Positions 1 to 64,000 of a stretch of 64,000 nt of DNA are shown piece after piece (within the stretch, counting starts at the first letter, position 1; the number at the start of each line of letters is the position of its first letter). Origin of the DNA: a virus; the IMG/VR virus record IMGVR_UViG_3300035698_031678, positions 1 through 64,000 of that record. The stretch is one strand, 5' to 3'. The notes below the pieces were generated by a model. It had not been told where the DNA came from, did not search any database, and worked only from the letters and a program-made list of their open reading frames with translations. The position numbers and the translations under genes were made by a program.

Positions 1-2
1 AG

Positions 3-248
3 CCTGATGCTGTGTTAAGAAACAAAATAGTTTCTTATTTTAGTGAAAAGCAATACAATAGAGATTCTACCTCAAATTTTTTAACATTCCTAAAATCTAT
101 TGATGATGATAAAGACCTTAAAGGAAAGGGGAAGGGTTATCACCATAGAAATTCTAATCTTTTTAGAAAACTTCGTGTTGGTTCTGTCCCACACATAGGT
201 TTATCAGATGTAGGTAAAAGGATTCTTAAAATAATATCTAATGAGTGA
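3..248 (+). CDS. Partial hypothetical protein (5' end probably outside the window)
   Basis: Frame open from the window edge; stop overlaps the next ATG; C-terminal LSDVGKRIL resembles a wHTH wing/helix. Confidence 0.5.
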   Translation, partial: PDAVLRNKIVSYFSEKQYNRDSTSNFLTFLKSIDDDKDLKGKGKGYHHRNSNLFRKLRVGSVPHIGLSDVGKRILKIISNE

Positions 249-966
249 TTTTAATAAGAAAGAATTGTTAGAAGGTTCTTATTTTAGAGATCTATATGCT
301 TCTCTAACATACTTCTTTTATGACAGGATTTCAGTTAAAAAGATAAGTGGAGAAAAAGTTGTTGTGCAACAAATACCCATAATTCCTAGATTCTCTAGTA
401 ACGAAAATTACGCAAAAGAATTTTACATTAACAAAAGTAAATCTTGTTCTGGTTTTCCAAACTTTAAAGACATACCCAATATAATTCCTAGTGGTAAGAT
501 GTCTATAGATTCTGGAATAAACATAGACTCAAGTGGTAGCTATGGTAATTCCGCAAGAATAAAAAGGATGGTTGAGGATGAAAGCAACCCATTTTACTCT
601 GATATTAAAAACGTCTATTCTAGAGATAGAATACTTAATGTGGACACCAGGGTTTTAATTTCTATTAAATGTTCTTCTTTTGTTGAGAGATTTAACATAC
701 TAGAAAATGTTGTTAAGGTTTTTAACAGTGGTGCTATTTACTATTTTAATACTCAAGGAATTAATGGTATACCTTGCATGGTTTCTTTACCAGATGCTTA
801 CACCTTAGAGACAAAAAAACAATTCAAATTTGGTGAAGACGATAACAACTATATGATAGATTTTAATCTTGATGTAGACACTTATTGGGTACTTAATGAT
901 GGTAGGGTTGAAATAGATGAAAAGCTATCATTAGAAAAAGTAGAAGCTAAGACAAAGTTTGAATAG
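241..966 (+). CDS. Putative tail terminator / sheath stabiliser (T4 gp15-like)
   Basis: 241 aa; IPIIPRFSSNENYAKEFY...IIPSGKMSIDSG resembles the gp15 N-terminal pattern; structural context. Confidence 0.45.
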   Translation: MSDFNKKELLEGSYFRDLYASLTYFFYDRISVKKISGEKVVVQQIPIIPRFSSNENYAKEFYINKSKSCSGFPNFKDIPNIIPSGKMSIDSGINIDSSGSYGNSARIKRMVEDESNPFYSDIKNVYSRDRILNVDTRVLISIKCSSFVERFNILENVVKVFNSGAIYYFNTQGINGIPCMVSLPDAYTLETKKQFKFGEDDNNYMIDFNLDVDTYWVLNDGRVEIDEKLSLEKVEAKTKFE

Positions 967-1006
967 ATAAATTTGGACAATATTTAGTAGCACAAAAAAC
1001 GAAAGG

Positions 1007-1015
1007 TAATAAATA
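1007..1015 (+). promoter_or_regulatory. Late-promoter-like motif TAATAAATA
   Basis: Resembles T4 late TATAAATA; about 20 nt upstream of ATG 1035; recurs before other structural genes. Confidence 0.6.
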
Positions 1016-1034
1016 ACCAAATAAAAACATTAAG

Positions 1035-3092
1035 ATGAATAATCGTACTTCACTAATTGACCTCTGCTCTGATTTAAGCTTAAGCAATTACTACTTTTCA
1101 GAATGTGATGAAAGCATGAAAGCTAGATTTCAGGAAATTAATACCGATATTCATTTGACTACCAAATCAGACGAAGAAATAATGGAAAGCATTAATGCTT
1201 GGGTAGAAGATTCTAGGTCTGATGAATTAGTGCAGATAACATCTATGTCAGAAGCTTCTCTTACAATGCTAAATGAGGCTGAAGAAAGTATTTTAGCTGC
1301 TAATAATGGTGGTGAAGAAGGTGAAGAAGGTGAAGAAGGTGAAGAAGCAGCAACTGGTGGTGATGATGCAGCAAGCATAAAAGAAGAAATTACTGGTGAT
1401 ACTGCAGAAGTAGAACTAGATGAAGAAGAAAAAGAAGCAAATAAAGAGAGACAAGAAAAATTATTGTTAGCTTTAGAAAAAGTAAATAAAAATGTAGAAA
1501 AAATAGATGGTCTAGATTCTAAAGAGGAATTAAAAGACATCTATCTACAAGAGTTGGGTAAGAAATTTCTTATAGAGAAGAAATTGAGAGAAATGGGTTA
1601 CGAATTTTCTGATGTAGAAACGGATGTTTTAGATGAAATATTTGAATCTAAAAAGCTTAACCTTAACGAATCTTGGAACAAATTTTACAACAGAACAAAT
1701 CTTAACGAATCTAAAGGCTTGTTTTACAAAATGTTGAAAGATAATGTTAATAGAAATCTTAACGAATCTAAAAAAATAGAGATTACCAAAGACTCAACTG
1801 TGTTTCATTTAGAAGAGATAGAAGGTTTTTACTATATTGAGTCGGACAACCCTAAATCCATGGAATTCATAGGTCAGGGATTTGACGTTATTGACCAAAA
1901 CACAATTTCAGTACCAAAAGAAGAGCTAGGGGTTATATTAACTAGAATTAATGCGCAAACACTAGAAGACGACAAAGTAGTTTTACAATCTGGTGAAATG
2001 TACGTAATGGAGGATGAGGATGGTGATCATAATCTTGTTGATGATGAGAGTGATGCAACAGACTATCAAGATGTTTCTGAAGCAGAAAAAACCAAAACAT
2101 TGCTTTACGAGAACTATGGTTGGAATCTTAAAGTAAAAATGGGTTCTACCAACTTAAGTGAAAGCTTTTTTAAACTAAACGAAAGCTATAGGAAAAATGG
2201 TATAGTGATAGCTAGAAAAGGTTCTCTAGTTTCTATGAATGAAGGTAATTACGAGTTTAATAATACCAAAGGTAAACTACTAACTCTAAAATCAAACGAA
2301 GACTTTGCTAAAAACCTAGTTGGAATTAGCGAGAGCCAATTTTATTTCGAACTTTCAGAAAAGGCTATAGTGTCTAACCCAGAGTACCAAGGGTTAAAGC
2401 AAATCTTTGAAAACAAAGGATACCAAGTAAAGCTAAAAAGGTGGATAAGCGAAAATAGAATGCAAGAAAGCATTGTTGCTGAAGACTCTGAAGGGAAAGA
2501 AAAAATGTTAACCATACCTACTTCTAAAGAGGTTGATGACATAGATGTAGAGGAATTTGTAACTGATGAAGAGGATTTAGCCTTTGCTGTGGTAGGCAAT
2601 GAAGATAACATGAACGCTTTAAAAACTGCATCTGAAGATATAGAAGGTTTTGATTATCTTGATCATTCTGATCATTCTGATCATTCTGATGAAAATGAAT
2701 ATGAAGACAATGGTGAATACGTTCTGCAAGAAGATCTTTATATTAATGAAGATGATAAGCATAGACACGTAGAAACTCCAGATTCTATAAAAATAGCCAA
2801 AGAAAACGACATCATGACCTATGATGCAGATGAAATGTCTTTTATTAATGAAGGCGTTACAATACCTAAAGGTAACTACAAACTAAGTAAACTTACCAGA
2901 TTTCCAGTATCTAGCCTTAATCTTGATGAAAGCTATAGTATTAGAGGTGGAAAAGGTAACTACAAGTATGATGGAACTGTTCAACTTAATGAAATGGAAT
3001 ACCACTGCTTTAAATCCAGTAAAGGTGAGCAACACTTTTTGAATGAAAGTCAGGTAGAAAGCGGTATTATCAAATATGGTGTGAAACTATAG
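1035..3092 (+). CDS. Acidic head core/internal protein with many L/I/M-N-E(S) putative prohead-protease sites
   Basis: 685 aa, very E/D-rich; repeated LNES/LNE/MNE/INE; GEE and DHS microrepeats; late-promoter motif upstream. Confidence 0.5.
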   Translation: MNNRTSLIDLCSDLSLSNYYFSECDESMKARFQEINTDIHLTTKSDEEIMESINAWVEDSRSDELVQITSMSEASLTMLNEAEESILAANNGGEEGEEGEEGEEAATGGDDAASIKEEITGDTAEVELDEEEKEANKERQEKLLLALEKVNKNVEKIDGLDSKEELKDIYLQELGKKFLIEKKLREMGYEFSDVETDVLDEIFESKKLNLNESWNKFYNRTNLNESKGLFYKMLKDNVNRNLNESKKIEITKDSTVFHLEEIEGFYYIESDNPKSMEFIGQGFDVIDQNTISVPKEELGVILTRINAQTLEDDKVVLQSGEMYVMEDEDGDHNLVDDESDATDYQDVSEAEKTKTLLYENYGWNLKVKMGSTNLSESFFKLNESYRKNGIVIARKGSLVSMNEGNYEFNNTKGKLLTLKSNEDFAKNLVGISESQFYFELSEKAIVSNPEYQGLKQIFENKGYQVKLKRWISENRMQESIVAEDSEGKEKMLTIPTSKEVDDIDVEEFVTDEEDLAFAVVGNEDNMNALKTASEDIEGFDYLDHSDHSDHSDENEYEDNGEYVLQEDLYINEDDKHRHVETPDSIKIAKENDIMTYDADEMSFINEGVTIPKGNYKLSKLTRFPVSSLNLDESYSIRGGKGNYKYDGTVQLNEMEYHCFKSSKGEQHFLNESQVESGIIKYGVKL
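1308..1347 (+). repeat. 9-bp tandem repeat GGTGAAGAA (GEE)x4 in CDS
   Basis: Seen directly in sequence. Confidence 0.9.
2661..2690 (+). repeat. 9-bp tandem repeat GATCATTCT (DHS)x3 in CDS
   Basis: Seen directly in sequence. Confidence 0.9.
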
Positions 3093-3159
3093 GTGTAAAC
3101 GTTTTTGTTTATTAGAAGTAATTAACTTAAAATTTATTTAGTAAAAAAATTTAAAGAAA

Positions 3160-3193
3160 TAATATTGGAAATATTTACTTATTTCCAATATTA
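3160..3193. promoter_or_regulatory. 14-bp perfect inverted repeat upstream of the sigma-factor gene (operator or hairpin)
   Basis: TAATATTGGAAATA-tttact-TATTTCCAATATTA, ending 17 nt before ATG 3210. Confidence 0.55.
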
Positions 3194-3209
3194 ATGTTAA
3201 AACATATTT

Positions 3210-3929
3210 ATGGCTGATTATCTAAAAAAAGAAGACTTTGACAGAGAAATGATTCAAAGTATAAAAGATGGTAAGCTGACCAACCAAAGTATTGCCTACT
3301 TTACACTATTAGCTGGCGAAGTGAGTAAAAACTTTAAGTTTAGGTATCCAGAAGATAAGGATGGTGCTATAGACAATGCAGTAGCTGACTTTGCTAGTAA
3401 TTGGAAAGGATTTAAATGGAATCCAGTTTTTAAAATGCACATAACTAGAAACTTCATAGAAGGAGAAAGCTTATCAGTAACTATAAAAGGGCTAGATACA
3501 ATAGTATACGTTGCTAAAAAGACTCCAAAATCTAAAACAGATTTTTTGATAGATAAAACGGAAAACAAAAGCTTAGAAAGGTTAAAAGAAGTAATAGAAG
3601 AAAATTCCGAAGGAAAAATTGATTGCGGATTGCACAAAGTTACTAGGAAAATAACTATAGTAGACAGAATTAATCCAGTAGGAATCTATGGAATTGTAGT
3701 TTTAAAACAACTAGGTAAAACGAGGATAATGAAAGGTGATAAGCTTAAGACAGAACTTATTAATTTGGAATTTAAAAAACCGCCTTCCAGTTTTGTTTGG
3801 GGTACTAGTGTTGCTAGGAATGGCATAATAAAATTTCTTGATAGGTTCTACCCTAAAGATTTTAGAGGAGGCAAAATGATGAATTTTTCCGAGATCAAAA
3901 ATGATCAAGGTGGTAGATTTAGCAGTTAA
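3210..3929 (+). CDS. Late-transcription sigma factor (T4 gp55-like) with an internal insertion
   Basis: N-terminal YLKKEDF..EM...GKLT...F.LLA..VS..F.Y.EDK.D pattern and C-terminal SSFVWGTSVARNGII, equivalent to gp55 region-2 NPFAYFT.I..NAF. Confidence 0.6.
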   Translation: MADYLKKEDFDREMIQSIKDGKLTNQSIAYFTLLAGEVSKNFKFRYPEDKDGAIDNAVADFASNWKGFKWNPVFKMHITRNFIEGESLSVTIKGLDTIVYVAKKTPKSKTDFLIDKTENKSLERLKEVIEENSEGKIDCGLHKVTRKITIVDRINPVGIYGIVVLKQLGKTRIMKGDKLKTELINLEFKKPPSSFVWGTSVARNGIIKFLDRFYPKDFRGGKMMNFSEIKNDQGGRFSS

Positions 3930-3941
3930 CAAAATCAATTT

Positions 3942-5321
3942 ATGAACAGCGTATCAATAGGATTTGAAATAATTTCATACCTACACTTATGTAGAAATGA
4001 GAACCTTATAAAAGAGGTAGAAGTAGATTATTTTAAGAACAAATATGTTAAAAGGACTTTTAAAATTACCAAGGATTTTCACAAGAAGTATGGTAAGATT
4101 CCTTTTTTGCTAGATGATCCTTCTACAGAACAAATAGAAGCAGTAATAGAATTAGCTCCAGAGTACTGTAATTTTGATGATGATTTAACAGAAGATCAGG
4201 ATAAACTTAAGCAAAATCTACTAGTAAATGTAAAAAAGATAATTACATCTAACTATCTTAAATACAACCAAGAGTATATTAAACAATCGTTTAAAGCCTG
4301 GGTTACCTGGAACAAATTTGAAAGTAGCGTAGACGAAGCTCTAACTTTCATAAAGACACAAGAAGTTACGACAGAAAACGTTCAAGAAATAGTAAACGCT
4401 GCTATGAAAGTATTTCATAAAGGTAGTACTAGTTTATTTGAGGAGTCTGAAAGCCACTCATTCTGGGATGCCGAAACCCACCACCAACCAGAACCAGAAG
4501 ATGTTATGAAAACAGGATTTTACAATCTTGATAGGGCTATGACAAAGCATGGTGGTATTACTATAGGAGAGGTTGCTATATTTGTTGGTCCAACTAACAT
4601 TGGAAAGAGTATATTACTAATAAACATTGCTCTGGGTCTAGCTATACAAGGTAACAACGTTTGTTTAGCGTCTTTAGAAATGGCTCATTACGACATAGCA
4701 GCTAGGGCTGGTGCTAATTTTTTTGCAGCGGACATAAACGACTACGATTTCAATAATCAATTAGATTACTTACAGACAAAACTAGACAGCGCTAGGGCTA
4801 AAAGTAGTACACCAGTAGGAGAATTGATAATAAAACAATTCCATAAAGCTACACCTGACGATTTAGACAATTGGGTACTGAAAGAAGAAAAAGATAGGGA
4901 TATCAAGGTAAATTGTTTAGTGGTAGATTACCTAGGAGAAATGGGAAATGCTCATGGAACAGGGCAATCTACAGGGTACGAAGTTTACATGTATCATAAG
5001 CAAAACACGCAAGATCTTTCCAGGAATGCAATACTTAACAAATATGCGGTATTAACAGCACATCAAAGTAAAGAAGTAAGTAAAGAGGCAACAGATATGA
5101 GTTTAGATTCTTTAAGTGAATCTAAAGGAGTTACTCACAAGCCTGGTATAGTATTCGGAATATTACAGCCTCCAGAAGCGAAAGCAGATGGTAAATTCTA
5201 TCTTAAAAACCTTAAGACAAGAGGTACAAAGTATTTGAATTACAAAATAGAATTCGACATTGATTACAAACACATGAGATTGACAGATAAAGTAATGCTA
5301 GAACCAGAAGAAACAATATAA
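3942..5321 (+). CDS. DnaB-family replicative helicase (T4 gp41-like)
   Basis: Walker A VGPTNIGKS; SLEM; LVVDYL; TAHQ; LSESKG; KNLKTR. Confidence 0.9.
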   Translation: MNSVSIGFEIISYLHLCRNENLIKEVEVDYFKNKYVKRTFKITKDFHKKYGKIPFLLDDPSTEQIEAVIELAPEYCNFDDDLTEDQDKLKQNLLVNVKKIITSNYLKYNQEYIKQSFKAWVTWNKFESSVDEALTFIKTQEVTTENVQEIVNAAMKVFHKGSTSLFEESESHSFWDAETHHQPEPEDVMKTGFYNLDRAMTKHGGITIGEVAIFVGPTNIGKSILLINIALGLAIQGNNVCLASLEMAHYDIAARAGANFFAADINDYDFNNQLDYLQTKLDSARAKSSTPVGELIIKQFHKATPDDLDNWVLKEEKDRDIKVNCLVVDYLGEMGNAHGTGQSTGYEVYMYHKQNTQDLSRNAILNKYAVLTAHQSKEVSKEATDMSLDSLSESKGVTHKPGIVFGILQPPEAKADGKFYLKNLKTRGTKYLNYKIEFDIDYKHMRLTDKVMLEPEETI

Positions 5322-5323
5322 TT

Positions 5324-5752
5324 ATGAGATCATACAGAAGGAAATCAGAAATAATTAAAAGGATTAACAACGACAAAGTAGTTGTTAACAAAAACAACTA
5401 TCGAATTAACAGCCTAACAGGAGAAAATAGGGGTAAGGTTGTAGAACTAGAGGTTCTTAGAGTGACAGATAAATTTCTTTCCATGGATGATACTACTGTT
5501 TCTATTCTTAAAGGAGAAGTAACGGTTTATATTACAGACCAAAATGGAAAAGTTTCTAAACATGTAATAAATGCATTAACTTTAAACTCTATTGTTGTTT
5601 CTACTTTTGAAATTTGGTTTGTTACTAATACTCTTTTAGTTGTACCTAAGATAGTTGTTGCAAGTGAAATGGGTATGGTTGTTAAAGAAACCTTTTTAAA
5701 TAGAAATTCAGAATCCATAAAATTTGACAGTAGCTCAAATAGTATTATGTAA
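5324..5752 (+). CDS. Hypothetical protein
   Basis: 142-aa ORF abutting the helicase gene. Confidence 0.55.
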   Translation: MRSYRRKSEIIKRINNDKVVVNKNNYRINSLTGENRGKVVELEVLRVTDKFLSMDDTTVSILKGEVTVYITDQNGKVSKHVINALTLNSIVVSTFEIWFVTNTLLVVPKIVVASEMGMVVKETFLNRNSESIKFDSSSNSIM

Positions 5753-5791
5753 CAACTTCTAAAAAGATCCATCTTATTAGTTTACTTTATT

Positions 5792-5800
5792 TAATAAATA
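5792..5800 (+). promoter_or_regulatory. Late-promoter-like motif TAATAAATA
   Basis: About 24 nt upstream of the tail sheath ATG. Confidence 0.65.
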
Positions 5801-5823
5801 CCCTGTAAGTTAATAAGAAAACA

Positions 5824-8800
5824 ATGAACGGATTAATAACGTTAAACGATTTAAACAGCAAGTTTAAGGCAGCTGGTCAACACACATTGATAGTTGACAA
5901 TACAAGAACCCCTATTACTGCAGTTACCACTGTTGTTAGACTAATAGCTGGTTATTCTCCAAAAGGAAATTGGAACACTCCAATTTTGCTAAGAAGAGGA
6001 GAATTCGCTAAGGCAATAGCATTGTATGGTGATATAGACAAAAAGATGGAAAGAAAAGGTTCTTTTTTTCAAAGATCTATTTTAACTGCTCTACAAGAAG
6101 GAGATGTTTTAGCATTAAATTTATTGAAATCTAATGATTCAGTAGATACTAATGGTATTCCATTATTTAGTTCTGACATTGCTGATTATAAAGCATTCAG
6201 TACAGAAACCGAAAAAGTAAATTCTTTGGTTCAGCCCAATGCCTTGTACGCAGCATTTTTCAACAAAGAAAGGTTTTGGTCTCCAGAACAAGAAAGCCTT
6301 GTTGAACTTACACAAGGCGACAACGCCCAATCAAGCAGTATATTTTCTTTTGTTAACTTAGGTTTAAAAGATGTTACTGTTATTGCAAAGAAAAGCACAC
6401 AAGCAGAAGCTTACAATGTACCAGTTGCAGATTGGTACGGTGATAAAGACATTCCATCATACATTATAGGCTCAGACCTTATTTCTGATTATTTTGTTGA
6501 TGTTATAATGATAGGAGGAAATTTCTCTGATATAGACGCTCTAAGAAGTGATTCTAGATTTGCTGAATACTTTGACTCTGAAGGTCTTATCAAAAGTAAA
6601 TTATCAGAATTTTTAGCGTTGCCAGATACACCTTTATTGGGTTATTACACTGGATCACTAATACCAGATCTAATTGATAGAAATGGTAACAGTCTTAATG
6701 TTGTTAATGTTGTCAATTTTGATTACGCAACTACAGGAATGATTTGTGCCATAGATGCTGAAAAATTAGACGAATACGACTTAGAAAATTCTAATTCTAG
6801 AACTATTGACTTAATAGGTAGTTCTATGGTAGATGGTTCTATACCGAAAAAATACAGTTTTCTTTCTTACAACGCATTAGTGGATAGAAACCTAGCAGTA
6901 GATGTTCAAGAAACAACTACTACTTCTACCATAAACACTGATTCAGATATAACTGTATTAGAAAGCCTTAGAAGTTCCAGAGTTGTAATAAGTAAAGATT
7001 CAGCATTATTCGACAGTTATGGAGATAGTATTGAAGTTGGCTTTAAAATAAAAAGCACACTTACTGCAGCTGGGGCTGAAATAACAGGTGAAACTACTGG
7101 GGACACATTGTACTCTTTAATAACTTCTATAGTTAAGAATGAGGATAGTGTTGTAATAGTAGCTACTAACAATTTAAAACAAACAGAGACAGATATTACT
7201 GGTAGGCTTACTGAAATAGATGTTGATGGTAACACCATAGTGGTAAGACAAGAGGATGCGCTTATTCCTATTGAGAATCCAGCTGGTGGATTAACAGTAG
7301 GCTCTAATCATCCATTGATTACTGAAAACAAAATACAAGACCTAAATACTAAGTTCTCAATGGTTACTGCTGGAGGAACTATTTACGGTAAAGTAGAAGT
7401 AAGTAAAGGATATGCGGAAACTTCATACGCTATAAAATTTGCTAGTGATGAAGCTAGAGAAAACCTAGTAGACATTCCAGATGCTAACGTTTCTTTAAAT
7501 ACTTTAGGTTACGTAGTTGGAGGAAGCAGCTATAACTTAATAATTGAAGGAGAAGATGCAGTTGGTAGAATTGAGGTAAATACTTCAGGTAAAGTTACTA
7601 AGGCAGAATTTGACAGAGTTGGTTTATCTAAAGATTTTAGATTTGTCGCTTTAGATAAGGATGGTAATAAAGTTCTTGTAAAGTCTACTACTACACCAGT
7701 AGATTCAAACGGTCTTTACACAATAAATGCTAGTTTAGATTTGTTGGTTGGTTCTTATGAAGGTGGTAATGAATCTCAAGCTTACACTTACATATTAGAA
7801 CCAGAAGTATTTGCTAAAAATCTTTTACCAGTTCTATTTAAAGGATTTAAGACCAAAGCTAGTCATAGTCCTAATGGTACTAACGAAAGGGTAAGAGAAA
7901 TATACTCTGTTATGACAGAAGGAAATATTTCTAAAGCCTTGGTAGATCCAGATTTTGTAAATTGGAGATACTTTGTAGACACTTTTTCTCAAGGTTTAGA
8001 ACCTAGTGCTAAGTCTTACTTGACTAGATTACTTAAGAGAAAGCAAAGATGTATTGGTTTCTTAAATTTACCAAGTGCAAAGGATTTTAGAAAGAGTACT
8101 AGTGTAAGATTTACAGATGCGCCTAGTGCAGTAAATCCAACGCCTTCTTTGAGTATTGAACATTTATCTACAGGTGGTAATTTAAACACACCTTATCAAT
8201 TCTTGTTTTCATTACCTAGTGAAAATGATGGTGCTAGCTTTACTGGATGGTGTTTCCCTAACATAATGGTTAGAGATTCTAGTGGTGTTATAGATAGTGT
8301 ACCACCAGCAGCACTAGTTAGTAATGCATTCATGAGAAAGTGGTTAAACAATACCCCTTTTATTGCAGTAGCTGGAACGGATCAGGGTGAGCTAAGTGGT
8401 GATGGAGTTATAAGACCCGAAATATCTTTGGATAAAGAAGATAGGGCTTACTTAACTGGCACAGGTATTAACCCAATAGTACTTAAGAACAATGCTGTAG
8501 TACTATATGGTAATGATACAGGTTATCAAAAATTCGAAAGCATATTGAATAATCTACATGCTAGAGACACTTTGATTACTATGGAAATTGACGTTCAGAG
8601 TATACTACAACCTTATGAATTTAAGACTGGCATATTTAGTGACGAAACACAAAGAACATTAATAGAGACTAGTCTTAACAACTACCTTAAGAACCTAAGA
8701 GATTCTAGTGGTGCTATTGTAGACTACGAACTAATTTTTGATAGAACTAATAACCCTGATTTTGTAGTCAATAATAGAGCAGCTATTGTAGACATTGAAA

Positions 8801-8895
8801 TAGAAATTCCAAACGTGACTACCAGGTTTATAAGCAGAATATCTTTAACTAGAAGTGGAGCTGGGGTAAGCGTTGGTGCTTTCCAAGCGGTATAA
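5824..8895 (+). CDS. Contractile tail sheath protein
   Basis: 1023 aa; N-terminal IAGYSPKGNWNTP; C-terminal VPPAALVS...VAG..QG, GINPI, LYGNDT, LNNLHAR, FDRTNN sheath motifs. Confidence 0.9.
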   Translation: MNGLITLNDLNSKFKAAGQHTLIVDNTRTPITAVTTVVRLIAGYSPKGNWNTPILLRRGEFAKAIALYGDIDKKMERKGSFFQRSILTALQEGDVLALNLLKSNDSVDTNGIPLFSSDIADYKAFSTETEKVNSLVQPNALYAAFFNKERFWSPEQESLVELTQGDNAQSSSIFSFVNLGLKDVTVIAKKSTQAEAYNVPVADWYGDKDIPSYIIGSDLISDYFVDVIMIGGNFSDIDALRSDSRFAEYFDSEGLIKSKLSEFLALPDTPLLGYYTGSLIPDLIDRNGNSLNVVNVVNFDYATTGMICAIDAEKLDEYDLENSNSRTIDLIGSSMVDGSIPKKYSFLSYNALVDRNLAVDVQETTTTSTINTDSDITVLESLRSSRVVISKDSALFDSYGDSIEVGFKIKSTLTAAGAEITGETTGDTLYSLITSIVKNEDSVVIVATNNLKQTETDITGRLTEIDVDGNTIVVRQEDALIPIENPAGGLTVGSNHPLITENKIQDLNTKFSMVTAGGTIYGKVEVSKGYAETSYAIKFASDEARENLVDIPDANVSLNTLGYVVGGSSYNLIIEGEDAVGRIEVNTSGKVTKAEFDRVGLSKDFRFVALDKDGNKVLVKSTTTPVDSNGLYTINASLDLLVGSYEGGNESQAYTYILEPEVFAKNLLPVLFKGFKTKASHSPNGTNERVREIYSVMTEGNISKALVDPDFVNWRYFVDTFSQGLEPSAKSYLTRLLKRKQRCIGFLNLPSAKDFRKSTSVRFTDAPSAVNPTPSLSIEHLSTGGNLNTPYQFLFSLPSENDGASFTGWCFPNIMVRDSSGVIDSVPPAALVSNAFMRKWLNNTPFIAVAGTDQGELSGDGVIRPEISLDKEDRAYLTGTGINPIVLKNNAVVLYGNDTGYQKFESILNNLHARDTLITMEIDVQSILQPYEFKTGIFSDETQRTLIETSLNNYLKNLRDSSGAIVDYELIFDRTNNPDFVVNNRAAIVDIEIEIPNVTTRFISRISLTRSGAGVSVGAFQAV

Positions 8896-8913
8896 CAAAT
8901 TTTTGGTTGGTTT

Positions 8914-8947
8914 GAAAAGGGGGACAATTAATTTTGTCCCCCTTTTC
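8914..8947. terminator. Bidirectional intrinsic terminator
   Basis: GAAAAGGGGGACAA-ttaatt-TTGTCCCCCTTTTC between convergent genes. Confidence 0.85.
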
Positions 8948-8961
8948 TATGTTTAAAAATT

Positions 8962-9207
8962 TTAATAAGAGTTTGTGTCTTCACACCATATAGGAGTTTT
9001 TTCACCTAAATAGCTACCTTTTATGTTAAATTCAAAGTGTTCTATTGCTTCATCCATAGTCATATCAAAACACAACTTTGTTAGGCAAGAATTAACAGAA
9101 TATATTAGTCTCATTGATGATTCTTCTACACCAATTATAGCTTCATCAAATCCATCTGCTACTAAGAAATTTTCGTCTGGGTACTTTTCTATTATTTGTT
9201 TTAACAT
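8962..9207 (-). CDS. Small phage hypothetical protein
   Basis: ADGFDEAIIG...EAIEHFEFNIKGSYLGEKTP pattern recalled from small phage proteins. Confidence 0.7.
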   Translation of the reverse strand: MLKQIIEKYPDENFLVADGFDEAIIGVEESSMRLIYSVNSCLTKLCFDMTMDEAIEHFEFNIKGSYLGEKTPIWCEDTNSY

Positions 9208-9216
9208 AACTTGTTT

Positions 9217-12135
9217 TTAGAATAATGGTGAAAAACTTATAAGGTTGCTGTCTAGCTTCTCTACCTTTAGTGCGAAAAAGACTAAATTCAAAGGATCTAG
9301 AATCATCTTAGAAAATTGAGCTTCCCAATCAATCTCTGGGGCTATTTCCATTGGATAATCTCCAACATTAAAACCAAAGTACTTAAGGTTTTTATCTTTT
9401 GTTAGAAAGTACTGTATCTTAGTACCATCCTTTATGTCTGGGTATTGGGTTAAGAACATCTTGTTAGAAGGCATATTCCTCATGTGATTGTATGATGCTG
9501 CTGCTCTAACATTTGCTGGAGTACCTGACAAAAGACTTATTTCTGGATAGTGAGAAATACAATAGGCGTGATACTTATTTAATCTTTCAGCAATACTAAC
9601 GTTTTCGACACCAGCTACTTCAAACCCTTCTCTTATATTTCTTACTATTTTTACTATATTAGTGTAGCTCAAGCCTTCTCCCTCGTACATTATAGCAGTA
9701 ATTATAGTCCTCAAGCTCTCTCTAATGTATTTGGGATAACTACTTTTGTTTACTGGAAGCCCTTTAACCTGTATATTGCTTTCTGGCAGCATTGCAGTAC
9801 CATCATCCCAAATTGGATTCTTTATATAGTGTTTTTTGCCAGTCCATAACATGTTTTTGTTAATTTGTTCTAATCCTAAGGAATAGCTTTGACTACCATC
9901 TTGCATATTTGGATTAGCATTATGTTTAACACAATAATCAAAAAAAGTTCTCTTAAAGAAAGGTTGAAAGCAAAATTCATCCATAAATAAGAAAAATAAA
10001 ACCTTATGGTAGACTTTTTTATCACCTTGATACAAGTCTAAGTTGATCCTTTGTGCAGCAACACATTCTAGAGAAAGTTTTTCCAGATCAACTTTTCCAG
10101 ATTCTATTAATTCATCCCAATCTATAGAGGAATATATTGTACCCAAAGAAGTCATTATAGAATCGGTATCAGCATATTTAACTACTGGATTTTTACTGTC
10201 GAACGTTTTTGGAATATTTATGCTATTTGCTATACCCATTTTTTCATGTAAATCGGTGTCTGTCCAAAATGAAAAAGAAGAATCTTCTTCGGGTTTACCA
10301 AAGTAATCATTAACTTTACTAATAGCATGTTTAATAACCATTCTACTTTGAGTTGTAACACTTTCAGCAACCTCTTTGTTGTACAATATAAATCTAGCGT
10401 AACCAACAACACCGTACATCGAGTTCATAATAATCTTTAGGGCATCACTAAGGTTTTTAGCGCTTATCTTAGACCTGTTTAACATTCTGAGAACAGTTTC
10501 AATGTCAGAGTTTTCTGGCACTTCTATATTCCATTCTTCGAGTCTATCCTCATAGCCTTTAATAGAGTTATTTTGTTTCAGTGCTTCGTAGACAGCACCC
10601 ATATCAGCAGCGTTCCTCTTTTCTTTTACTCTACCGTTAAATAGAGACCATATAAGGTCATTTAAACTACTGTTTTGATTCTTGTCATATATAGTACCGT
10701 TAGCGGTTATAGACATATCATCTGTTATAGGGCTTTCTTCGTTAAAATCATTATAATAAACAAGTTCTTCAGACCTGTCAAGTTCATTTATCTCATTATG
10801 GATTCTACCTTTTGGTGTAGTATAAGTGTTTATTTTACTAGGATGCAATCTTCCTAATTTAGAATCAACTCCCATGTTAAAAGCCATCATGCCAGCTGGA
10901 AAGAAAGAAGTAAAATCGTGTATTAGAACGTCATTGTGTAATCCAGTTACAGGCGCTAATACAAAACCACCAGAATAAGTGCCAGTTGGATCGTCACCAT
11001 ATTCTGGTACTAGCATCTGATTTCTTTCTTTTTTATAGTAATCCGAAAACAAGGTGTTAGCCACTGCACTAGCGTGGAAACCATCAAAATGATCAACTTT
11101 ACCAACTGTACTTATAGCATGCAATGTAGAGTAAGTGTCTAACTCTTGATCTATTAGCTGAACAATTACAGGATCAATAATGGCGTACAGTAAGAAATCT
11201 TTAGGGTCAGATATGTAGAGTTCTGCTAGTGAACCTTGGAAAGGAACTTTTTTAATTCCGACAACTAATTCACCTATATTATCTAAGGAAACATTTGTTT
11301 TTAACTTTACAGATCTATCAAATTCTTCAAATACCTTCATGTAGTCCATGATAGGTTTGTGCATTGGTAACTCTATATTGTGTTTAACATCTCTTTGGTG
11401 CTTGTCAGATAGAGACCAATTAAATGTGTTACCAGTTGGACTCATTCTAGAGTACTCAACACCTAACCTCTTGCATCTATTAGAAATGTATCGACAATCA
11501 AACTTTAGGTAATTCCAACCAAGTATTAAGTGAAATTTCTTAGACCAATTGTATATGTAGTCTTCTAGTAAAGATTTTTCAGACTCATAATAGAGGTAAT
11601 GTAGTTTGTATTTTTTCTTTAAGTGAGTCTTTTTAATGTCGTTTAAGTAAACGTTAGCTCTACGCTCTAGGGTTTGTATTTCTAGCTCGTTTAAAGAAAT
11701 TAGACCTTGAAGCCAAACGTTACCCTCTTCGTCACACCAACAATTGGTAACTATTGGGTGCTTAGCTTCTTCCTCTTCTGGAAATTCGTCTGGAGAATAT
11801 ACCTCTATATCGGCAAAGGTTTTCTTAGGTGGTGTAGTAGAAAATATCTTATCTAATGTTCTTTTTGGTAGATCATTTAAAATCTCGATCTTTCTAAACT
11901 TATTAAGCCTTCTAGCTGGAATTCTTTTAATCGTTTTCCCTTTGTGAGACTTAAATTTTCTGTCTTTCTTTAGGTCAGATGGGTCGCAATGAATGTAATT
12001 GTAAAGTTGGTCTCTCCTTAGAGGCAACTTTATCATCTTTAATTCTCCAAAGTCTTTGTCCCAATATGAAATGAATAATGCTTGATCAGAATATCCGCTA
12101 GTAGCTTTAACCGTTAATTGTTCTAAGTTAACCAT
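9217..12135 (-). CDS. polB: Family-B DNA polymerase with 3'-5' exonuclease (T4 gp43-like)
   Basis: ExoI DIEV, ExoII GWNYLKFD, ExoIII YAIID; motif A DFTSFFP, motif B KIIMNSMYG, motif C YADTDS; KKHY. Confidence 0.95.
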   Translation of the reverse strand: MVNLEQLTVKATSGYSDQALFISYWDKDFGELKMIKLPLRRDQLYNYIHCDPSDLKKDRKFKSHKGKTIKRIPARRLNKFRKIEILNDLPKRTLDKIFSTTPPKKTFADIEVYSPDEFPEEEEAKHPIVTNCWCDEEGNVWLQGLISLNELEIQTLERRANVYLNDIKKTHLKKKYKLHYLYYESEKSLLEDYIYNWSKKFHLILGWNYLKFDCRYISNRCKRLGVEYSRMSPTGNTFNWSLSDKHQRDVKHNIELPMHKPIMDYMKVFEEFDRSVKLKTNVSLDNIGELVVGIKKVPFQGSLAELYISDPKDFLLYAIIDPVIVQLIDQELDTYSTLHAISTVGKVDHFDGFHASAVANTLFSDYYKKERNQMLVPEYGDDPTGTYSGGFVLAPVTGLHNDVLIHDFTSFFPAGMMAFNMGVDSKLGRLHPSKINTYTTPKGRIHNEINELDRSEELVYYNDFNEESPITDDMSITANGTIYDKNQNSSLNDLIWSLFNGRVKEKRNAADMGAVYEALKQNNSIKGYEDRLEEWNIEVPENSDIETVLRMLNRSKISAKNLSDALKIIMNSMYGVVGYARFILYNKEVAESVTTQSRMVIKHAISKVNDYFGKPEEDSSFSFWTDTDLHEKMGIANSINIPKTFDSKNPVVKYADTDSIMTSLGTIYSSIDWDELIESGKVDLEKLSLECVAAQRINLDLYQGDKKVYHKVLFFLFMDEFCFQPFFKRTFFDYCVKHNANPNMQDGSQSYSLGLEQINKNMLWTGKKHYIKNPIWDDGTAMLPESNIQVKGLPVNKSSYPKYIRESLRTIITAIMYEGEGLSYTNIVKIVRNIREGFEVAGVENVSIAERLNKYHAYCISHYPEISLLSGTPANVRAAASYNHMRNMPSNKMFLTQYPDIKDGTKIQYFLTKDKNLKYFGFNVGDYPMEIAPEIDWEAQFSKMILDPLNLVFFALKVEKLDSNLISFSPLF

Positions 12136-12159
12136 TTATATTTATAATTGTTTGTTTAA

Positions 12160-12405
12160 CTAATGTGTCTTAATAAGTTGGTTTCTTTTTAGCAGATTTA
12201 TAAAACCATCCAACGCTTCTTCAAAATCGTCTGCTTGAAATCCAAAAGAAGACTTTTCGTTTATTTCTATCTGCTCGTTATCTTCGTGACCAATAAGCGC
12301 AAAAAGAACCATATTATCTGTGTATTCCGTAATAGTCCTACAGAGTTTACCTCTGTAGACGAATTCTTCTCTTAGTAATCCAATTTTTTGTTCTAGTGTC
12401 ATCAT
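12160..12405 (-). CDS. Hypothetical protein
   Basis: 81-aa ORF overlapping the groEL stop. Confidence 0.55.
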   Translation of the reverse strand: MMTLEQKIGLLREEFVYRGKLCRTITEYTDNMVLFALIGHEDNEQIEINEKSSFGFQADDFEEALDGFINLLKRNQLIKTH

Positions 12406-14033
12406 AATATGCTATCTGGTATATTAACTAATCCGCAACCAATGTTAGAAAGTAATGTTAAAGTCGCAGCAGAGTTTTTAAAACAAGCTGAAGGAGATTT
12501 AGCACTTTCTAAAATACCTAAAGTGAAGGCATTACCCATTTTATGGGTCAATGTGCAATAAACAACATCTTTACCGCTGCTCTGCATTTTTAGCATTATT
12601 TCTTTAGACTCAGTTTTAGAGTAATTAGAATTTTTAAGATTTTGCATAGTTACTGCAACTAAAGAATCTAAAACAACTGAATATCCAGACCACTGTATTT
12701 CAGTTATAGTTTTATCATTCTCATGGTTGTAGATGAAGTTTTCCATAGCATCCAAGTAAATTTTACCTACTCCAGGCACTATACCATGTTTTAGTGCACT
12801 TCTACATGCTCTAAGCGCATCATCAACTCTATCGTAATCTAACCCCATCTTGTACTGACTAGTGCTATCAAAGTGTATTATAGCTATATTACCTTTTATT
12901 CTAGCTATTCTAAAATTTGTAAACTCTTTAGCAACTTCGCTGTCGGTAGATTCAGAAAGATCAACTAACTTAGCAACATGAGCATCATATGCTTCACCTT
13001 TAGAATCTTCGTCAAAATTAAATACTGTTTCCTCAATGTTTGTTAGTACGTCTTTACAAATTCCAAACAACTCTAAGGAGTCTTTGTCAGAATCTAAAAC
13101 GAATTCTTCTAACATCATATCCTTGCTGTGGTCTAAAAAGGTGCTTCCAGTAATAACAGATAAGTCCTCTAGTATAGAATCTCTTCTATCGTCATTGTTT
13201 GGAGCAATCAATGGCAAACAAGGTATGTCTGAATAGTTTTTCTTTATTGTAGTCATAGCAACTTCTGAAAAAGAGTTAGCTATTACTATTACTGATTTTT
13301 TAGCAATGTGAGCTACTTGCAATATTTCAGCCATAACTTCTACAGAATCTAAGTGCTGGTTGGTTATGAATATCAATGGTTCCTTAGCAATAAAGGAATG
13401 CCCATGATTCATGAAGCTGTGGTGCATAAGACCTGAATCTAAGATGTAACCACTAGAAATATCAGTGTAAGATTCTTTAACCTCTTTGTAGTTGATTCTC
13501 ACAACGCCAGATTCACCAATTTTATGGTAAGTCTCTCCTATAAGTTTACCGAGCTTGGGATCATTGTTAGCACTGATGGTCGCAACAGAAATTAACTCTT
13601 CCCTAGTCAGTTCGGTCTTATTATCAGCTATTTCATCTAAGTAATCCTGAACGTATGATATAGCGTAATTTATAGAATCCAAGAGTTCTCTATTGTTGTG
13701 CTCACCATTAAAATTGGGCAAAGCATAGAAGTTCTTGGCTAAAAAATAAGCCATTACTACAGTAGAAGTAGTACCATCACCTATTTGTTTTAACGTTTGG
13801 AAACTACCTTCTATAACAAGCTTAGCAGACATATCTTCTAAAAAATTTTCTAGAGAAATCTCTTTAGCTATTGATACTCCATCCTTTGTTATTCTTGGTC
13901 TACCATTTGCGTCTGGCATGATTACGTACTTACCGTTACTACCTAAAGTAACTGCAACGGCATCATAAACTTTTGTTACACCAGAGAGCATAGAGTCTCT
14001 TAGAATTTGACCTTTAATTATTTCTTTATCCAT
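12402..14033 (-). CDS. groEL: Phage chaperonin GroEL
   Basis: AVAVTLG, ITKDGVSIAKEI, GDGTTS, VATISANND, RVDDALRA, GIVPG; no GGM tail. Confidence 0.95.
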   Translation of the reverse strand: MDKEIIKGQILRDSMLSGVTKVYDAVAVTLGSNGKYVIMPDANGRPRITKDGVSIAKEISLENFLEDMSAKLVIEGSFQTLKQIGDGTTSTVVMAYFLAKNFYALPNFNGEHNNRELLDSINYAISYVQDYLDEIADNKTELTREELISVATISANNDPKLGKLIGETYHKIGESGVVRINYKEVKESYTDISSGYILDSGLMHHSFMNHGHSFIAKEPLIFITNQHLDSVEVMAEILQVAHIAKKSVIVIANSFSEVAMTTIKKNYSDIPCLPLIAPNNDDRRDSILEDLSVITGSTFLDHSKDMMLEEFVLDSDKDSLELFGICKDVLTNIEETVFNFDEDSKGEAYDAHVAKLVDLSESTDSEVAKEFTNFRIARIKGNIAIIHFDSTSQYKMGLDYDRVDDALRACRSALKHGIVPGVGKIYLDAMENFIYNHENDKTITEIQWSGYSVVLDSLVAVTMQNLKNSNYSKTESKEIMLKMQSSGKDVVYCTLTHKMGNAFTLGILESAKSPSACFKNSAATLTLLSNIGCGLVNIPDSIL

Positions 14034-14034
14034 A

Positions 14035-14565
14035 TTATATAAGTACTAGAACGTCTTCTTCTTGTAAGACTAAGAGTTCCTGATTATTAAATTTTACTTT
14101 AAATCCAGCAAATTTGCTGTATATTATTGTTTTTCCTTCTAACAACTTAGGGTGAGATGTGGGTGATCTATAAGTAATTGTACCTTTAGTATCTACATCT
14201 TTAGCATCAGTAGCTATTTTTACTACACCTCTAAATTTGTCTTCAACCTTTTCTGGGACAACTACTATATAATTGTTCAGTGTTATGATTGATCCTTGAT
14301 CTGTAAGTATGAAATAAATTTCTGTAGTCTCTAAGACTCTATATTCTTCACCATCATTACTGACTTCAACCCCAGCAAATTCTGGATAACAAACGTCCAT
14401 GCCCACACTAAGAACCGATACTTCATCAGAGCAAACCAAAATAGTGCCAACAGTTCTTTTCTTTATTACCTCTGTGGGTAAGAATATGTCTTTTATTCTG
14501 TCTTCTTTGGGTTTGGTCTTCACCAGAACTTTATTTCCTATAAGTGATAATTCTTTAATCAACAT
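14035..14565 (-). CDS. groES: Tandem two-domain GroES co-chaperonin
   Basis: Two GroES-like halves: LIGNKVLVK...VGMDVCYPEFAGVEV...YRVLETTEI and LNNYIVV...EGKTIIYSKFAGFKV...LLVLQEEDVL; adjacent to groEL. Confidence 0.85.
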   Translation of the reverse strand: MLIKELSLIGNKVLVKTKPKEDRIKDIFLPTEVIKKRTVGTILVCSDEVSVLSVGMDVCYPEFAGVEVSNDGEEYRVLETTEIYFILTDQGSIITLNNYIVVVPEKVEDKFRGVVKIATDAKDVDTKGTITYRSPTSHPKLLEGKTIIYSKFAGFKVKFNNQELLVLQEEDVLVLI

Positions 14566-15343
14566 CTGTAAGTGAGCTAACGTTAGTAAAATTGTCTTGA
14601 TTTACAAGGTACGCCATTTTCATACCGTTTTCATTTTCAGAGAAGTGTAGTTCAAACTCTGAATATGACTTGTAACCTCTAAAAACGTCAAGGGATAATG
14701 TCAATTTACCCTCTAAGTCACAGAATTTTAAACCTTGTTCTTCTGTGAATATGAAGTCTAGTGTTTTGGCGTGATTCTTGTGTCTGAATACTAGATTACC
14801 ATCATCATTCTTGAATATGGTCATAACATCCATTCTTTCGGTGTCACTTTTAGAAATCTTATGTAAACTAATTATTTCTAAAATCTTATTGCTGGTAATA
14901 TCTATTCTTGCGGTTACGCCTTTAGGTTCAGAGAAGTTCTTACTCCAAACTTCATCTGGTAAGTAATTGGCAAGTTCAAATGTTCCAGCAACAAAGTCAT
15001 AGTTTATGTAATCGTTAGATATTGTAAATTTCTTACAGATATCTTCTTCACAAGTTAGAGTTAATTTTAGGGTGGAACTACCTCTCATCCATCCAGTAAC
15101 TTTTTGCAGTAAAGAATAGTTTTGCAAAAAGAACTTAAAATGGCTCATTTTACCTTTTATTTTAACTTCTTCGTTAAAGGAAAACTTTCTGAATATTATG
15201 TTGGTTTTAGATTGGTTGAAGGCTTTTAGGTGAATGCCTTTTTCATCTATGTCCAGAACTTGATCTAATTCCATAAAACTGTTAGAACAAAAATCATGAA
15301 ATCTTTGAGAATCTAATCCCTCTATGGTTATTTTATTTGCCAT
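14555..15343 (-). CDS. Putative sliding clamp (gp45/PCNA-like)
   Basis: 262 aa; alternating beta/alpha pattern (LDIDEKGIHLKAF..SKT); located in the replication operon. Confidence 0.55.
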   Translation of the reverse strand: MANKITIEGLDSQRFHDFCSNSFMELDQVLDIDEKGIHLKAFNQSKTNIIFRKFSFNEEVKIKGKMSHFKFFLQNYSLLQKVTGWMRGSSTLKLTLTCEEDICKKFTISNDYINYDFVAGTFELANYLPDEVWSKNFSEPKGVTARIDITSNKILEIISLHKISKSDTERMDVMTIFKNDDGNLVFRHKNHAKTLDFIFTEEQGLKFCDLEGKLTLSLDVFRGYKSYSEFELHFSENENGMKMAYLVNQDNFTNVSSLTDVD

Positions 15344-15917
15344 GGTTGATGGTTATTTTGATGTTAGAACTTCTACCACCAGGGTAACGGTTTTCCAGTT
15401 TGCCTTTATTCATAGACATTATTTTGGATAGGTCGTAGTTGAAATGCTTAAACATTCCGAAGAAAGACTTGGTGGTTAAGCGATGATATTTGTCAAAGGC
15501 TTCTAGGTCAAATTCTCTGTCAAGGAAGAAAACCTTTTTGTGTAGTCCTAGTAAAGAAAGTTGATCGCAAACCAGGATTTGAGGCTCGAAATAGGAATCG
15601 GTCTTAACATTTATAGACATCAATTCATTGTAGTAAGAGTCAGGGTTTTCAGTAGAATTGGTGGCATGAAACCAAGCTGTCCAATACCATAAATAATCAC
15701 CTAATTCTAGTTGGAAATCTACGTTGTCTCTTAGTATAGCCATGGTAGAAGCCTTTCCATGATGCTTTAGTATTTCTCCAGCTTCTTCAGCCATACCAAT
15801 TTGATAATTTAATTGGTCTATTTGATTAAAATCCGCTGCAGTATTGAGCATTTCTCTCTTCACCCAGTTACCATAATCAGCTATCTTTTTTATTTCTTTT
15901 GGAGTACTTTGTATCAT
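15333..15917 (-). CDS. MazG-like all-alpha NTP pyrophosphohydrolase with a degenerate second repeat
   Basis: GMAEEAGE...LELGDYLWY and C-terminal IMSMNKGKLENRYP. Confidence 0.8.
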   Translation of the reverse strand: MIQSTPKEIKKIADYGNWVKREMLNTAADFNQIDQLNYQIGMAEEAGEILKHHGKASTMAILRDNVDFQLELGDYLWYWTAWFHATNSTENPDSYYNELMSINVKTDSYFEPQILVCDQLSLLGLHKKVFFLDREFDLEAFDKYHRLTTKSFFGMFKHFNYDLSKIMSMNKGKLENRYPGGRSSNIKITINHGK

Positions 15918-16360
15918 CTCTTTTTCGGGTTTTTTCTTCTAGAGAAATCTAATGATTTCCTATAGGTTTCTATTTCAAAAACCAATTCTTTAGGGTAATA
16001 TCTTACAAGTTCGTTTAACTCGTTTTCGGAAGTGTTTGTAATCTTCATATAACCATTAAGAATTTCTTTTTTGAACTTGCTTATTGGTGTTTTTTCCTTG
16101 GCTGGTGGTGCGGTTGGTATGTAAAAGAATTGAGGCTTTCTACCATGCCTTTTCATTAAAAACTTTTGCCACCAATCACACAATACAATTTTGTGTTCTT
16201 TAGGTATTCCTTCTACGTTCCCAACTCTGTTTACTTCTCCAGGGTACTGATTAGATAAAAATCTGTTTAGGCTGAAAAAATATTTCTTTTTTATAGAATC
16301 GGGCAATTTTTTATATTCTGCTGGTTTGAACAGCATGTCTGTAAAGTCTAATAAATCCAT
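15914..16360 (-). CDS. Putative clamp-loader small subunit (T4 gp62-like)
   Basis: YFFSLNRFLS resembles gp62 Y.PF.INR.LS; size and C-terminal helices fit. Confidence 0.5.
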   Translation of the reverse strand: MDLLDFTDMLFKPAEYKKLPDSIKKKYFFSLNRFLSNQYPGEVNRVGNVEGIPKEHKIVLCDWWQKFLMKRHGRKPQFFYIPTAPPAKEKTPISKFKKEILNGYMKITNTSENELNELVRYYPKELVFEIETYRKSLDFSRRKNPKKR

Positions 16361-16372
16361 AAATTATAAATG

Positions 16373-17482
16373 TTAAAATTCCTGTATGTTTTCTTTTTCT
16401 TCAGAACTATGATAAAGATTTTTAATGTCAAGATTGAAGCTGTTTCTTATGCCACCTAAGCCTAAGGCAATAGCTTCAGAGTTTCTTTCTCTTACTACGT
16501 TTAAATCCATAAGAGTGATATTCCTAGAAACTAATAATGAAAGTTCTTCGTCTCTAGTTGGATCATAGTCTCTACCAGTTTCTAATGCTAACAAGGAAAA
16601 AATTGAAGGTAATTTTTTCTTTTCGTAAAGATCAGATAGCTCGAAATCTATGCCTTTTTCAGCCATATTTTCGAATCTTTTCTTAGTGAAGCCAAATTCT
16701 TTTGAGCCATTTTTGGTTTTGTACTTGTAACAGCTATCTATATTATCGGAACTGTCTCCAATCAATATTTTTTTCATTAATTCTAGGTCAGGGTCTACCT
16801 TTATGTAGTTGATTAAGAATTTTTTAAAAGACTCGTAGTTGTTTTCTGTTGGTTCAGGCTTGAAAAACTCCTCAAACATGTCCACGTCTAAAATTGGTTC
16901 ATCAACTAAAGCACTCTCTAGTAGTAATGTTGAGTTATTGTTTATGTAAACCTTTGAGTTTATTGGATCGTATAAAAATACATTCTCCTTTACTTCTTGC
17001 TTAAAATCACCATCACTACTGATTATTCCAAATGCATTCTTTTTGCTACTTCTACTTCTTAATTCAGCTATTACATCATCGGCTTCAAAACCGTTTATAA
17101 CTAATGCACCTAATCCTGACTCTTTAAGGTCTTCGTAATACTTTTGAAGACAGTAAATCATACCATCTTTATCGAAACATCTAGTAGCAGTTCTAGTACT
17201 TGTCTTTTTATATTCAGGAAATATGTTGAATCTTTCACTTTTGTCAACAAATGTATCAAAAGCAAAAACAAAACTTTCTACGTCTAAGTTTTTAGTTAAT
17301 TCTAAGATAGAAACCATCTTGTTGTGTATAGAGTGTATCAAAAAGTTTTTTTCTGAATCATTTTCTAAGTAAAGCCTATCTTGTTTCATTACTTCAGGTA
17401 TTTTCTTACCTTTATATCCAGTTATGGAAGTTAAAACTTGATAAGCAATATTGCTAACATCTACTACTAGGTTGGTTTTCAT
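16373..17482 (-). CDS. rnh: 5'-3' exonuclease / flap endonuclease (T4 RNase H-like)
   Basis: LVVDVSN, FAFD, PEYK, FEADDVIA, SSDGDF, IGDSSDNI. Confidence 0.9.
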   Translation of the reverse strand: MKTNLVVDVSNIAYQVLTSITGYKGKKIPEVMKQDRLYLENDSEKNFLIHSIHNKMVSILELTKNLDVESFVFAFDTFVDKSERFNIFPEYKKTSTRTATRCFDKDGMIYCLQKYYEDLKESGLGALVINGFEADDVIAELRSRSSKKNAFGIISSDGDFKQEVKENVFLYDPINSKVYINNNSTLLLESALVDEPILDVDMFEEFFKPEPTENNYESFKKFLINYIKVDPDLELMKKILIGDSSDNIDSCYKYKTKNGSKEFGFTKKRFENMAEKGIDFELSDLYEKKKLPSIFSLLALETGRDYDPTRDEELSLLVSRNITLMDLNVVRERNSEAIALGLGGIRNSFNLDIKNLYHSSEEKENIQEF

Positions 17483-19053
17483 AATAACGGTTTAAATTTA
17501 TTCTTTCTACCAGAACTTTCAGAGTCTGATACTTTTTGTTTAAGGCTTTGTTCTACAATTTTGAATTGGTGAACTTTGTACATTTTCTTTCTTTCTACGT
17601 ACCAAGAATACATGTAATTATTAACGGTTCTAGTTCCACCATTGGTATCTTCTACTTTTACTCTACCATCGTCTACAACATCGTAAAGAGTAAATTTCTT
17701 CTTACTGGCGTGATTTCTCATAAACCTACCCAATAGTTGTTCTAATATAGTAAAGCTTTTAAAGGATTCCAGGGTTAAACCCCAATGCAAGTTGTGTGCA
17801 GAAATTCCAGTAGATATTGTGTCATAAGTACCTACTAGAACTATGTTGTTTTGTTTTTCAATCATCTTAACATATTCTTGCCTTAGTCTAACTGGAACAT
17901 TTTCATCAACATAAAGGTACTCTATGCCATCGTTAGTTTCTTTACAGTAGTCAATAAACCTTTGGGCATAACCACTAGAAACAGTCTTGAAAAAAACAAC
18001 ACCATTACCACGTTTTTTCGCATTCATTACTGTGAACTTGGATAAAACTTTTAATCTCCAATCGTATTCGAGTATTTTTTCTCTTTCACTTCTTAGACTT
18101 TCTAGCTTAGACACCTTTTCATCGTATCTGCTGTCTACCATAACTATTCTATCCTTTAAAGGAATGTAATTAAGGTTTAAAAAACAAATCACACCATCAG
18201 TAGCTCTTCCTACATCTATTATTTCTCTTTTAGTTACTGTTTTTACTGTATGACCTGTTATAGCCATAATTTGGAAATCCTCTTCGCTTTCGTCTTCTTG
18301 CAAAGAACCTGTACCACCAACAGAAGAGATTATGTTGGTTAAGTTATTGTATATCTTTTTGTAGCTGTATGCGCTAGCTCTATGGCATTCGTCTATGAAA
18401 ATACTATCAAATAAACAATTAAACTCCTCTGTTAGATTTACAAAGTAACTAAAGCTGCTTATAATGATTGGCGCTTTTCTTTTCTTAACACCACTTCTCC
18501 AAAGCCCATAACAAAATGGTGATTCGTTTTTGTGTAGGTCTGCAAACTCTCCTAGTAATTGTTGAGCTAATTGAGGCTTGCTAGTAAGTATTAATATTTG
18601 TTTTTGATAGCCCTTTTCGTATAGAAATTTTGAAGCCAAGTAAAATGTAACAGACTTACCATAAGCAACAGATAAGTTAAACCTGGCAAATTTGTTACAA
18701 ACCATTTCATAAGCGGTAAGATAAGTGTCTTTCATGTCGTACTCATCAAAAGCTGTATCTTTTATTTCATCTTTACACCAATCAACAAAAGTATCTTTGT
18801 CTATGTCTCTGTATATCTCTTCTTCTTGAGGAAATGAACATTCAATGTTTCTTTCTGTGGTAAAATCTTTTAGACTTCTCCACAAACCAATAGGTATGGT
18901 AAAATTAAATCTTAAAAAAGATGTTTTTTTAGAATAGGGTTGAAATTTAGAATTCCTACCTTCTCTTTTAAAATGTTCTCCCACATAGTACTGTTCTTCC
19001 CTATTAGAGAATTCCAGCTGTAGATCTTTGTCTGAAATTTTTGTTACTTTCAA
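17479..19053 (-). CDS. uvsW: SF2 DNA helicase (UvsW-like)
   Basis: AYGKS, IDECH, GGTGS, STGIS, QLLGRFMR, LYDVVDD. Confidence 0.85.
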   Translation of the reverse strand: MKVTKISDKDLQLEFSNREEQYYVGEHFKREGRNSKFQPYSKKTSFLRFNFTIPIGLWRSLKDFTTERNIECSFPQEEEIYRDIDKDTFVDWCKDEIKDTAFDEYDMKDTYLTAYEMVCNKFARFNLSVAYGKSVTFYLASKFLYEKGYQKQILILTSKPQLAQQLLGEFADLHKNESPFCYGLWRSGVKKRKAPIIISSFSYFVNLTEEFNCLFDSIFIDECHRASAYSYKKIYNNLTNIISSVGGTGSLQEDESEEDFQIMAITGHTVKTVTKREIIDVGRATDGVICFLNLNYIPLKDRIVMVDSRYDEKVSKLESLRSEREKILEYDWRLKVLSKFTVMNAKKRGNGVVFFKTVSSGYAQRFIDYCKETNDGIEYLYVDENVPVRLRQEYVKMIEKQNNIVLVGTYDTISTGISAHNLHWGLTLESFKSFTILEQLLGRFMRNHASKKKFTLYDVVDDGRVKVEDTNGGTRTVNNYMYSWYVERKKMYKVHQFKIVEQSLKQKVSDSESSGRKNKFKPLL

Positions 19054-19289
19054 AATAGTGATTTTCTATTCTCGACCTTTGATATGGTCTTAATTTTCAC
19101 ATTAATTGCCGAATCTTGCTTAGGTTTTACCACAGAGTTATCAGCCAAATTATCTTCTAAATCAAAATTGAAAGAAGGAGAAGGAACATCTGGTTTATCA
19201 AACTTAACACTAAAGTCTATTAAGAGTTGACCTTTTGTCTTTATTGTTTTAAAATAATCTGTTTCAGCTTTTTCTGATTTATCACCCAT
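19050..19289 (-). CDS. Hypothetical protein
   Basis: 79-aa ORF overlapping both neighbours. Confidence 0.55.
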   Translation of the reverse strand: MGDKSEKAETDYFKTIKTKGQLLIDFSVKFDKPDVPSPSFNFDLEDNLADNSVVKPKQDSAINVKIKTISKVENRKSLF

Positions 19290-21870
19290 TTATTTCTATT
19301 TCTGTGAAAAGACCTTTTTCCGTTAGTTCTAATGTTCTATCTATTGCTGTAGCTGCAACGTAAGTATGACTACTAACGTAAACGGACATATTTAGTTTCC
19401 CCATTAGTTCTTCTTGTATTAATCCGATAATTACATGTTTGTTGTTGTTACTTAGTGTAGAAAGCATTTCATCTAAGTATATGTAACTAATGTCAGGGTA
19501 ACTTTGGTAGTAGTAATTTACTAGCCCTATAATAGAAAGAAGTTCTAATATTTTTCTTTGACCAGTACTGGTTTGTTCGTACAGTATTGGTTCACCATCT
19601 TTGAACAAATGGCTTTTAAAATCACTATCAAACTCTACACGCACTCTTATAGAATGTTTTGTTACAATTTTAGCTATCAGATTGTTTATACCTTCTACAA
19701 CTTTGCTTAAAAGATGATTCTTCAAGTACCCATTATTGTATAGGTGTCTTAGAACTTCAAAGTTGTTATATTCCTTTAAAGAAAGATTTCTTTCGTTAAT
19801 CTTTTCAACTAGCTGGAGTTTTTTAGATTCTAGCTGCTGTGCTAGAGAAGATTTTTTAGAAGGAGCTTCTAGATTACTCAATGTAGTGCTTTCTTTTAAC
19901 AATTTCTCTTTATATTCAATAAGCCTAATAGAAGCAGAATCTACTGCATCAGTTTTAAGAGTTAATAGTTTTTGCAAGTCTTCAAGGCTTTCAGAAGGCT
20001 TAGAATTAATAGAGAAATCGTATCCTGAAATCAAAGAATCAATAACACCAATCCTAACTAGCTTTTGGGATTTCGATAATTCTTTTACTTGCAAAACCTC
20101 TTGACACTGTTTCAACAATTCTTTTACTTGCGAAAGAATAATCTCATAGTTCACTACTTTATAAGTGGTTAAATTTATGCCAAACTTTTCTTGAGCTTCA
20201 TCCAGGCTATTATAAACTTTAATATTCAGTTGTTCTATCTTATTTTCTATTGTAGCAACGTCTTTATTTAAGACTTCTAAGGCTATTTTTTCAAGTATTA
20301 GTTTATTTTTGTTATTTGAGTTTTTGTCTGATGTAGTTACATTAAAATTCCTGTAATTGTCAATATCGTCTTCTACCAAAGTATTGAAGGCTATATTCTC
20401 TTCTTTTATTCCATGAGGATTAGCCTTAGATGTTGTTTTTATAGAATTTACACACTCGGCTATTTTGGCTTTAATCGATTCTAAATCTATCAAAGAAGAT
20501 TCTTTATAGTTATCCGCAATATCTTTAAGTGATTCTTTGTGTAGCTCAACAGCAGTATCGATTTCTTTATTTAGAGACTTTCTTATGCCATCGTATTCCG
20601 CACTATCAAAATCCACTCCACATATTACGCAATTGTCTTTAGAATAAGCCTCCAATTTTATCCTCATCTTTTCTATGTCTGAAACGATAGAGTCTCTTAT
20701 TTGGGTTAAACTAACGTTAAACAGAGAAAGCTCTTCTTTTTTAGTAGTCAGATTTTTATGTTCTGTACTATATTCAAACATTGATGCTTTGGTAGAAATA
20801 ACAAAACGAAGTCTTTCAATGAATTCATCATGTTTTTCCTTAGCATCTATTTCCTCTGTCAAGTACTCAACAGATTTATCACAAACACTAAAGCTGGTTT
20901 TCTTAAACGCTAAATGATCTCTTTGGTCTTTCCTTTGTTCTACTGCTTCGTCAAATACTCTTTTAAATTCTTTTGCCTGGTAAGAACTGACAACATCAAT
21001 AAGACCTTTTTCTCTGTCTTTCTCTGATAATATTTCAGTTGCTAAACAATCTACCTCTGAATTTAAACCTTTCTTTTCTTCTCTTAAATTGTTTTTGCCA
21101 AGACTTTCTAACTTATCTTTGATTCTAGCAGAATCTGTTTCTAAATTTTCTATTTCTCTATCCAGAACTTTTGTATTGCTGTTGTAAGAATCTATTAGTT
21201 CTTTAGCATCTTTTATATTCTGTTCTTTTTCTATCTTGTTCTCTGTATTTTCTTTTGAAAGAGAAATTTTTAGTTCACTAACTATGGTTTCGTAGGTTTC
21301 TAGAACGGTTATGCTTTTATCATACCTCTTATTAGATAAACTTTGATCATCAGAAACCATTTTGGAAACTCTATTTAAGTCACTCAAGTCAAAAACATGG
21401 TTGGTTATATCTCTACCTTCTTTAGCAGACATTTGTAAAAGTGTAGAAGAACCATCTATGGCTGCACAAAATATAGAAGAAAAAATTTTTTCTGGTATAT
21501 CAACAATGTTTGTAGCTATTTCTTCTTTTGTTTTGGTAACACTACCATAATCTTCTACTTTACCATTTTTCTTTACAGTAACTTTCTTTAAAGCGGTTTT
21601 TGTAAATTCATAAGTTATCTCAAACTGGTGACCTTTACTGGCTATTTCGTGCGTTACAAAACCAGACTTTGAAGTATCGTTTACAACTTTAGCGAGAACA
21701 GATGGGTAATTACTATACAAGGTAAGTTCTATAATTTTCCTTATATTACTTTTGCCAACACCATTTTCACCATTAATTTGTGTTAATATACCTCTATCGT
21801 GTGTAATAGTATAAGTTTTATCTCCACCAAAAGATAAAATATTTTTAAAAGTGGTTTTTTTGATTTCCAT
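19282..21870 (-). CDS. SbcC/Rad50-like recombination ATPase (T4 gp46-like)
   Basis: FKNILSFG, GENGVGKS, long coiled coil with CVICG zinc hook, STGQ signature, IYLDE, SSH. Confidence 0.9.
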   Translation of the reverse strand: MEIKKTTFKNILSFGGDKTYTITHDRGILTQINGENGVGKSNIRKIIELTLYSNYPSVLAKVVNDTSKSGFVTHEIASKGHQFEITYEFTKTALKKVTVKKNGKVEDYGSVTKTKEEIATNIVDIPEKIFSSIFCAAIDGSSTLLQMSAKEGRDITNHVFDLSDLNRVSKMVSDDQSLSNKRYDKSITVLETYETIVSELKISLSKENTENKIEKEQNIKDAKELIDSYNSNTKVLDREIENLETDSARIKDKLESLGKNNLREEKKGLNSEVDCLATEILSEKDREKGLIDVVSSYQAKEFKRVFDEAVEQRKDQRDHLAFKKTSFSVCDKSVEYLTEEIDAKEKHDEFIERLRFVISTKASMFEYSTEHKNLTTKKEELSLFNVSLTQIRDSIVSDIEKMRIKLEAYSKDNCVICGVDFDSAEYDGIRKSLNKEIDTAVELHKESLKDIADNYKESSLIDLESIKAKIAECVNSIKTTSKANPHGIKEENIAFNTLVEDDIDNYRNFNVTTSDKNSNNKNKLILEKIALEVLNKDVATIENKIEQLNIKVYNSLDEAQEKFGINLTTYKVVNYEIILSQVKELLKQCQEVLQVKELSKSQKLVRIGVIDSLISGYDFSINSKPSESLEDLQKLLTLKTDAVDSASIRLIEYKEKLLKESTTLSNLEAPSKKSSLAQQLESKKLQLVEKINERNLSLKEYNNFEVLRHLYNNGYLKNHLLSKVVEGINNLIAKIVTKHSIRVRVEFDSDFKSHLFKDGEPILYEQTSTGQRKILELLSIIGLVNYYYQSYPDISYIYLDEMLSTLSNNNKHVIIGLIQEELMGKLNMSVYVSSHTYVAATAIDRTLELTEKGLFTEIEING

Positions 21871-22943
21871 TATTGGTAGTATCTGTCTATTATTATTGAG
21901 GTTTCATTTATAATATCATCAGTGATTTTCACTCCATTAAGTATTTCTCCTTTATTACTATAGATCAATGACTTAGCGCTATCAGAAAAATCTTCATTTA
22001 TTGTTTGAAGTTCTTCACTTTCATCCAGGTTTACAATGTTCACAGTTCTTTTAGAAACTATCTCAGCTTTGAATTCTACTAAGCCCTTAGCTAGTTTGAA
22101 CTTGGTTGAAATAATTTCTTTGTCTTCAAATGTTTTACACCTTACTTTAACAAATTGGTTAGAATAATTCTTTTCTAGCCATTCAACACTTTTTCCTAAT
22201 AAGTCCTCTGGGTCTAAATAGTGGTATCTAGGTGTAGTGGTATTAATTAAAAAATCATGCTCTTTTTCAAGTACATTGTAAACAAAAATGCCAGTAGTAT
22301 TTTTCCTTTCACCATAATTATTTTGCTCTATAGAACCTGTATTTACAATGTTGCCTACTACACTTTTGTTATGAATATGACCATTAAAAACCTTAATAAA
22401 CTTTTCTAGGTGTGATTTTTTAAGTTCAACCACAGAATCATGACCTTTGTAAACGAAGCCATCTATTTCTCCATGCATGTAAAGATAAGTGTTTGGAGAA
22501 AATGCCTCTATTTTATCTATAAGCCTGGGATAATTGTAGTCATGCGCTAAAAAGTTGTGTATACCTAAAGTCAGAAAATCTTCTATCACTGTTACTTTTT
22601 TTCTACCTGTAAAGTATTTTAAACCATGCTCTGAATTAGTGTGTAGAGATACTACATCATGGTTTCCCACTAGAATGTATGTGTGAGCAGCTAAATCAAC
22701 TATAACATTAAATACGTTTTCTGTAAATTTGCTTCCAATGTAGGTGCTGATATAAGATTCGTTATGCCAAATGTCTCCCATAAAAACTACTACACAATCT
22801 TCACCCATATCCTTAATCACAGGAATGACTTGTTCTGTGAAATATCTTTGTGTAAAAGAATAGGTGACTTTGTTTGCGTTGTTTTTGCAAAGGTGTACAT
22901 CACCTATTATGACAATGTTGTCTACAATACTGATTGGATGCAT
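21870..22943 (-). CDS. SbcD/Mre11-like nuclease (T4 gp47-like)
   Basis: GDVH, GDIW, GNHD, NGHIH, GS metallophosphoesterase motifs. Confidence 0.9.
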   Translation of the reverse strand: MHPISIVDNIVIIGDVHLCKNNANKVTYSFTQRYFTEQVIPVIKDMGEDCVVVFMGDIWHNESYISTYIGSKFTENVFNVIVDLAAHTYILVGNHDVVSLHTNSEHGLKYFTGRKKVTVIEDFLTLGIHNFLAHDYNYPRLIDKIEAFSPNTYLYMHGEIDGFVYKGHDSVVELKKSHLEKFIKVFNGHIHNKSVVGNIVNTGSIEQNNYGERKNTTGIFVYNVLEKEHDFLINTTTPRYHYLDPEDLLGKSVEWLEKNYSNQFVKVRCKTFEDKEIISTKFKLAKGLVEFKAEIVSKRTVNIVNLDESEELQTINEDFSDSAKSLIYSNKGEILNGVKITDDIINETSIIIDRYYQ

Positions 22944-22963
22944 TAATCGTTCTTTTAGATTTG

Positions 22964-23482
22964 TTAAATGGAAAATGTTGGAGATTTACTAAGGTTATAA
23001 TAATGAAAATTAATATCGCATATTTCTGAAAACTCCTCTTGAACTAGTATTGCATGATCAATGGAAGAACTGTTATGGAAAGAATAATTTTTATAACATT
23101 TCTTCAAAATCTTTTTAGCAGATTTGTTGGCGCAATGTATTTTGGGTGTTTTTCCTTCAAATCCTACTACAGCAAAAAAGTGAGGAGATAATATTAGAAC
23201 TCTAGGATTGAACCTATCGGTATCGTATATGCCCATTATTCCACATCCATCACTATCTACAACTTTACTGGAAAAATTTATAGAAAAATCTAGTATCAAT
23301 ATGGGCAATAAAAAAAGAATTTTTGTCATGTGAGTCTCTTGGTTTATCAAAACCATAAGTATAGAAAAATAGGATAGTAATAAAAGTGATTTAAATACCA
23401 GACTGCTTTTAAGGTTTTCAAAAGAAAAACATAACACCCTTAAAACAAGAGCGATTGACGTAGCTAATAATATTGTGTGCAT
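22964..23482 (-). CDS. Putative membrane protein
   Basis: Three hydrophobic N-terminal segments. Confidence 0.55.
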   Translation of the reverse strand: MHTILLATSIALVLRVLCFSFENLKSSLVFKSLLLLSYFSILMVLINQETHMTKILFLLPILILDFSINFSSKVVDSDGCGIMGIYDTDRFNPRVLILSPHFFAVVGFEGKTPKIHCANKSAKKILKKCYKNYSFHNSSSIDHAILVQEEFSEICDINFHYYNLSKSPTFSI

Positions 23483-23556
23483 GATTTTATAATTTAGTTT
23501 TATAAATGGGCTTTAGTTAATTAGGTTTCCAATTAACGGAAAGAAAATCCACTTGA

Positions 23557-23596
23557 TTTCTGACGAAGAACAAACCCCTATTAAGGAAAGATAATA
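23557..23596 (+). repeat. 40-bp non-coding element, copy 1 (exact inverted copy at 63059-63098)
   Basis: TTTCTGACGAAGAACAAACCCCTATTAAGGAAAGATAATA matches the reverse complement of 63059-63098. Confidence 0.95.
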
Positions 23597-23969
23597 ATAA
23601 CATAATAATCCCGATCATACTTCTCTACATTACTTTTAACCACAATTTATAGAACCCAATCATAACAAACCTTTTTTCGGTTTTCATATTTAACCCTTTT
23701 CAAAAGAATATATCTTTTTTACACCGTTTTACTTCATATTATTACCATATTTTTCAACACAAATTTAACAAAAGAATATGCCCTTTTTATAAGAAAAATA
23801 TAAATTTAACAATTTTCCTAACCACCAGTTCTACAATATTTAACATTTTGACATCTGGTTTTAACAAAAGGCTATATGGATAAACTTTTCCTTTACTTTC
23901 AATACTTTATAAACATTAGAATTCGATATATAATATGAAACACAATCACACTATAAGCATTTAGATTAA

Positions 23970-25468
23970 GTGAAAATTAGCTACAACATCCACCTGTATT
24001 CAAATTACATCCAACCATCTGAAAGGAACGGTTCGGATGAGGTAATGATCAATAGTGCTTACATATTTTCACGCTGTTTAAAGTCTTTTTATTTTCAAAA
24101 CACAATTCACAATTTTAAGTCTCCTAAGAAAAGGAGTATGATATGTTCTAAGCTCAAAATAAGTGAAAGAAATTATTACAGGTTTTTAAAATCTGCCTTA
24201 GAAAACGGTTTTGTATCTATAAATCCAGAAAATAAAAAATCTTAAGAATTGTTGGTGATGAAAAAATAATAAAAGGCTTTGTCACAGAAGAGAAAGAATT
24301 ATTGTATTTCCCTTACTGGAAGAAAGTGTCTTTAAACTTCAAAAATCTTTTATTCAAAGATTTTAAAGATGTATTAACTCTAGCCTCCATAAAGTATCTA
24401 AGGCAAAACAAAAGATTGTTTGCAGCTAAGAGCAGAAAAAAACACATAAAATTAAAGAATCAAAAGAAAGAACTATACCTCAATTATCTACAACAAGGTA
24501 GTACAAATATAGCTCTACAATTTGAGGAACTAAATTCAGCCTTAAGACATCATGTAGGGTTGCCAATAGAAAATGAAATTAGAAAATTAATATGGAACGA
24601 TAATTCCAGCGCAAATAGTACCAGACCGAATATTAGGAATCAAGAGATAGAAAGTTACTGGATTAGTAACGAGAAAGTCAACAAGATCAAAAACAGTGGT
24701 ATTATTAGTGCTTGCGATTATTATTCAACCATATTTCTGAAGGAACTTTACAATGACGAGTTGAGTTCTGGTTATATTGCAAAAAATGTCGGTTACAAAA
24801 AGAGTGGTGTGAATTCACTATTTGATAGAATGCAAGATAGGGGTTTTATTATAAGAAACCATAGGTATGTACACCTTGCTAGTATACCTTTTAAAAAGTA
24901 TGAAAGCTTTAGAAAAGGTGGTATGTACTCACATCTATTTGAAGAAGATGGTAATGACCTTGCTAGAAGAGTGATTTATAGACATGGTTGTGTATTGTTA
25001 CAAAGAGAAAACGATATAGTTTTTGACGACTCCATAAAATTTATGTGGGAAGAAGAAAGAACTATTGGTTTAGTAGGTAAAGACCCTATTGGATACATTT
25101 CTCCTAGATATTCAGCTATAGCTAGTAAGTTAAAGATGCGAGGATACAAAACCACTAAAGAACTTCTAGAGCTTAAAAAACTGTCCGAAAACATATTGGA
25201 AGGTTTGGATATCAAAGAAAATGAATACACCAGTGGTTTAATAATAAGTACAAATGGAGACAAAAAAACTTTAGTTGGTAAAATTAATAAAGTACCTAAT
25301 CCACAGAATATCAGTAATAAAGATTTGAAAAAGAAACTTATGGGTGGAGGATACGTCTCAAATGGAGATACGTACCATTATTTAAATAGATACTGTAAGA
25401 ACAATAATCTTAATCTCAAACAAAATGAAAGCAGAAACTATCCAGGAATACTTGACTCTGCAGCCTAA
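23970..25468 (+). pseudogene. Double winged-HTH DNA-binding protein (possible replication initiator) split by a -1 frameshift at the A6 run 24234-24239
   Basis: ORF 23970-24245 (HTH: ICSKLKISERNYYRFLKSALENGFV) continues in the -1 frame, open from 24236 (KILRIVGDEK...) into ORF 24302-25468 (HTH: IAKNVGYKKSGVNSLFDRMQDRGFI). Confidence 0.65.
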
Positions 25469-26972
25469 TGAAGTTAAAAATTTCTCATTTGATTCTAGCA
25501 ACATTGAGATATATGAGGTTAACATAGAAAATAAAACAATAATTTCTTCTTTCTCATATGAAGACCAATATGGAAATTGGGCTAAATCAAAGCCAATAGA
25601 TTTATTTGAAGCTGTAATGGTTTCAAAACGTTTTAAATTGATATTTTCTAACGATAGCGAAGAAGAGGTAAAATTCAGCTATACTATTGAGACAATAAAA
25701 GCAAATGATAAAATAGTACTGAACAGTTCTTACATTGGTCTAGGTGATTCAATGAATTTTATACTAGACTTTGGTACTTCTTTTACAGCCACAGAAATAC
25801 AACAAAATTATCAAGTAAACGTAAATTCTCCAATAGAAGTAGAATACACTAAGGTAACTCCTAAGATGGATTCTGCAGATCACATACTGGGTGAATTTTC
25901 AGAATCAAAAATATACAAGGAGTGTAAAATAAGGATGGTAACTCCAAACAATGAAGTTCCTTTAGATGAAAGTGCTGAATACACAGAATGGGGTTATCAG
26001 TTTAGTAGTTTCGAAGGTTTTTTTAGTAGCGTTTATTTTGAGTCTAAATTTGGTAAAGGCATTATACCGCAACAAAAAGATTATCTAAAGTTTAGTACAA
26101 ATGATAGAATGTTTAGAGTAAATTCTGTTACTATTTTAGAAGGAGTAAATTCATCAATCTATGGCTACAAGATCTCTCTAAAACCATACGACGTAGACAC
26201 TAGCATAGAAGGCATAGATTTAGAAACCAAAACCAAAGAGTCGGTTTATTTTGATTTAGAACAAGGTAACAAAGATAGTGTTCTAGACCCACAACAAAAT
26301 TATTCAGCTCACGTGCATCAAGATATAACTAGACTTATAGTATCAGACAGGGTTAGAATCATGGAAGAAGATGATTTTAATTACTATGATCAAGATGTAG
26401 AAAGTGTTGATCCTTCTATAGTTTACGCTAACGACATAGATTTAGTTGGTAAGAGCTTTTCAATATCTTTTTCCGCTTTTATATCTTCTTCTATAGAAAG
26501 TAAAGTAAATATTTGTTCTTTAGGTTCTTTAGAGATATACGTGGAAAATTCAACTCTTATAGTTTCTGTTGGTGATAATATAAATGCTATAAATTTTGAC
26601 TTGCTTAATTTAGAAAGTTGGAATGATATAGTTATTAACTATTATTTCAAAGAAAGAGATCTACACATTTTCATAGTAGATGATGGTTCCGTAACTCATA
26701 AAACGGTCTTGAACGGTGTTATGCCAGTTATAGCCCCTTCTGTGTTTTACATAATTGATTGTAGACACCCAATAAGAAAAATTAGAGTCTGGAAAAAAAC
26801 TATTCCAGAAGAGTACATGAGGAGAGTAATTCAATCTGAATTGGTTGAAAAACCCGAAATTGCTTACATAATTGATAATTGTAATAATATAATCAATAGT
26901 AGAACTCATTCAAGAACTAACGAAGTTTTAATGAGATATAAGAGTTCTCTAGAAACACATAGACTTAAATGA
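25425..26972 (+). CDS. Neck/head-closure protein (gp14-like) with C-terminal LamG-like domain
   Basis: DHILGEF...FESKFGKGIIPQQKDYL...RMFRV matches the gp14 pattern; C-terminal FSISF...WNDIVI...IRVWKK is LamG-like. Confidence 0.55.
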   Translation: MKAETIQEYLTLQPNEVKNFSFDSSNIEIYEVNIENKTIISSFSYEDQYGNWAKSKPIDLFEAVMVSKRFKLIFSNDSEEEVKFSYTIETIKANDKIVLNSSYIGLGDSMNFILDFGTSFTATEIQQNYQVNVNSPIEVEYTKVTPKMDSADHILGEFSESKIYKECKIRMVTPNNEVPLDESAEYTEWGYQFSSFEGFFSSVYFESKFGKGIIPQQKDYLKFSTNDRMFRVNSVTILEGVNSSIYGYKISLKPYDVDTSIEGIDLETKTKESVYFDLEQGNKDSVLDPQQNYSAHVHQDITRLIVSDRVRIMEEDDFNYYDQDVESVDPSIVYANDIDLVGKSFSISFSAFISSSIESKVNICSLGSLEIYVENSTLIVSVGDNINAINFDLLNLESWNDIVINYYFKERDLHIFIVDDGSVTHKTVLNGVMPVIAPSVFYIIDCRHPIRKIRVWKKTIPEEYMRRVIQSELVEKPEIAYIIDNCNNIINSRTHSRTNEVLMRYKSSLETHRLK

Positions 26973-27439
26973 TAAATTTATATCACTTTAACCTTTACTC
27001 TCAATATAGAAATGCTAGATATGCTAAGATAACTCTTAGGAATATTTGTAAAGAAAAGAGCGTACAGGATGTATACTATCATAGTGACGAATTTGAAAAA
27101 AGAATTCCTAATCCTAAAATGGTCGGCTTTGGTTCAATGAAACTTAGTTTACTAATACCTGATGGGGTTTCTACTGAAGAAGAACTAAATTTTTATATAG
27201 CAGATCACTCCAAGTTTATAACAGAAATGCTTGTTAATTTAGACCTCTATGGTATAATTAAAGTTAATAAAACAATCTATGCCGAAAAATACCTAGATGA
27301 TGATAAAAATCCAATAATAGATGGTGTAGTTAACTTTAAATATATACCAAAATACGGTAAATTTTACTTCACTCTGTCAATGTATTGCGTTGCAATTTTT
27401 TCCCTACTAACACTTTTGAAATATGTCTTTTACTGGTAG
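26969..27439 (+). CDS. Hypothetical protein with C-terminal transmembrane segment
   Basis: 156 aa; hydrophobic C-terminus. Confidence 0.55.
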   Translation: MINLYHFNLYSQYRNARYAKITLRNICKEKSVQDVYYHSDEFEKRIPNPKMVGFGSMKLSLLIPDGVSTEEELNFYIADHSKFITEMLVNLDLYGIIKVNKTIYAEKYLDDDKNPIIDGVVNFKYIPKYGKFYFTLSMYCVAIFSLLTLLKYVFYW

Positions 27440-28157
27440 TGCATGCAATCCTATTGATGAAACTATACTTTGGTTTTGTGATGGTTTAGGAATTAAGGAT
27501 AAAAACATATCTTTAAAATTAGAGCAATTACAAATTGATACAGAAAATATAAATAAGACTTATTATTCTGTAATACCAGGTGAAACATTGGTAATTAAGG
27601 CTAAAGGACTAATTGCAAACGTCTCTGGTGGAAATCTTAGTAAACTTGTGACTTCTAGCGCTAAAATGGCTATGAAAGTTGAGCTAGGTTACGAACAAAG
27701 CTTAAATGGTGATATAGCCACTTTCAAGTACTCTCTAAAATTTTCTGATGGATTATATTCTCCTACTTGGAATAACAACTTGTTTTCTGATTACTCTGAA
27801 GATTATTACATTGAAGACCGCACTTCCGCTCACTCTGGAACTATAGTAAATGATATTAACGATGACAAAGTTCAAAATGTTAAATTCACATATGCTGGCT
27901 ATGAGTTTAGCGTAAATGTTAACATAGTCGGAACAACCTTAGGAATAGGTGAAGTAATTTCCAACTCATCTCTATCTCCAAATTCTACAAACATTGAGTC
28001 TAGCCTCATAACCTATCTAGGTTACAAAGCGCTATTAAAATACTCTAACATTACTAGTCTGTTTTCACATATAGATGAAAGTCTATTCAAACATACTTTT
28101 AAAAACAATTCTCTTTCAGTTGTTGTTTTAGATTGTTTAGAATTTGATCTTAAATAA
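27423..28157 (+). CDS. Hypothetical (possibly virion) protein
   Basis: 244 aa, beta-rich ORF. Confidence 0.55.
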   Translation: MSFTGSACNPIDETILWFCDGLGIKDKNISLKLEQLQIDTENINKTYYSVIPGETLVIKAKGLIANVSGGNLSKLVTSSAKMAMKVELGYEQSLNGDIATFKYSLKFSDGLYSPTWNNNLFSDYSEDYYIEDRTSAHSGTIVNDINDDKVQNVKFTYAGYEFSVNVNIVGTTLGIGEVISNSSLSPNSTNIESSLITYLGYKALLKYSNITSLFSHIDESLFKHTFKNNSLSVVVLDCLEFDLK

Positions 28158-28228
28158 ATTTACTACTTGTAATTTAGTATAAGAAACTTTATTATTCTCA
28201 TAAAATTTCTAAGATTAAACATACTAAA

Positions 28229-29587
28229 ATGATAAAAAAGAATAAATTAAACTTCTTACTAGATGGTTGCGCTGGTTCTTCAGGCAAAGGTAAAATGGCT
28301 GCTTTTCTTGTTAAAAATAATAAGATAGATTACCTGGTAACTTCTAATACTGCCAATGCTTCTCACACTGTTGTAGAAAAAGGTAAAGAATATGTTTTTA
28401 AGGTACTTCCTAGTGGGGTTTTATATCACGAGAAAATAGAAAAAGTCTTTATTGCAGATGGTGCTGGATTTGTTGTTGCAGACCTTTTTAAGGAAATTGA
28501 AATGACTGGTATTCCTTTGGAAAAAATCTTCATATCACCAAGGGCAGCAATTATTACCCAAATAGACAAAGATTACGAAAACGGTCTTTGTGATTTACAA
28601 GGTGAATATTTTGAGACCCGACAAGATGGAACTCTTAGAACTGGAACTACTGCTAGTGGTTCTGGCGCTGTTCTTGCTAAAAAAGTACTAAGAATAAAAA
28701 ATCTTGTAACTGCTGGAGATTTGGAAGAACTCAAACCGTTTATAACGGATGTGGGTACTGAAATAATGAAAATAAATGGTAAAAAGACAGGTCTTTTTGA
28801 AATAGGGCAAGGTTACCCACTTTCTAACAACCATCCAATGTTTGCCCCATTTACTACTAGTAGAAATGTTACTGTGGCTGCTGCTCTAAATGATGCCATG
28901 CTAAGCCCTAGTATAGTTGGTAATGTTTTTATTAATTTTAGGACTTTTCCTATTAAGATACACAATTACAAGTATCTAGCTACAGAAGATAAGGAATACT
29001 CTTACCCAGCCAGTAGCGCAGCTTGGGTAGAAAAAAACCATTGCCCTCACCACACCATTGTGAGTGATGGCGTAACAATCACTGTTAATATCTTCAAAGA
29101 CACCTTTCTTTCTTACTACGAAAAAGACTTTGTTTTAAACGAAAGAATAGATTCTCATAGTGGCGAATTTTACCCAGATCAAGAAGAAATCACATGGGAA
29201 GAATTGAACAGCAGAATAGGTGATCCAGAGCCACCTATATTAGAATGTACAACTCTTACAAAACTACCTAGAAGAGTTGCAGAGTTTTCAAAAGAGAACC
29301 TAATAGATGCAGTTGTTCACAATGTATCACCTTTTGACACTTTTGTTAGCGTAAATTTCGCTAATTATGTAGATCCTGTACTGGAAGATTGCCATGGATC
29401 TTACAAGTGGTCAAATTCAACAAAATTCAACGATTGGTTAGTTGAAAACATAGTTAAAGTTCAAATGACCTTATTAAAAGATTATGACATCTTATTTGGA
29501 ATTGCGCTTATAGGTACAGGAGCTGAAACTGATTCTACTATTACTGTAGATGAGTATTCTACCACTAACAATACTATTACTGGATAA
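28229..29587 (+). CDS. purZ: PurZ-like N6-succino-2-amino-dAMP synthetase (adenylosuccinate synthetase family)
   Basis: GSSGKGK (Ser at the PurA Asp13 position), NASHT, GTTASG, PFTTSR, RTFPIKI, SGEFYPDQEEI, TTLTKLPRR (Leu at PurA Arg303), NFANY (replacing PurA TKLD). Confidence 0.85.
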   Translation: MIKKNKLNFLLDGCAGSSGKGKMAAFLVKNNKIDYLVTSNTANASHTVVEKGKEYVFKVLPSGVLYHEKIEKVFIADGAGFVVADLFKEIEMTGIPLEKIFISPRAAIITQIDKDYENGLCDLQGEYFETRQDGTLRTGTTASGSGAVLAKKVLRIKNLVTAGDLEELKPFITDVGTEIMKINGKKTGLFEIGQGYPLSNNHPMFAPFTTSRNVTVAAALNDAMLSPSIVGNVFINFRTFPIKIHNYKYLATEDKEYSYPASSAAWVEKNHCPHHTIVSDGVTITVNIFKDTFLSYYEKDFVLNERIDSHSGEFYPDQEEITWEELNSRIGDPEPPILECTTLTKLPRRVAEFSKENLIDAVVHNVSPFDTFVSVNFANYVDPVLEDCHGSYKWSNSTKFNDWLVENIVKVQMTLLKDYDILFGIALIGTGAETDSTITVDEYSTTNNTITG

Positions 29588-30080
29588 TTTGAATTCTAAA
29601 ACAAACCCTGGTTCTAGCGTGCAAAAGCTAGAACCAGTTTTAGAAATCTACACTGATGGCTCTTGTTGGAATAAAGGTAAAAACAAATCATATAATTTAT
29701 CCTGTTCTGTAGCTGTTTTTGTTCTAGACAACAAAATAATAGAAAAATTAGTAACCATAAGAAACCATACAACTAGTAATGTTGCCGAAATAGATGCCAT
29801 AATATTAGCTCTAGAGGTGGCTTGGGATTTAATGTACTTAAATGTAAAAATCTACACTGATTCTGAATATGCTATTAAAAGGCTGACGAGAGATATGGAT
29901 TCAGAAGTTAATTTTTCTAGTAAGTTAAAGTACGAAGGCTTTCATAACGCTATGGAAATAACTTTTCAGCATGTTAAAGGTCATAACGGTAATAAATACA
30001 ACGAAATAGCAGATAACCTCTGTAGGACTATTAGAAAAAAACACCAAAGTATAATAAAAGATTTGGATTATGAAGGGTAA
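29550..30080 (+). CDS. rnhA: Ribonuclease HI
   Basis: IYTDGSC, TSNVAE, IYTDSEY, HVKGHNGNKYNEIADNL. Confidence 0.92.
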   Translation: MSILPLTILLLDNLNSKTNPGSSVQKLEPVLEIYTDGSCWNKGKNKSYNLSCSVAVFVLDNKIIEKLVTIRNHTTSNVAEIDAIILALEVAWDLMYLNVKIYTDSEYAIKRLTRDMDSEVNFSSKLKYEGFHNAMEITFQHVKGHNGNKYNEIADNLCRTIRKKHQSIIKDLDYEG

Positions 30081-31947
30081 GCCTGAAGTAAATAATGTTT
30101 GGACAACAGCCAAAGTGCATGCTCTTTTAAAAGACTTTAACAGAACTGGAGTTATACCTGATCTCAATCCATTTTTTAAAAGAGACGTTAAAAGAAGAAA
30201 AGGTGGTTTAGTTTGGGAATACACTAGAGAGGAGATTTTAGAATTAGCAGCTTGCCAATCAAATGTGCTTAGATATGCAAAGCACTGTACAGTAATGACC
30301 GAAAAAGGTCTGCAAAAAATAGTATTAAGACCTTACCAGGTAGTAGTGCTTAAATTATTGCAGATTAACCCATTCTTTTTATATCTTGCTAGTAGACAAA
30401 TTGGTAAAAGTATAGTCATAGCAATATTCATTGGTTGGTTAACCACATTTTTTCCTGATACGCCCTGTCTTTTAGGTAGCGAAAACCATCATAAAGCTAA
30501 AGATTTAAAGAAGAAACTAGATGTCATGATATTTAGTATGCCCCTGTATATGCAAAATGGAGTGGAATATCATTCTACAATGAGAACAATTTGGGATAAT
30601 GGTAGCAGTGTAGTAAGTGAGGCAACCACAGAGAACTTTGGGGTTTCTGGTTCATACAAGGTTGTTTACGCTGATGAATTTGCATTACTGGAAGCATATC
30701 TACAAGACGCTATTATAACACACCTTACGCCAACCATGGACACATTTGGTGACGATGCTAGGTTTATAATAAGCACAACACCTAGAGGTAAAAAGAACAA
30801 GTTCGCAAGCATGTGGTTTGATTCTTTAGAAGGTTTAAACAAATTTGGAAACTTTACCACCAAGTGGTTTGAAATAGATGGAAGAGGTGCTAATTGGAGA
30901 AAAGATAAGGTCTCTTTAATGGGTGAAGATGGTTTTAGTCAAGAATACGACCTAAATTTTGATGTAGACAGTACTCTGCTGTTATTGCCAGAGATTCAAA
31001 AGGATATTACAGATAAAATAGAAAGCTATACTTATTACAAAAAAATAAGTATAGAAATATTAAAAAATTACATACTACCTGATAGAGAAAACAACGTATC
31101 TAACATAAACAAAAATGAGTTAGACGAAGAAGCTTTCTATGAAAAAATAAAACAAGACAAATTTGAAAATATATTTTGTGTAAAAGATGGATACAGCATA
31201 GACAACCTGGCTGACCCTTCTAGACAATTTGTCATATCTACTGACCTTGCAGAAGGAGTTGGCAAAGATTTTAATGAAGCCAACATTTTTGAAATTGTTT
31301 TATTAAATCTTAGTAAGGCTTCCCATGGTTCTTACACAGTTACAGATGAGACTTCTTTGTTTGGTTTAAAACAGGTTGCTTATATCAGGACTAATTTATT
31401 AGAAGTAGAAGACTTTGCAAAATTTTGTTATTATATTATTGCAGCTACGCAAAATCCTGACAATTATAGAATGGCTTTAGAGGTTAATTTTGAAGGAAAT
31501 ATGTTTATAAAGACATTGTTTGAGGTTAACGGTGAAAACAATGTTTTAGACCCAAGTACTATGATGGTTGAGTTTCCTTGGAACATGGAATTTGATGATG
31601 CTCTTACTTTTAAAATGGGTATAAAACAAACTAACAAAACAAAAGTTAGAGGTTCTAAGAAATCTAAGAAATTTATAGGAAATGGTAGAATAGAAATAAA
31701 TGATGATAAAACTGTGAGAGAGGCTTGCGGTTTTGGTAAAGATAAGAAAGGTAATTATAACGGTACTACTAGGAATGATGATTCATTTATGACCGTAGTA
31801 AATGTCTCTCATTATTTTGAAAGTGAGTACTTTGTTGATCAAGTAGAAGAATTAATTGAAGGTCTAGATGATGAGACTAAAATTTTCATAGATGAACTAG
31901 TACAAGGTGAGGATGAACTATTAACAAATTTTGGTGGGAATGCGTAA
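30070..31947 (+). CDS. terL: Terminase large subunit (T4 gp17-like)
   Basis: LRPYQ, SRQIGKS, YADEFA, STTPRG, FSQEY, DLAEGVGKD, RNDD. Confidence 0.93.
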   Translation: MKGKPEVNNVWTTAKVHALLKDFNRTGVIPDLNPFFKRDVKRRKGGLVWEYTREEILELAACQSNVLRYAKHCTVMTEKGLQKIVLRPYQVVVLKLLQINPFFLYLASRQIGKSIVIAIFIGWLTTFFPDTPCLLGSENHHKAKDLKKKLDVMIFSMPLYMQNGVEYHSTMRTIWDNGSSVVSEATTENFGVSGSYKVVYADEFALLEAYLQDAIITHLTPTMDTFGDDARFIISTTPRGKKNKFASMWFDSLEGLNKFGNFTTKWFEIDGRGANWRKDKVSLMGEDGFSQEYDLNFDVDSTLLLLPEIQKDITDKIESYTYYKKISIEILKNYILPDRENNVSNINKNELDEEAFYEKIKQDKFENIFCVKDGYSIDNLADPSRQFVISTDLAEGVGKDFNEANIFEIVLLNLSKASHGSYTVTDETSLFGLKQVAYIRTNLLEVEDFAKFCYYIIAATQNPDNYRMALEVNFEGNMFIKTLFEVNGENNVLDPSTMMVEFPWNMEFDDALTFKMGIKQTNKTKVRGSKKSKKFIGNGRIEINDDKTVREACGFGKDKKGNYNGTTRNDDSFMTVVNVSHYFESEYFVDQVEELIEGLDDETKIFIDELVQGEDELLTNFGGNA

Positions 31948-32596
31948 AAGATCTAAAGAAATAGAAAAGGGTATTAATTTACTAATGGAAAATTATAATT
32001 ACACCAGAGAAGAGGTAATTAGTATTTTTGATATGAATGAAATAGTTTCGATATTTGATTCGGAAACTTTAAAAGATAATAGCGTTCACCTGAACGTTAT
32101 AGAAGAAAACACAAAAACATATGCAGAAAAACAAGAATTTGACCTTGTTAAAAGCTTTATACTGAAAACCTGTAATGGTTGCCCAGCTTTCATTCATTAC
32201 TATAACATGTTGGGTAGTAACATTTATTACGTTAACAGAAAAGTGATGTATCAAGAGAAAAGATATAATGTTATTTGTTCTAACGGAAAGACTTTATACT
32301 TGACAGATAACAGTTGTATAAAAATAGTTTCTACTGATGAAGTTAAGGTTGTTATAGAAGATCTGAATTTTAAAGAAACTTATGAATTTGTTGTCTTGGT
32401 TTATCAACAGATGTTAGAGTTTAAACCTATTTCTCTAGTTAAGTTTGTCGCTATATTTGTAGACATATACGACCTCAATTACAAAAAACTAATTAGTTCC
32501 TTAAACCCAGAGATGAAAGACACACTGATGAAAGAAATAAAGAGTTTTACTACTAAAAATAATTTGGGTTACGACTTCGGTAGAGCAAAAATATGA
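31931..32596 (+). CDS. Hypothetical protein; C-terminus weakly resembles late coactivator gp33
   Basis: IFVDIYDLNYKKLISSLNPEMKDTLMKE helical pattern; true start may be ATG 31940. Confidence 0.35.
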   Translation: MVGMRKRSKEIEKGINLLMENYNYTREEVISIFDMNEIVSIFDSETLKDNSVHLNVIEENTKTYAEKQEFDLVKSFILKTCNGCPAFIHYYNMLGSNIYYVNRKVMYQEKRYNVICSNGKTLYLTDNSCIKIVSTDEVKVVIEDLNFKETYEFVVLVYQQMLEFKPISLVKFVAIFVDIYDLNYKKLISSLNPEMKDTLMKEIKSFTTKNNLGYDFGRAKI

Positions 32597-32658
32597 AACC
32601 AATTGATATCACATTCGTTAATTTAATTCAAAATATTGTCTAACTAAAAAATAAAACA

Positions 32659-32973
32659 ATGACTTACGAGGATTTAATTAGTAAAGTAGCAAAAACTACA
32701 GGAGGAACAAAGAAATCAACAAAAGAAACTATTGGTGTTTTTGTTCAATCATTAAATGATACGGTTACTACTGGTGACCAAATCTTGATTCCTAATTTTG
32801 GAAGAATTTCTGCAAAGAGACGTGCTGCACGTACTGGTAGTAACCCTTCTACTGGAGATCCAGTTGAGATTCCAGCAAAGTTTGTACCTCACATGAGTTT
32901 TGTGAGTAAGCTAAAAATGGCTGTAGCAACTATTCCTGTAACGGAAGATGAAGCTGTTGCTGAAGAAGCTTAA
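32659..32973 (+). CDS. hup: HU/IHF-family DNA-binding protein
   Basis: LISKVA, IPNFG, RAARTGSNPSTG..VEIPA. Confidence 0.95.
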   Translation: MTYEDLISKVAKTTGGTKKSTKETIGVFVQSLNDTVTTGDQILIPNFGRISAKRRAARTGSNPSTGDPVEIPAKFVPHMSFVSKLKMAVATIPVTEDEAVAEEA

Positions 32974-33001
32974 TTTGTATAAGTAAAATTTACAATAAAA
33001 C

Positions 33002-33032
33002 AAAAACCCCTGATTTAAGTTAGGGGTTTTTT
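33002..33032. terminator. Bidirectional intrinsic terminator
   Basis: AAAAACCCCTGA-tttaag-TTAGGGGTTTTT between convergent genes. Confidence 0.85.
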
Positions 33033-33427
33033 TATGCTTGGTTTTCTAGGTTTTTTATTCTAGTGTATTCTTGTTTCAATGTAGCCATTGCAGCTTCATC
33101 TTCTGTTGTAGCAAAACCCATGCTTTCGTCAAAATTTATCTTTCTTTGAACGTTATCAATTTTTTTAAATATATTGATAGAAGTCTCTACAAAAACTGGA
33201 TTAATCCTAATCAATTCACTGTCGTACAAAGTGTTGTCCGTTATAGATTTAGAATCCATTCCTATATGGGTGTAAGCTTTTTCAACAGTCATACTACCTA
33301 TAGAAACAATTTTCCTTCCTGAACCTTTAGGATAGTTTGGTGTAAAATTTATTACTCCTACTATAATACCATTTTCTATTTCAAAATTCATAATTTTATT
33401 TTTTCCAGATTCCAATATAGTTAACAA
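33032..33427 (-). CDS. Hypothetical protein
   Basis: 131-aa ORF ending at the terminator. Confidence 0.55.
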   Translation of the reverse strand: MLTILESGKNKIMNFEIENGIIVGVINFTPNYPKGSGRKIVSIGSMTVEKAYTHIGMDSKSITDNTLYDSELIRINPVFVETSINIFKKIDNVQRKINFDESMGFATTEDEAAMATLKQEYTRIKNLENQA

Positions 33428-35051
33428 AAGAAGGTATAGTTATATTACTTTCTGAATTAGCCATGTTTATTATAACTCTACCAATAGTATTATCAATTTG
33501 GTAACCACACCATAATAGATCAAATTCGTCTACGTTGCCTGCAAACCTGATCTTAGATATTGTGGGTAAAAACCCGATCAGGTGAGCTATTGTAAATCCT
33601 GTTGGTGGATAAGCGTAGTTGTAATTCTCTGTAAAGTTATCATCTTCTCTGTAATTTACCCCAGATGATCTGTTTGCCATTGCTACTCTACCAGTAGTGA
33701 CAGCTATTTCATCTAAAGTTATTCCAGGAAAGTTTACAGCTGATCCGTTAGGATGAACGCCTCTAGGTACAACTGAAGTGCCACTTCTGTATATACCTTC
33801 TATGAGAATTGGTTTGTTAAGTATGGCATTGTCTTCTGATTCAGCAGAACTGTAATCAGGCTTTAATTCTAATCTTGTTAATAAATCATCAGTAAGGTTG
33901 TTATCAGTTCTTACATAGTCTGGATCTTGAACAAAATCTAGATCTATTAGGTCTTGTTCCATCTCGTCTGCTAAAAAACCAGAATTTACAACACCATCTT
34001 GAATTATATAGTCTCCATTGGTATTAGCTAAGTTATCGCTAAAAATATTTCCATTGACTTGTAAATTTAAATTTACTACAAGACTTTGAGCGGTTGGATT
34101 TGACCCACTTTCAACGTAAAAATCTGTGTCGTCAGAATAAATTCTTAAAGCAGTTGAAAATAAAGATACTTGCTCTGCATTACTAACTAAAGTACTTCCA
34201 CTTCTTGTGTCAGAAAACACATGTCTAGCATAGTCCTTAGCAGTATTAAGGGTTAAACTATTTTCTCCATTTTGTATTTGAAAGAAACCATTATTGCTAT
34301 CCTGGTAGTACCTGAAATAGGTAGCACCATTAAGACTTTCTGCATCATGGCTGTCTCTATACTTGAATGTTAATTGAGAAAAATCTCTTGAGGTAGAACT
34401 TACAGCGCTCGTGCTAAGGTTACCACTATTATTGTTTTCAGTTTCTATTAAATTGGTTATGGTTAAAGTACCGTTTACAGGATCATTTTTCTTATGATCT
34501 CCTATGAATACTCTGTAATGGCTAACTATTCCATTTTCTTCTTCAAAAAAACCTAAGTTACCTTTGTCTTCGTTAGGACTATCATCCCATTCTTTTAAAG
34601 AACTGCTGGTGATACTATTGCTTACAACACTCTCTTGTTTTAGGTAAGTAGTCGCAGTAATGTTGTCAACTAAACTATATTGTAAAGAATATCTTAACAC
34701 ACTAGAAACTTCAATTATTTCATATACGTTACCATTTCTATCAATAACAAGGTCTGACTCTAGGTGTGAGGTATTTGTAACTATTTGGTTGTTAGCTAAG
34801 GAGTTGGTTGATGAAAATATGTTGTTACCTCTTTCTCCTCTATCACCAACTATACTAAGCCCAGGTAAGGCTTCTGGAAAAACGTAACCTGATAAAGATA
34901 TTTCGAATTTTTCAGCAAAGTGATTATATAATTGGTCAACGTTGTAGTTAAAACTTTCTACAATCGTATCAAAATTATACCCTTCGTTTATTTTCTTTAG
35001 AGTAAAACTTGGTAGGCTGGACAATTCCAGTGAGTTTAGACCATCATTCAT
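33396..35051 (-). CDS. Putative tail-fibre/baseplate-associated virion protein
   Basis: Short collagen-like GDRGERG; S/N/T-rich; C-terminal NYIGIW fibre-tip-like end. Confidence 0.45.
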   Translation of the reverse strand: MNDGLNSLELSSLPSFTLKKINEGYNFDTIVESFNYNVDQLYNHFAEKFEISLSGYVFPEALPGLSIVGDRGERGNNIFSSTNSLANNQIVTNTSHLESDLVIDRNGNVYEIIEVSSVLRYSLQYSLVDNITATTYLKQESVVSNSITSSSLKEWDDSPNEDKGNLGFFEEENGIVSHYRVFIGDHKKNDPVNGTLTITNLIETENNNSGNLSTSAVSSTSRDFSQLTFKYRDSHDAESLNGATYFRYYQDSNNGFFQIQNGENSLTLNTAKDYARHVFSDTRSGSTLVSNAEQVSLFSTALRIYSDDTDFYVESGSNPTAQSLVVNLNLQVNGNIFSDNLANTNGDYIIQDGVVNSGFLADEMEQDLIDLDFVQDPDYVRTDNNLTDDLLTRLELKPDYSSAESEDNAILNKPILIEGIYRSGTSVVPRGVHPNGSAVNFPGITLDEIAVTTGRVAMANRSSGVNYREDDNFTENYNYAYPPTGFTIAHLIGFLPTISKIRFAGNVDEFDLLWCGYQIDNTIGRVIINMANSESNITIPSFVNYIGIWKK

Positions 35052-38007
35052 CGTTAATATTGTTTGCTGTTTCTAAATTATGTATTTCTTCCAGCTCTGT
35101 CCAGTTTGCATTATATTGATCCCATTTTTTATCAAATAAAGACCAATAACTTTCTAATTTGTTACCAGAAAAACTCTTTAAATTTATTGTTTTTAGGGTG
35201 TATCTTCCAGAGAATTTTTTACCATCATTACTGATAGTCATTTTTTCTTGAGAACCATCTTGAACTAGTCCACCTAAAATAGTTTCGTAAATTACGTTTT
35301 CTTTATTTAAGTTAACAGATTCTTTAAAGAAAGAGTAGTTCATCATTTTTCTTAAATTACTTAGATAATTAAACCCACCTTCTATTTGATACCATGTCAA
35401 TGAAGACCATTGTACCAATTGAGATATTTGACCAAATGTTCTTTCCGCTAGTATTGGTATTCCACCTATCGCAGTTACGAAAATCTTACCATCTTCAGTA
35501 CCAATGGTGTTTTTACCTAGAACAATTTTTTTGTTTTTTCCTTGGTATCCAAAGTAGCCTTTCGTAGAAACGTATGTCTTGTTAACCACATCTATGCCTA
35601 TTATGTTTACATTACCAGAAACGTTAGGTGTTATAAATCTTGCAAGACTGTTGGTTATGCTAGTAACAATATTGTTTTCTTTTATCCTTAGACTTTTGAA
35701 TGGCATTAATATTCCTCTAAACAGAACTTGATCAGAAGTAATATTATTTGGATAAGAGTAATCATATTCTTCACCAAATATACTAGAAGTTGGTTCTGAT
35801 ATCTCACTACTAGAAATGTACATTAGAAGCTTATTAACTTTTTCTCTGTTCCACCTATAGTCTTTTGTAACGATATTCATTATTATCTTTACATTTTTTT
35901 CACTTTCATCAAATCTTATTTTGTATGGTATACCTTTATAATTTTCATCAGTGTTATCAGTGTTAGGTAATATATCTGTTGTTATCTCTAGGGTATAACC
36001 CACATACTTATTTGACAGCCTAAATTCTATGCCATTTAATACACACTTAGCTATGCCAAACCACCCTGTGAAAGTAGAGATTCCTGAATTAAACCATTCA
36101 TTTGTATTTGCAGAAATGTTTGGTAAGTCGTTTTTACCAATCTCTTTTTGGCTATACATTGGCAGAACATTTCCATCAACACCTGTGTTACCATAGCTGG
36201 CAAATTGTATTTCTTTGTTTTCTACTTTAGTGTTATATACTAATTCTTTAGAATAATTTTCTAGTGTCACATCTCCTATAAAATCCTGGTCTATAATAAT
36301 CCCTTTCCCTTTGAGAACTTTAAAAGATGTTGAGGTAGATTCAAATGTGTCTCCTGTGAAGTAAACAGCACCATTATTATCTATCTTACTATCTTGAGAA
36401 ATTAACTTATAAGTCCTTCCTACCACTAGTTCTATGGGGTATATCTCTTCAATGTCTTCGCTATCATAAACTACACCACCAATTTCTTCCACTTTACTGA
36501 TACTTTTGTAATCAAATATGTCGTGTACGTAGTAATTTATAGATTTTTTTTCTATGGTTGTTGTAAACTTACCAGAAAAATTATTTTTTTCTGTCATTAC
36601 GTAATCAAATTTACTAATGTTTTCGAAATCAATAACTCCATTAAAGTTATTTAGTTTTTCCAAATTACTAAAAACCTGTAATACCTTATATTGGTCTTCT
36701 AGAAGTAGGTCTTCCCCTTTTGATACAGTCCCCTTGGCAACGTTGAAAAAAGATTTGCCTTCAAAACTTTCTTCGTTCCTTTCTGTGGATTCTAATTTAT
36801 CACTAACAACTGTGATGACACCTTTAGCTCTACTACCACCTAAAAACAGTAGTCTGCCGTTATAATTTATAGCTTGTACGTTAGTCCTAACAAAAAATCT
36901 TTCATTCCAAGAACCACAAACAGAGTTTATTTGGTCGTTTAATGATCCTGTAGGATTTACTATTTTATCAAAATGATCTCCTTCATTGTAAACGTTACCA
37001 TTAGCAATATAATTGGGTAAGCTGTCAAAAATAAGTTCTTCTCTTACTGTTTCATATACTATAGTAATGCTATCGTTCTGTTGGAATTTTTCTTTTATAT
37101 TTAGTAGGTTTCTAACTTTTATGTTATTTACAGGCTTTATATTAAAAGATCTTCCAAGGTTATAGGTTATGTTAAGCTTATCTACGTTTGATTTATTTTC
37201 GTAAGAAATATTAGAAAAACTATCTTTGCCTTCCAGATGGGATAAGGGATGCTTGTTACTAATACCAAATTTTCCTGATATGTTATCACTGATTAATTGT
37301 AGTCTGTCACCTGGTATTTCTTCTGTTAGATTTAGTTTTCTAGTCCTTAACATTTGCTGAGGACTAAGAAAGCTTGAGAACAATATTTTATTAGTGAAAA
37401 ATATTTCCTCACCTTCTTCTAGTGAGTATGGTAATTCTATTGATATACAGTTAGTTAGTATCAAGTTCTTTCTGTACATCCTTTGAACAACATAATTATC
37501 TAAATCCTCTTCAGATCTTATATTAGAAGTACTTTTAATTATAGAACCTTTAAAAGTGTCAAAACAATCTATTTCTATTTGACCGTTTTCTTTATTTACC
37601 GTTATTGGGTTTGACACTGTTTTTTCAGCAGTCCTTTTAAGGTAAGCTCCAACATTTGTTGATTCAGAATAATCATAGATATTTTTAATAATGTATTTAC
37701 CTTCAATTTTCTTAGCGATTACTATTGTGTCAAATATTTTACCCTCTAACCAGAAGTTATATAAATTTTTATCTTCTGATCTTTTTTTAGTTACAATACC
37801 TTTACCACCCATAGTTTTTAAGTACTGTGAAAGGTCATTAAAGTAATTTGAAGAAGAAGTAATAGACATCTTAGCGTTCAAAGCGTTTATAGAAGATTTT
37901 TCTACAAATATTGGTTGTATAGTTGCTTCATTGTTGTTCTTAATAACAATTTTGACATTACCACTTAATTCTGATAGATGTTCCTTTAGTCTGTAGCTAT
38001 TGTTCAT
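35044..38007 (-). CDS. Large putative virion structural protein
   Basis: 987 aa, beta-rich, in a late operon. Confidence 0.45.
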   Translation of the reverse strand: MNNSYRLKEHLSELSGNVKIVIKNNNEATIQPIFVEKSSINALNAKMSITSSSNYFNDLSQYLKTMGGKGIVTKKRSEDKNLYNFWLEGKIFDTIVIAKKIEGKYIIKNIYDYSESTNVGAYLKRTAEKTVSNPITVNKENGQIEIDCFDTFKGSIIKSTSNIRSEEDLDNYVVQRMYRKNLILTNCISIELPYSLEEGEEIFFTNKILFSSFLSPQQMLRTRKLNLTEEIPGDRLQLISDNISGKFGISNKHPLSHLEGKDSFSNISYENKSNVDKLNITYNLGRSFNIKPVNNIKVRNLLNIKEKFQQNDSITIVYETVREELIFDSLPNYIANGNVYNEGDHFDKIVNPTGSLNDQINSVCGSWNERFFVRTNVQAINYNGRLLFLGGSRAKGVITVVSDKLESTERNEESFEGKSFFNVAKGTVSKGEDLLLEDQYKVLQVFSNLEKLNNFNGVIDFENISKFDYVMTEKNNFSGKFTTTIEKKSINYYVHDIFDYKSISKVEEIGGVVYDSEDIEEIYPIELVVGRTYKLISQDSKIDNNGAVYFTGDTFESTSTSFKVLKGKGIIIDQDFIGDVTLENYSKELVYNTKVENKEIQFASYGNTGVDGNVLPMYSQKEIGKNDLPNISANTNEWFNSGISTFTGWFGIAKCVLNGIEFRLSNKYVGYTLEITTDILPNTDNTDENYKGIPYKIRFDESEKNVKIIMNIVTKDYRWNREKVNKLLMYISSSEISEPTSSIFGEEYDYSYPNNITSDQVLFRGILMPFKSLRIKENNIVTSITNSLARFITPNVSGNVNIIGIDVVNKTYVSTKGYFGYQGKNKKIVLGKNTIGTEDGKIFVTAIGGIPILAERTFGQISQLVQWSSLTWYQIEGGFNYLSNLRKMMNYSFFKESVNLNKENVIYETILGGLVQDGSQEKMTISNDGKKFSGRYTLKTINLKSFSGNKLESYWSLFDKKWDQYNANWTELEEIHNLETANNINDE

Positions 38008-39959
38008 ACTATGAATTCTAATTCATTATCATTAATGCAAGTTAGTTCTATAGATGTGTTTTCTTGTAGAAGAAATCCTTTAACAAGGAATCCGTAAACA
38101 TCATCTTGAAACCTGGAATTTTTGTCTGTATAAATCTCTACATTAACGTTTTTGTCGAAATCTGGGTCTGCCTTGATTATTACGCTTTGACCTAACTCCC
38201 AATTAGCAGTATCGTCTAATAGTATCCTAACGGTGTTTGTAGAACCATCAGTTTTTCTTAATAACAGCATTTTCTTGCCAGTACCAATACTCGTTGTAAA
38301 GCTGCTCTCATTATCAGAATCAAGGGTAATTCTTTCTACTTGAGAATAATTGGTCTTTTTGTCAATCAACCTTAATATACCATTTTCATATTTTAAACCA
38401 GCGTTTGCGCCATTTCTTACTTGAAAATTGTTTTCTACTCTAATGGTAGTGTTTCCTGTAAGAATTTCTTGTAATCTAGAATATATGTCTTGGTACAGAT
38501 TAGAATTAACTCCATTACCATTGTCTGCTATAGCTTTAGCTAAATCCTCTACTTCTGATGTTAGTTTATTAACTTTCTCTTCTAATAATAACTCTTCATA
38601 GTTACTTTTTAACCCTAAAGAATTCTTTTCGAATATTCCTAACAATTCTCTTTGCTTAGAATACACTTCTGAAAATAAACCCATAGCAAAATGAGTTTCT
38701 GGATTAACTTCTGTTTCTATGGTAGTGTCTGAAGCGCCTTGTCTAGCACCTATCTTAAAGTTAAACTTGTAAGATTTTGAGTTTCCTTGTATGCTTAAAA
38801 ATCCATCGTTTTTGATTTTTCTGGTTCTATCTACGTAAGATATACCGCTAGTTGTTGACTCTACGTTTCCTAAGAAAGCTACTCCATAAAGGTTTGTTCT
38901 TTCTTCTAAAGTGGTAGTATCCTTTACTGTGTAATAGAGTAAACATACGTTGTATTGAAAAGATTTAGCTTCTATTGTTTTATTGTAATCTTCAAAGCTA
39001 TTAACTCTACCACTAAAATCTTCATAGTTTTCAAAGTCAAGGTCTAATCTAACCCCATCTAGTTTACTTCTGTAGATTTCTTTTTCACTGCTATCTTCAT
39101 TAACTCTAACGATATCTTCGTTAGTAACATCGTTAAATAATTCGTCTGTTATATAAACGTTTTCAGCAGCAATATTAGTCAACCAATTATCTATAGCGTT
39201 TCCATCAGAGTCTTCCGAATTATAATCTATCCCAGTGACATCTTTATCGTAGTGAGCCTGTATGCCAATACCTGTTTCTAGCTCGTCACCTTCTGTTTGA
39301 CCTAAAATATACTCTTTGTTGTCTCTTCTAGAAACTAACATGTTAGGCAAGTAGTTTTCAGTTTGTATAGATTTGAACTGAACCTTTGGTGTACTACCAC
39401 TTTCTGTTGGTACTAGTATGTATACCTCTTTGAAAGAATTTCTGTTTGTTATAGATGTGTTTTCTATTCCTATTGCACCAACATATTGCACCACTTTCTT
39501 GTATAGTGGTAATGAGTCTGATTCGTTTTTGTTTTCTTCTAATACTTTACCTCTACTATCTTTTCTATATCTTATACCGCCTACCTCTTTAAGCCATTTC
39601 CAGAATATGCTCTCTGTTGGTGTATGTAATTTGTCTTTAACGTAATCATCAGAATCTACTAATAAACTTTCAAAGTTCATCATATAGTTCTGTAAACTTT
39701 CGCTTAGGTCTTTCTTATCTTTAACAGCCCCGACACCGCTATTTTGGTTAGCAATTGACTTACCTTCGATCCTATCAAAGTCTACACTATTAGATTTATC
39801 GACTGAAACTCTAATGTCAGGTAAATTTAAAAGGGCAAAGTGAGAAAAGTTTACCTCTTTAGTTCCATCATTCTGGGCTAAAAAATCAAAATCTTCCAAA
39901 GAACTTTTAAAAGTTATTAATGATGTTCTGTCTACTAATTTTATAATTGGTGTACTCAT
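38004..39959 (-). CDS. Putative virion (baseplate-region) protein
   Basis: 651 aa; late-promoter motif upstream; divergent from the baseplate wedge gene. Confidence 0.45.
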   Translation of the reverse strand: MSTPIIKLVDRTSLITFKSSLEDFDFLAQNDGTKEVNFSHFALLNLPDIRVSVDKSNSVDFDRIEGKSIANQNSGVGAVKDKKDLSESLQNYMMNFESLLVDSDDYVKDKLHTPTESIFWKWLKEVGGIRYRKDSRGKVLEENKNESDSLPLYKKVVQYVGAIGIENTSITNRNSFKEVYILVPTESGSTPKVQFKSIQTENYLPNMLVSRRDNKEYILGQTEGDELETGIGIQAHYDKDVTGIDYNSEDSDGNAIDNWLTNIAAENVYITDELFNDVTNEDIVRVNEDSSEKEIYRSKLDGVRLDLDFENYEDFSGRVNSFEDYNKTIEAKSFQYNVCLLYYTVKDTTTLEERTNLYGVAFLGNVESTTSGISYVDRTRKIKNDGFLSIQGNSKSYKFNFKIGARQGASDTTIETEVNPETHFAMGLFSEVYSKQRELLGIFEKNSLGLKSNYEELLLEEKVNKLTSEVEDLAKAIADNGNGVNSNLYQDIYSRLQEILTGNTTIRVENNFQVRNGANAGLKYENGILRLIDKKTNYSQVERITLDSDNESSFTTSIGTGKKMLLLRKTDGSTNTVRILLDDTANWELGQSVIIKADPDFDKNVNVEIYTDKNSRFQDDVYGFLVKGFLLQENTSIELTCINDNELEFIV

Positions 39960-39968
39960 CTGTTGTTA

Positions 39969-39995
39969 TAATAAATATAAGGAATCCTATTTATT
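39969..39995. promoter_or_regulatory. Pair of opposed late-promoter motifs (+ TAATAAATA 39969-39977; - AATAAATA 39988-39995)
   Basis: One motif on each strand in the 48-bp gap between divergent structural genes. Confidence 0.55.
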
Positions 39996-40007
39996 TTTTC
40001 TAAGATT

Positions 40008-41567
40008 ATGACATATTTAAAAGCATTTGACATCAAACTAAACGGACTGTTTGATTCCACAAGAGATTATCTAAAAAAGAATTTTGGCAATAATTCTTTA
40101 AAGTTGGATTACTCTAGACCTGAAGGTCAAATACTTTTGGTAATAATGAATATAACTAAAATAGTTAAATTCTACCTTAAAGACGTATCTAAACAAACAA
40201 ACATTCTTACTGCAGACAGAGATCACACCGTTATGGGTCTAGCTGCATTAGTGGGTCATAATGCCTATAGAGGAGAAGGTAGTAAAGGTATAGTAAAATT
40301 TGTAAAGAAACAAGACGTAACGTCAGCTGGAACACCGCAAGAGGTTATTATAATACCAAATAATTTTAGATTGGTTTGCATGAATAACAATCTAGAATAT
40401 TACGTTAGTATAAATGGTGAATTTATTAAAACAAACCTAAACAATCAAACAAAATTTAGCATTATACAAGGTAAGAGAAACGTAAAAACCTTCCAGTCTA
40501 ATGGTGGTAATTTACAAACTTATAGTGTTCCTATTGCTGCTAACGATAACATAGATAACGAGCAAATCCAAGTGTATGTAAATGGCGTTAAATTTTCTAA
40601 GAACACCACTTTATACGACAACATGCTAAAAGAAAAAACAGTATTGGTTAAGACTGGAATATCTGGTGGTGTTGATGTAACATTTGGAAATGAGAGAAGT
40701 CATACTATACCAGGTTTGGGCAGCAAAATAGAAATAATATACTTTACTCACGAAGGCATACTAGGTAATGAAGCAGAACCATTATTTAGGTTCAAAGACT
40801 CTGCTTATGGGCTAGATGGTAGTATAGTAGACCTAAATTCTTTATTTTACGTACAGTATTTAGAAGGAGGTTTATTATTTGGTAGTAATCCTGAAGGTAT
40901 AGAACTTACTAGAATGTTAGCTCCAATCAATAATTCGCATTCTATAATTCATGACAAAAAGAGTCTTACATATGAACTTACAAAGATGAATATGTTTGGT
41001 GCTGTTATGGTAGAAGTAGAAGAAGAATTTCTAGTAGCTACTTTATTTCCAAGAATTTCAGAAATAATTTCTAATGACGAAGACTACTTTAACTTTGATA
41101 TCAATAAATTGCTAATAAATCCTCAAACAATAAGTAGGCTAAAAGACAAAATAGAGATAAAGCAAAGCAATTCAGTTGAGGTAGAGCTTATAAACCCTAA
41201 AATAGTCAAGTATGGAATAAATCTTGTTATAGAACTAAGAGAAAATCCCATTTTTGACAGCATTTCCTTTCTAAAAGATGTTAGAAAAGTAATATCCGAA
41301 TACAATTTATCGCTAACCAGAACTAATAAAGCCCACATTAGCGATATAATTAGAATTATTGATTCTATGGAAGAAGTTGATAGTTTAACTGGAGAATTTA
41401 TCGTAGGCGATGATTCCCACCTGGACAATCTAAAAAACATTAAATTGTTTAACAACCAACTAGCAGTAATGAGAGGTGGATTTGTTAATAGCTTAGGTCA
41501 AAACGTTTCTGACGAATTTAATGGTCAAACTCTTTCTTCTGTCAATATAGAATTGGTTATTCCTTAA
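40008..41567 (+). CDS. Baseplate wedge subunit (T4 gp6-like)
   Basis: TNILTA.R..TV.GLA.LVGH, IQG, VYVNG, VTFGN...IP..GS.I.I.Y..HEG..GN, GSNPE. Confidence 0.8.
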   Translation: MTYLKAFDIKLNGLFDSTRDYLKKNFGNNSLKLDYSRPEGQILLVIMNITKIVKFYLKDVSKQTNILTADRDHTVMGLAALVGHNAYRGEGSKGIVKFVKKQDVTSAGTPQEVIIIPNNFRLVCMNNNLEYYVSINGEFIKTNLNNQTKFSIIQGKRNVKTFQSNGGNLQTYSVPIAANDNIDNEQIQVYVNGVKFSKNTTLYDNMLKEKTVLVKTGISGGVDVTFGNERSHTIPGLGSKIEIIYFTHEGILGNEAEPLFRFKDSAYGLDGSIVDLNSLFYVQYLEGGLLFGSNPEGIELTRMLAPINNSHSIIHDKKSLTYELTKMNMFGAVMVEVEEEFLVATLFPRISEIISNDEDYFNFDINKLLINPQTISRLKDKIEIKQSNSVEVELINPKIVKYGINLVIELRENPIFDSISFLKDVRKVISEYNLSLTRTNKAHISDIIRIIDSMEEVDSLTGEFIVGDDSHLDNLKNIKLFNNQLAVMRGGFVNSLGQNVSDEFNGQTLSSVNIELVIP

Positions 41568-42009
41568 TCTGATTGATAAATTGTTCTATAAGTTTGAACG
41601 CTTTACTGATGCTACCATCTAGTAATCTAGACCAAAATTTAAAGCTGCCTTTTCTAACGAGGATTGCATAAGCTTCTTTTAACAAGTCCCAAGAATCTTC
41701 TTTTTTTAAAGGCTCAAAAAGATTAATTTTTTTATCCTTTACTTGGTTTGTTCGAATTTGGTCTTCAACACCTTCTAGTCTTAACCAAGATCCACCAGAA
41801 ACTTCTGTTATGGTTCTGCTAAAATTTTGATAAAATACCTTGTCACCTTGTAAGTGTGGCACTTTAACTCTTTCGAATCTACCAAGGAGTTCACCATCTT
41901 TAGTGTCCATTGATTTCAGTACCCCATCTTTGGTAATGTCGTAATTGCTTCCTTCGAATACAACCGTTTTGTGACTACCAGCCTTCTTTTTAACTTTTAC
42001 TATGCTCAT
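41557..42009 (-). CDS. Hypothetical protein
   Basis: 150-aa ORF downstream of the deaminase gene. Confidence 0.55.
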   Translation of the reverse strand: MSIVKVKKKAGSHKTVVFEGSNYDITKDGVLKSMDTKDGELLGRFERVKVPHLQGDKVFYQNFSRTITEVSGGSWLRLEGVEDQIRTNQVKDKKINLFEPLKKEDSWDLLKEAYAILVRKGSFKFWSRLLDGSISKAFKLIEQFINQIKE

Positions 42010-42012
42010 AAC

Positions 42013-42969
42013 TTAAAATTTAATGAATGAATAATTTAACGAATTAGATAATATTTCAGTTTTTTTGTTTATTAATATTTCAGACTTGTCTAGATAAGAA
42101 TATTCATTTTTTAAACTAGTTCCAAGAAATAATTTTCCATCTGTATTAAGTGTTATATTCACACCGTTAACCACCAGATTTTCCATAGCATTTATCATGC
42201 CTGATTCATCAAATATTTTGGTAGTTATATTAGAGTTTGGACACATTTCCAAACATACGTCATTATGACTTAATAATTCCATAGTCTGCATGTTTTTATA
42301 GGCTTGCACGCCATGACCTATTCTTTTTACCCTTAACTCATTAACTGCATATTCTATTTCTGAATTACCATCCAAAGGTAATTCTCCAGCATGTACCGTA
42401 AGACCAACTTTGTCAGAGTTGTGAAATATGAACATATATGCTTTCCTTAATTTTTCCATATCAGAAAGTCCGCAAGTAGCACCACTAGCATCAAAGCCTA
42501 CAATACCAAAATTTTCATACTTTACCGCTTTCCTGGCTAATATCAAAGATTCTTCCTCTGTAAAAGATTTGTCGGTTGAAATAATGATTCCAGCATGAAC
42601 ATTAAAGGCATCTTTTGCTCTGTTCAAACCTATACAAGCCTCTAGAATTATAGTATCTAAATCGTACAAGGCGTCATTATTTCTAAACATTGGGTTGAAC
42701 CTAATTTCTATGCCATCTATACCATCATCGTAAGCACTTTTAACTGCAGCATATATGCTCTCTCTTACACCCATTGGAGTACTTTGAATCATGTGAGTCA
42801 ATTTGTACTTATTGAGATACTCATTGTGATTTTTAACGCTAGTAGCAGAGAATACATTACGAAAATCACTGTAGTTTTTGAAACCTGTGTTTATTCCTTG
42901 TAACTTTGCTATTCTCCAAAGTTCTTCTGGGCTTACCATAGAACCTAAGTGAGCATGTAAATCAATCAT
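42013..42969 (-). CDS. add: Adenosine/adenylate deaminase family (amidohydrolase)
   Basis: DLHAHL, EIRFNP, VGFD, TVHAGE, RIGHG, EMCPNSN, LNTD. Confidence 0.9.
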   Translation of the reverse strand: MIDLHAHLGSMVSPEELWRIAKLQGINTGFKNYSDFRNVFSATSVKNHNEYLNKYKLTHMIQSTPMGVRESIYAAVKSAYDDGIDGIEIRFNPMFRNNDALYDLDTIILEACIGLNRAKDAFNVHAGIIISTDKSFTEEESLILARKAVKYENFGIVGFDASGATCGLSDMEKLRKAYMFIFHNSDKVGLTVHAGELPLDGNSEIEYAVNELRVKRIGHGVQAYKNMQTMELLSHNDVCLEMCPNSNITTKIFDESGMINAMENLVVNGVNITLNTDGKLFLGTSLKNEYSYLDKSEILINKKTEILSNSLNYSFIKF

Positions 42970-42982
42970 AGTTTTTTGTTTT

Positions 42983-43282
42983 TTAATTAAGTTCGAGAAC
43001 TTCGCTTTCCACTTCTTCTTTTAATTTAGATCTTTCACCTTTTCTAAACCTATGAGAAACAAAAGCTGGCTCTAGGGTCTTGTTTACCACACTCATGTAT
43101 CTTGGTTCGTTAGTAACGCCTTCTAATAAGATGCCCACTACAAATCCATGATTTATAATAGCTCTAACTATATACTTCTTGCCTTTCTCTATCCACTGTT
43201 GAAAGTCTCTAGTTATTTCATCTGCTTTATCAGCATCTATAGTAGCATCTATGCAAATTACTAAATCTCCTACTGCAAACAT
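42983..43282 (-). CDS. Hypothetical SH3/KOW-like protein
   Basis: VGDLVICID...GKKYIV pattern. Confidence 0.55.
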   Translation of the reverse strand: MFAVGDLVICIDATIDADKADEITRDFQQWIEKGKKYIVRAIINHGFVVGILLEGVTNEPRYMSVVNKTLEPAFVSHRFRKGERSKLKEEVESEVLELN

Positions 43283-43284
43283 AA

Positions 43285-43647
43285 TTATAAATTTTTTACT
43301 AACATTGAATATAAATCGATAAGAGCGGTTGTTTTAGCTCTATTCTTTAAGTTCTCTGGAGTGTTAAAAGACCCTTTGGTAATCTCTGAAATTCTCATAT
43401 CTCTAATTTCCCCAAGCATTGTTATAACTTTCCCTTGATATTCCAATAAGCTGAAATGAAGCTTGTCTTTGTTTTCTCTAGAAAAAATTGATTTCAAGGT
43501 AGAAATTACGTCTATTTCTGAATTTTTTAAAACTTCGTTGTAAGCTTCTTGGAAATTTAATTCATTGAGATTACTACCTGGTGATAGCCTTATAAGCATT
43601 TCGGAAATTTCTTTCTTTATAATTTCTAATTTATTATTATTGTCCAT
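43285..43647 (-). CDS. Hypothetical protein
   Basis: 120-aa helical ORF. Confidence 0.55.
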   Translation of the reverse strand: MDNNNKLEIIKKEISEMLIRLSPGSNLNELNFQEAYNEVLKNSEIDVISTLKSIFSRENKDKLHFSLLEYQGKVITMLGEIRDMRISEITKGSFNTPENLKNRAKTTALIDLYSMLVKNL

Positions 43648-43666
43648 GGGATAATTTTTGTAATAT

Positions 43667-43674
43667 GATAAATA
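43667..43674 (+). promoter_or_regulatory. Late-promoter-like motif GATAAATA
   Basis: About 23 nt upstream of ATG 43697. Confidence 0.55.
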
Positions 43675-43696
43675 AAAGAAATAAACATCAGTTTCA

Positions 43697-46285
43697 ATGT
43701 CTATAGTAACTGCAGAAGAATATTACAGAGATAGCATAGGTTTTCTAGAAGAGATTAGAGACATGCAAAAACAAGTTTTTGAAGAACTTGGTGGTGACTT
43801 GATGGATGGTATCGAAAGAATAGTAAATTCTCTAGATAAAATAAATGGTACTGGTGGTAAAGAAAAACAAGGTTCTTCTGGTTTTATGGATGGCATAGGA
43901 TCATCAGAAGAGATAGAATCAAGTGTTAAGGCTATAAACGCCTTAGATGTAGAAAAAGCGGAAACATTAATTAGAACTACAGAAAGCTTAAGCGGTTTTA
44001 AAGCTCCTTCAGCATCCTCTATAAAAAATGTAGGAGATTTTGCTGGTGGTATAGGTGATTTTCTTGAGACCTTAGAAAATATAAAAGTTGGTGAAGATGT
44101 TTTAGAACAATTTAGAATAATAACAGAAATAACATCTGGACTTAATTCTTTATCTAGGTCATTGGCGCTAAACGCTCCTTTTTTACTTATTGCCATGCCT
44201 ATCTCTAAACTATTACCTTTCTTGTTAGGAAGCATTTCAGATGCAATAGTAAGAGTAGATTCCAGGGTTGAGACAATGGACAGGTTTCCAACAACCATGA
44301 TGAAATTAGGCTTGGGTCTTACAATCTTTTCGGCTGGTTTAGCAGCTAGTGCATTGATAATAGGATTTACTGCTCTAAAAAGTCCTGAATCATTACTAAT
44401 GCTTGGAATTGTTATGGGCGCTACAGCATTAGCAGCATATGCTATAGGACTAAAAAGTACCGAAATTAATAAAGGTTCATTAACCATTGGTCTTATGGCA
44501 CTGGCACTACCAGTATTCGCTTTAGGAATGGTTACAGCAACTAACATGGTTCAAGAAGTTGGTTTTGAAAATGTGGCAGTTTTAGGTGGACTAATAGCCA
44601 TAACCGCACTAACATTTGGTGTTATTGGAAACTTTCTTCCTGTAATAGCTAAGGGTGCTTTGGCAGTTGGGATTATGGGATTAGGCTTATGGGCTTTTAC
44701 TTCTGGGCTTGATGGGATAGGAGAAATAGTTGAAGATTTAAACGTACTGTGGGCTTTGCCAACATTGATAGTTGGTTTAGGTGTCGTTTTTGCTGCTGCT
44801 GGAGCTGCATTACTTTTTATATTGCCAGGTGCAATTGCTATTGGTGCAATGGGTCTAGCTCTGATACCATTAGGACTAGGTCTAGAAGCGGTAATGAACA
44901 TACCAGATTTTGGTAAAGACAAAGCTGATAATTTTGCTAGAACACTAAAGTCAGTGGTTCAAGGCGTGTCAGAGTTGTCCTTAACAGATTTATTGACTTT
45001 ACCTCTTAAACTGCCAGTAATAGCTGGTATGGGTTTAGCTCTGATACCGTTTGCTAATGGAATCAATGCATTCCAGAAAAATGCTTCAGATTTCAGTCAA
45101 GCTGATGCAGACAATATGGAGTACGTTATTAGGAAAACTAGTCAAGCATTTGCGACAGCTGGTAGTACTGATGGTATGACTAAATTGTTTGGTTTTAACG
45201 TTGGTCAAAATGATGTAGAAAGAGGTATAGAGTCATCCATGATGATTGGTAAAAATCTTAATACTCTAGCAAAAGGTATATCAGCCTGGAGAGATGGTAA
45301 TTTCACAGAAGGAGACATAGAGAAAGTTGGTTCTAACATTACCAACGTTATGAACACTATACCAGCAGTGTTTGCAGCCATAGGATTGAGAGAGCGTGGT
45401 AGCGGTAATCAAATAAAAATTGGTGGTTTTAGTTTTGGCATGCCTTTTACCAAGACAGATACCGAATTGGGTATATCTTCTACAATGGAAATGGGTGAAA
45501 ACCTGGCTATGTTGCATAAAGGCATAATGGCTTGGAGGACTGGTGGTGATAATGATATAACGCCACACTTAGATCAAATAGTAGCAAACATTACCAACGT
45601 TCTTACTGCAATACCTCAAGCATTTGTAGCTGTTGGTAAGATGGAAAGTGAGAACGAACGATTTTTTGGTCTTATTGATGGTGATCTAGAAGAAGGTGTA
45701 GAATTGGTGTCTAGAATGACTAGACCATTAGAGCATTTAGCCACAATATTAACATCTTTTAATGCTCAAACGGATGCAAAGGTTATAGCAAATCATTTCA
45801 CAATACTAATGAAAGGTATTGTTACTAGTATTGACATGTTTACTGATAAAAGAACAGACAGGTTAGAAGACTTAATAGATCTTATGGAAGATCTTAATGA
45901 GGTTATAGAAGATCATTTTGAGGCTTTGAAAGATTTACCCCAAGACAGTATGGAGAAATTTGGTATGTATGCCGAATCTCTAAGAACATTGGGTGAGGTA
46001 GACATTAACAATGCTATTAAGGTTATGGATCTGCAAAATCAAAATGTAGAAAGAACAAAAACCATAAATGTTACCGAACTAAAAAGGGAAACAAGAGAGG
46101 TGGAAAGAGTTGTCAATGATGATGACATTAAAAAAGAGAATAACGAGATAAAAATTGAACTTAGAGAATTAAAAATGTTAATGCGTCAGGTGTTGTCAGC
46201 AATTTCTGGAAATAATTCTGGAGAAGACATATTGGATTACTTAAAATCTGGTACAATTAAAACTGAAGACGATCAAACTTTCTAG
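43697..46285 (+). CDS. Tape-measure-like protein with multiple hydrophobic helices
   Basis: 862 aa; A/G/L-rich hydrophobic centre; internal repeats (NITNV..IP..F.A.G twice); coiled-coil ends. Confidence 0.6.
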   Translation: MSIVTAEEYYRDSIGFLEEIRDMQKQVFEELGGDLMDGIERIVNSLDKINGTGGKEKQGSSGFMDGIGSSEEIESSVKAINALDVEKAETLIRTTESLSGFKAPSASSIKNVGDFAGGIGDFLETLENIKVGEDVLEQFRIITEITSGLNSLSRSLALNAPFLLIAMPISKLLPFLLGSISDAIVRVDSRVETMDRFPTTMMKLGLGLTIFSAGLAASALIIGFTALKSPESLLMLGIVMGATALAAYAIGLKSTEINKGSLTIGLMALALPVFALGMVTATNMVQEVGFENVAVLGGLIAITALTFGVIGNFLPVIAKGALAVGIMGLGLWAFTSGLDGIGEIVEDLNVLWALPTLIVGLGVVFAAAGAALLFILPGAIAIGAMGLALIPLGLGLEAVMNIPDFGKDKADNFARTLKSVVQGVSELSLTDLLTLPLKLPVIAGMGLALIPFANGINAFQKNASDFSQADADNMEYVIRKTSQAFATAGSTDGMTKLFGFNVGQNDVERGIESSMMIGKNLNTLAKGISAWRDGNFTEGDIEKVGSNITNVMNTIPAVFAAIGLRERGSGNQIKIGGFSFGMPFTKTDTELGISSTMEMGENLAMLHKGIMAWRTGGDNDITPHLDQIVANITNVLTAIPQAFVAVGKMESENERFFGLIDGDLEEGVELVSRMTRPLEHLATILTSFNAQTDAKVIANHFTILMKGIVTSIDMFTDKRTDRLEDLIDLMEDLNEVIEDHFEALKDLPQDSMEKFGMYAESLRTLGEVDINNAIKVMDLQNQNVERTKTINVTELKRETREVERVVNDDDIKKENNEIKIELRELKMLMRQVLSAISGNNSGEDILDYLKSGTIKTEDDQTF

Positions 46286-46286
46286 A

Positions 46287-46766
46287 ATGAGTATAAAACA
46301 AAATAAACCTAGTAAAAGTAGTAGATACAAACAAGGCTATTATAGAGTTAAAAATTTAGAGAAATACATTGGTAATCCACAGCAAGTAATATTCAGAAGT
46401 GGTTATGAACTTAAATTTTTTGGTCTTTTGGATTCTTCTTACGATGTCCTAAAGTGGGATGCTGAACCAGAAGAAATGAAAATAAAGTATTGGAATCCTA
46501 TAAAAAATAGGTATGCTCACTACTATCCAGACGTTTACTGTGAGAAATTGATAGATGGTAAACTAAAAAAGTTGCTGATCGAGATTAAACCCATGTCAAA
46601 AACTACCAAGCCTAGAAATAACAAAGGTACTACTGATAGAGCTTACCAAAGAAGGCTAGCTGAGTATTTGATAATTCAAAACAAAGCCATAGCTGCTGGA
46701 AAGTACGCTGCCATGAAAGGCATGGAATATATTTTCATAACAGAAATTACTATAGGGAAACTATAG
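46287..46766 (+). CDS. Head completion nuclease (T4 gp4-like, TnsA-type fold)
   Basis: QGYY...N.EKYIG, FRSGYE, W..E, HYYPD, IEIKP, NK..AA. Confidence 0.85.
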   Translation: MSIKQNKPSKSSRYKQGYYRVKNLEKYIGNPQQVIFRSGYELKFFGLLDSSYDVLKWDAEPEEMKIKYWNPIKNRYAHYYPDVYCEKLIDGKLKKLLIEIKPMSKTTKPRNNKGTTDRAYQRRLAEYLIIQNKAIAAGKYAAMKGMEYIFITEITIGKL

Positions 46767-46837
46767 GGTAATCTAAGACATTTATATGGCAAACATGGTT
46801 AAGTTAAATCTAAGTGTGACCATTTAAAAAATTATAA

Positions 46838-47815
46838 ATGTCAATAAAAAGTAAATTATTCGAAAATCTGTTCAATCCAGAAACCACTAAGGGCTTTGTG
46901 TTACCAGATAGGATTAGAAGTGAATTCCCAGATGATAGAATAGAAGGTAACTATCTATTTCATGGTACTCCAGGTTCTGGAAAATCCGCTCTAGCCATAT
47001 CCCTAGGTAAGAATTATGACACATATTACTTTAGAGCTTCTATAGAAGGGACAATAGATGCCCTAAGAAAAGGTAGCGATCTATACGACTTTTGTTCTAC
47101 AACCTCTTTAATATCTGGTGGTAAAAGAAAAGTAGTAATTTTAGACGAACTTAATGGAGTTAGTAGACAATTCTTTGAAGCCTTAAAGGGGTTTATAGAC
47201 AAATTCAAAGAAATAGGAGTGGTTTTTATAGGTACTACTAACTACATTGAGGACGTTGAAACAGCTATTATTTCAAGAATGAAACTGTTGGATTTCAACT
47301 TGATGCCAAATGAAGAAGAACCTTACAGATTTGCTTTTGAAACAAGGATTAAAGCAATACTATCTAAAATAGATGTTAGCTATGATCAAGATGGTTTAGA
47401 CGCTTTGATCAACAGAAGCTATCCAGACTGGAGAGGTGTTTTACAAGATCTTCAATATCTACACAGAAGTGGTATTAAGAAGATAGACCCAGAGGTTATT
47501 AAAAAAGATGTTTATCAGTACAATGCGCTGTTTGATCTTATAGCAAAAGGTAACTTTAGAGACCCACAAAAATGGTTACCAGTAATAAGAGAATACCAAA
47601 ATCCATTAGCTGTTATACAAGGAATAGAGAGAGAATTGTTTGATTACCTTAACAACAACCATCCTTCCCTATCACCGAACTATGCGGACTACATAATAAT
47701 CATAGCAAAGTATGTAGATATGGTTAACAGGAGAGTTGAGCCTACAATTTGCCTTAGAGCATTGATGGCTGAACTAATGAAGAGAACTTTTATACTATCT
47801 AATAAACCGACTTAA
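46838..47815 (+). CDS. Clamp-loader large subunit (gp44/RFC-like AAA+)
   Basis: HGTPGSGKS, VILDE, TTNY, AIISR, YPDWR. Confidence 0.9.
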   Translation: MSIKSKLFENLFNPETTKGFVLPDRIRSEFPDDRIEGNYLFHGTPGSGKSALAISLGKNYDTYYFRASIEGTIDALRKGSDLYDFCSTTSLISGGKRKVVILDELNGVSRQFFEALKGFIDKFKEIGVVFIGTTNYIEDVETAIISRMKLLDFNLMPNEEEPYRFAFETRIKAILSKIDVSYDQDGLDALINRSYPDWRGVLQDLQYLHRSGIKKIDPEVIKKDVYQYNALFDLIAKGNFRDPQKWLPVIREYQNPLAVIQGIERELFDYLNNNHPSLSPNYADYIIIIAKYVDMVNRRVEPTICLRALMAELMKRTFILSNKPT

Positions 47816-47849
47816 ATACATAGTTTATAGACTGTTTAACATATGATAG

Positions 47850-47911
47850 AGAGATTTGGGGAAATCTCTTAATCCATTATTTTTAGGGGTAATCTTTCAA
47901 AAGGTTTCCCC
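47850..47911. terminator. Hairpins between convergent genes (possible terminators)
   Basis: AGAGATTT-gggg-AAATCTCT, plus an imperfect GGGG...CCCC stem at 47886-47911. Confidence 0.4.
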
Positions 47912-48625
47912 TTAAAACTCAAGTAAGAAATCTGCTTCACTTTTCTGCTCATCCCATTTTTTCTCAGCTTTCTCAACAAACTTTTCACCTTTCTTTAAGT
48001 AGCCAGAAAGGTTTACCTTATAACCACCAATCAATTTTGCTTCTGTTAAGGTTAGTAATGTATGATTTTCTTCTATAAGTTTTCCAAAGAAATAATTTCT
48101 AAAATCCTTCATCTGGTACATAGCTTCGGGTTCCAGGGTAGAGGCTACTTCTAGTACCATTCCAGCAATTGGTTTTTTACCCTTAAGCACAAAAACATTG
48201 TTGTATTCACTATAGTCAAAAGATACAGTTTCTAATCTCATCTGACCAACAAAATGGTTTATACTAGCTGCTGCAACCGCTTGAACCATCATTGTTTGAC
48301 CACCATAGAAGTCGTGCATCATGTTGTTCATCTTTCTAAAATCAGGGTCTACTCCAGTACCTATACCATGAACGAATTGACCTTCCATTCTTATTGCACT
48401 CATTACTGCTTTAACGCACTTAGGCAATGTAATTCTGTTGTTAACAAAAGCACTAGTGTCTGCGACCATATAATGACTTAGTGTAGCTCTATCATCATTT
48501 TCGTAAAATTCTTCTAAACATTCTTCTAAAATAGTTAAAACTCTATCAGATTCTATGGGCATAGGTAATTTACCACCTAAACTGACCTCACTTTTCGCTT
48601 TGCTGATTATCATATTAACTTTCAT
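47912..48625 (-). CDS. Neck protein (T4 gp13-like head-tail adaptor)
   Basis: ILEECLEEFYE, ITLPKCVKAV, LIGGYKVN match the gp13 pattern. Confidence 0.6.
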   Translation of the reverse strand: MKVNMIISKAKSEVSLGGKLPMPIESDRVLTILEECLEEFYENDDRATLSHYMVADTSAFVNNRITLPKCVKAVMSAIRMEGQFVHGIGTGVDPDFRKMNNMMHDFYGGQTMMVQAVAAASINHFVGQMRLETVSFDYSEYNNVFVLKGKKPIAGMVLEVASTLEPEAMYQMKDFRNYFFGKLIEENHTLLTLTEAKLIGGYKVNLSGYLKKGEKFVEKAEKKWDEQKSEADFLLEF

Positions 48626-48662
48626 GTCCTAAAATATTTTAATATATATCATATAGAACGAC

Positions 48663-51173
48663 ATGAATAATTACTTAGTTTTTAATAGTTTAGGGTTACC
48701 TTTATCTAAAGATATTGAAGGGATGCATGATTTTATCCTAAATATGCCTAGAAATTCTGTTGGAATACCAAATATAGAAAGACTGTACGTTTTTGAAGTG
48801 GTAGATGGAGAAATTGAAAAACCAGAGTTGAATTCCGAAAACACTATTAAAGTTACAGGAGAAGGTTATAACTTGGTTTCTATAGACAACGTTAATGAGT
48901 TGGTTAAATCAAAATCTCTAACTTTCCAAAGACTAAGAGAGTTTAGTGCAGATGCTCCAATAAGTGTAGACATACTTTCTAGTCACAGTAGTAGTGGTGT
49001 TAAAGAAGGTGTCTTAACCATGTTCGGAATAAGCCTGAAGGTTTACACAGAAATAGAAGAAGAAGAAAAAAGGTTTTCAGACCTACTAAATTTACAAGGT
49101 TTTAATCTAAGCTCTAAGGAAGAACTAATATTTAAGTCTTCTGATATAAATGAACCTCTTAACAATGCTCGAAGACTAAACGAAAAAAGAAAAGAGTTAC
49201 TAACTGAACTTAGAGAGATAAAGAAGTACTTACCAACCACTGTTGGTATAGAAAGACTAGTGAAGTTCTTCGAATATGAAGGAATAGTTGAGGTTAAAGA
49301 ATTTTGGTTAAATAAAACTAGCGGTCTTTTGGAGATAATGTCTTTAAGAGATAACCCTAGTAGGAATTTAAAGAAAACAAACAAATTTTCCATATTTTAC
49401 AAGGAAGATTATCCTAGTAAAGAGAACAATGAAGATGGTTTGCCAATAGTGGTAGACAATTTTTTAATTTCTGATGAAGAGGTACTTATTAAATTACTAT
49501 CTCTAAGAGATTACCTCAATTATAATGAAGTTGGTGGTATATCAAACATAATAGACGTAATTGGAGAATATCATAGGTATTACGCTTATGAGATAAAACA
49601 CTGGAAAGGTGAAAATGAATTAACTACCAGAGATCTGGATCTTTTTGTAGAGTTGGATATTTCTACTGACAATTACGTAAAAAAATTGAGACCTAATAGC
49701 GTATTTACGTTTCAGCCTAATATAACCAATAGTGAAATAGCTAGTAAAACAATTTTTGACCTAAAAGACCATTTAATATCTTGGTTTGAACCTAAGTTTA
49801 CTACTACTATAGAGATGTTAGATCAACCAGATTTGTTGGTGGGTTCTACTGTTTCTATTAGAGATAAGACATTTGATATAGCCTTTAGTGCTTTTACTGG
49901 TTCTTGGGATAGTAATGAAATAAACTATACTTGGGGTAATGTTAGTTCTCCTTACCACTACAAAACAATAGTAGTGATTACTAAAAACGTAGAGATAGAT
50001 GGTAGAGATTTTAAACTAACGCTTGAAGGTTTACCAGAAGATTTTAAAAATTTTGACGTAATTTTACCTTTTGATGGAGTTTATTCCATAGAACTTGTAC
50101 ACTTAGGTTATGATGGAGAAAATCTTTCTATTAAAATCAATAATGCAATTGTAGTACAAAAATATACTACGGAAATAGTAATGTTCTACAAGTCGTACAA
50201 CCCAGAAATACAATACTGGAAGGGTAACTATGAAAGCTGGGATAAACTTGGAGAGAGTTGGTCGGAAACAATAACTTCTAACAGCGGAAAGATATCTGAT
50301 TCTATACTTCCAATAGACAATCTTAATTACAACGATATTCTTAGAAGTGGTAAAGAAATTGTTAATGTTAAATGGGAAGATGACATAACAACCTGGGATC
50401 AGAGAAAAAACTTTAGGTGGAAAGATTTTGAAATGAATCTAGAAACAATACCTAATGTTAAATTATCTTTTTTTTCTCATGGTGGAGAAATATGGCTTAA
50501 CAATTTTAGAATGGTTATACCAGAGCAAATTCAAGAAAGCAATTTTGGTGGTTTTACAATTTGGTTCAATGATAATTGTCCAGAAGGCTACAAAGCGTAT
50601 CATAGAAAAACAAATTTCAAAAATTGGATAGAACTATACAACCATAATGAAACTTACAAAAAAGATATAATCTCTATTAATTCTAAGAACGAAATACTGG
50701 ATATGGGTAACAAATCTGGGATAAGGACAGAGGTGGTTAAAGTTATAAGCGCTGTTCCAAGTAGAAGCTCGGCATTATTTGTTGGTTCTTTAATCGCAGA
50801 CCCATTTACTGCATTACAACAAACAAACCTAGTTTTAGAAACAAATACACTCACCAAAAGGCTATTGCAAAATTACTCTTGGTCTAAAGAGGAAGCTTAT
50901 TTTGGTTGGGATAATATAATATACTCTAAAAATGGTGTAGAAGTTCCTTCTGGAGTACCAATTTTTTTAACCGCTAATAACGCTATTGGTGGTAAAATGA
51001 ATGTTAAATGGTACTTTAAAGACAATTTTGGAAACGTACTATTTACTAAGTATGGAATAACTACAGGGTTTATAGCGCCAGAACCTGGTCTTTACACTTA
51101 CGAAGTAGAAATAGAAGACAATGAGTCAAATAAATACACAATAGAAAAGACAAACTCAATCAAAGTTTTATAA
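48663..51173 (+). CDS. Virion structural protein with Trp repeats and a C-terminal PKD/Ig-like domain
   Basis: 836 aa; periodic W motifs; PGLYTYEVEIED. Confidence 0.5.
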   Translation: MNNYLVFNSLGLPLSKDIEGMHDFILNMPRNSVGIPNIERLYVFEVVDGEIEKPELNSENTIKVTGEGYNLVSIDNVNELVKSKSLTFQRLREFSADAPISVDILSSHSSSGVKEGVLTMFGISLKVYTEIEEEEKRFSDLLNLQGFNLSSKEELIFKSSDINEPLNNARRLNEKRKELLTELREIKKYLPTTVGIERLVKFFEYEGIVEVKEFWLNKTSGLLEIMSLRDNPSRNLKKTNKFSIFYKEDYPSKENNEDGLPIVVDNFLISDEEVLIKLLSLRDYLNYNEVGGISNIIDVIGEYHRYYAYEIKHWKGENELTTRDLDLFVELDISTDNYVKKLRPNSVFTFQPNITNSEIASKTIFDLKDHLISWFEPKFTTTIEMLDQPDLLVGSTVSIRDKTFDIAFSAFTGSWDSNEINYTWGNVSSPYHYKTIVVITKNVEIDGRDFKLTLEGLPEDFKNFDVILPFDGVYSIELVHLGYDGENLSIKINNAIVVQKYTTEIVMFYKSYNPEIQYWKGNYESWDKLGESWSETITSNSGKISDSILPIDNLNYNDILRSGKEIVNVKWEDDITTWDQRKNFRWKDFEMNLETIPNVKLSFFSHGGEIWLNNFRMVIPEQIQESNFGGFTIWFNDNCPEGYKAYHRKTNFKNWIELYNHNETYKKDIISINSKNEILDMGNKSGIRTEVVKVISAVPSRSSALFVGSLIADPFTALQQTNLVLETNTLTKRLLQNYSWSKEEAYFGWDNIIYSKNGVEVPSGVPIFLTANNAIGGKMNVKWYFKDNFGNVLFTKYGITTGFIAPEPGLYTYEVEIEDNESNKYTIEKTNSIKVL

Positions 51174-51556
51174 TGAGTAAAAAAACGCAAATAAAAAACG
51201 CCAGCGCTTCTTCTAGTAACGAGACAGTAAGACAGATATTTAACGATAATTTTAATATTATCAGAGACTATTTCAGTACTGAAAAAGTTTCTAACAATTC
51301 TGTAATAAAAACCAATAAAGCTGTTTCTTTCCAATTTCCCGAAGGAGAGCTAGTTGAAGGTAGATATCAACTTGACTACAAAAATGGAGTATTTTCCGTA
51401 ACAAGATACAAAGGAACACAAAAGGTGTATAACGTTGGTGACAATGCTATCATAGGTTCCAAACATCAACTAATACTATCAGGTGAAATAGAAAATAACG
51501 GTGGTAGTGTTGAAATAGAGTCTGGTGGAGAATTAATAATAATAGAAGATAACTAA
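51173..51556 (+). CDS. Hypothetical virion protein
   Basis: N-terminal RQIFNDNF motif typical of fibre/baseplate proteins. Confidence 0.45.
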   Translation: MSKKTQIKNASASSSNETVRQIFNDNFNIIRDYFSTEKVSNNSVIKTNKAVSFQFPEGELVEGRYQLDYKNGVFSVTRYKGTQKVYNVGDNAIIGSKHQLILSGEIENNGGSVEIESGGELIIIEDN

Positions 51557-51558
51557 AA

Positions 51559-51918
51559 ATGATAGTATTTAAAGATAATATACTCGTAGAACCTGTTTTA
51601 AACAAAAGCATGGGTGATATTACTCTTAATGATAGAGTACTAGAGAAAAATGTAGAACAAAGAAAAAATCTTGGTGTAGTAATTGCAATATCTGATGGTA
51701 GCAACAAGGTCAAAATAGGAGACTATGTGGGTTATGCTAGTAGTGATGGAGTTAACGTAAAAAACGGTTTAAAAAAATACGTATTGCTTAGCAAAAGAGA
51801 AACTTTGTTTCAAACAGATGAATTAGAAGGGCTGGCAGTACACGATCACGAAAGGTATGAAGGAATAGATAGATTAGTTTCTAAGCATTACCACAAAAGA
51901 GAAGGTGTAAAATTATAA
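51559..51918 (+). CDS. Second, stand-alone GroES-like protein
   Basis: DNILVEP...GVVIAI...VKIGDYVGY...G..V......YVLL. Confidence 0.7.
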   Translation: MIVFKDNILVEPVLNKSMGDITLNDRVLEKNVEQRKNLGVVIAISDGSNKVKIGDYVGYASSDGVNVKNGLKKYVLLSKRETLFQTDELEGLAVHDHERYEGIDRLVSKHYHKREGVKL

Positions 51919-53037
51919 CCAATTTTTATCAAAAACACTGCTACCTAAATAATCATAAAAAGAATTTTTCTTTCTTACCATTTTAGGAAAGTTTTTAAAT
52001 ATATCGTTAAAATCTTTACAATTTTCAGTAAATGGGTAGTCCTTCTTAAACTTTCTCCACAAGAAAACTTCGCTACCACTATTAAGCCTTTTTATTGCAG
52101 CAGCCCTACCAGCAATATCATCATCAAAGAAATATGCTGCATTTGGAAAAGAGATAATATTGTTTGATCCCCACAATGCCATACTATTATTGAAATATTT
52201 TGAATCTAGTGCGGATTCAAAAATACTAACCTTTTTGCTAAAGTCTACATTCAATAAGTTATACATTAGGCTTATCCTATCAACCTCTTTAGCGAATTCT
52301 TCATCAAAATCTTCAGTTTTAAGAATCTTTTTGTATATGTCAGAAAAGGAATAAGATATAAATCTAGAACCATTGTCTAAAGGCTTTGACAGCCTTAGTT
52401 GCACCCCTATTACTTTACCGTTAAAAGTGTTAAAAGTATAAAGGTTTTTGAAAGAACTGTTCCAATACATGTCTTCTCTTTTAACAGTATCATAAGCATT
52501 TCTGCCAGTTAAATAATGATAAGCATCTACAGAAAGATCTACTTGAACAAGCCCATGAGCTTTGGCTATGGCTTTAGGGCAATGCATAAACTTCTCATCA
52601 TAAAACTCTGCTAAGGATTTCTTGTTAGAATTATTGTTTACAATGTGATCTACTGAAAGACTTTGTAATTGAGATATGGATAGTTCACCATCAGAAAATT
52701 GTTCTAAAAAAACATGTAAAGGTCTGTAAGTAAAACAACCTCCATTCCAACACTTAAAAGAACTAGTGTCTAAGTAGATTTTACCTCTTTTCTTAGCAGC
52801 ATCTTTATTACTATCTCCACAATAAGGGCAAGCTATTGAATAACCTTTAGCAGTAGGTTGAATGGTAGTTTTTTGAGGTTCTGTTGGAAATCTTTTTTGA
52901 AGAAGTTTATGAAGCACTTTAAGTATATCTTTTGCTCCAACAGCTTTCTCTTTAGATTTTATGGATTTATCTTCTCCACCAAACAAACCAAATTCTATTT
53001 TTTCTTCATCTATCATGATAAAATAATTATTAGCCAT
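51913..53037 (-). CDS. DNA primase (T4 gp61-like)
   Basis: CPYCGDS...KRG...FKCWN zinc finger; Toprim IFES..D, FDDD.AG, KDFND. Confidence 0.88.
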   Translation of the reverse strand: MANNYFIMIDEEKIEFGLFGGEDKSIKSKEKAVGAKDILKVLHKLLQKRFPTEPQKTTIQPTAKGYSIACPYCGDSNKDAAKKRGKIYLDTSSFKCWNGGCFTYRPLHVFLEQFSDGELSISQLQSLSVDHIVNNNSNKKSLAEFYDEKFMHCPKAIAKAHGLVQVDLSVDAYHYLTGRNAYDTVKREDMYWNSSFKNLYTFNTFNGKVIGVQLRLSKPLDNGSRFISYSFSDIYKKILKTEDFDEEFAKEVDRISLMYNLLNVDFSKKVSIFESALDSKYFNNSMALWGSNNIISFPNAAYFFDDDIAGRAAAIKRLNSGSEVFLWRKFKKDYPFTENCKDFNDIFKNFPKMVRKKNSFYDYLGSSVFDKNWL

Positions 53038-53065
53038 AACAGGATTTTCTCTGTTATGGCTAATA
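53028..53065 (-). promoter_or_regulatory. 15-bp hairpin covering the primase start codon
   Basis: TATTAGCCATAACAG-gattttct-CTGTTATGGCTAATA; the start codon (53035-53037) lies in the stem. Confidence 0.7.
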
Positions 53066-53086
53066 TAAAATTAGTAAGCTATTCTA

Positions 53087-54280
53087 TTAGTCTAGACTTA
53101 CCGCACTGATATCTTCATAGTCAACGTCTTGAATTGCACCTTTCTTAGCATTATCAGTCTTAGCAGTCTTAAGTTCGGCAACATCCTCCTCTGCATCTGG
53201 AATAGCATCAGCATCTGGCATAGCAGCCGATTCACCTTTATTGTTATTTGCAGAAAAGTAACTTTTACCATAAGCAGAAAAGTAAATCTTGTCAAATAAT
53301 GCTGGATTACCAATGGTCTTCTTGATAGATTCAATGATATCATTTTCAGTATCAGTATCCCATTTTTTAGGCATGTAATCCTCTAAAACTGGGGTTTCAG
53401 CATTAAGGTAATTAAACATTCCTCTCATACCATCTTTGTCTTTCCACCACTCTCCTTCAACTTCATCAAAAGTTAATGGTGTAGCAGCATCAGCAAACAT
53501 ACTCTTATCGTAGTTCGTAATGGTCATTTTGTCGTCACTACCTTTTCTGTCCACTTGTTTCTGATTTATCTTTAGAATAAATCTGTGACCTTTGATTGGG
53601 TCAGAATACAGTTTAGAGCTAATTCCGTTTTCAGGATCACTCTTTAGTGCGCCATCAATCAATTCATCAACTTGCTTAGCAAATCTGAAAATCTTAATTT
53701 TGCCATTTAATTCTGGTTCTTGAGCATCCTTGATGATCTGGTAAGGGGCAAAATGGTAAAGTTTTCTGCTAAACAAACTTGCCATGTTTTGGAAAGCTAG
53801 TGAATCATGACCTCTGAGAGCAAAAAATGCTTTAGTAAGGATGTTATTTCTATCACCCCAAGCTCCAGCATCATCTACCATGATTCTACTGTCTAAATTG
53901 TTTGGGTTAGGTATCCAACTAACATACTTACTAACGATATTTGTTAGACTGTTGTTTTTGTTGGCTCTAGGGTTTTTTAAAAACCTACCAGTAGCATTGT
54001 ACTCCTTGTTCACAGCCTTTTCGTGATCTACACTTGGGGCATATAAATTAAGGTCTCCTTGATACTCCTGTACTATGTCTTCGCTCTTTAAATCTTCAGC
54101 GTCACTTTCGAAAAAATCTGAAAAATCTTCTTCCATGTCTACATCTTCAACTTTACCAGATGTTTGAGGATTCTCGTCATGTTTTTCTAGGGCTTCATCA
54201 GTTTTTCCTGGGATTGGTGCGCCAGTGTTCATTGATTCTGGAACTAATTCTTCTTTCACTTTTTTTGCTTGTTCACTCAT
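53087..54280 (-). CDS. ssb: Single-stranded DNA-binding protein (T4 gp32-like)
   Basis: YNATGRFL, IIKD...PELNGKIKIFRF, DPIKG..F.LKI, NYDKSMF, acidic termini. Confidence 0.8.
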   Translation of the reverse strand: MSEQAKKVKEELVPESMNTGAPIPGKTDEALEKHDENPQTSGKVEDVDMEEDFSDFFESDAEDLKSEDIVQEYQGDLNLYAPSVDHEKAVNKEYNATGRFLKNPRANKNNSLTNIVSKYVSWIPNPNNLDSRIMVDDAGAWGDRNNILTKAFFALRGHDSLAFQNMASLFSRKLYHFAPYQIIKDAQEPELNGKIKIFRFAKQVDELIDGALKSDPENGISSKLYSDPIKGHRFILKINQKQVDRKGSDDKMTITNYDKSMFADAATPLTFDEVEGEWWKDKDGMRGMFNYLNAETPVLEDYMPKKWDTDTENDIIESIKKTIGNPALFDKIYFSAYGKSYFSANNNKGESAAMPDADAIPDAEEDVAELKTAKTDNAKKGAIQDVDYEDISAVSLD

Positions 54281-54360
54281 GTTTTCTAAATATTAGATTT
54301 GTTAACGTCGTTATATGGTAACGACAACCAGTAAATTAACTATTATATACTTAAGGTGTT

Positions 54361-55140
54361 TCAAAATATATTATTGTTACTAAAAAATCTTTCTCCATCA
54401 GAATAAGTTATACCAACTATGTACTTATTACCAGTTCCTTTGTGTAAAATAGTTCTATCCATGTGGTAAGATTCCGTAAAAAGGCTTATAGTGTTGTAGG
54501 TAATGCTGTCAAACAAAGGTTCTGGTATTACCCTTATGTTTTGTATAAGGTCTGGCGAATTAATTTTAGACTTCATTTCTTTGATAGCTTTACAACAATC
54601 CAAAAAAGAAGATCTGTTAAAAAAATGTTCTCTACCATCTATAGCGTTCAAAACATGTATAGTAGTAAGCTTACCGAATAACTCAAATGCTAGTCCCATG
54701 TCTAAATTAAAATGCTCTTTAAGTTTGTCTTCTACGTAGTAATCTACATGACCTTGAACTAACTTTTCTTGGTGTGGTAGTAGACATCTTATTAAATGAG
54801 TGCCTTTATCGGAATGAGAGTAAATGTCTGTAACTTTAGCTATGTAAGACAAGTAAGTTTCTTGTAACTTAGTAAAACCAAATACTGTGGTCTCTTTTGT
54901 TATTAACTTGTTGTAAATTATTTTTTCCGTAAAGATATTGTTACCATTAATAACGAAAGACAATTCATCTAGTATGTAGTTTAAGTAGTTAGAATCTATG
55001 TCTTTTACAACTCTGCCTTCCGAAGTTTCTGTTTCAAAAAGAGTATTGATATATGGAAAGTTTTTGTAAAAATCATTAATTCTTGGATTCTTGCTGTTTT
55101 TGTCTATTAAAATCATTCTTACCTTTTTTAAATACACCAT
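54361..55140 (-). CDS. Hypothetical protein
   Basis: 259-aa ORF. Confidence 0.55.
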   Translation of the reverse strand: MVYLKKVRMILIDKNSKNPRINDFYKNFPYINTLFETETSEGRVVKDIDSNYLNYILDELSFVINGNNIFTEKIIYNKLITKETTVFGFTKLQETYLSYIAKVTDIYSHSDKGTHLIRCLLPHQEKLVQGHVDYYVEDKLKEHFNLDMGLAFELFGKLTTIHVLNAIDGREHFFNRSSFLDCCKAIKEMKSKINSPDLIQNIRVIPEPLFDSITYNTISLFTESYHMDRTILHKGTGNKYIVGITYSDGERFFSNNNIF

Positions 55141-55648
55141 TACTATCTAAAGGATTAGCGTAGAGTTCTTTGGATAAAAAATTAATGTAGTCATAATTGG
55201 GTTTCCCAGAATCTATCATGGGTTGTATTATTCCTCCAATAAGTTGAACCTCTATATTTAAAGATATCATGTCAGAATAAGAATAACTTAACTCATACAA
55301 TTCTTTTTGAAGTTCTTGATAAAATTTTAATATCTCATTAATGTCTCTTCCACTTAAAATGTGAATCATATAATTCAAGTCAAAACAATTCCTTATGTTG
55401 GCTATTATAATCATCATTTCCAACATTCTAACATCTGTTTCAGAACTGTTAAATTCAGACATTTTGTATTTAGGTAAGATGTAATAAGACAAAGGGTAAT
55501 CATCAAAAAGGAAACCTTCGTCAAAGCTATCCTTGCTTACAGGCTTGCCATTTATACTTATTACACCAATGAAAGGAATATCATTGGTGCTAATTGGAAA
55601 ACCATCGTAAGTAGTGTTAGGTGTTATGTCACAATATAAAACATCCAA
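55076..55648 (-). CDS. Hypothetical protein
   Basis: 190-aa ORF. Confidence 0.5.
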   Translation of the reverse strand: MDVLYCDITPNTTYDGFPISTNDIPFIGVISINGKPVSKDSFDEGFLFDDYPLSYYILPKYKMSEFNSSETDVRMLEMMIIIANIRNCFDLNYMIHILSGRDINEILKFYQELQKELYELSYSYSDMISLNIEVQLIGGIIQPMIDSGKPNYDYINFLSKELYANPLDSNGVFKKGKNDFNRQKQQESKN

Positions 55649-55704
55649 GTTTTTATAATTTTAAGAGTTATATAAAATAGAAAGTACTTTAACCTTTTAA
55701 CCTT

Positions 55705-56031
55705 TTAACCTCTTAACCTTTTTAATTTTCTTATTTTGTTTCTCCTGGACAAGGCGTTCATTGTAAAACTTTCAAATAAATCTACAGTAGTGTCGGACTT
55801 ACCTAACATCACCAACAGATCCATGAAATCATCTATAACATCTGTGTCTTCCATATCGACATCTTCACCCATTGGGTTAAAGTCAGGGTTTTTGGAATTG
55901 ATTTTTCCCCAACCTTTGTTAAAATCCTCAAGAATTTTATCTTTAATATCTTCTTCTTTGATTACTCTACCAGTAACGTTATTAATGGTGAATATTTCTG
56001 CAAGTTCTTTTTTAGAGTATTTTGACTTCAT
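55705..56031 (-). CDS. Hypothetical protein (possible head-internal protein)
   Basis: LFES motif; basic C-terminus; same operon as the LNES polyprotein. Confidence 0.5.
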   Translation of the reverse strand: MKSKYSKKELAEIFTINNVTGRVIKEEDIKDKILEDFNKGWGKINSKNPDFNPMGEDVDMEDTDVIDDFMDLLVMLGKSDTTVDLFESFTMNALSRRNKIRKLKRLRG

Positions 56032-56037
56032 TTTATT

Positions 56038-56310
56038 TTACTTTAAATAATCTGTAATGGTATCTACATCCCAACCTTCATCATTATCAGGTTTGCTTTC
56101 GACAACTTTTATTATCTGTGGTAAAGTCCAACCATCTTTAATAAGAAATTCTTTAACTTCTAGAACGTTTTCCATTTCGCTGGAACTATATTCTTCCATT
56201 ATGTTCGACAATTCCAATATAATATCGGATTTAGACCATTTGTTGCCTTCAAATTCTTCGTTTAATAATTTAACGTCTTTAGACTCAAGTAATTTTATTA
56301 ACACACTCAT
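56038..56310 (-). CDS. Hypothetical protein (possible head-internal protein with cleavable N-terminal leader)
   Basis: N-terminal KLLES...KLLNEE. Confidence 0.5.
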   Translation of the reverse strand: MSVLIKLLESKDVKLLNEEFEGNKWSKSDIILELSNIMEEYSSSEMENVLEVKEFLIKDGWTLPQIIKVVESKPDNDEGWDVDTITDYLK

Positions 56311-56315
56311 AGTTT

Positions 56316-59300
56316 TTATTTTAAAAAATCATCTATAGCTGAAGTAGCATCATCTGCAGCCTTGTTTAAATTTTTGGAAATATCTTCCTCAAAACCTTTT
56401 ATCTTTTCTTTATGGGCTTTGATTTGGTTTTCTAACTTTAACTTAACATCAACGTCTTCAGTTCTAGAAATTTCTTCCTCTTTTTCTGCAATTCTATTTC
56501 TCTGCTCTTTTATTTTAGATAAGATATTTGCTTCTGATTCTTTAGACTTTTGATCTTGTAGTGATTCAAGTTCAGAATCTATTTTGTCTAGTTCAGACTG
56601 CTTAGTGTCTTTGTCCAAGTTCTGATCTCCTGAAACGGTCTTTTTGTTATCTTTTAAAGACTTTATTTTTTCATCTAGAGCGGATTCGTTCATTGCATCA
56701 GAAACATTGTGCTTAACATTCATGGTTTCTAAGACTTCTTTGATTTTATCCATATCAGAATCAGAAACATTTTTGAAGACTAATTTTTTTCTATCTCCTT
56801 CTGACTTTTCAACTTCAGTACTTAAAATACCAGTCTCTATTATGTCTCCCATAAAATTATCTGCATCAGAAGCAGAATTAAAAGTTACGGTTCTATCGCT
56901 AGAATTTGACTCATCTAAACTTTTCACCAAGTTGTATCCATTGGTTTTAATGTCTAAATCCATTTCTTCCTTAGAATCAAATCTTTCAAGATGTAAGCCA
57001 TCGTTATCAAAAAGAAAATAATCTTCACCTTCTTTTTTCATGGTAACTCTGTTATCTTCATATAGCTCTTCAGAAATTTCATGACCAAAATTAGCATTCA
57101 ACATGTCTTTGTCTTCTTCTATAACAACGTCTGTACAATTTGACTCAAACAGAACTGTTTTTATTAGTGCTATTTCTCTATCGAAGAAACTTTCGTAGAG
57201 GTTGGTAAATTGATATGAATTCTTTGACTTTCTTGTTAATTTAATGTTACTACCATTAGGGTTTCTTTTGGCAATAGCTTCATTAAGGTGTGATACCAAA
57301 GAATCATCAGAATCATATTTAAAGGCTTCTAGCTTTTCACACTCAACTAAGATACCATAGAATCTTTCAATGTTATCATAGATAAGAGGATAATTAGCAA
57401 GCTCTTCTTTGTCTATCCAAGCGTGATCTTGAACTTCATCATCAGTATATTCTGTTTCTTGAGTAGTAATTTCACCCATAAAGTAGTTAGATATACTACC
57501 TTCATCATTAGCGTATTCTCCAACTCTTACTGGATTTATAATGTCTAATCCTACTTCCTCTTTACATTCTCTAATGCAACCTTCTATAGATGTTTCGCCA
57601 GTCATTACTTTACCACCTGGAAAACCCCATTTACTAGGTTCAAAGTCAGATTCTGAAGATCTTTGCATTAACAAATATTTTCCTTGTTGATCTCTGACAA
57701 TCATATCAGCGTAAATTTGCATTGGAGAATCTATACCCATTTCTAATGCTGCTTCACTAAGGTCTTTAGCGTGTTTTTTAGCATAGTTTAGCCCTTCTTT
57801 TATACCAACATTTTCTTTTATAACCTGACCTATTTTACCACCTTCATAAGGGTGTAAGTCAAATTTACTAGAAGACTGGCTTCTGATTTTAAAGTAGAAC
57901 TCTCTACCAGATTCGTCTTTGATAGTTACATCTTTACCTGAATCACCTTGGGTATTAGATGTTTGGGTAAACTTAGATTCGTTTAAGTTACCTTTTACTA
58001 TTTTGCTAAGCTCCTCTTCATCTAACCAAATGTTTATTGGTCTACCTTCATTCATTTTAAAAACACAACTTACGTCTCCGATTTTACCGACTCTAACTAC
58101 TTCGTTATTACCGATTTTTTGTGGTGGAGTTTTGAAACTTGTTATGTTGAAGTTGAAGTGTTTGTTTATTTCTTCTACAGTTTCTAACTTGGATTCAGAA
58201 TCGTCTAAGGCAAAAATGCAAATAGGGTCTACTATCTCAAGTGTATTAATAACAAAGTCTATAAATTCTTCTTGATTTTCTTTAATCAGAGCATACTCTT
58301 CTAAAGTGTGATAAGAAACTATTGTGCCATTGTATATCTTAGTGAAGCTTTCATCAATGTCAGAAAGGTCACTTTTAACCTTAAATAAGTAGTCAGTCAT
58401 ATAAACACTACCACTTTTAGTAGTTACAAGGTTTTCATCAACAGATTTAACTGTAAACAATGTATTTGGATGATCTGAATGACCGACCAGGTCACCAGCT
58501 CTTATTTTGCTTTTAGTACCAACCATTTTTGAATTGACATCAAGATTTAAAGGTGGATTTACTGGGTCAATATTCCATTCTTTAAAGCTTTTTGATTCTG
58601 ACATGTTCAATGTGTTAGCCAGAGTTAGGTCAAATTTCAGAACGCCATCTTTTAAAGAAAAAACGTAATATCCCTTAACTAACAGGTTTAATTTTTTAGC
58701 CCAGACTTTAATTTCATTCTTTATCTCCTTACCCAATTTAGTAGAAAAGAATCTTTCACCATAGGGAGTGTTGTAATTTTCAGATTTTTTAATATCAATA
58801 TCAAAACGATATACTAAATTAACCTTAGAACTATCGTTAACAAGTTCGCCATTTACATTACCAGTCTCTGAGGTGTTACCAATTTTATCTTTTAAACCAT
58901 TAATATTTGATTTAACCAAGTCTTGAGCCTTAGTAAGGTTTTTAGAAATTATTTTTTCAACATCTTTAATTTGATCTTCTATTACTTTTTTAAAAGAGTT
59001 TTTATGTCCATCAAATCCAACAGATTTCTTACCATACCAATCATCCATACTTTCAGGCAAGTTTTTCTGGTAATTTAAAAAAGGGACTCTGAAAGTTTCT
59101 AGAATTTCATTAATCCCTAAACCATTTGATAAATGTTCAACATACAAAGATTTTAAAGTAGATTTTGAGTTAAGAGTAGAATTTGAAAACACACTACTAA
59201 AGAATTCTTCATGGTTATTTTTAGAATTTCTAGATTCTAGTAACTCACCATATCCAACTGCATTACCTCTGTTTGCCATAGCTCCAGCAGCTGCTCCATC

Positions 59301-60389
59301 AGTTTCGTCTAAACGATCATATTCATCATTGAAGTTTAAGCCATACTTTTTGTAAAATAGATCGTATGACTCTTCATTTCTTTCTTCCTGACCATCAAAT
59401 TCATCAGGATCTACCCCATCTAATAAAGGTAAGTATGCATCTTCTAGGTCTGAAATACTGTTAAAAGTCTTTTTAGACTCGAAAAGGTTGGTAATTCTGT
59501 TTTCTTTTAGCTCACCAAGTATAAGAACGGTTTTTTTAGAAGATCTTGATTCTGATAACCTTTGAGCAGCGAAAACGTTTCTGTTTATTAGTTTATTTTT
59601 TAAAATTTTAACAGCAGATTCATTTAAATTAAGAAGATTGTCTTCATATTTGTCTAGTATGGCAGCTTTGATTTCTTCTTCTGAACCTGAATCGTCAAGA
59701 CCCATTTCAGCAGCCATAACTTCAATTTCAAACAGGTTTAAAGACTCTAAGTGTCTTTTAAGGCTATCAGGATCTTTGAACTTTGATTCATTTAAACCTA
59801 GAAATTCTTTTCCTTTTTTAGATATGGCATATTGCTCTATACCCATCACTGTATTGTTCATGATAAAGTCTTTACTTTGGGCTTTGTCAATCAGTTCTTT
59901 TGGAAATTCTCTATTAATTTTAGACTGGAATATTCTATCATCAACATTATCTGGTGTGATTGCGTGGAGAAGTTTAATAAGGTCTTTGTCCGAATCAGCA
60001 GATTCATTTAAGTCCATAAATTCTTTCCCCATCATGGATATAGCATATTGTTCTATGCCCATCACTTTATTGTTCATGATAAAGTCTCTACTTTGGGCTT
60101 TATCTATAAGTTCTTTTGGAAATTCTATGTCAATTTTAGATTTAAATATTCTATCATCAACATCATTTGGAGTAATTGCGTGAAGAAGTTTGATCATGTT
60201 TTTGTCTGAATCATTCGATTCGTTTAAACCGCCTACGCCTTTTATACCTTTTTCTTTTAAAAAGAATTTAATCTCTTCTTCAGCATCTTCTTTAGACATT
60301 ATAGAAATTTCATCTTGTATCAACATCCATTCATCAAATAATCGAGGATAATTGTTAGCTATGTCTAAGTTTATGAGTTCTATATTCAT
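56316..60389 (-). CDS. LNES-punctuated multidomain protein with a Nudix hydrolase domain
   Basis: Nudix box GGKVMTGETSIEGCIRECKEEVGL; more than a dozen L/M/I-x-E-S/A motifs; 72-aa tandem duplication; C-terminal coiled coil. Confidence 0.75.
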   Translation of the reverse strand: MNIELINLDIANNYPRLFDEWMLIQDEISIMSKEDAEEEIKFFLKEKGIKGVGGLNESNDSDKNMIKLLHAITPNDVDDRIFKSKIDIEFPKELIDKAQSRDFIMNNKVMGIEQYAISMMGKEFMDLNESADSDKDLIKLLHAITPDNVDDRIFQSKINREFPKELIDKAQSKDFIMNNTVMGIEQYAISKKGKEFLGLNESKFKDPDSLKRHLESLNLFEIEVMAAEMGLDDSGSEEEIKAAILDKYEDNLLNLNESAVKILKNKLINRNVFAAQRLSESRSSKKTVLILGELKENRITNLFESKKTFNSISDLEDAYLPLLDGVDPDEFDGQEERNEESYDLFYKKYGLNFNDEYDRLDETDGAAAGAMANRGNAVGYGELLESRNSKNNHEEFFSSVFSNSTLNSKSTLKSLYVEHLSNGLGINEILETFRVPFLNYQKNLPESMDDWYGKKSVGFDGHKNSFKKVIEDQIKDVEKIISKNLTKAQDLVKSNINGLKDKIGNTSETGNVNGELVNDSSKVNLVYRFDIDIKKSENYNTPYGERFFSTKLGKEIKNEIKVWAKKLNLLVKGYYVFSLKDGVLKFDLTLANTLNMSESKSFKEWNIDPVNPPLNLDVNSKMVGTKSKIRAGDLVGHSDHPNTLFTVKSVDENLVTTKSGSVYMTDYLFKVKSDLSDIDESFTKIYNGTIVSYHTLEEYALIKENQEEFIDFVINTLEIVDPICIFALDDSESKLETVEEINKHFNFNITSFKTPPQKIGNNEVVRVGKIGDVSCVFKMNEGRPINIWLDEEELSKIVKGNLNESKFTQTSNTQGDSGKDVTIKDESGREFYFKIRSQSSSKFDLHPYEGGKIGQVIKENVGIKEGLNYAKKHAKDLSEAALEMGIDSPMQIYADMIVRDQQGKYLLMQRSSESDFEPSKWGFPGGKVMTGETSIEGCIRECKEEVGLDIINPVRVGEYANDEGSISNYFMGEITTQETEYTDDEVQDHAWIDKEELANYPLIYDNIERFYGILVECEKLEAFKYDSDDSLVSHLNEAIAKRNPNGSNIKLTRKSKNSYQFTNLYESFFDREIALIKTVLFESNCTDVVIEEDKDMLNANFGHEISEELYEDNRVTMKKEGEDYFLFDNDGLHLERFDSKEEMDLDIKTNGYNLVKSLDESNSSDRTVTFNSASDADNFMGDIIETGILSTEVEKSEGDRKKLVFKNVSDSDMDKIKEVLETMNVKHNVSDAMNESALDEKIKSLKDNKKTVSGDQNLDKDTKQSELDKIDSELESLQDQKSKESEANILSKIKEQRNRIAEKEEEISRTEDVDVKLKLENQIKAHKEKIKGFEEDISKNLNKAADDATSAIDDFLK
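59796..60227 (-). repeat. Two tandem 216-bp (72-aa) units, each starting with LNES
   Basis: Units 60012-60227 and 59796-60011 are highly similar (IKLLHAITP..VDDRIF.SKI..EFPKELIDKAQS.DFIMNN.VMGIEQYAIS..GKEF). Confidence 0.95.
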
Positions 60390-60390
60390 C

Positions 60391-61137
60391 TTAAAGGTTA
60401 ATTTTTGTAAATTTGTTATTACCAGATCTAAAGATAAGTGTTTTACCTTCGTTTACTTTAATGGATTGTTTAGATTGCAAAACTTTCATTTTAGCAACGC
60501 TAATGCTTTCTAATAATGCTGACATGTTAACTGGGTCTCTCCTTATACTGCTCATTAGAACTCTACCCATCATACTCTTCTCTCCATTTTTAACAGCATC
60601 CTGGTAAATGGTTTCTCTCATAGTGTAATCGTAAGAGCTTGGATAATGTCCAGTAGATAAACCGTATAGTGCTAGTATACTATTCTCATCCATCTGATTA
60701 AAAACAGCATCTTTTATTTCTGAATTCTCTACTATGCCTTCGTTTAGTTGCATTTGAACCTCTCTCTGGTAAACAGGATAGTGCATCAAGCATTGAGTTG
60801 CTCTAGTTGTTACAACCAAATTCCAGGTTTCGCAATTTTCTGGGTCGAAGTTTGGACAAAGCATGTCCACAGAGTTGTGGAAATGAACTAGTGTGTCGTT
60901 TATTGCCCCTAATAATTTGTCTGACATAAGATCTATCTCAAAACTAGCGTAGTTGGATATAAACTTTAATACAGAATCTACACTTGCAAATTTAGAATTT
61001 ATCAAGTGTCCTAAATTAGCATAACATTCTTCTGTTATCTTATCAGTTTTTTCGTAAACTCTTAAGGATTTAGGATCAAGATTTAATAAAAATATTTCCT
61101 CACCAAAAGAATTAATAATAGAGGTAACATCTACCAT
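60391..61137 (-). CDS. Hypothetical late protein
   Basis: 248 aa; LNEG/LLES/VNEG motifs; AATAAATA upstream. Confidence 0.55.
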   Translation of the reverse strand: MVDVTSIINSFGEEIFLLNLDPKSLRVYEKTDKITEECYANLGHLINSKFASVDSVLKFISNYASFEIDLMSDKLLGAINDTLVHFHNSVDMLCPNFDPENCETWNLVVTTRATQCLMHYPVYQREVQMQLNEGIVENSEIKDAVFNQMDENSILALYGLSTGHYPSSYDYTMRETIYQDAVKNGEKSMMGRVLMSSIRRDPVNMSALLESISVAKMKVLQSKQSIKVNEGKTLIFRSGNNKFTKINL

Positions 61138-61153
61138 TGCGTTTTAATTTGGT

Positions 61154-61161
61154 TATTTATT
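61154..61161 (-). promoter_or_regulatory. Late-promoter-like motif AATAAATA
   Basis: About 17 nt upstream of ATG 61137 on the minus strand. Confidence 0.5.
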
Positions 61162-61171
61162 TAACAAAAAT

Positions 61172-62173
61172 TTATGACCTAGCATCTTTTTCCATTTCCA
61201 CCCTTCGTTCTTCTATATCCTCTCTAGTTAAGTCCTGGTTATCTTCTTTGTCCGAAGTGATGTTCTTAAGGTCGTTAAGTAGGGCAGTTCTATCTCTAGT
61301 CTTAAAAGTTTCTCCAACCATTTCATAATCAGCATTTTCTGGAAGTTCTTCTGATTTTTTAAGCATGATATTTATTTCATGTTGGTCTTTCACTTTGCTT
61401 AGGTCTTCTATAACATCTTTTAAGGTAGTAGAAATAAAGCTGTTTATTTCTAAAACTAATTTTTGTTGCTGAGTAAAGCTTTCGTAAGTAGTTTTAGTAC
61501 CTATTCCACTCATTATTTCGGTAAAATATTTCATTATAACTTGCTTGGTAAGGTTTAACTGAACAAACATTAATGATAAAGACTCTGCAGATATTTGTAT
61601 TCTTTGTTTTACGTAAGAATTTTCTGCTATTATTTCTTTAGTTAGGTAGTGGTCAGAAACAGAAACTAATAACATCCTAGCTTTAATGGTAGCTGTTTCA
61701 TACCTGTCAGAAAAGTAATCTTCCCAAGTTTCTAGTAACTCATCTATATCTGTTTCAGGCATATCGTCATCCCCATTGCCATCAAAGCCAGAACTTTTAG
61801 AAGAACCCAGACTAGCAAATGCTTCAGTCTCGGTTAGTTTCTTCTTAAGTTTTTTATTAGTTACTTCTCCACTATTGTGAGAACTTATAATGTCGTCTAT
61901 GTCTGAATTAGTACCATAGTACTTAGGAACAAGATCGTTTTTGTCTACTATCATAACTTTATAGAACTTTATTCTATTAACGTTTTGTTTCTTAAATTTC
62001 TTTGCAGACTCTATGCTAGGAAACTCTAAGACATACTTCATCATAGTACCGTTCTTAGGCTTCATACTTATTTTGTGGTATTCACTCTTAGGTAGTTTGT
62101 ATGGGTCAGATACGTTATAGTCTTCACCACTAATTACCAATTCTTCTCTATCACCTTCTATTTTTAAGTTCAT
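61172..62173 (-). CDS. Hypothetical protein; C-terminal half weakly resembles a T4-type small terminase
   Basis: Helical EIMSG...TYESFTQQQK...RTALLNDLK pattern; weak. Confidence 0.35.
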   Translation of the reverse strand: MNLKIEGDREELVISGEDYNVSDPYKLPKSEYHKISMKPKNGTMMKYVLEFPSIESAKKFKKQNVNRIKFYKVMIVDKNDLVPKYYGTNSDIDDIISSHNSGEVTNKKLKKKLTETEAFASLGSSKSSGFDGNGDDDMPETDIDELLETWEDYFSDRYETATIKARMLLVSVSDHYLTKEIIAENSYVKQRIQISAESLSLMFVQLNLTKQVIMKYFTEIMSGIGTKTTYESFTQQQKLVLEINSFISTTLKDVIEDLSKVKDQHEINIMLKKSEELPENADYEMVGETFKTRDRTALLNDLKNITSDKEDNQDLTREDIEERRVEMEKDARS

Positions 62174-62174
62174 T

Positions 62175-62843
62175 TTAGTTGGGGTTTTGTTTTATAAAAG
62201 CGCTGTGGGGTATATATTCCAAGATTCTTCTTATGTTTTTATCACTACCACCTGTATATCCTTCTCTCCAGTAGCTAATTTTTCTGTTTATCGTGGTAAG
62301 ATTAAGAATTCTATCAACTCTCATCATTCTCCAATAAGGCAAGTTTTCTGATTCTGATTCCGAATTAGCTCTTTTAAATCTAACACTCTTGTCTTTAACA
62401 GAATCTCTTATTACAAAACACCTTAGGTAAACATCTGATGAATGTTCTTTAGAAACAACACCATCAACCATATATCCTTTGCCCACCACATAAGGTTCTA
62501 CTAATCTAAATCCTTCAAATCCATCTTCATTTTGATAATACAAGCCTAAGTAAAATCTCTTCTTTATAGCAATCTTAATCTTTCTAAGGTGTAAATCTTC
62601 ACGTTCTGGTTTGTTTTTCACATACATAATACTTCTAGCAGACTCGCTTAAAGAAGTTATCTTTTTAAACTCGTTATCAAAGTGTATCTCTCTGAAATTA
62701 GTTTTTACTTGTTCGAATTCTCTTTTAGATATCTTATACCCGATTATTTTTTCTAGTTCAACCCAGGTTAACTTATCAAAGTCATCAAGTTGTTCTAAAA
62801 ATTTTTCAGGAATAGACTCTATAATCTTATTTGCATTGTTCAT
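62175..62843 (-). CDS. WYL-domain protein with possible N-terminal HTH
   Basis: LYY......RLVEPY..G...YLRCF...WRMMRVDRI is the WYL signature. Confidence 0.75.
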   Translation of the reverse strand: MNNANKIIESIPEKFLEQLDDFDKLTWVELEKIIGYKISKREFEQVKTNFREIHFDNEFKKITSLSESARSIMYVKNKPEREDLHLRKIKIAIKKRFYLGLYYQNEDGFEGFRLVEPYVVGKGYMVDGVVSKEHSSDVYLRCFVIRDSVKDKSVRFKRANSESESENLPYWRMMRVDRILNLTTINRKISYWREGYTGGSDKNIRRILEYIPHSAFIKQNPN

Positions 62844-63058
62844 CTTTCTATTTATCTTTTTGGTTGTAAAACATTTAATCTAAAGAAAAAATTCTGTAAA
62901 AATGTTGAGTTAAAAAATTTTGAAAAAAATAATGAAAAAAATATGGGTAAAAAATAAAAATGTTCTAAAAAAATTCTTCATTGTATCTATAAAATTTTGT
63001 TAATATAAACTGTAATCTAAAAACTCTCTCCATTGGTAGTCTGGTGGGGTTATGTTGC

Positions 63059-63098
63059 TATTATCTTTCCTTAATAGGGGTTTGTTCTTCGTCAGAAA
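63059..63098 (-). repeat. 40-bp non-coding element, copy 2 (inverted relative to 23557-23596)
   Basis: Exact reverse-complement match; similarity extends to about 55 bp with 4 mismatches. Confidence 0.95.
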
Positions 63099-63112
63099 GC
63101 CAGTTTGGGAAT

Positions 63113-63149
63113 AAAAAAAAGGCTGATAGAATTTTACACTATCAGCCTT
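63113..63149 (-). terminator. Intrinsic terminator downstream of gmk
   Basis: AAGGCTGATAG...CTATCAGCCTT stem with an A8 tract (U8 on the minus strand). Confidence 0.8.
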
Positions 63150-63206
63150 CCAAAAAACAACCTTATTATTTTGTTACGTAAACTTAATTTCCTTGATATA
63201 AGGATT

Positions 63207-63758
63207 TTAAGTATCTAGCCAAATTTTTTCTGATAAACTCTTTAAGTTGAATTTAGGGTCAGTTATTTCAACATCAAAATCCTTGAAATCCTTGAATTGC
63301 TCCCAATCTGTAGTCATTCTTTTCTCAACATTGTCAGCGTTTTCCCTTTGCGATAATCTTTCTTCTCTTACATTGTCGCTTATGTTAATATAGACAACTA
63401 TCAATTTACTATTCCTTAAATGCATTGGTAACCTGTTAACGCCAGCTGGAGTCATTATGAAAAGGTTAGATTTATTAAACTCTTCTTTAGTCGTTCCATA
63501 AACAAAACCGTTAGGAAAGTACTTGAATTGCATGAATTTATCTTCACTTATCATTTTTAACATCATGTTTTCTGTAACAAAATGATAGGTTTTTCCTCCT
63601 ACTTCACCAGTTCTTGGTGGTCTAGTAGTATAGCTTATTTCAGTAGTAATATCGTTCAGTTGACTTAGCAAGTTCTTAGCGTAATCTTTACCACTTCCAC
63701 CTTGCCCTACTAAGATTATCTTTTTGTCTCTTAGCCTATTATCTTGTTCCTTATTCAT
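63207..63758 (-). CDS. gmk: Guanylate kinase
   Basis: LVGQGGSGKD, SYTTRPPRTGEV.G..YHFV, YGT. Confidence 0.92.
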   Translation of the reverse strand: MNKEQDNRLRDKKIILVGQGGSGKDYAKNLLSQLNDITTEISYTTRPPRTGEVGGKTYHFVTENMMLKMISEDKFMQFKYFPNGFVYGTTKEEFNKSNLFIMTPAGVNRLPMHLRNSKLIVVYINISDNVREERLSQRENADNVEKRMTTDWEQFKDFKDFDVEITDPKFNLKSLSEKIWLDT

Positions 63759-64000
63759 TATGTTAATTTTAAATGCTTTATACTTAACAAATAAGCAAAT
63801 TTCAGCACTCCAGTTCCTTCTAACTCAATGTAGGTTACAAAATCATTTTCAGAAACCAATATCTTAGGTTCATCCATCATATCTTCTGAAGCCATTACAC
63901 ATATTATTCTATATCCGTTTTTGACCAACATGATAATTTCTTCGTTTTCGTCTATCCTTATATGGTCATTATATTCTTGAGTGTATAACCAAGCGTCATC
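63758..64000 (-). CDS. Partial hypothetical protein (start outside the window)
   Basis: 81 codons (including stop) open from the window edge (DDAWLYTQ...HLKLT*); stop overlaps the gmk ATG (TAATG). Confidence 0.6.
   Translation of the reverse strand, partial: DDAWLYTQEYNDHIRIDENEEIIMLVKNGYRIICVMASEDMMDEPKILVSENDFVTYIELEGTGVLKFAYLLSIKHLKLT

What the first reader, a model, noticed from the sequence alone, without database searches (positions are those of the whole stretch)
15333..63758. Dispersed candidate Z-nucleotide pathway: PurZ + MazG + guanylate kinase + adenine-nucleotide deaminase + PolB
Seen: a MazG-like gene (15333-15917), purZ (28229-29587), a deaminase (42013-42969) and gmk (63207-63758), scattered among core genes; I saw no HD-domain DatZ, DpoZ or PurB in this window. 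Established pathway: MazZ makes dGMP from dGTP, PurZ then host PurB give dZMP, guanylate kinase and NDK give dZTP, and DatZ removes dATP. Inference: the phage encodes its own dGMP supplier and dZMP kinase and may remove adenine nucleotides by deamination (or via MazG/Nudix) instead of DatZ. This would be a new, non-clustered architecture. Caveat: MazG and Gmk are common in jumbo phages without Z.
Basis: partly seen in the sequence, partly recalled or inferred. Interest (0 to 1): 0.85.

Follow-up and report, generated by a model that had tools for sequence, protein, structure and literature searches.

The report
Long-form PurZ pathway, large myovirus
A 129-kb T4-like phage carries a longer version of PurZ, the enzyme small phages use to swap adenine for 2-aminoadenine (Z) in DNA, plus its own follow-on lyase and kinase, so its DNA may contain Z, but only chemistry can show it.

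Summary
All four ORFs and the PolB gene sit at the stated coordinates. The window is the first 64 kb of a complete 129,295-bp phage record.

The 452-aa PurA homologue carries the PurZ signature. It has Ser where PurA has its catalytic Asp, the TTLTKLPRR loop, and the ATP-type NFANY motif. It falls in a well-supported "long-form" clade inside the ATP-type PurZ radiation.

Outside the window the genome also encodes PurB and an HD_3/YfbR-like hydrolase. It has no NDK, PolA, dUTPase or NDT.

In relatives, long PurZ, PurB, Gmk and MazG-family genes lie within a few kb of each other. None of 36 classical small PurZ phage records has PurB or Gmk.

The window's own MazG-like gene has no orthologue in 29 related records. 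MazG-family genes are also not specific to PurZ-carrying phages.

The deaminase belongs to an ADA subfamily that cells also carry. Its link to PurZ is only suggestive.

Z in the DNA is untested. This scan has flagged the same long-PurZ pathway before on other DNA. I found no paper describing it.

The parts
28229..29587 (+). Long-form PurZ-type synthetase (452 aa), predicted N6-succino-2-amino-(deoxy)adenylate synthase
   Evidence: The best solved-structure sequence hit is phiVC8 PurZ (6fm1, 87 bits), ahead of Pyrococcus PurA (66.6) and S-2L PurZ (61). It reads GSSGKGK, not GDEGKGK; TTLTKLPRRV, like S-2L TTVTKLPRRI; and NFANY, not TKLD. It sits in a 52-row clade (SH-aLRT 99) inside the ATP-type PurZ radiation. 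The AF2 model has pLDDT 92.6 and matches the short PurA/PurZ fold.
63207..63758 (-). Guanylate kinase (183 aa), candidate dZMP/dGMP kinase
   Evidence: PF00625 2.5e-20 and phrog_1815 2.1e-34. TIGR03263 scores 73.3 bits, below its cut-off of 160.45. Homologues lie within 10 kb of long PurZ in 6 loci. They form overlapping pairs with MazG genes in G008 and G009.
42013..42969 (-). ADA-family deaminase (318 aa) of the HxHLG[SA]/N[TS]DG subfamily; substrate unknown
   Evidence: PF00962 1.5e-39. TIGR01430 scores 151.5 bits, below its cut-off of 216.55. The metal-ligand motifs HAH, HAGE, GHG and NTD are present, but two canonical Asp positions are Gly. The family is found in 6 of 23 long-PurZ records and 0 of 6 controls. 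It lies near PurZ or PurB in L031/L120 and L046.
15333..15917 (-). MazG-like all-alpha NTP pyrophosphohydrolase candidate (194 aa); link to the pathway weak
   Evidence: phrog_229 5.9e-15 and Atlas feature hits to viral MazG clusters. There is no Pfam hit and no similarity to S-2L MazZ. No orthologue was found in 29 related records.
9217..12135 (-). Family B (T4-type) DNA polymerase, the only polymerase family found
   Evidence: PF00136 3.5e-21 and PF03104 1.2e-11. No PF00476 (PolA/DpoZ) anywhere in the genome.

Best explanation
This complete 129-kb T4-like myovirus encodes a long-form member of the PurZ clade. It also encodes its own adenylosuccinate lyase (PurB, genome 99412-100812) and its own guanylate kinase.

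Inferred mechanism:
1. PurZ condenses (d)GMP with aspartate, using ATP.
2. The phage PurB removes fumarate to give (d)ZMP.
3. The phage Gmk makes (d)ZDP.
4. A host NDK-type activity makes dZTP.
5. The T4-type PolB puts Z opposite T.

The route would therefore be largely independent of the host, unlike that of the small classical Z phages.

Adenine-nucleotide removal would not use DatZ. The candidates are an HD_3/YfbR-like 5'-deoxynucleotidase-type protein (genome 120929-121852), a MazG-like pyrophosphohydrolase and an ADA-subfamily deaminase. Their roles are conjecture.

Shown here: gene identities, signature residues, phylogenetic placement and gene linkage in relatives. Inferred: substrates, products, and Z in virion DNA (full or partial).
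For: Residues:
- Ser replaces the PurA catalytic Asp. GSSGKG is present in 119 of 120 family members.
- T341 and the TKLPRR loop match S-2L and PMBT28 PurZ. NFANY matches the ATP-type motif of PurZ rather than TKLD (E. coli PurA) or SMAD/TMLD (PurZ0).
- These residues are named as specificity determinants in bioRxiv 10.1101/2025.10.22.683976 section 8.
- Of 262 homologues held, 232 had a readable P-loop. All 232 begin G-S and none begins G-D.

Phylogeny:
- Rooted on E. coli PurA, the PurZ0 references are basal.
- The query lies in a 52-row long-form clade (SH-aLRT 99) inside a 138-row clade (96) that holds the phiVC8, S-2L, PMBT28 and JeffCo PurZ.

Linkage, by tblastn at E<=1e-5 over 86 loci:
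- PurB lies within 10 kb of PurZ in 10 loci, Gmk in 6 and ADA in 2. All are long-form loci.

Whole records, 23 long-PurZ records against 6 distant controls:
- PurB 9 vs 0, Gmk 7 vs 0, ADA 6 vs 0.
- Most of the 23 are fragments.
- The four complete long-PurZ genomes (this one, MaF61, G006, G007) all have PurZ, PurB, Gmk and HD_3. G010, at 91% complete, has PurZ and ADA only.

Classical small PurZ records: PurB 0 of 36 and Gmk 0 of 36.

The linked kinase is a guanylate kinase, which the Z literature names as the dZMP kinase. It is not an adenylate kinase.
Against: - No chemistry: nothing here shows Z in any DNA of this clade.
- The protein scores 132.9 bits on NCBIfam's PurZ model (cut-off 300), about the same as on an archaeal-type PurA model (127.7).
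- The fold search ranks Pyrococcus PurA first, so the fold does not separate PurZ from archaeal PurA.
- The aromatic residue before the P-loop (F12 of phiVC8) is Ala here, and Ala in 83 of 120 family members.
- There are inserts of 14 and 63 residues and a C-terminal extension of unknown effect.
- There is no DatZ-type, DUF550/MazZ-type, DutZ-type or DmtZ-type helper and no DpoZ. Full replacement of A is therefore not assured.
- The tree has one PurA outgroup, no archaeal PurA, and SH-aLRT support only.
- The controls are few and distant (TerL 24-27% identical).
- Most records are fragments, so absences mean little.
Confidence: 0.6

Rival explanations
1. Only part of the proposed set is a pathway. 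PurZ, PurB and Gmk work together. The window's MazG-like gene and the ADA-family deaminase are ordinary, independent nucleotide-housekeeping genes of large phages, with no role in removing adenine nucleotides.
For: - P0263 has no orthologue in 29 related records, including the nearest relative MaF61.
- phrog_229 genes occur in 8 of 23 long-PurZ records and 2 of 6 controls.
- The three complete relatives MaF61, G006 and G007 lack the deaminase.
- All 120 best deaminase homologues share its unusual motifs, including proteins on 0.5-1.5 Mb cellular contigs.
- Two further ADA-bearing viral fragments have no PF00709 hit.
Against: - MazG-family genes lie next to Gmk, PurB or PurZ in G002, G003, G006, G007, G008 and G009. 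In G008 and G009 they form overlapping ORF pairs with Gmk.
- ADA lies about 1 kb from PurB on the same strand in G012, and 2 kb from PurZ in L046.
- The PurZ and ADA hit tables share five longest-contig lengths.
- ADA is found in 6 of 23 long-PurZ records against 0 of 6 controls.
Confidence: 0.4
2. The enzymes make 2-aminoadenine nucleotides, or another 2-amino-purine product, without whole-genome replacement. The outcome would be partial substitution, or ribonucleotide products routed through the phage's ribonucleotide reductase, or products used for another purpose.
For: - No dedicated dATP triphosphohydrolase and no Z-selective polymerase was found.
- The phage encodes RNR alpha and beta.
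- Deoxy versus ribo preference cannot be read from the sequence.
- The 63-residue insert is a confidently folded extra subdomain.
Against: - The loop that S-2L work ties to exclusion of ribonucleotides has the PurZ length and near-identical sequence.
- S-2L achieves replacement with a non-selective PrimPol, according to the abstract of PMC8065100 (search listing).
Confidence: 0.2
3. The synthetase and lyase are auxiliary metabolic genes that boost ordinary AMP or dAMP supply (PurA-like chemistry on IMP). The deaminase and kinase are general purine salvage.
For: - PF00709 and an archaeal-type PurA model both match.
- Pyrococcus PurA is the best structural match.
- PurA, PurB and ADA together form a purine nucleotide cycle in cells (recalled).
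Against: - The catalytic Asp is replaced by Ser in 119 of 120 family members. NAR 2026 reports Asp13 conserved in 99% of its PurA group and Ser in 100% of 147 phage PurZ.
- The GTP-specifying TKLD motif is replaced by NFANY.
- The linked kinase is guanylate kinase, not adenylate kinase.
- None of the top 150 representatives carries GDEGKG.
Confidence: 0.07

Closest known systems
PurZ (DgsS) of Vibrio phage phiVC8, cyanophage S-2L, Salmonella phage PMBT28 and Acinetobacter SH-Ab 15497-type phages (PDB 6FM1, 7ODX)
   Same: Ser for the PurA catalytic Asp, a Thr-rich extended loop (TT.TKLPRR as in S-2L and PMBT28), the ATP-type NF.NY motif, the short archaeal-PurA-like fold, and placement in the same ATP-type PurZ radiation.
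   Different: - About 25-30% identity.
- 452 aa against 343-388 aa, with inserts at 119-132 and 246-308 and a C-terminal extension.
- Ala instead of the aromatic residue before the P-loop.
- Carried by 90-280 kb T4-like PolB phages rather than 30-60 kb PolA or PrimPol phages.
- Not next to datZ or mazZ.
- Accompanied by phage PurB and Gmk, which 0 of 36 classical records have.
PurZ0 of Gordonia and Arthrobacter phages (PDB 7VF6)
   Same: Ser in the P-loop and the same superfamily and fold.
   Different: PurZ0 keeps a GTP-type (S/T)M(A/L)D motif and reads GSEAKG. It branches basally in the tree, apart from the query's clade. Its DutZ and DmtZ helpers are absent here.
Archaeal short PurA (Pyrococcus horikoshii, PDB 5K7X/2D7U)
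   Same: Best structural match (TM by target 0.90), with an NCBIfam score similar to that of the PurZ model.
   Different: PurA chemistry needs the catalytic Asp and GTP recognition, as shown for E. coli PurA. That archaeal PurA also keeps them is recalled, not seen. The query has Ser and NFANY.
DatZ / MazZ / DpoZ helpers of classical Z clusters
   Same: The genome has an HD_3/YfbR-superfamily protein and a MazG-like protein. These are the broad superfamilies to which DatZ and MazZ belong.
   Different: - The HD protein's best PHROG is the 5'-deoxynucleotidase family phrog_318. S-2L DatZ falls in phrog_7076, which the HD protein does not hit. They share only a weak phrog_6047 hit.
- The MazG-like protein has no similarity to S-2L MazZ and falls in different PHROGs.
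- There is no PolA at all.
Flavobacterium phage MaF61 (PQ858689, 167.8 kb myovirus)
   Same: Nearest cultured relative: PurZ 56% and TerL 52% identical. It also has PurB, Gmk, an HD_3 protein and a phrog_229 hit.
   Different: It has no ADA-family gene and no orthologue of the window's MazG-like ORF. Its paper, in the passages I read, does not mention adenylosuccinate genes or modified DNA.

Membership tests
PurZ (ATP-type) | Ser in place of PurA catalytic Asp13 in the P-loop | tested here: met
   GSSGKGK against E. coli GDEGKGK. Ser is present in 119 of 120 family members.
PurZ (ATP-type) | ATP-type base-recognition residues (phiVC8 F295, Y298) in place of the PurA TKLD / PurZ0 (S/T)M(A/L)D GTP motif | tested here: met
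   NFANY (F377, Y380) aligns with NFCNY of phiVC8. F377 is present in 120 of 120 members. Position 380 is Y in 85, W in 16, F in 10 and H in 9.
PurZ (ATP-type) | Thr at phiVC8 T262 and the lengthened TT.TK..RR loop | tested here: met
   T341 in TTLTKLPRRV. S-2L reads TTVTKLPRRI and E. coli ATTGRRRRTGW.
PurZ (ATP-type) | Aromatic residue at phiVC8 F12, said to help accommodate the 2-amino group | tested here: not met
   A15 in this protein. Across the family the position is Ala in 83 and Phe in 21 of 120; MaF61 has Phe.
PurZ (ATP-type) | Phylogenetic placement inside the PurZ group | tested here: met
   The query is in a 52-row clade (SH-aLRT 99) within a 138-row clade (96) that holds four PurZ references, with PurZ0 basal. 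Caveats: one PurA outgroup, a quick search, and no bootstrap.
PurZ (ATP-type) | Score above NCBIfam NF038379 cut-off | tested here: not met
   132.9 bits against a cut-off of 300.
PurZ (ATP-type) | Catalysis: dGMP + Asp + ATP gives dSMP; Z in virion DNA | not testable with these tools
   Needs enzyme assays and nucleoside LC-MS.
Adenylosuccinate lyase (PurB) | Lyase_1 domain plus ADSL C-terminal domain | tested here: met
   PF00206 8.1e-21 and PF08328 1.2e-12 in the 466-aa ORF at genome 99412-100812.
Guanylate kinase | PF00625 domain; NCBIfam equivalog TIGR03263 | tested here: inconclusive
   PF00625 scores 73.4 bits, above its cut-off of 25.2. TIGR03263 scores 73.3 bits, below its cut-off of 160.45.
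DatZ (dATP triphosphohydrolase) | HD_3/YfbR-like domain and membership of the DatZ family | tested here: not met
   - PF13023 scores 23.9 bits, just above its cut-off of 22.5. PF12917 scores 18, below 25.9.
- The best PHROG is phrog_318, 'deoxyribonucleoside 5' monophosphate phosphatase', at 3.3e-31. There is no hit to phrog_7076, where S-2L DatZ falls.
- BLAST against S-2L DatZ gives E 0.007 over 48 aa.
- The other HD protein (89376-89870) resembles a (p)ppApp hydrolase.
MazZ / DUF550 (dGTP/dATP pyrophosphohydrolase of Z clusters) | Similarity to MazZ or to PF04447 | tested here: not met
   There is no alignment to S-2L MazZ, and the PHROGs differ (phrog_229 against 9147/4826/801). PF04447 was not found, but that search's control rang nowhere, so it is uninformative.
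Adenosine deaminase (canonical ADA equivalog) | PF00962 fold with the metal ligands plus the two substrate-binding Asp (HxHLD, NTDD) | tested here: not met
   PF00962 is met and TIGR01430 is below its cut-off. Both Asp positions are Gly here. They are Gly or another small residue, never Asp, in all 120 best homologues. The roles of these Asp residues in mouse ADA are recalled.
DpoZ | Family A polymerase | tested here: not met
   No PF00476 in the genome. The polymerase is family B.

The most novel reading that the evidence does not exclude
Large T4-like phages replace adenine by Z with an unspecialised family B polymerase. They can do so because they carry a different way of disposing of adenine nucleotides than DatZ. 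A MazG-family pyrophosphohydrolase would make dAMP (and dGMP). An HD_3 5'-deoxynucleotidase would take dAMP to dA. The unusual ADA-subfamily deaminase would then convert the adenine nucleoside or nucleotide irreversibly to the hypoxanthine form. That product could even feed back into guanine nucleotides, and so into Z.
Probability: 0.15. Interest if true: 0.85.

Novelty: new variant of a known kind. Interest (0 to 1): 0.68.

Why it matters
Papers describe Z-DNA biosynthesis in small sipho- and podoviruses. These phages borrow host PurB and guanylate kinase and rely on DatZ, MazZ and often DpoZ.

If the long-form clade is active, Z chemistry extends to large T4-like myoviruses of 90-280 kb, probably infecting Bacteroidota. 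These phages have a phage-encoded downstream pathway, a family B polymerase and a different or absent adenine-removal system.

The family is large: 253 hits at E<=1e-5. Some members carry inteins.

A cultured member exists, Flavobacterium phage MaF61, so the question can be tested directly by nucleoside mass spectrometry. The result would also show whether a self-sufficient three-gene core (PurZ, PurB, Gmk) is a portable module for making Z nucleotides.

Tried and rejected
- **Megablast of window 24000-44000 against phage records:** no match.
- **HD protein at genome 89376-89870 as DatZ:** rejected. It resembles a small (p)ppApp hydrolase (7smg, 1.4e-16).
  - A TerL alignment found only 10 IMG/VR loci.
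  - Among cultured phages, only MaF61 is close; the rest are 24-27% identical.
  - The six controls (G023, G024, PTm1, pT24, MA9V-1, Moby) are therefore distant and few, and the 2x2 counts are weak.
- **Single-sequence AF2 of the MazG-like protein:** failed (pLDDT 34) and was not used.
- **PF04447 search:** its control rang nowhere, so it is uninformative.
- **173-aa ORF beside PurB (98149-98670), conserved next to PurB in MaF61 and L018-L021:**
  - It has no Pfam or PHROG hit.
  - The Atlas gives only a weak lead to baseplate gp53.
  - I dropped it as a pathway candidate.
- **Neighbours of PurZ, PurB and Gmk in relatives:** no informative Pfam hits.
- **ADA-first route into IMG/VR:** only 4 loci. 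Two are already known long-PurZ records. Two are 14% and 28% complete fragments without PF00709. This is inconclusive.
- **Sequencing runs:** three DNA runs kept as contigs only, with no RNA holder listed. Read laying was not used, because contigs cannot show base modification.
- **Supplements:** closed. The supplementary figures and tables of NAR 2026, and the supplementary table of the bioRxiv paper, may list viral PurA homologues or residues that bear on novelty. I could not see them.
- **Recalled only, not seen:** the Science 2021 papers on PurZ, the PurZ0 paper, and the structural literature on ADA and YfbR.

Full report
**What is there**

The window is bases 1-64000 of a single 129,295-bp virus record with direct terminal repeats and an estimated completeness of 100. 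GC content is about 32%.

- The 452-aa ORF (28229-29587) matches PF00709 only over residues 16-156 (6e-20). It matches phrog_1211, '2-aminooxy adenylosuccinate synthetase', at 9.2e-33.
- The 318-aa ORF matches A_deaminase at 1.5e-39.
- The 183-aa ORF matches Guanylate_kin at 2.5e-20.
- The 194-aa ORF has no Pfam hit. It matches phrog_229, 'MazG-like pyrophosphatase', at 5.9e-15, and viral MazG clusters in the ESM Atlas.
- PolB is the 972-aa ORF at 9217-12135.
- A T4-type large terminase (30070-31947) and a sheath-like protein mark the phage as a T4-like myovirus.
- The nearest cultured relative is Flavobacterium phage MaF61, at 56% for PurZ and 52% for TerL. Megablast against phage records finds nothing.

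**Is the synthetase a PurZ?**

Against solved structures, the best sequence hit is phiVC8 PurZ (87 bits). Pyrococcus PurA follows at 66.6 and S-2L PurZ at 61.

I aligned the protein with E. coli PurA, two PurZ0, four PurZ and family members. Three sites separate the classes:

| Site | E. coli PurA | PurZ0 | PurZ | This protein |
|---|---|---|---|---|
| P-loop | GDEGKGK | GSEAKG | GSTGKG | GSSGKGK |
| Substrate loop | ATTGRRRRTGW | not compared here | TTVTKLPRRI (S-2L) | TTLTKLPRRV |
| Nucleotide-donor motif | TKLD | SMAD / TMLD | NFCNY / NFAQY | NFANY |

The positions corresponding to phiVC8 S14, T262, F295 and Y298 are named as specificity residues, and an S14D change is reported to abolish selectivity (bioRxiv 10.1101/2025.10.22.683976, section 8). 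NAR 2026 (PMC12884076, section 24) reports Asp13 conserved in 99% of its PurA group and Ser in 100% of 147 phage PurZ.

One named residue is not kept. F12 of phiVC8 is Ala here.

The family is large. A search found 253 proteins at E<=1e-5. The best 120 are 37-59% identical and about 390-670 aa long, on contigs up to 281 kb. In my alignment of those 120, Ser17 is present in 119, F377 in 120, and TKLPRR is nearly invariant. An exhaustive search of 50%-identity representatives found 1512 clusters at E<=1e-3. Of all 262 proteins then held, 232 had a readable P-loop, and all 232 begin G-S.

I built a tree of 148 rows, made of 9 references and 139 proteins of 320-500 aa. I left out fragments, intein-bearing forms and 93 of the first 120 hits. 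The method was an IQ-TREE quick search with LG+G4 and SH-aLRT support, rooted on E. coli PurA. It places the PurZ0 references basally. The four PurZ references form one clade (99). The query, with MaF61, lies in a 52-row long-form clade (99), nested in a 138-row clade (96) that contains the PurZ references.

An AF2 model built with a 36-sequence alignment is confident (pLDDT 92.6, pTM 0.90). The 246-308 insert is folded. Foldseek ranks Pyrococcus PurA, S-2L PurZ and phiVC8 PurZ together at the top, ahead of bacterial PurA. The fold therefore places the protein in the short PurA/PurZ class but cannot decide between them.

The score on NCBIfam's PurZ model is well below its cut-off. I read the protein as a new long-form subclade of ATP-type PurZ.

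**The rest of the genome**

- PurB is present at 99412-100812 (-), with Lyase_1 and the ADSL C-terminal domain.
- There is no NDK, no family A polymerase, no dUTPase and no NDT.
- PF04447 was not found, but that search's control failed.
- RNR alpha and beta are present.
- There are two HD proteins.
  - The one at 89376-89870 resembles a (p)ppApp hydrolase.
  - The one at 120929-121852 scores just over the HD_3 cut-off (23.9 against 22.5) and under the YfbR-like cut-off. DatZ carries these same two Pfam domains.
  - Its best PHROG is the 5'-deoxynucleotidase family phrog_318 (3.3e-31). S-2L DatZ falls in phrog_7076, which it does not hit.
  - Its database homologues are not found beside PurZ in any locus I held and do not resemble S-2L DatZ.
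  - I would not call it DatZ.

**Linkage and co-occurrence**

I searched 86 loci of up to 10 kb on each side of a PurZ homologue by tblastn at E<=1e-5, using this phage's proteins.

- PurB is found in 10 loci, Gmk in 6 and the deaminase in 2. All are long-form loci and none is a short classical PurZ locus. Some of these loci are near-copies of each other.
- Gmk lies 1-2 kb from PurZ in L010, L011 and L015.
- PurB lies 1 kb from PurZ in L018, L019 and L022.

I then searched whole records: 23 long-PurZ records and 6 distant PurZ-less T4-like controls.

| Gene / family | Long-PurZ records (of 23) | Controls (of 6) |
|---|---|---|
| PurB (PF00206) | 9 | 0 |
| Gmk (PF00625) | 7 | 0 |
| ADA (PF00962) | 6 | 0 |
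| HD_3 (PF13023) | 4 | 1 |
| phrog_229 (MazG-like) | 8 | 2 |
| PF00709 | 22 | 0 |

- Most of the 23 records are 20-60% complete, so absences say little.
- The four complete genomes (this one, MaF61, G006, G007) all have PurZ, PurB, Gmk and HD_3.
- G010, at 91% complete, has only PurZ and ADA.
- Among 36 classical short-PurZ records, PurB and Gmk are each found in 0 of 36. Thirteen of these are IMG/VR records at least 90% complete and four are cultured phages.

A phage-encoded PurB and guanylate kinase therefore mark the long-form lineage. This fits the published pathway, in which PurB and GMP kinase act after PurZ.

**MazG**

The window's MazG-like ORF has no detectable orthologue in any of the 29 records, and the family is not specific to PurZ phages. 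Even so, MazG-family genes sit beside pathway genes in six relatives:

- within 3-6 kb of PurZ or PurB in G002, G003, G006 and G007;
- as overlapping ORF pairs with Gmk in G008 and G009, where both proteins pass Pfam cut-offs.

A MazG role in the pathway is plausible for the clade. For this particular gene it is not shown. The protein is unrelated to S-2L MazZ at sequence level.

**Deaminase**

A note from this scan (e1-6165805) pointed to unusual motifs, and I checked them.

- The metal-ligand motifs are intact. The Asp of HxHLD and the second Asp of NTDD are both Gly.
- The same holds in three other deaminases from long-PurZ phages.
- It also holds in all 120 best database homologues. These include proteins on 0.5-1.5 Mb cellular contigs labelled Bacteroidota and Thaumarchaeota.
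- The protein therefore belongs to a cellular-and-viral ADA subfamily of unknown substrate, not a phage invention. Nothing here shows that it acts on nucleotides.

Its tie to PurZ is suggestive only:

- It occurs in 6 of 23 long-PurZ records against 0 of 6 controls.
- In G012, PurB, a 282-aa ORF and ADA lie collinear on one strand.
- In L046 it lies 2 kb from PurZ.
- Five longest-contig lengths are shared between the PurZ and ADA hit tables.
- MaF61, G006 and G007 lack it.

**Reading**

The best-supported explanation is a largely phage-encoded route from (d)GMP to (d)ZDP through long PurZ, PurB and Gmk. A host kinase would make the triphosphate and the T4-type PolB would incorporate it. How, or whether, adenine nucleotides are removed is open.

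Whether the DNA really contains Z, wholly or in part, is untested. That keeps my confidence near 0.6.

**Novelty**

- The papers I could search describe Z phages as small phages of Pseudomonadota, Cyanobacteriota and Actinomycetota that use host PurB and kinase.
- Text searches inside the two most relevant papers found no mention of phage PurB, guanylate kinase, deaminase, Bacteroid*, Flavobacter* or myovir*.
- Library searches gave no paper on this clade.
- The MaF61 paper does not mention these genes in the passages searched.
- Supplements were closed.
- Within this scan, the same long-PurZ pathway has been reported several times on other genomes. This is another member. Its particular points are the fully dispersed layout, the ADA-subfamily gene and the HD_3 protein.

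Noticed in passing
L046:3521-5893 (+); proteins P0125, P0132: Some long-form PurZ genes are interrupted by inteins. Hint/intein splicing domains and a LAGLIDADG endonuclease give proteins of 790-799 aa.
   Followed up: partly
genome 89376-89870 (+), beyond the window (L003:1369-1863): A 164-aa HD protein resembling a small (p)ppApp hydrolase (PDB 7smg, 1.4e-16; phrog_990). It could be an alarmone-degrading counter-defence or metabolic gene.
   Followed up: partly
window 56316-60389 (-): The 1357-aa ORF contains a NUDIX domain (PF00293, 6.1e-19) at 57393-57713. MaF61 has a large ORF annotated as a NUDIX hydrolase.
   Followed up: no
window 29550-30080 (+): An RNase H gene (PF00075, 8.2e-20) overlaps the 3' end of the PurZ gene and runs into the large terminase gene.
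   Followed up: no
window 14035-14565 (-): A 176-aa ORF whose C-terminal half matches the phage co-chaperonin GroES family (phrog_3188, 1.3e-13). It lies two genes downstream of the MazG-like ORF.
   Followed up: no
genome 98149-98670 (+), beside PurB (L091:14149-14670): A 173-aa ORF conserved next to PurB in this genome, MaF61 and L018-L021. It has no Pfam or PHROG hit. The Atlas gives a weak lead to baseplate gp53, so the adjacency is probably synteny with structural genes.
   Followed up: partly
L120:1764-2612 (-) in G012: A 282-aa ORF sits between PurB and the ADA-subfamily gene on the same strand. It has no Pfam or PHROG family hit.
   Followed up: partly
proteins P0300-P0418: The ADA subfamily with HxHLG[SA] and N[TS]DG is widespread, with 969 hits at E<=1e-10, on viral and cellular contigs. 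It falls below NCBIfam's adenosine deaminase cut-off, and its substrate appears uncharacterised.
   Followed up: partly
genome 107610-108545 (-) (L092:3610-4545): A 311-aa ORF with a weak match to an RNA polymerase sigma factor PHROG (phrog_1740, 3.1e-09). Homologues lie near PurZ in L013, L014, L023 and L025.
   Followed up: no

What the first reader, a model, noticed from the sequence alone, without database searches (positions are those of the whole stretch)
28229..29587. PurZ (2-aminoadenine / Z-genome synthetase) in a T4-like jumbo phage
Seen: an adenylosuccinate-synthetase fold with G16-S17-S18-GKGK, T341-TLTK-L346-PRR and N376-F-A-N379, plus SGEFYPDQEEI and PFTTSR. Established: PurA has GDEGKG (catalytic Asp13), Arg303 and a TKLD GTP-specificity motif. 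PurZ replaces these with Ser, Leu and NFxN, using dGMP, Asp and (d)ATP to make the dZMP precursor. All three diagnostic switches are PurZ-type here, and the GTP-type Asp seen in PurA is absent. The characterised Z-genome phages I know are small sipho/podoviruses, mostly with the family-A DpoZ. Inference: this contractile-tailed jumbo phage may substitute Z for A in its DNA.
Basis: partly seen in the sequence, partly recalled or inferred. Interest (0 to 1): 0.95.

Follow-up and report, generated by a model that had tools for sequence, protein, structure and literature searches.

The report
Long-form PurZ in T4-like phage
A 129-kb T4-like phage from a salt lake carries a longer, divergent version of PurZ, the enzyme that small phages use to replace adenine with 2-aminoadenine (Z) in DNA, plus its own follow-on enzymes, so its DNA may contain Z, but nobody has measured this.

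Summary
It belongs to the PurA/PurZ superfamily. In my tree it sits inside the ATP-type PurZ clade (UFBoot 91), in a distinct long-form branch (UFBoot 98) found on 80-280-kb phage contigs and in the cultured Flavobacterium myovirus MaF61 (56% identity).

It keeps Ser in place of PurA Asp13, the PurZ Asp-loop TTLTKLPRR, the ATP-type N-F-x-N-Y pocket and Ile at the 2'-OH gate. However, it fails NCBI's curated PurZ model (133 bits against a cut-off of 300).

The classic helpers are missing: no PF04447/MazG hydrolase, no DpoZ, and only a weak, distant HD-domain protein. Instead the phage encodes adenylosuccinate lyase (PurB), guanylate kinase, an adenosine-deaminase-family enzyme, ribonucleotide reductase (RNR) and a family-B polymerase. 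PurB and guanylate kinase are the two steps that known Z phages borrow from the host.

"Jumbo" is wrong: the genome is complete at 129,295 bp.

My best reading, at about 0.6, is a self-supplied dGMP-to-dZDP route. Whether Z is in the virion DNA is untested, and MaF61 makes that directly testable. Earlier notes of this scan report similar long PurZ plus PurB, deaminase or kinase sets on other genomes.

The parts
28229..29587 (+). Long-form PurZ-type synthetase (452 aa). Has a roughly 60-aa insertion at about residues 245-305, after the PIKI strand, and a C-terminal extension.
42013..42969 (-). Adenosine-deaminase-family protein (318 aa) with metal and catalytic residues kept. Proposed, by inference, to remove the adenine ring or feed purines into the guanine pool.
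   Evidence: Pfam PF00962, 136.5 bits. H5, H7, H193, E196, H219 and D277 are invariant in 7 of 7 phage copies. Found in 9 of 21 long-PurZ records against 0 of 16 canonical ones. Only 7 of 50,697 phage records have a homolog.
63207..63758 (-). Guanylate kinase (183 aa). Candidate dZMP/dGMP kinase, a step that host GMP kinase performs in known Z phages.
   Evidence: PF00625, 72 bits. Found in 11 of 21 long-PurZ records (all 11 of G000-G009 plus MaF61) against 0 of 16 canonical ones. 79 of 50,697 phage records have a homolog. Host role of GMP kinase: passage.
9217..12135 (-). Family-B DNA polymerase (972 aa), the only replicative polymerase family found. No family-A polymerase (DpoZ) is present.
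   Evidence: PF00136 and PF03104. No PF00476 in the genome.
56316..60389 (-). 1357-aa protein with an internal NUDIX domain (residues 893-999). The only pyrophosphohydrolase-type candidate in this genome for a MazZ-like role; very tentative.
   Evidence: PF00293, 59.9 bits. No MazG and no PF04447.
29550..31947 (+). Downstream neighbours: RNase H (29550-30080) and T4-type large terminase (30070-31947). They show that the gene lies in a packaging and late-gene neighbourhood.
   Evidence: TerL lies within 10 kb of the homolog in 17 of 46 long-form loci. MaF61 has PurZ-like immediately before TerL.

Best explanation
The ORF encodes a long-form member of the ATP-dependent PurZ lineage.

Proposed pathway:
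1. [quoted passage not shown] Inferred.
2. Phage PurB (genome 99412-100812, outside the window): removes fumarate to give dZMP. Inferred.
3. Phage guanylate kinase: makes dZDP. Inferred.
4. A host nucleoside-diphosphate kinase makes dZTP, and the T4-type family-B polymerase inserts Z opposite T. Inferred.

This lineage lacks the DatZ dATPase and the MazZ/DUF550 hydrolase of small Z phages. It carries instead an adenosine-deaminase-family enzyme and/or an HD_3-type hydrolase, together with RNR. I infer that these lower the adenine-nucleotide pool and push purines towards guanine.

Shown here: the gene, its fold, its residues, its place in the tree, and the co-occurrence of the partner genes. 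Inferred: every substrate, and the presence of Z in the virion DNA.
For: 1. Phylogeny. IQ-TREE (124 taxa, 346 columns, LG+F+R5, 1000 UFBoot), rooted on 4 canonical PurA. The query lies in a long-form clade (n=22, UFBoot 98). That clade joins a short G-S-S/NFQY group (joint UFBoot 96). Both lie inside a clade of 99 (UFBoot 91) that also holds phiVC8, S-2L and PMBT28 PurZ. PurZ0 of Arthrobacter phage Bennie and the cellular short paralogs branch outside it. Characterised dGMP-using enzymes therefore bracket the query.

2. Residues.
- S17, T341-T344, R348, N376/F377/N379/Y380 and I244 correspond to S-2L S23, T273-T276, R280, N305/F306/Q308 and V241, the 2'-OH steric gate.
- The KLPRR string is identical to that of S-2L.
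- 7 of 12 PurZ residues named in the dZ-enrichment study are identical. F295 and Y244 are specific to the ATP-type clade.
- S17 is invariant in 42 of 42 long-form proteins.

3. Context.
- PurB occurs in 9 of 21 long-form records against 0 of 16 canonical ones. It lies within 10 kb of the gene in 15 of 46 long-form loci.
- In the 150-kb relative L022 the order is PurZ-like, PurB, MazG, TerL, all within 7 kb.
- Guanylate kinase: 11 of 21 against 0 of 16.
- Deaminase: 9 of 21 against 0 of 16. It is adjacent to the kinase in G005 and G006.
- An adenine-destroying enzyme next to an adenine-making PurA would be futile. It makes sense if A is being replaced.

4. All 9 of 9 capsid-related IMG/VR contigs of at least 100 kb carry the gene. 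At least one homolog hosts an intein.
Against: - NCBIfam PurZ model NF038379: 132.9 bits against a cut-off of 300. This nearly ties with the archaeal-type PurA model NF003295 (127.7), and E. coli PurA scores 126.7 on the PurZ model.
- Foldseek ranks P. horikoshii PurA (TM 0.90) level with phiVC8 PurZ (0.87), so the fold does not discriminate.
- Classic Z-cluster partners are missing. The genome has no PF04447 and no MazG.
- The HD_3 match is weak (23.9-24.9 bits), sits in a 307-aa protein 92 kb away, and does not hit DatZ.
- Without proven dATP removal, a PolB would give mixed A/Z at best.
- F12 to Ala15, P144 to Lys, G256 to Asn, S273 to Glu, and S-2L P336 to Ala432 all differ.
- Ser17 and Thr341 also occur in cellular paralogs of unknown function.
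- No Asp-type archaeal PurA was in my tree, and some deep nodes have only UFBoot 58-74.
- GC is 32%, whereas dZ contigs were reported to have higher GC than canonical contigs.
- ADA-family enzymes can also deaminate diaminopurine (recalled), which would work against Z.
- No chemistry exists for any member of this clade.
Confidence: 0.6

Rival explanations
1. It is a PurA-like auxiliary metabolic gene. Together with phage PurB it converts IMP (or dIMP) to AMP (or dAMP) to feed replication of a 68% A+T genome. The DNA is ordinary.
For: PurB co-occurs and is often adjacent. The protein fails the curated PurZ cut-off and scores almost the same on an archaeal-type PurA model. P. horikoshii PurA is the top structural match. 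There is no DatZ/MazZ cluster. The deaminase, PurA-like and PurB set formally equals the purine nucleotide cycle (established biochemistry). Phage PurA on unmodified contigs exists (14 of 17 in the dZ-enrichment study).
Against: Those unmodified-contig PurA clustered with E. coli PurA; this protein does not. All 4 canonical PurA and P. horikoshii PurA keep Asp at the position of S17, whereas 42 of 42 long-form proteins have Ser. The guanine-reading Asp of the (T/N)KxD motif is Asn, with Phe and Tyr as in ATP-type PurZ. The Arg contacting the 2'-OH is Leu, and the gate residue is Ile. Encoding an adenine-ring deaminase beside an adenine-making enzyme is futile.
Confidence: 0.15
2. It aminates a guanine nucleotide, but the outcome is not full genome replacement. 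Either Z is only partly incorporated because dATP is not cleared, or the substrate is GMP (with RNR reducing the 2-amino-ADP product), or the product serves another purpose such as countering a host defence.
For: The residue and tree evidence is the same as for the best explanation. No DatZ-type dATPase was recognised. RNR is present. Ala15 replaces the aromatic residue next to the 2-amino pocket. Published Z phages tie dATP removal to full substitution (passages).
Against: Ile244 at the S-2L V241 position argues for a deoxy substrate. All 7 of 7 complete long-form genomes have a deaminase or an HD_3 hit at E no worse than 0.01, so some removal of adenine is plausible; two of these (G003, G004) rest only on hits below the cut-off. 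S-2L PurZ itself can burn dATP.
Confidence: 0.2
3. It makes a different product, using another amino-acid donor or another 6-oxopurine, and so leads to a purine modification other than Z.
For: It is a divergent branch with a structured 60-aa insertion beside the active-site loop. G007 and G010 are complete but lack PurB. Four of the 12 signature residues differ.
Against: The Asp-binding loop TTxTKLPRR is kept and matches S-2L. PurB, which acts on succinyl adducts, co-occurs. The insertion is not conserved: alignment A1 has no invariant or nearly invariant column between K248 and S311.
Confidence: 0.05

Closest known systems
PurZ (DgsS) of Vibrio phage phiVC8 and PurZ of cyanophage S-2L (PDB 6FM1/6FKO/6TNH, 7ODX)
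   Same: Best sequence match among solved structures (1e-23). Same short PurA-type fold (TM 0.80-0.87). Shares Ser for Asp13, the TTxTK(L)PRR Asp loop, the N-F-x-N/Q-Y adenine pocket, an aliphatic 2'-OH gate and an insertion at the same point after that gate. Falls in the same ATP-type clade (UFBoot 91).
   Different: Only 24-30% identity. About 100 aa longer, with a 60-aa insertion and a C-terminal extension. Has G-S-S-GKG, not G-S-T-GKG, and Ala in place of Phe12/Tyr21. Scores below the curated model cut-off. Its host genome is a 129-kb PolB myovirus, not a 39-45-kb podovirus or siphovirus with DpoZ or PrimPol. It is not next to DatZ/MazZ.
Classic Z-cluster (PurZ + DatZ + MazZ/DUF550, host PurB and GMP kinase)
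   Same: Same proposed chemistry from dGMP to dZTP.
   Different: Here the two host steps (PurB and guanylate kinase) are phage-encoded, and the two phage helpers are absent or replaced. Counts, long-form records against canonical records: PF04447 0 of 21 against 14 of 16; HD_3 5 of 21 (weak) against 15 of 16; PurB 9 of 21 against 0 of 16; guanylate kinase 11 of 21 against 0 of 16; ADA family 9 of 21 against 0 of 16.
PurZ0 (GTP-dependent; PDB 7VF6; Arthrobacter and Gordonia phages)
   Same: Ser at the Asp13 position, Thr in the Asp loop, short fold.
   Different: PurZ0 keeps Glu after the Ser and the guanine-reading Asp (Bennie reads T-M-x-D). It branches with the cellular paralogs, outside the ATP-type clade. 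The query matches 7VF6 only at E 7e-4.
Flavobacterium phage MaF61 ORF141 'putative adenosuccinate synthetase' (PQ858689)
   Same: 56% identical over 96% of the query. Same long form. Lies directly upstream of TerL. The genome also has PurB, guanylate kinase, an HD_3 protein, MazG and PolB. It is a myovirus by electron microscopy.
   Different: 168 kb; no ADA-family gene. The paper does not discuss the gene or the DNA chemistry: 'adenylosuccinate' and 'adenosuccinate' each occur 0 times in its main text.
Canonical and archaeal PurA (E. coli 1ADE; P. horikoshii 2D7U/5K7X)
   Same: Same superfamily and catalytic core (His46, Gln194, Arg155, Thr141 and the P-loop Lys are kept). The P. horikoshii enzyme is the top structural match.
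   Different: PurA has GDEGKG, TGRRRR and a K/D guanine-reading motif. TIGR00184 scores 75.9 bits against a cut-off of 395.55.

Membership tests
PurZ (ATP-dependent succino-amino-deoxyadenylate synthase) | Scores above the curated cut-off of NCBIfam NF038379 (300 bits) | tested here: not met
   132.9 bits. phiVC8, S-2L and PMBT28 score 397, 350 and 408. E. coli PurA scores 126.7 on the same model.
PurZ (ATP-dependent succino-amino-deoxyadenylate synthase) | Ser in place of PurA catalytic Asp13 | tested here: met
   S17; invariant in 42 of 42 long-form proteins. Not unique to PurZ: PurZ0 and cellular short paralogs have it too.
PurZ (ATP-dependent succino-amino-deoxyadenylate synthase) | Adenine-type NTP pocket (phiVC8 F295, N297, Y298; S-2L N305, F306, Q308) in place of the guanine-reading K/D motif | tested here: met
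   N376-F377-A378-N379-Y380. Phe in 22 of 22 long-form tree members; PurZ0-like proteins have Gly or His plus Asp.
PurZ (ATP-dependent succino-amino-deoxyadenylate synthase) | Deoxy-specific sugar pocket: loss of the Arg303 contact, and an aliphatic gate residue drawn in by an insertion | tested here: inconclusive
   The sequence has L346, I244 and an insertion at the same place. Distances in the model were not measured.
PurZ (ATP-dependent succino-amino-deoxyadenylate synthase) | Branches with characterised PurZ, apart from PurA and PurZ0 | tested here: met
   Clade of 99, UFBoot 91; FastTree 0.97 with PurZ0 Bennie added. Caveat: no Asp-type archaeal PurA sequence was available for the tree.
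PurZ (ATP-dependent succino-amino-deoxyadenylate synthase) | Catalyses dGMP + Asp + (d)ATP to dSMP | not testable with these tools
   Needs an enzyme assay.
Z-cluster / Z-genome phage | purZ co-conserved with datZ (HD dATPase) and mazZ/DUF550 | tested here: not met
   No PF04447 and no PF03819 in the genome. phmmer with S-2L DatZ and MazZ and the phiVC8 HD protein finds nothing; PMBT28 hydrolase gives only 13.5 bits to a 307-aa HD_3 protein. Canonical records: 15 of 16 have HD_3 and 14 of 16 have PF04447.
Z-cluster / Z-genome phage | Virion DNA has dZ in place of dA | not testable with these tools
   The only runs holding the sequence are assembled contigs of salt-lake metagenomes.
Canonical PurA (TIGR00184) | Above the cut-off; Asp13; GTP-reading Lys/Asp; Arg303 | tested here: not met
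   75.9 bits against 395.55. The aligned positions read S17, F377/N379 and L346.
PurZ0 (GTP-dependent) | Keeps the guanine-reading Asp; branches with actinophage PurZ0 | tested here: not met
   N379. Bennie PurZ0 falls in the other clade.
T4-like myovirus | gp23 capsid, gp20 portal, T4-type TerL, tail sheath, PolB | tested here: met
Jumbo phage (over 200 kb; conventional threshold, recalled) | Genome over 200 kb | tested here: not met
   129,295 bp, direct terminal repeats, CheckV 100%.

The most novel reading that the evidence does not exclude
A whole lineage of T4-like, PolB-replicating myoviruses of 125-170 kb writes its DNA with Z instead of A, by a self-contained route. The lineage includes hosts in Bacteroidota, as shown by Flavobacterium phage MaF61. 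The route is long-form PurZ, phage PurB and phage guanylate kinase. An adenine-ring deaminase (or an HD hydrolase) replaces DatZ, and purines are funnelled from A through I and G to Z. This would be a second, independently assembled solution to the adenine-exclusion problem. It would also extend Z-DNA to large contractile-tailed phages and to a new host phylum.
Probability: 0.35. Interest if true: 0.85.

Novelty: new variant of a known kind. Interest (0 to 1): 0.7.

Why it matters
The papers I could read place Z-DNA in small siphoviruses and podoviruses of Pseudomonadota, Cyanobacteriota and Actinomycetota. Those phages use DpoZ or PrimPol and rely on DatZ plus MazZ.

If the long-form enzyme makes dSMP, then Z-DNA, or mixed A/Z DNA, also occurs in 125-170-kb T4-like phages with family-B polymerases. 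It would be made by a different helper set, one that brings along the two steps previously thought to be host-supplied.

That would bear on three things:
- how adenine is excluded without DatZ;
- whether T4-type polymerases and packaging motors handle Z-DNA;
- how many metagenomic 'PurA' genes on large phage contigs should be re-annotated (253 relatives at 90% clustering; 74 representatives at E no worse than 1e-30).

It is directly testable, because MaF61 is in culture on Flavobacterium sp. B330.

Tried and rejected
- Jumbo phage: rejected (129 kb, complete).
- Canonical PurA: rejected on the tree, residues and models.
- PurZ0: rejected.
- Ser17 as a sufficient diagnostic of PurZ: rejected. 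Short G-S-E-GKG proteins occur in cellular genomes beside a full-length canonical PurA.
- DatZ, MazZ, DpoZ and PrimPol homologs in the genome: none by phmmer, PF03819, PF04447 or PF00476. NDT/DmtZ (PF05014): none.
- HD_3 protein as DatZ: unsupported. Its only PDB match is 2GZ4 at 8e-5.
- Fold search: cannot separate PurA from PurZ.
- The insertion as a conserved metal site (NHCPHH): not conserved in A1.
- Megablast of 20 kb of the window against phage isolates: no match.
- Pfam on 20 further ORFs of 64-92 kb gave only lysis enzymes. Nine more ORFs gave DnaB-like and PIF1-like helicases only.
- Reciprocal search for the deaminase in IMG/VR. The single protein found nothing. A 3-sequence alignment found 3 loci, two of them its own inputs, so no base rate could be drawn.
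- Capsid-based search for relatives lacking the gene. The single protein found nothing. The alignment found 16 loci; all 9 of at least 100 kb already carry the gene. Six fragments (14-52% complete) were checked and have none, which is uninformative. The seventh, L129, was not checked.
- Sequencing runs: 3 salt-lake DNA runs, contigs only, no RNA holder listed. Read laying was not used, because contigs cannot show Z.
- Literature: searches found no paper in the held library that describes PurZ in a myovirus, or PurZ with phage-encoded PurB, guanylate kinase or deaminase. Subscription papers (Zhou 2021, Sleiman 2021, Pezo 2021 and the PurZ0 paper, all recalled and not seen) and all supplements were not readable. 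The supplementary tree, network and tables of PMC12884076 and of the bioRxiv study may already include long-form members. Another paper states that over 2000 viruses are predicted Z phages by PurZ homology.
- Not done: a tree with Asp-type archaeal PurA (no such sequence could be fetched), measuring pocket distances in the model, and checking the PolB motif-A note.
Full report
**The observation**

One search shows a single 452-codon ORF at 28229-29587 on the plus strand.

It matches Pfam Adenylsucc_synt (6e-20, N-terminal part only) and PHROG 1211, labelled there '2-aminooxy adenylosuccinate synthetase' (9e-33).

Among solved structures the best sequence matches are, in order (titles):
- the phiVC8 enzyme (6FM1/6FKO/6TNH), about 1e-23;
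- Pyrococcus horikoshii PurA, 1.6e-17;
- S-2L PurZ, 7.9e-16;
- E. coli PurA, 4e-7;
- PurZ0 (7VF6), 7e-4.

An AlphaFold model built on 42 homologs is confident (pLDDT 92.9, pTM 0.91).

E. coli residue numbers are recalled.

**The genome**

The window is the first half of a 129,295-bp virus record with direct terminal repeats. It is rated 100% complete and has 32% G+C.

It encodes:
- a T4-type portal, gp23-type capsid protein, T4-type large terminase and tail sheath;
- a family-B polymerase;
- RNR large and small subunits, an NAD-dependent ligase, RNase H and helicases.

So it is a T4-like myovirus, but not a jumbo phage. The only sequencing runs that hold it are salt-lake metagenome assemblies.

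**The family**

The protein has 253 relatives at 90% clustering. It has 1512 representatives at 50% clustering, 74 of them at E no worse than 1e-30.

The nearest relatives (37-59% identity) are 400-480 aa long. Many lie on contigs of 100-280 kb. Some are labelled human-gut phage MAGs of about 150 kb.

The only cultured carrier found among 50,697 phage records is Flavobacterium phage MaF61: 56% identity, 168 kb, a myovirus by electron microscopy. Its paper says nothing about the gene.

Shorter relatives (330-390 aa, 25-31% identity) are ordinary PurZ proteins on 30-60-kb contigs.

**Is it a PurZ?**

By curated model, no. NCBIfam's PurZ model gives 132.9 bits against a cut-off of 300. Three known PurZ proteins score 350-408, and E. 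coli PurA scores 126.7 on that same model. The archaeal-type PurA model NF003295 gives 127.7.

By fold, it cannot be told. P. horikoshii PurA (TM 0.90) and phiVC8 PurZ (TM 0.87) are level.

By phylogeny, yes in the wide sense. How the tree was built:
- I started from 221 sequences: loci, representatives, named references, and cellular short forms.
- I dropped rows shorter than 320 aa or longer than 500 aa (fragments and intein-bearing forms).
- I thinned unnamed rows to below 52% identity.
- I added three canonical PurA taken from genomes, giving 124 taxa and 346 columns.

IQ-TREE (LG+F+R5, 1000 UFBoot), rooted on the four canonical PurA, gives:
- a clade of 17 G-S-E-GKG proteins that keep the guanine-reading Asp (UFBoot 91);
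- a clade of 99 with the N-F-x-N/Q-Y pocket (UFBoot 91).

Inside the 99:
- the long-form clade (22 taxa, with the query and MaF61; UFBoot 98) pairs with a short G-S-S/NFQY group of 14 (joint UFBoot 96);
- the other 63 include phiVC8, S-2L, PMBT28 and vB_BpsS-140 (UFBoot 64).

When PurZ0 of Arthrobacter phage Bennie is added, it falls among the 17 (FastTree 0.989).

Characterised dGMP-using enzymes therefore lie on both sides of the query's branch. The caveat is that I could not obtain an Asp-type archaeal PurA sequence for the tree. I rely on the published statement that PurZ has a possible archaeal origin.

**Residues**

Reading S-2L contacts onto A2:

| S-2L PurZ | This protein | Role |
|---|---|---|
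| N49/A50 | N43/A44 | base pocket |
| T132 | T141 | base pocket |
| Q190 | Q194 | base pocket |
| R146 | R155 | contacts the α-phosphate from the partner subunit |
| V241 | I244 | 2'-OH steric gate |
| T273-T276 | T341-T344 | tip of the Asp loop |
| R280 | R348 | near S23 |
| N305/F306/Q308 | N376/F377/N379 | adenine pocket |
| P336 | A432 | adenine stacking; differs |

The Asp-loop string KLPRR is identical to that of S-2L.

The dZ-enrichment study names 12 PurZ residues. The query has 7 of them (S14, P233, Y244, W252, T262, F295, Y298). One is a conservative change (I34 to Val). Four differ (F12 to Ala, P144 to Lys, G256 to Asn, S273 to Glu).

Only F295 and Y244 separate the ATP-type clade from PurZ0-like proteins.

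The short cellular proteins from Nitrospira, a Halobacteriota MAG, Planctomycetota and Paenibacillus have them too. In Nitrospira sp. and Paenibacillus these proteins sit beside a full-length canonical PurA, so they are paralogs of unknown role (two further genomes that agree are unpublished).

P. horikoshii PurA itself has GDEGKG, TGRRRR and LDKYD.

**Context**

I compared 21 long-form records with 16 canonical PurZ records.
- Long-form set: the query genome, MaF61, and 19 of the 45 long-form IMG/VR loci. I chose contigs of at least 80 kb and kept two of the five near-identical 150-kb contigs.
- Canonical set: 13 of the 35 short-form loci, chosen as contigs of at least 38 kb, plus S-2L, phiVC8 and PMBT28.

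| Family | Long-form (of 21) | Canonical (of 16) |
|---|---|---|
| PurB (PF00206) | 9 | 0 |
| HD_3 (PF13023) | 5 (3 over cut-off; ORFs of 234-339 aa) | 15 |
| PolB (PF00136) | 10 | 0 |
| MazG (PF03819) | 9 (7 over cut-off; none in the query genome) | 1 |
| PF04447 dATP/dGTP pyrophosphohydrolase | 0 over cut-off | 14 |
| ADA family (PF00962) | 9 | 0 |
| Guanylate kinase (PF00625) | 11 (every one of G000-G009 and MaF61) | 0 |

Many of the 21 records are fragments, so absences there mean little.

Among the 7 complete long-form genomes (G000, G003, G004, G005, G007, G010, MaF61):
- 5 have PurB;
- 6 have the kinase;
- all 7 have either the deaminase or an HD_3 hit at E no worse than 0.01. Two of them (G003, G004) rest only on hits below the cut-off.

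In phage isolates generally, homologs of the deaminase occur in 7 of 50,697 records and homologs of the kinase in 79 of 50,697.

Physical linkage:
- PurB lies within 10 kb of the PurZ-like gene in 15 of 46 long-form loci.
- In a 150-kb relative the order is PurZ-like, two small ORFs, PurB, further ORFs, MazG, one ORF, TerL.
- The deaminase and the kinase are adjacent in G005 and G006.

In the query genome the genes are scattered:
- PurZ-like at 28.2 kb;
- deaminase at 42.0 kb;
- kinase at 63.2 kb;
- PurB at 99.4 kb;
- RNR at 110-112.7 kb;
- HD_3 protein at 120.9 kb.

**Reading**

Published work says that host PurB and GMP kinase complete the route from PurZ's product to dZTP. This lineage carries both of those enzymes itself. 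That fits a demand for high flux through exactly those steps.

If a 68% A+T genome were written with Z, half of all its nucleotides would have to come from the guanine pool. This is my arithmetic: 16% G plus 34% Z.

An adenine-ring deaminase would serve two purposes at once. It would remove adenine, and, through host IMP dehydrogenase and GMP synthase, it would refill guanine. That part is inference.

The same deaminase makes little sense beside an enzyme meant to make more adenine. This is my main contextual argument against the plain-PurA rival.

Against the Z reading:
- the curated model fails;
- no recognisable dATPase or dGTP pyrophosphohydrolase is present in this genome;
- G+C is low;
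- there is no chemistry for any member of the clade.

**Verdict**

- The protein is a new long-form branch of the PurZ lineage, with a different set of partner genes.
- Probability that it makes dSMP: about 0.6-0.65.
- Probability that virion DNA carries Z at all: about 0.5.
- Probability of full replacement: about 0.35.

**Earlier notes of this scan**

AI notes from this scan, which I did not check, describe comparable long-form PurZ sets with PurB, a deaminase or a kinase on other genomes. They also flagged the deaminase, the NUDIX polyprotein, the insertion and a PolB motif change in this genome.

I used the deaminase note as a lead and tested it myself. These notes are not independent evidence.

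**Papers seen**

- bioRxiv 10.1101/2025.10.22.683976: abstract, sections 7 and 8, passages.
- PMC12884076: abstract, sections 4 and 25, and a term search with no hits for myovirus, jumbo, Flavobacterium or PurB.
- PMC8342488: passages and section 8.
- PMC13269007, PMC13128860, PMC12783734 and PMC8515928: passages only.
- PMC8599892: search listing only, start of the abstract.
- No supplements were seen.

Noticed in passing
L093-L107 (GTDB genomes G035, G037; also G033, G034, which are unpublished): Short (about 340-365 aa) G-S-E-GKG 'adenylosuccinate synthetase' proteins group with phage PurZ0. In Nitrospira sp. and Paenibacillus sp. genomes they sit beside a full-length canonical PurA. In a 0.6-Mb Saccharibacteria genome only the short form was found. 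So these are cellular PurZ0-like paralogs of unknown function.
   Followed up: partly
P0125 (799 aa); similar lengths for P0132, P0133, P0135, P0136, P0138, P0140, P0141, P0174, P0242: Some long-form homologs are about 750-820 aa and match the query in three stretches. P0125 has a Hint/homing-endonuclease (intein) domain starting near residue 150. Only P0125 was checked.
   Followed up: partly
window 28967-29158 (residues about 245-305 of the ORF): There is a roughly 60-aa insertion at the point where S-2L PurZ has its 9-aa insertion after the 2'-OH gate. It is confidently modelled as strands plus a helix. Its sequence, including NHCPHH, is not conserved across the clade, and P0037 largely lacks it.
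   Followed up: partly
G003-G009 (records behind L022, L023, L027, L029, L032, L033, L035): The family-B polymerase of these relatives is split into two ORFs that lie far apart in most of them (adjacent in G009). One covers roughly the first third of the polymerase profile and the other the rest. The query and MaF61 have one ORF of about 970-1000 aa.
   Followed up: no
G001, G010, G015 (ADA-family matches); G007 and G009 (guanylate kinase matches): Several matches contain in-frame stop codons (TAA, TAG, TGA). G010 and G015 are classed as proviruses of about 250 kb. This could mean pseudogenes, match overhang or an alternative genetic code.
   Followed up: no
window 56316-60389 (-): A 1357-aa protein carries a NUDIX domain at residues 893-999. 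If it is injected, it could act on nucleotide pools at the start of infection.
   Followed up: partly
I did not check it.
   Followed up: no
genome ends (1-100 and 129196-129295): The first and last roughly 70 bases of the contig overlap, which is consistent with the direct terminal repeat or circular-permutation call.
   Followed up: partly
W01 (MaF61) 69245-69727 and 71710-71904: In MaF61 the guanylate kinase and the HD_3-domain ORF lie about 2 kb apart.
   Followed up: no

What the first reader, a model, noticed from the sequence alone, without database searches (positions are those of the whole stretch)
42013..42969. Atypical phage adenosine deaminase, possibly a (d)AMP/(d)ATP deaminase
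Seen: metal ligands are intact (HAH, HAGE, GHG, NTD), but the usual HLDG reads HLGS and NTDD reads NTDG. Established: the Asp of HLDG binds the ribose of nucleosides; nucleotide-acting relatives such as ADAL/MAPDA (HAHLNGS) differ here, and RADAR RdrB deaminates ATP. Inference: the substrate may be a phosphorylated adenine nucleotide. Its role could be depleting dATP so dZTP wins, recycling dZ to dG, or destroying adenine-based immune signals.
Basis: partly seen in the sequence, partly recalled or inferred. Interest (0 to 1): 0.7.

Follow-up and report, generated by a model that had tools for sequence, protein, structure and literature searches.

The report
Deaminase partner of phage Z-DNA pathway
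A large uncultured phage that carries the enzymes for replacing adenine with 2-aminoadenine in DNA also has an intact, unusual adenosine-deaminase-type gene, a pairing seen in other large phages of this kind, so it probably diverts adenine compounds away from DNA synthesis.

Summary
ORF 42013-42969 (-) encodes a 318-aa adenosine/AMP-deaminase-fold protein with every catalytic residue. It has Gly where canonical enzymes have the Asp after HxH, and Gly for the second Asp of TDD. These changes are not special to this phage. They mark a whole subfamily found in at least 599 cellular species; in 16 of the 80 loci examined it sits beside IMP dehydrogenase and/or GMP synthase.

The context is the real finding. 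The complete 129-kb genome has PurZ, PurB and guanylate kinase, but no DatZ, MazG, dUTPase or DmtZ-type gene. Of 50 PurZ-bearing IMG/VR records, 10 carry a deaminase-family gene of three different types. All 10 are large phages, including 8 of the 8 that are at least 46% complete. None of 20 short-PurZ records has one, and the 6 complete small genomes tested all have DatZ. Only 7 of 50,697 deposited phage records match.

It most likely drains adenine (deoxy)nucleotides or nucleosides to inosine compounds in support of Z-DNA synthesis. The substrate is unresolved: nucleotide about 45%, nucleoside about 40%.

Earlier notes of this scan report the same partnership on other genomes. My literature searches found no paper on it.

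The parts
42013..42969 (-). Adenosine/AMP-deaminase-fold gene (318 aa), called 'type i' here: HxHLG[SAG] ... RFNPxxRN ... NTDG
   Evidence: ORF. Pfam PF00962 E 1.5e-39. AF2 model pLDDT 96.1. Foldseek TM 0.88 to mouse ADA.
42940..42957 (-). HAHLGS: two zinc-binding His, with Gly9 where canonical enzymes have the Asp of HxHLDG
   Evidence: Translation check. H5 and H7 invariant in 127 subfamily members. Canonical HxHLDG seen.
42679..42702 (-). RFNPMFRN: subfamily signature loop after the E-x-R strand, with nearly invariant Arg96
   Evidence: This is the structural element where MAPDA T97, T98 and K100 touch the phosphate (PMC12273558 passages). The mapping rests on sequence alignment only.
42382..42393 (-). 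HAGE: third zinc His (H193) and catalytic Glu (E196)
   Evidence: H193 and E196 nearly invariant; invariant.
42310..42318 (-). GHG: catalytic His219
   Evidence: invariant.
42136..42147 (-). NTDG: zinc-binding Asp277, with Gly278 where canonical enzymes have a second Asp (TDDP)
41557..42009 (-). 150-aa ORF 3 nt downstream of the deaminase, same strand; function unknown
   Evidence: No Pfam match. No usable Atlas hit.
42983..43647 (-). Two small ORFs (99 and 120 aa) directly upstream on the same strand. The four genes form a tight minus-strand block between two plus-strand genes.
   Evidence: gaps of 13 and 2 nt. No Pfam match. No terminator-like site in 41300-43900.
28229..29587 (+). PurZ-type (2-amino)adenylosuccinate synthetase, long form (452 aa), GSSGKG
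   Evidence: Pfam PF00709 E 6e-20. Best solved relatives are phiVC8 PurZ 6fm1/6fko at E 1e-23, against E. coli PurA at 4e-7. Ser17 invariant in 6 relatives. 56% identical to the Flavobacterium phage MaF61 gene.
63207..63758 (-). Guanylate kinase homologue, candidate dZMP/dGMP kinase
   Evidence: PF00625 E 3.7e-21 at 63246-63725. Pfam sweep.

Best explanation
The gene encodes an active zinc-dependent purine C6-aminohydrolase. It belongs to a distinct, uncharacterised branch of the adenosine/AMP deaminase superfamily.

In this phage it works as an accessory of the 2-aminoadenine (Z) DNA programme, which comprises PurZ, PurB, guanylate kinase and ribonucleotide reductase. It irreversibly converts adenine (deoxy)nucleotides or (deoxy)nucleosides into inosine compounds. 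That does two things. It removes precursors of dATP, which would compete with dZTP. It also pushes purines into the IMP -> XMP -> GMP branch, from which PurZ takes dGMP.

Shown:
- the intact catalytic set and the fold
- the PurZ/PurB/Gmk context
- the co-occurrence of deaminase-family genes with PurZ in large phages
- the IMPDH/GMP-synthase neighbourhood of cellular homologues

Inferred:
- the catalytic activity itself
- the link to Z-DNA
- the substrate. My split is about 45% 5'-phosphorylated ((d)AMP, less likely di- or triphosphates), about 40% (deoxy)adenosine (for example the product of the phage's DatZ-like HD enzyme), and about 15% other.
For: (1) Catalytic residues are intact and the model is confident.

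(2) The genome has a PurZ-type gene whose best solved relatives are PurZ, with Ser in place of the PurA Asp. It also has PurB, guanylate kinase and both RNR subunits.

(3) No DatZ by protein search, though the same search found DatZ in 6 of 6 complete small PurZ phages and in 0 of 12 large ones. No MazG, dUTPase, DUF550 or NDT family in the Pfam sweep of 141 of my 142 ORFs or.

(4) Of 50 PurZ-bearing IMG/VR records, 10 carry a PF00962 gene. These include all 7 long-form-PurZ records that are at least 46% complete, plus the complete G030. None of the 20 short-PurZ records has one.

(5) The 10 genes are of three unrelated types, which argues for repeated acquisition.

(6) In reverse, the type-i motif occurs in only 7 IMG/VR contigs, plus this phage and G017. 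Six of these 9 have PurZ on the same contig, and the other 3 are fragments 5-28% complete.

(7) Deaminase-family genes matched only 7 of 50,697 deposited phage records, with either a type-i or a type-ii query.

(8) Gene proximity: in G017 the order is PurB, a 282-aa gene, then the deaminase, all on one strand. In G031 the deaminase lies 2 kb from PurZ.

(9) In 16 of 80 cellular loci the homologue lies next to or within about 600 nt of IMPDH and/or GMP synthase, almost always on the same strand. This holds in Nitrososphaerota, Micrarchaeota, CPR bacteria and gammaproteobacterial MAGs, with differing gene orders. One of these, L024, is close to the phage clade in the tree.

(10) Hints of a nucleotide substrate: both phage-associated lineages lost the Asp after HxH and have a conserved Arg or Lys in the loop after the E-x-R strand. 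AMP-acting relatives bind phosphate in these elements (PMC12273558 passages).
Against: - Flavobacterium phage MaF61 is the nearest cultured PurZ relative (56% identity, complete genome) and has no deaminase-family gene. Neither does G033 (250 kb, 91% complete).
- I could not build a control set of large IMG/VR phages without PurZ; the portal-based attempt returned tiny contigs. The association is therefore confounded with genome size and lineage.
- Z in the DNA of this phage group is unproven. The polymerase is family B, not DpoZ.
- 64 of the 80 cellular loci show no IMPDH or GuaA nearby.
- The closest sequences and folds are nucleoside and adenine deaminases rather than nucleotide deaminases.
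- The phage has an HD_3 protein that profile comparison links to DatZ (92% probability over 50 columns). A separate dATP-removing enzyme may therefore exist.
- Deaminating dAMP or dATP would produce dIMP or dITP, which can be mutagenic (general knowledge).
- Canonical ADA is known to deaminate 2,6-diaminopurine nucleosides (recalled), which would work against Z synthesis.
Confidence: 0.55

Rival explanations
1. It is an ordinary purine-salvage auxiliary gene, an adenosine/deoxyadenosine deaminase taken from a host-like bacterium. It recycles nucleosides from degraded host nucleic acid and has no specific tie to Z-DNA.
For: The subfamily is widespread in cells (at least 599 of 600 pattern hits). 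It sits with salvage genes such as a PNP-type phosphorylase and an NDT-like gene. Bacteroidota MAG proteins lie at the base of the phage clade. The best fold matches are nucleoside deaminases. MaF61 manages without it.
Against: Deaminase-family genes are nearly absent from deposited phages (7 of 50,697 records). Yet they are present in all 8 PurZ large-phage records that are at least 46% complete, in three unrelated types. The type-i motif in IMG/VR is almost confined to PurZ contigs.
Confidence: 0.2
2. It acts on Z compounds, converting dZ, dZMP or dZTP to the guanine forms. This would trim or recycle the Z pool, or salvage Z from degraded phage DNA.
For: The co-occurrence with PurZ fits any Z-related role. 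Canonical ADA accepts 2,6-diaminopurine nucleosides (recalled, not tested). The altered purine-contacting position (second Asp of TDD to Gly) could reflect a different purine.
Against: The same NTDG and HLG motifs are conserved in hundreds of cellular homologues, which have no Z. Types ii and iii keep TDDP. The reaction would undo PurZ's work.
Confidence: 0.08
3. It is a counter-defence enzyme. It destroys adenine-based immune signals (cyclic oligoadenylates and similar), or changes ATP/dATP levels to blunt host defence.
For: ADA-fold domains work in defence as ATP or dAMP deaminases: Cad1 (PMC11645235, passages read) and KomA (PMC12273558 passages). The PADLOC CARF_ADA model matches at E 2e-22, over the deaminase part only.
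Against: The protein stands alone at 318 aa with no sensor domain. Similarity to Cad1 is weak (E 5e-6 against 4e-18 for ADA). Nothing in its neighbourhood points to defence. The PurZ link is left unexplained.
Confidence: 0.07

Closest known systems
Canonical adenosine deaminase (Add/ADA1, EC 3.5.4.4; mouse 1a4l/1add, Plasmodium 6ii7, Salmonella 6n9m)
   Same: Same TIM-barrel fold (TM 0.84-0.88). Same zinc ligands and catalytic Glu and His. Best sequence matches among solved structures (E 4e-18 to 1e-12).
   Different: Gly instead of the Asp after HxH, and Gly instead of the second Asp of TDD. Below the NCBIfam equivalog cut-off. Own signature RFNPxxRN, IQSSP and LW. Substrate untested.
DatZ, the HD dATP triphosphohydrolase of S-2L, phiVC8 and other small PurZ phages
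   Same: The proposed role is the same: keeping adenine out of phage DNA. The distribution is complementary among the 18 PurZ records compared: DatZ in 6 of 6 small genomes and 0 of 12 large ones, deaminase in 0 of 6 small and 10 of 12 large.
   Different: Unrelated fold and chemistry (deamination, not phosphohydrolysis). This phage also has a distant DatZ-like HD_3 protein, so the deaminase may act after such an enzyme or beside it rather than replace it.
DutZ, DUF5664 and DmtZ of PurZ0 phages (Poubanne et al., NAR 2026, PMC12884076)
   Same: Independent, convergent accessory enzymes that remove dATP or dAMP in Z phages (abstract and sections 24-26 read). The deaminase would be one more such solution.
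   Different: Different families. None of them was found in this genome. The search listing shows no occurrence of 'deaminase' in that paper.
N6-methyl-AMP deaminase ADAL1/MAPDA and the dAMP/AMP deaminase KomA of the Kongming defence system
   Same: ADA-fold enzymes of similar size that act on 5'-monophosphates and lack the Asp after HxH. They have polar or basic phosphate contacts after beta1 and after the E-x-R strand (PMC12273558 passages). Fold TM 0.79-0.82.
   Different: More distant than ADA by sequence (E 1e-9 and 2.6e-6) and by fold. The contact residues are not the same: G-S and N-P-M-x-R here, against N-G-S and T-T-P-K, where the MAPDA motifs are partly recalled. No defence partners here.
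ADA-family adenine deaminase (Pa0148, PDB 3ou8; Arthrobacter 3rys)
   Same: Strong sequence and fold match (E 7e-16, TM 0.84-0.85). Also lacks the Asp.
   Different: These read HLHLEG and keep the DD pair (alignment). Here the residues are Gly and Gly.

Membership tests
Adenosine/AMP deaminase superfamily (Pfam PF00962, amidohydrolase fold) | Profile match above the curated cut-off | tested here: met
   136.5 bits against 27, E 1.5e-39, residues 3-316.
Adenosine/AMP deaminase superfamily (Pfam PF00962, amidohydrolase fold) | Metal and catalytic residues: HxH, H and E of HxGE, His of GHG, Asp of TD | tested here: met
   H5, H7, H193, E196, H219 and D277 are present. They are invariant or nearly so in 127 relatives.
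Adenosine/AMP deaminase superfamily (Pfam PF00962, amidohydrolase fold) | (beta/alpha)8 barrel fold like solved members | tested here: met
   AF2 pLDDT 96.1. Foldseek TM 0.88 to mouse ADA, probability 1.00.
Canonical adenosine deaminase Add/ADA1 (TIGR01430 equivalog) | Score above the equivalog cut-off | tested here: not met
   151.5 bits against a cut-off of 216.55.
Canonical adenosine deaminase Add/ADA1 (TIGR01430 equivalog) | Asp after HxH (HxHxDG) and the Asp pair TDD | tested here: not met
   Reads HAHLGS and NTDG. Canonical sequences read HxHLDG and NTDDP.
ADAL1/MAPDA/KomA-type nucleotide deaminases | Closest relatives by sequence and fold are ADAL/MAPDA | tested here: not met
   6ijm E 1.1e-9 and 8qch E 2.6e-6, against ADA at 4e-18. 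TM 0.79-0.82 against 0.88.
ADAL1/MAPDA/KomA-type nucleotide deaminases | Phosphate-contact residues after beta1, in the helix loop, and after the E-x-R strand | tested here: inconclusive
   Polar or basic conserved residues (S10, T58, Q62, S63, N92, R96, N97) lie in the corresponding stretches.
AMP deaminase AMPD (Pfam PF19326) | Profile match | tested here: not met
   Only PF00962 was listed at E up to 1.
Cad1 / RADAR RdrB defence deaminases | Fusion to or partnership with a sensor (CARF domain or RdrA ATPase) | tested here: not met
   Stand-alone 318 aa. The PADLOC CARF_ADA match covers profile positions 261-555 only. Neighbours have no Pfam match.
Phage Z-genome (2-aminoadenine) gene set | PurZ: PurA homologue nearest to solved PurZ, with Ser for the catalytic Asp | tested here: met
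   The rule (Ser in 147 of 147 phage PurZ) comes from PMC12884076 section 24.
Phage Z-genome (2-aminoadenine) gene set | A dATP-removing enzyme (DatZ, DutZ or DUF5664) and a dGTP pyrophosphatase (MazZ or DUF550) | tested here: not met
   No DatZ by protein search, with positive controls in 6 small phages. No MazG or dUTPase. None in the Pfam sweep. Only a distant HD_3 relative.
Phage Z-genome (2-aminoadenine) gene set | Z actually replaces A in virion DNA | not testable with these tools
   Needs LC-MS or restriction analysis of phage DNA.

The most novel reading that the evidence does not exclude
The enzyme is a (d)AMP deaminase that opens an 'A-to-Z' conversion route. dAMP released from host DNA becomes dIMP. 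Host IMP dehydrogenase and GMP synthase take it on to dGMP, and the phage's PurZ, PurB and guanylate kinase turn that into dZ nucleotides.

Deaminase-family enzymes would then be a further independently evolved solution to adenine exclusion in Z-genome phages, recruited at least three times in large phages. Loss of the Asp after HxH, together with gain of a basic loop residue, would be the convergent signature of the switch from nucleoside to nucleotide substrate.
Probability: 0.3. Interest if true: 0.8.

Novelty: new variant of a known kind. Interest (0 to 1): 0.68.

Why it matters
Z-genome phages must make dZTP and also keep dATP out of their DNA. The published solutions are phosphohydrolases (DatZ, DutZ, DUF5664) and a dAMP glycosidase/transferase (DmtZ), all from small phages.

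If deaminases do this job in large and jumbo phages, several things follow:
- The Z pathway has another convergent module.
- An uncharacterised long-form PurZ clade, spread over phages of 110-370 kb, becomes a candidate reservoir of Z-DNA.
- A large cellular deaminase subfamily, annotated only as 'adenosine deaminase', gets a testable role in A-to-G purine interconversion.

It would also give a compact enzyme for engineering Z-substituted DNA in cells.

Tried and rejected
- Nucleotide search of 41000-44000 against deposited phages: no match.
- PHROGs: only a chance-level 'tail protein' hit (E 0.003).
I therefore could not see the contigs of the closest homologues (P0002-P0017, 45-48% identity) or of the Bacteroidota MAG protein P0032.
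- A single-protein scan with the terminase found one distant contig.
- A portal-based control set of related phages without PurZ returned 29 loci, nearly all on contigs of 2-26 kb, so it was useless as a control.
- The mixed alignment of all three deaminase types was too diverse for a scan.
- The weak HD hit at 89406-89870 of the genome is a (p)ppApp-hydrolase relative, not DatZ.
- The two genes flanking the deaminase in G017 gave no solved relative.
- The 150-aa downstream ORF gave nothing in the Atlas. The Atlas search on the deaminase only returned 'adenosine deaminase' clusters.
- Phage-encoded IMPDH occurs in only 1 of 16 records (G030) and is not next to its deaminase, so the cellular operon is not copied in these phages.
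- The Cad1 paper gave no transferable rule for phosphate recognition.
- Model coordinates are not exposed, so I could not inspect a phosphate pocket.
- An aminodeoxyfutalosine-deaminase reading for the cellular homologues was considered from recall only. The library search for it returned nothing relevant, and I did not test it.
- Literature searches on a PurZ/Z-genome link with deaminases found no paper. Supplements were closed; the supplementary tables of PMC12884076 might list such genes.
- The promoter scan was at chance level (9 found, 10.6 expected).
Full report
THE OBSERVATION.

The minus-strand ORF 42013-42969 is open and 318 aa long. It matches Pfam A_deaminase at E 1.5e-39 over nearly its whole length.

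In tool alignments, Salmonella and Vibrio Add and mouse ADA read HxHLDG and NTDDP at these places. So do nine canonical relatives. The two Asp-to-Gly differences are therefore real.

The protein scores below NCBIfam's adenosine-deaminase equivalog cut-off (151.5 against 216.55 bits). An AlphaFold2 model built on 127 relatives is very confident (pLDDT 96.1, pTM 0.93). Foldseek ranks the solved structures as follows:
- mouse ADA, TM 0.88
- Pseudomonas Pa0148 adenine deaminase, TM 0.84
- Plasmodium ADA, TM 0.84-0.86
- ADAL1/MAPDA, TM 0.79-0.82
- Cad1, TM about 0.74-0.82

Sequence search of solved structures gives the same order: 6ii7 at 4e-18, 3ou8 at 7e-16, mouse ADA about 1e-12, MAPDA at 1e-9, ADAL1 at 2.6e-6, Cad1 at 5e-6.

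THE MOTIF IS A SUBFAMILY TRAIT.

The word-indexed protein search found 2182 relatives at E up to 1e-5. The exhaustive search found 63 cluster representatives at E up to 1e-30.

In the best 120, and in a 127-row alignment, these features are conserved together: HxHLG[SGA], LW, IQSSP, E-x-RFNPxxRN and NTDG.

Of 600 stretches, 599 were confirmed relatives. The 80 kept are from Chloroflexota, Nitrososphaerota, Micrarchaeota, CPR bacteria, Actinomycetota, Myxococcaceae and others. So the changes do not mark a phage invention.

WHAT THE CELLULAR RELATIVES SIT NEXT TO.

I called ORFs in the 80 loci and clustered the neighbours. In 16 of the 80 the deaminase lies next to or within about 600 nt of IMP dehydrogenase and/or GMP synthase. 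The gene orders are:
- IMPDH-GuaA-deaminase in Nitrososphaerota
- deaminase-IMPDH-(x)-GuaA in two CPR genomes and two gammaproteobacterial MAGs
- IMPDH-deaminase with GuaA opposite in a Micrarchaeota MAG

A nucleoside 2-deoxyribosyltransferase-like gene precedes the deaminase in a CPR locus. A PNP-type phosphorylase lies upstream in a gammaproteobacterial MAG.

The other 64 loci, mostly Chloroflexota, show lineage-specific neighbours (acyl-CoA dehydrogenase, lipoyl synthase, E2) that say nothing.

I infer that the subfamily supplies the IMP-to-GMP branch, that is, A-to-G purine interconversion. Whether it does so at the base, nucleoside or nucleotide level is not shown.

THE PHAGE.

The window is the first 64 kb of a 129,295-bp IMG/VR record with direct terminal repeats, rated 100% complete.

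I tested it:
- Pfam Adenylsucc_synt, E 6e-20.
- The best solved relatives are phiVC8 PurZ (6fm1/6fko/6tnh, about 1e-23). They come ahead of the archaeal short PurA (1.6e-17), S-2L PurZ (8e-16) and E. coli PurA (4e-7).
- The P-loop reads GSSGKG. This Ser is invariant in six relatives.
- Poubanne et al. report Ser at this place in all 147 phage PurZ sequences, against Asp in 99% of PurA (PMC12884076, section 24).
- The nearest cultured relative is the gene of Flavobacterium phage MaF61 (56% identity). There too it precedes the large terminase.

A Pfam sweep covered 141 of my 142 ORFs.
- Found, besides PurZ: adenylosuccinate lyase (99412-100812), guanylate kinase (63207-63758), both RNR subunits, a family-B polymerase, T4-type portal and capsid, Cpn60/Cpn10, a NUDIX domain, and two HD proteins.
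- Not found: dUTPase, MazG, DUF550 or a deoxyribosyltransferase.

One HD protein is a (p)ppApp-hydrolase relative (7smg, 1.2e-16). The other (120929-121852, 307 aa) is HD_3/YfbR-like (2gz4, 8e-5).

phiVC8 DatZ as a query finds nothing in this genome. However, a profile of DatZ homologues aligns with the HD_3 protein's core at 92% probability over 50 columns. A distant DatZ-like enzyme may therefore be present.

CO-OCCURRENCE WITH PURZ.

A scan of IMG/VR with an alignment of six long-form PurZ proteins gave 56 loci. I searched 50 of these records for PF00962. The six dropped are contigs of 4-7 kb. Ten records have a match:
- Eight are among the 28 records with long-form PurZ. All seven of those 28 that are at least 46% complete have one (G001, G002, G012, G013, G017, G026, G029). 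So does one 28% fragment (G010).
- The other two are G030 (complete, 371 kb, PurZ 30% identical) and G031 (a 19-kb fragment).
- None of the 20 short-PurZ records has one. Seven of those 20 are at least 90% complete.

With this phage, nine of nine reasonably complete large PurZ records carry such a gene. Counter-examples exist. MaF61 (a complete genome) has none, and neither does G033 (91% complete).

The genes are of three kinds:
- Type i, as here: this phage, G001, G002, G010, G031 and a variant in G017.
- Type ii, HRH[FM][GA]GSIS with TDDP: G012, G026, G029, and G013, where the N-terminal part is cut off by a stop.
- A canonical HQHVDGS type: G030.

In reverse, the type-i pattern [LIH]E[LIF]RFNPxxR occurs in only seven IMG/VR contigs. 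With this phage and G017 that makes nine records. Six have PurZ on the same contig, and the other three are fragments 5-28% complete.

In 50,697 deposited phage records, type-i and type-ii queries each match the same seven records. None is a known Z phage by name.

DatZ behaves in the opposite way. It is present in six of six complete small PurZ genomes and in none of twelve large ones.

Proximity adds weight:
- In G017 the order on one strand is PurB, a 282-aa gene, the deaminase, then a 276-aa gene.
- In G031 the deaminase lies 2 kb from PurZ.

I could not assemble a control set of large phages without PurZ. The association is therefore strong but not fully controlled for genome size and lineage.

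TREE.

The tree has 152 rows. This protein falls in a 16-row clade (SH-aLRT 96) made only of metagenome proteins. That clade lies within a 45-row clade (98) holding five other phage type-i rows, with two Bacteroidota MAG proteins near its base.

The sister group includes the gammaproteobacterial MAG locus with deaminase-IMPDH-GuaA.

Three phage rows (G004, G017, G053) fall elsewhere on long branches. A single phage origin is not shown.

SUBSTRATE.

For a 5'-phosphorylated substrate:
- Type ii is closest to ordinary bacterial and mammalian adenosine deaminases (3e-19 to 4e-18).
- Its clade of 38 proteins is sharply separated from the next relatives (E 1e-58 against 1e-24).
- Of the 26 members in which the HxH start is present, 24 have Gly, one Cys and one Ser where the next nine relatives have Asp (eight) or Glu (one).
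- All 36 members with that stretch read [SDHCR]-[FL]-S-x-x-K-[YF], where the canonical relatives read R-F-[SA]-P-x-F-[MH].
- Type i has Gly at the same place, and a nearly invariant Arg one residue further along the same loop.
- According to Zhou, Schildkraut, Cheng and co-authors (PMC12273558, abstract and passages read), AMP-acting ADA-fold enzymes bind the phosphate through polar or charged residues in three places: the loop right after strand beta1, a helix-helix loop, and the end of the E-x-R strand with its loop (MAPDA N17, H65, T97, T98, K100). Nucleoside-specific relatives have hydrophobic residues there.
- The same paper describes KomA, a 326-aa dAMP/AMP deaminase, so the chemistry has a precedent.
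- The cellular IMPDH-GuaA neighbourhood also fits direct production of IMP.

For a nucleoside:
- The best fold and sequence matches are nucleoside and base deaminases.
- Phosphorylase and deoxyribosyltransferase-like genes occur among the cellular neighbours.
- The DatZ-like HD_3 protein would yield deoxyadenosine.

I could not inspect the model's pocket because coordinates are not exposed. I leave the split at about 45% nucleotide, 40% nucleoside and 15% other.

COMPARISON WITH WHAT IS KNOWN.

The published accessory enzymes of Z phages are DatZ, MazZ/DUF550, DutZ, DUF5664 and DmtZ (PMC12884076: abstract and sections 24-26 read). The search listing shows no occurrence of 'deaminase' in that paper.

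Searches for PurZ, Z-genome, 2-aminoadenine or diaminopurine together with deaminase terms, and for dAMP or dATP deaminase, found no paper linking the two. Supplements were closed and might hold gene tables that bear on this.

Earlier notes of this scan on other genomes describe the same partnership. They are AI notes and do not count as independent evidence, but they agree with what I measured here.

VERDICT.

The best reading is an adenine-diverting deaminase that serves a PurZ-based Z-DNA programme in large phages: a new variant within a known kind of system, with the substrate open.

Noticed in passing
own genome 89406-89870 (+), outside the window (L014:1399-1863): 154-aa HD protein closely matching a solved (p)ppApp hydrolase (7smg, E 1.2e-16). 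This would be a phage-encoded small alarmone hydrolase.
   Followed up: partly
own genome 120929-121852 (+), outside the window (L019:17830-18753): 307-aa HD_3/YfbR-like phosphohydrolase with relatives in G001 and in Flavobacterium phage MaF61. Profile comparison links its HD core to DatZ (92% probability over 50 columns). It is a candidate distant dATPase or deoxynucleotidase.
   Followed up: partly
L218:13278-15650 (-), IMG/VR record G031: The PurZ homologue is a 790-aa ORF. Residues about 334-544 match LAGLIDADG homing endonucleases (6x1j, E 7e-10; I-SceI), an intein-like or in-frame endonuclease insertion in PurZ.
   Followed up: no
IMG/VR records G012, G026, G029, G013 (loci L173, L172, L169, L171): A second deaminase clade (HRH[FM][GA]GSIS, with an invariant Lys in E-I-S-F-S-x-x-K-Y) in PurZ phages of 170-341 kb. 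It is sharply separated from canonical Add, which keeps HRHLDG. In G013 the N-terminal part is cut off by a TAA.
   Followed up: partly
window 46287-46766 (+): TnsA-like endonuclease N-terminal domain (PF08722, E 3.4e-10) immediately before the clamp-loader gene at 46838-47815.
   Followed up: no
window 56316-60389 (-): Most likely site of a NUDIX domain that the Pfam sweep found (E 3.4e-16) in one of 31 window ORFs without saying which. I place it in this 1357-aa ORF only on the strength of an earlier scan note. It is a possible virion-borne nucleotide pyrophosphatase.
   Followed up: no
window, among the ORFs of alignment A5 (1-60389): The phage encodes Cpn60 (E 1.3e-29) and two Cpn10-type proteins (E 3.8e-17). 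I did not map which ORFs.
   Followed up: no
genome-collection loci L023-L102: Conserved IMPDH-GuaA-deaminase gene cluster in Nitrososphaerota, and deaminase-IMPDH-GuaA in CPR and gammaproteobacterial MAGs. This is an uncharacterised A-to-G purine interconversion operon.
   Followed up: partly
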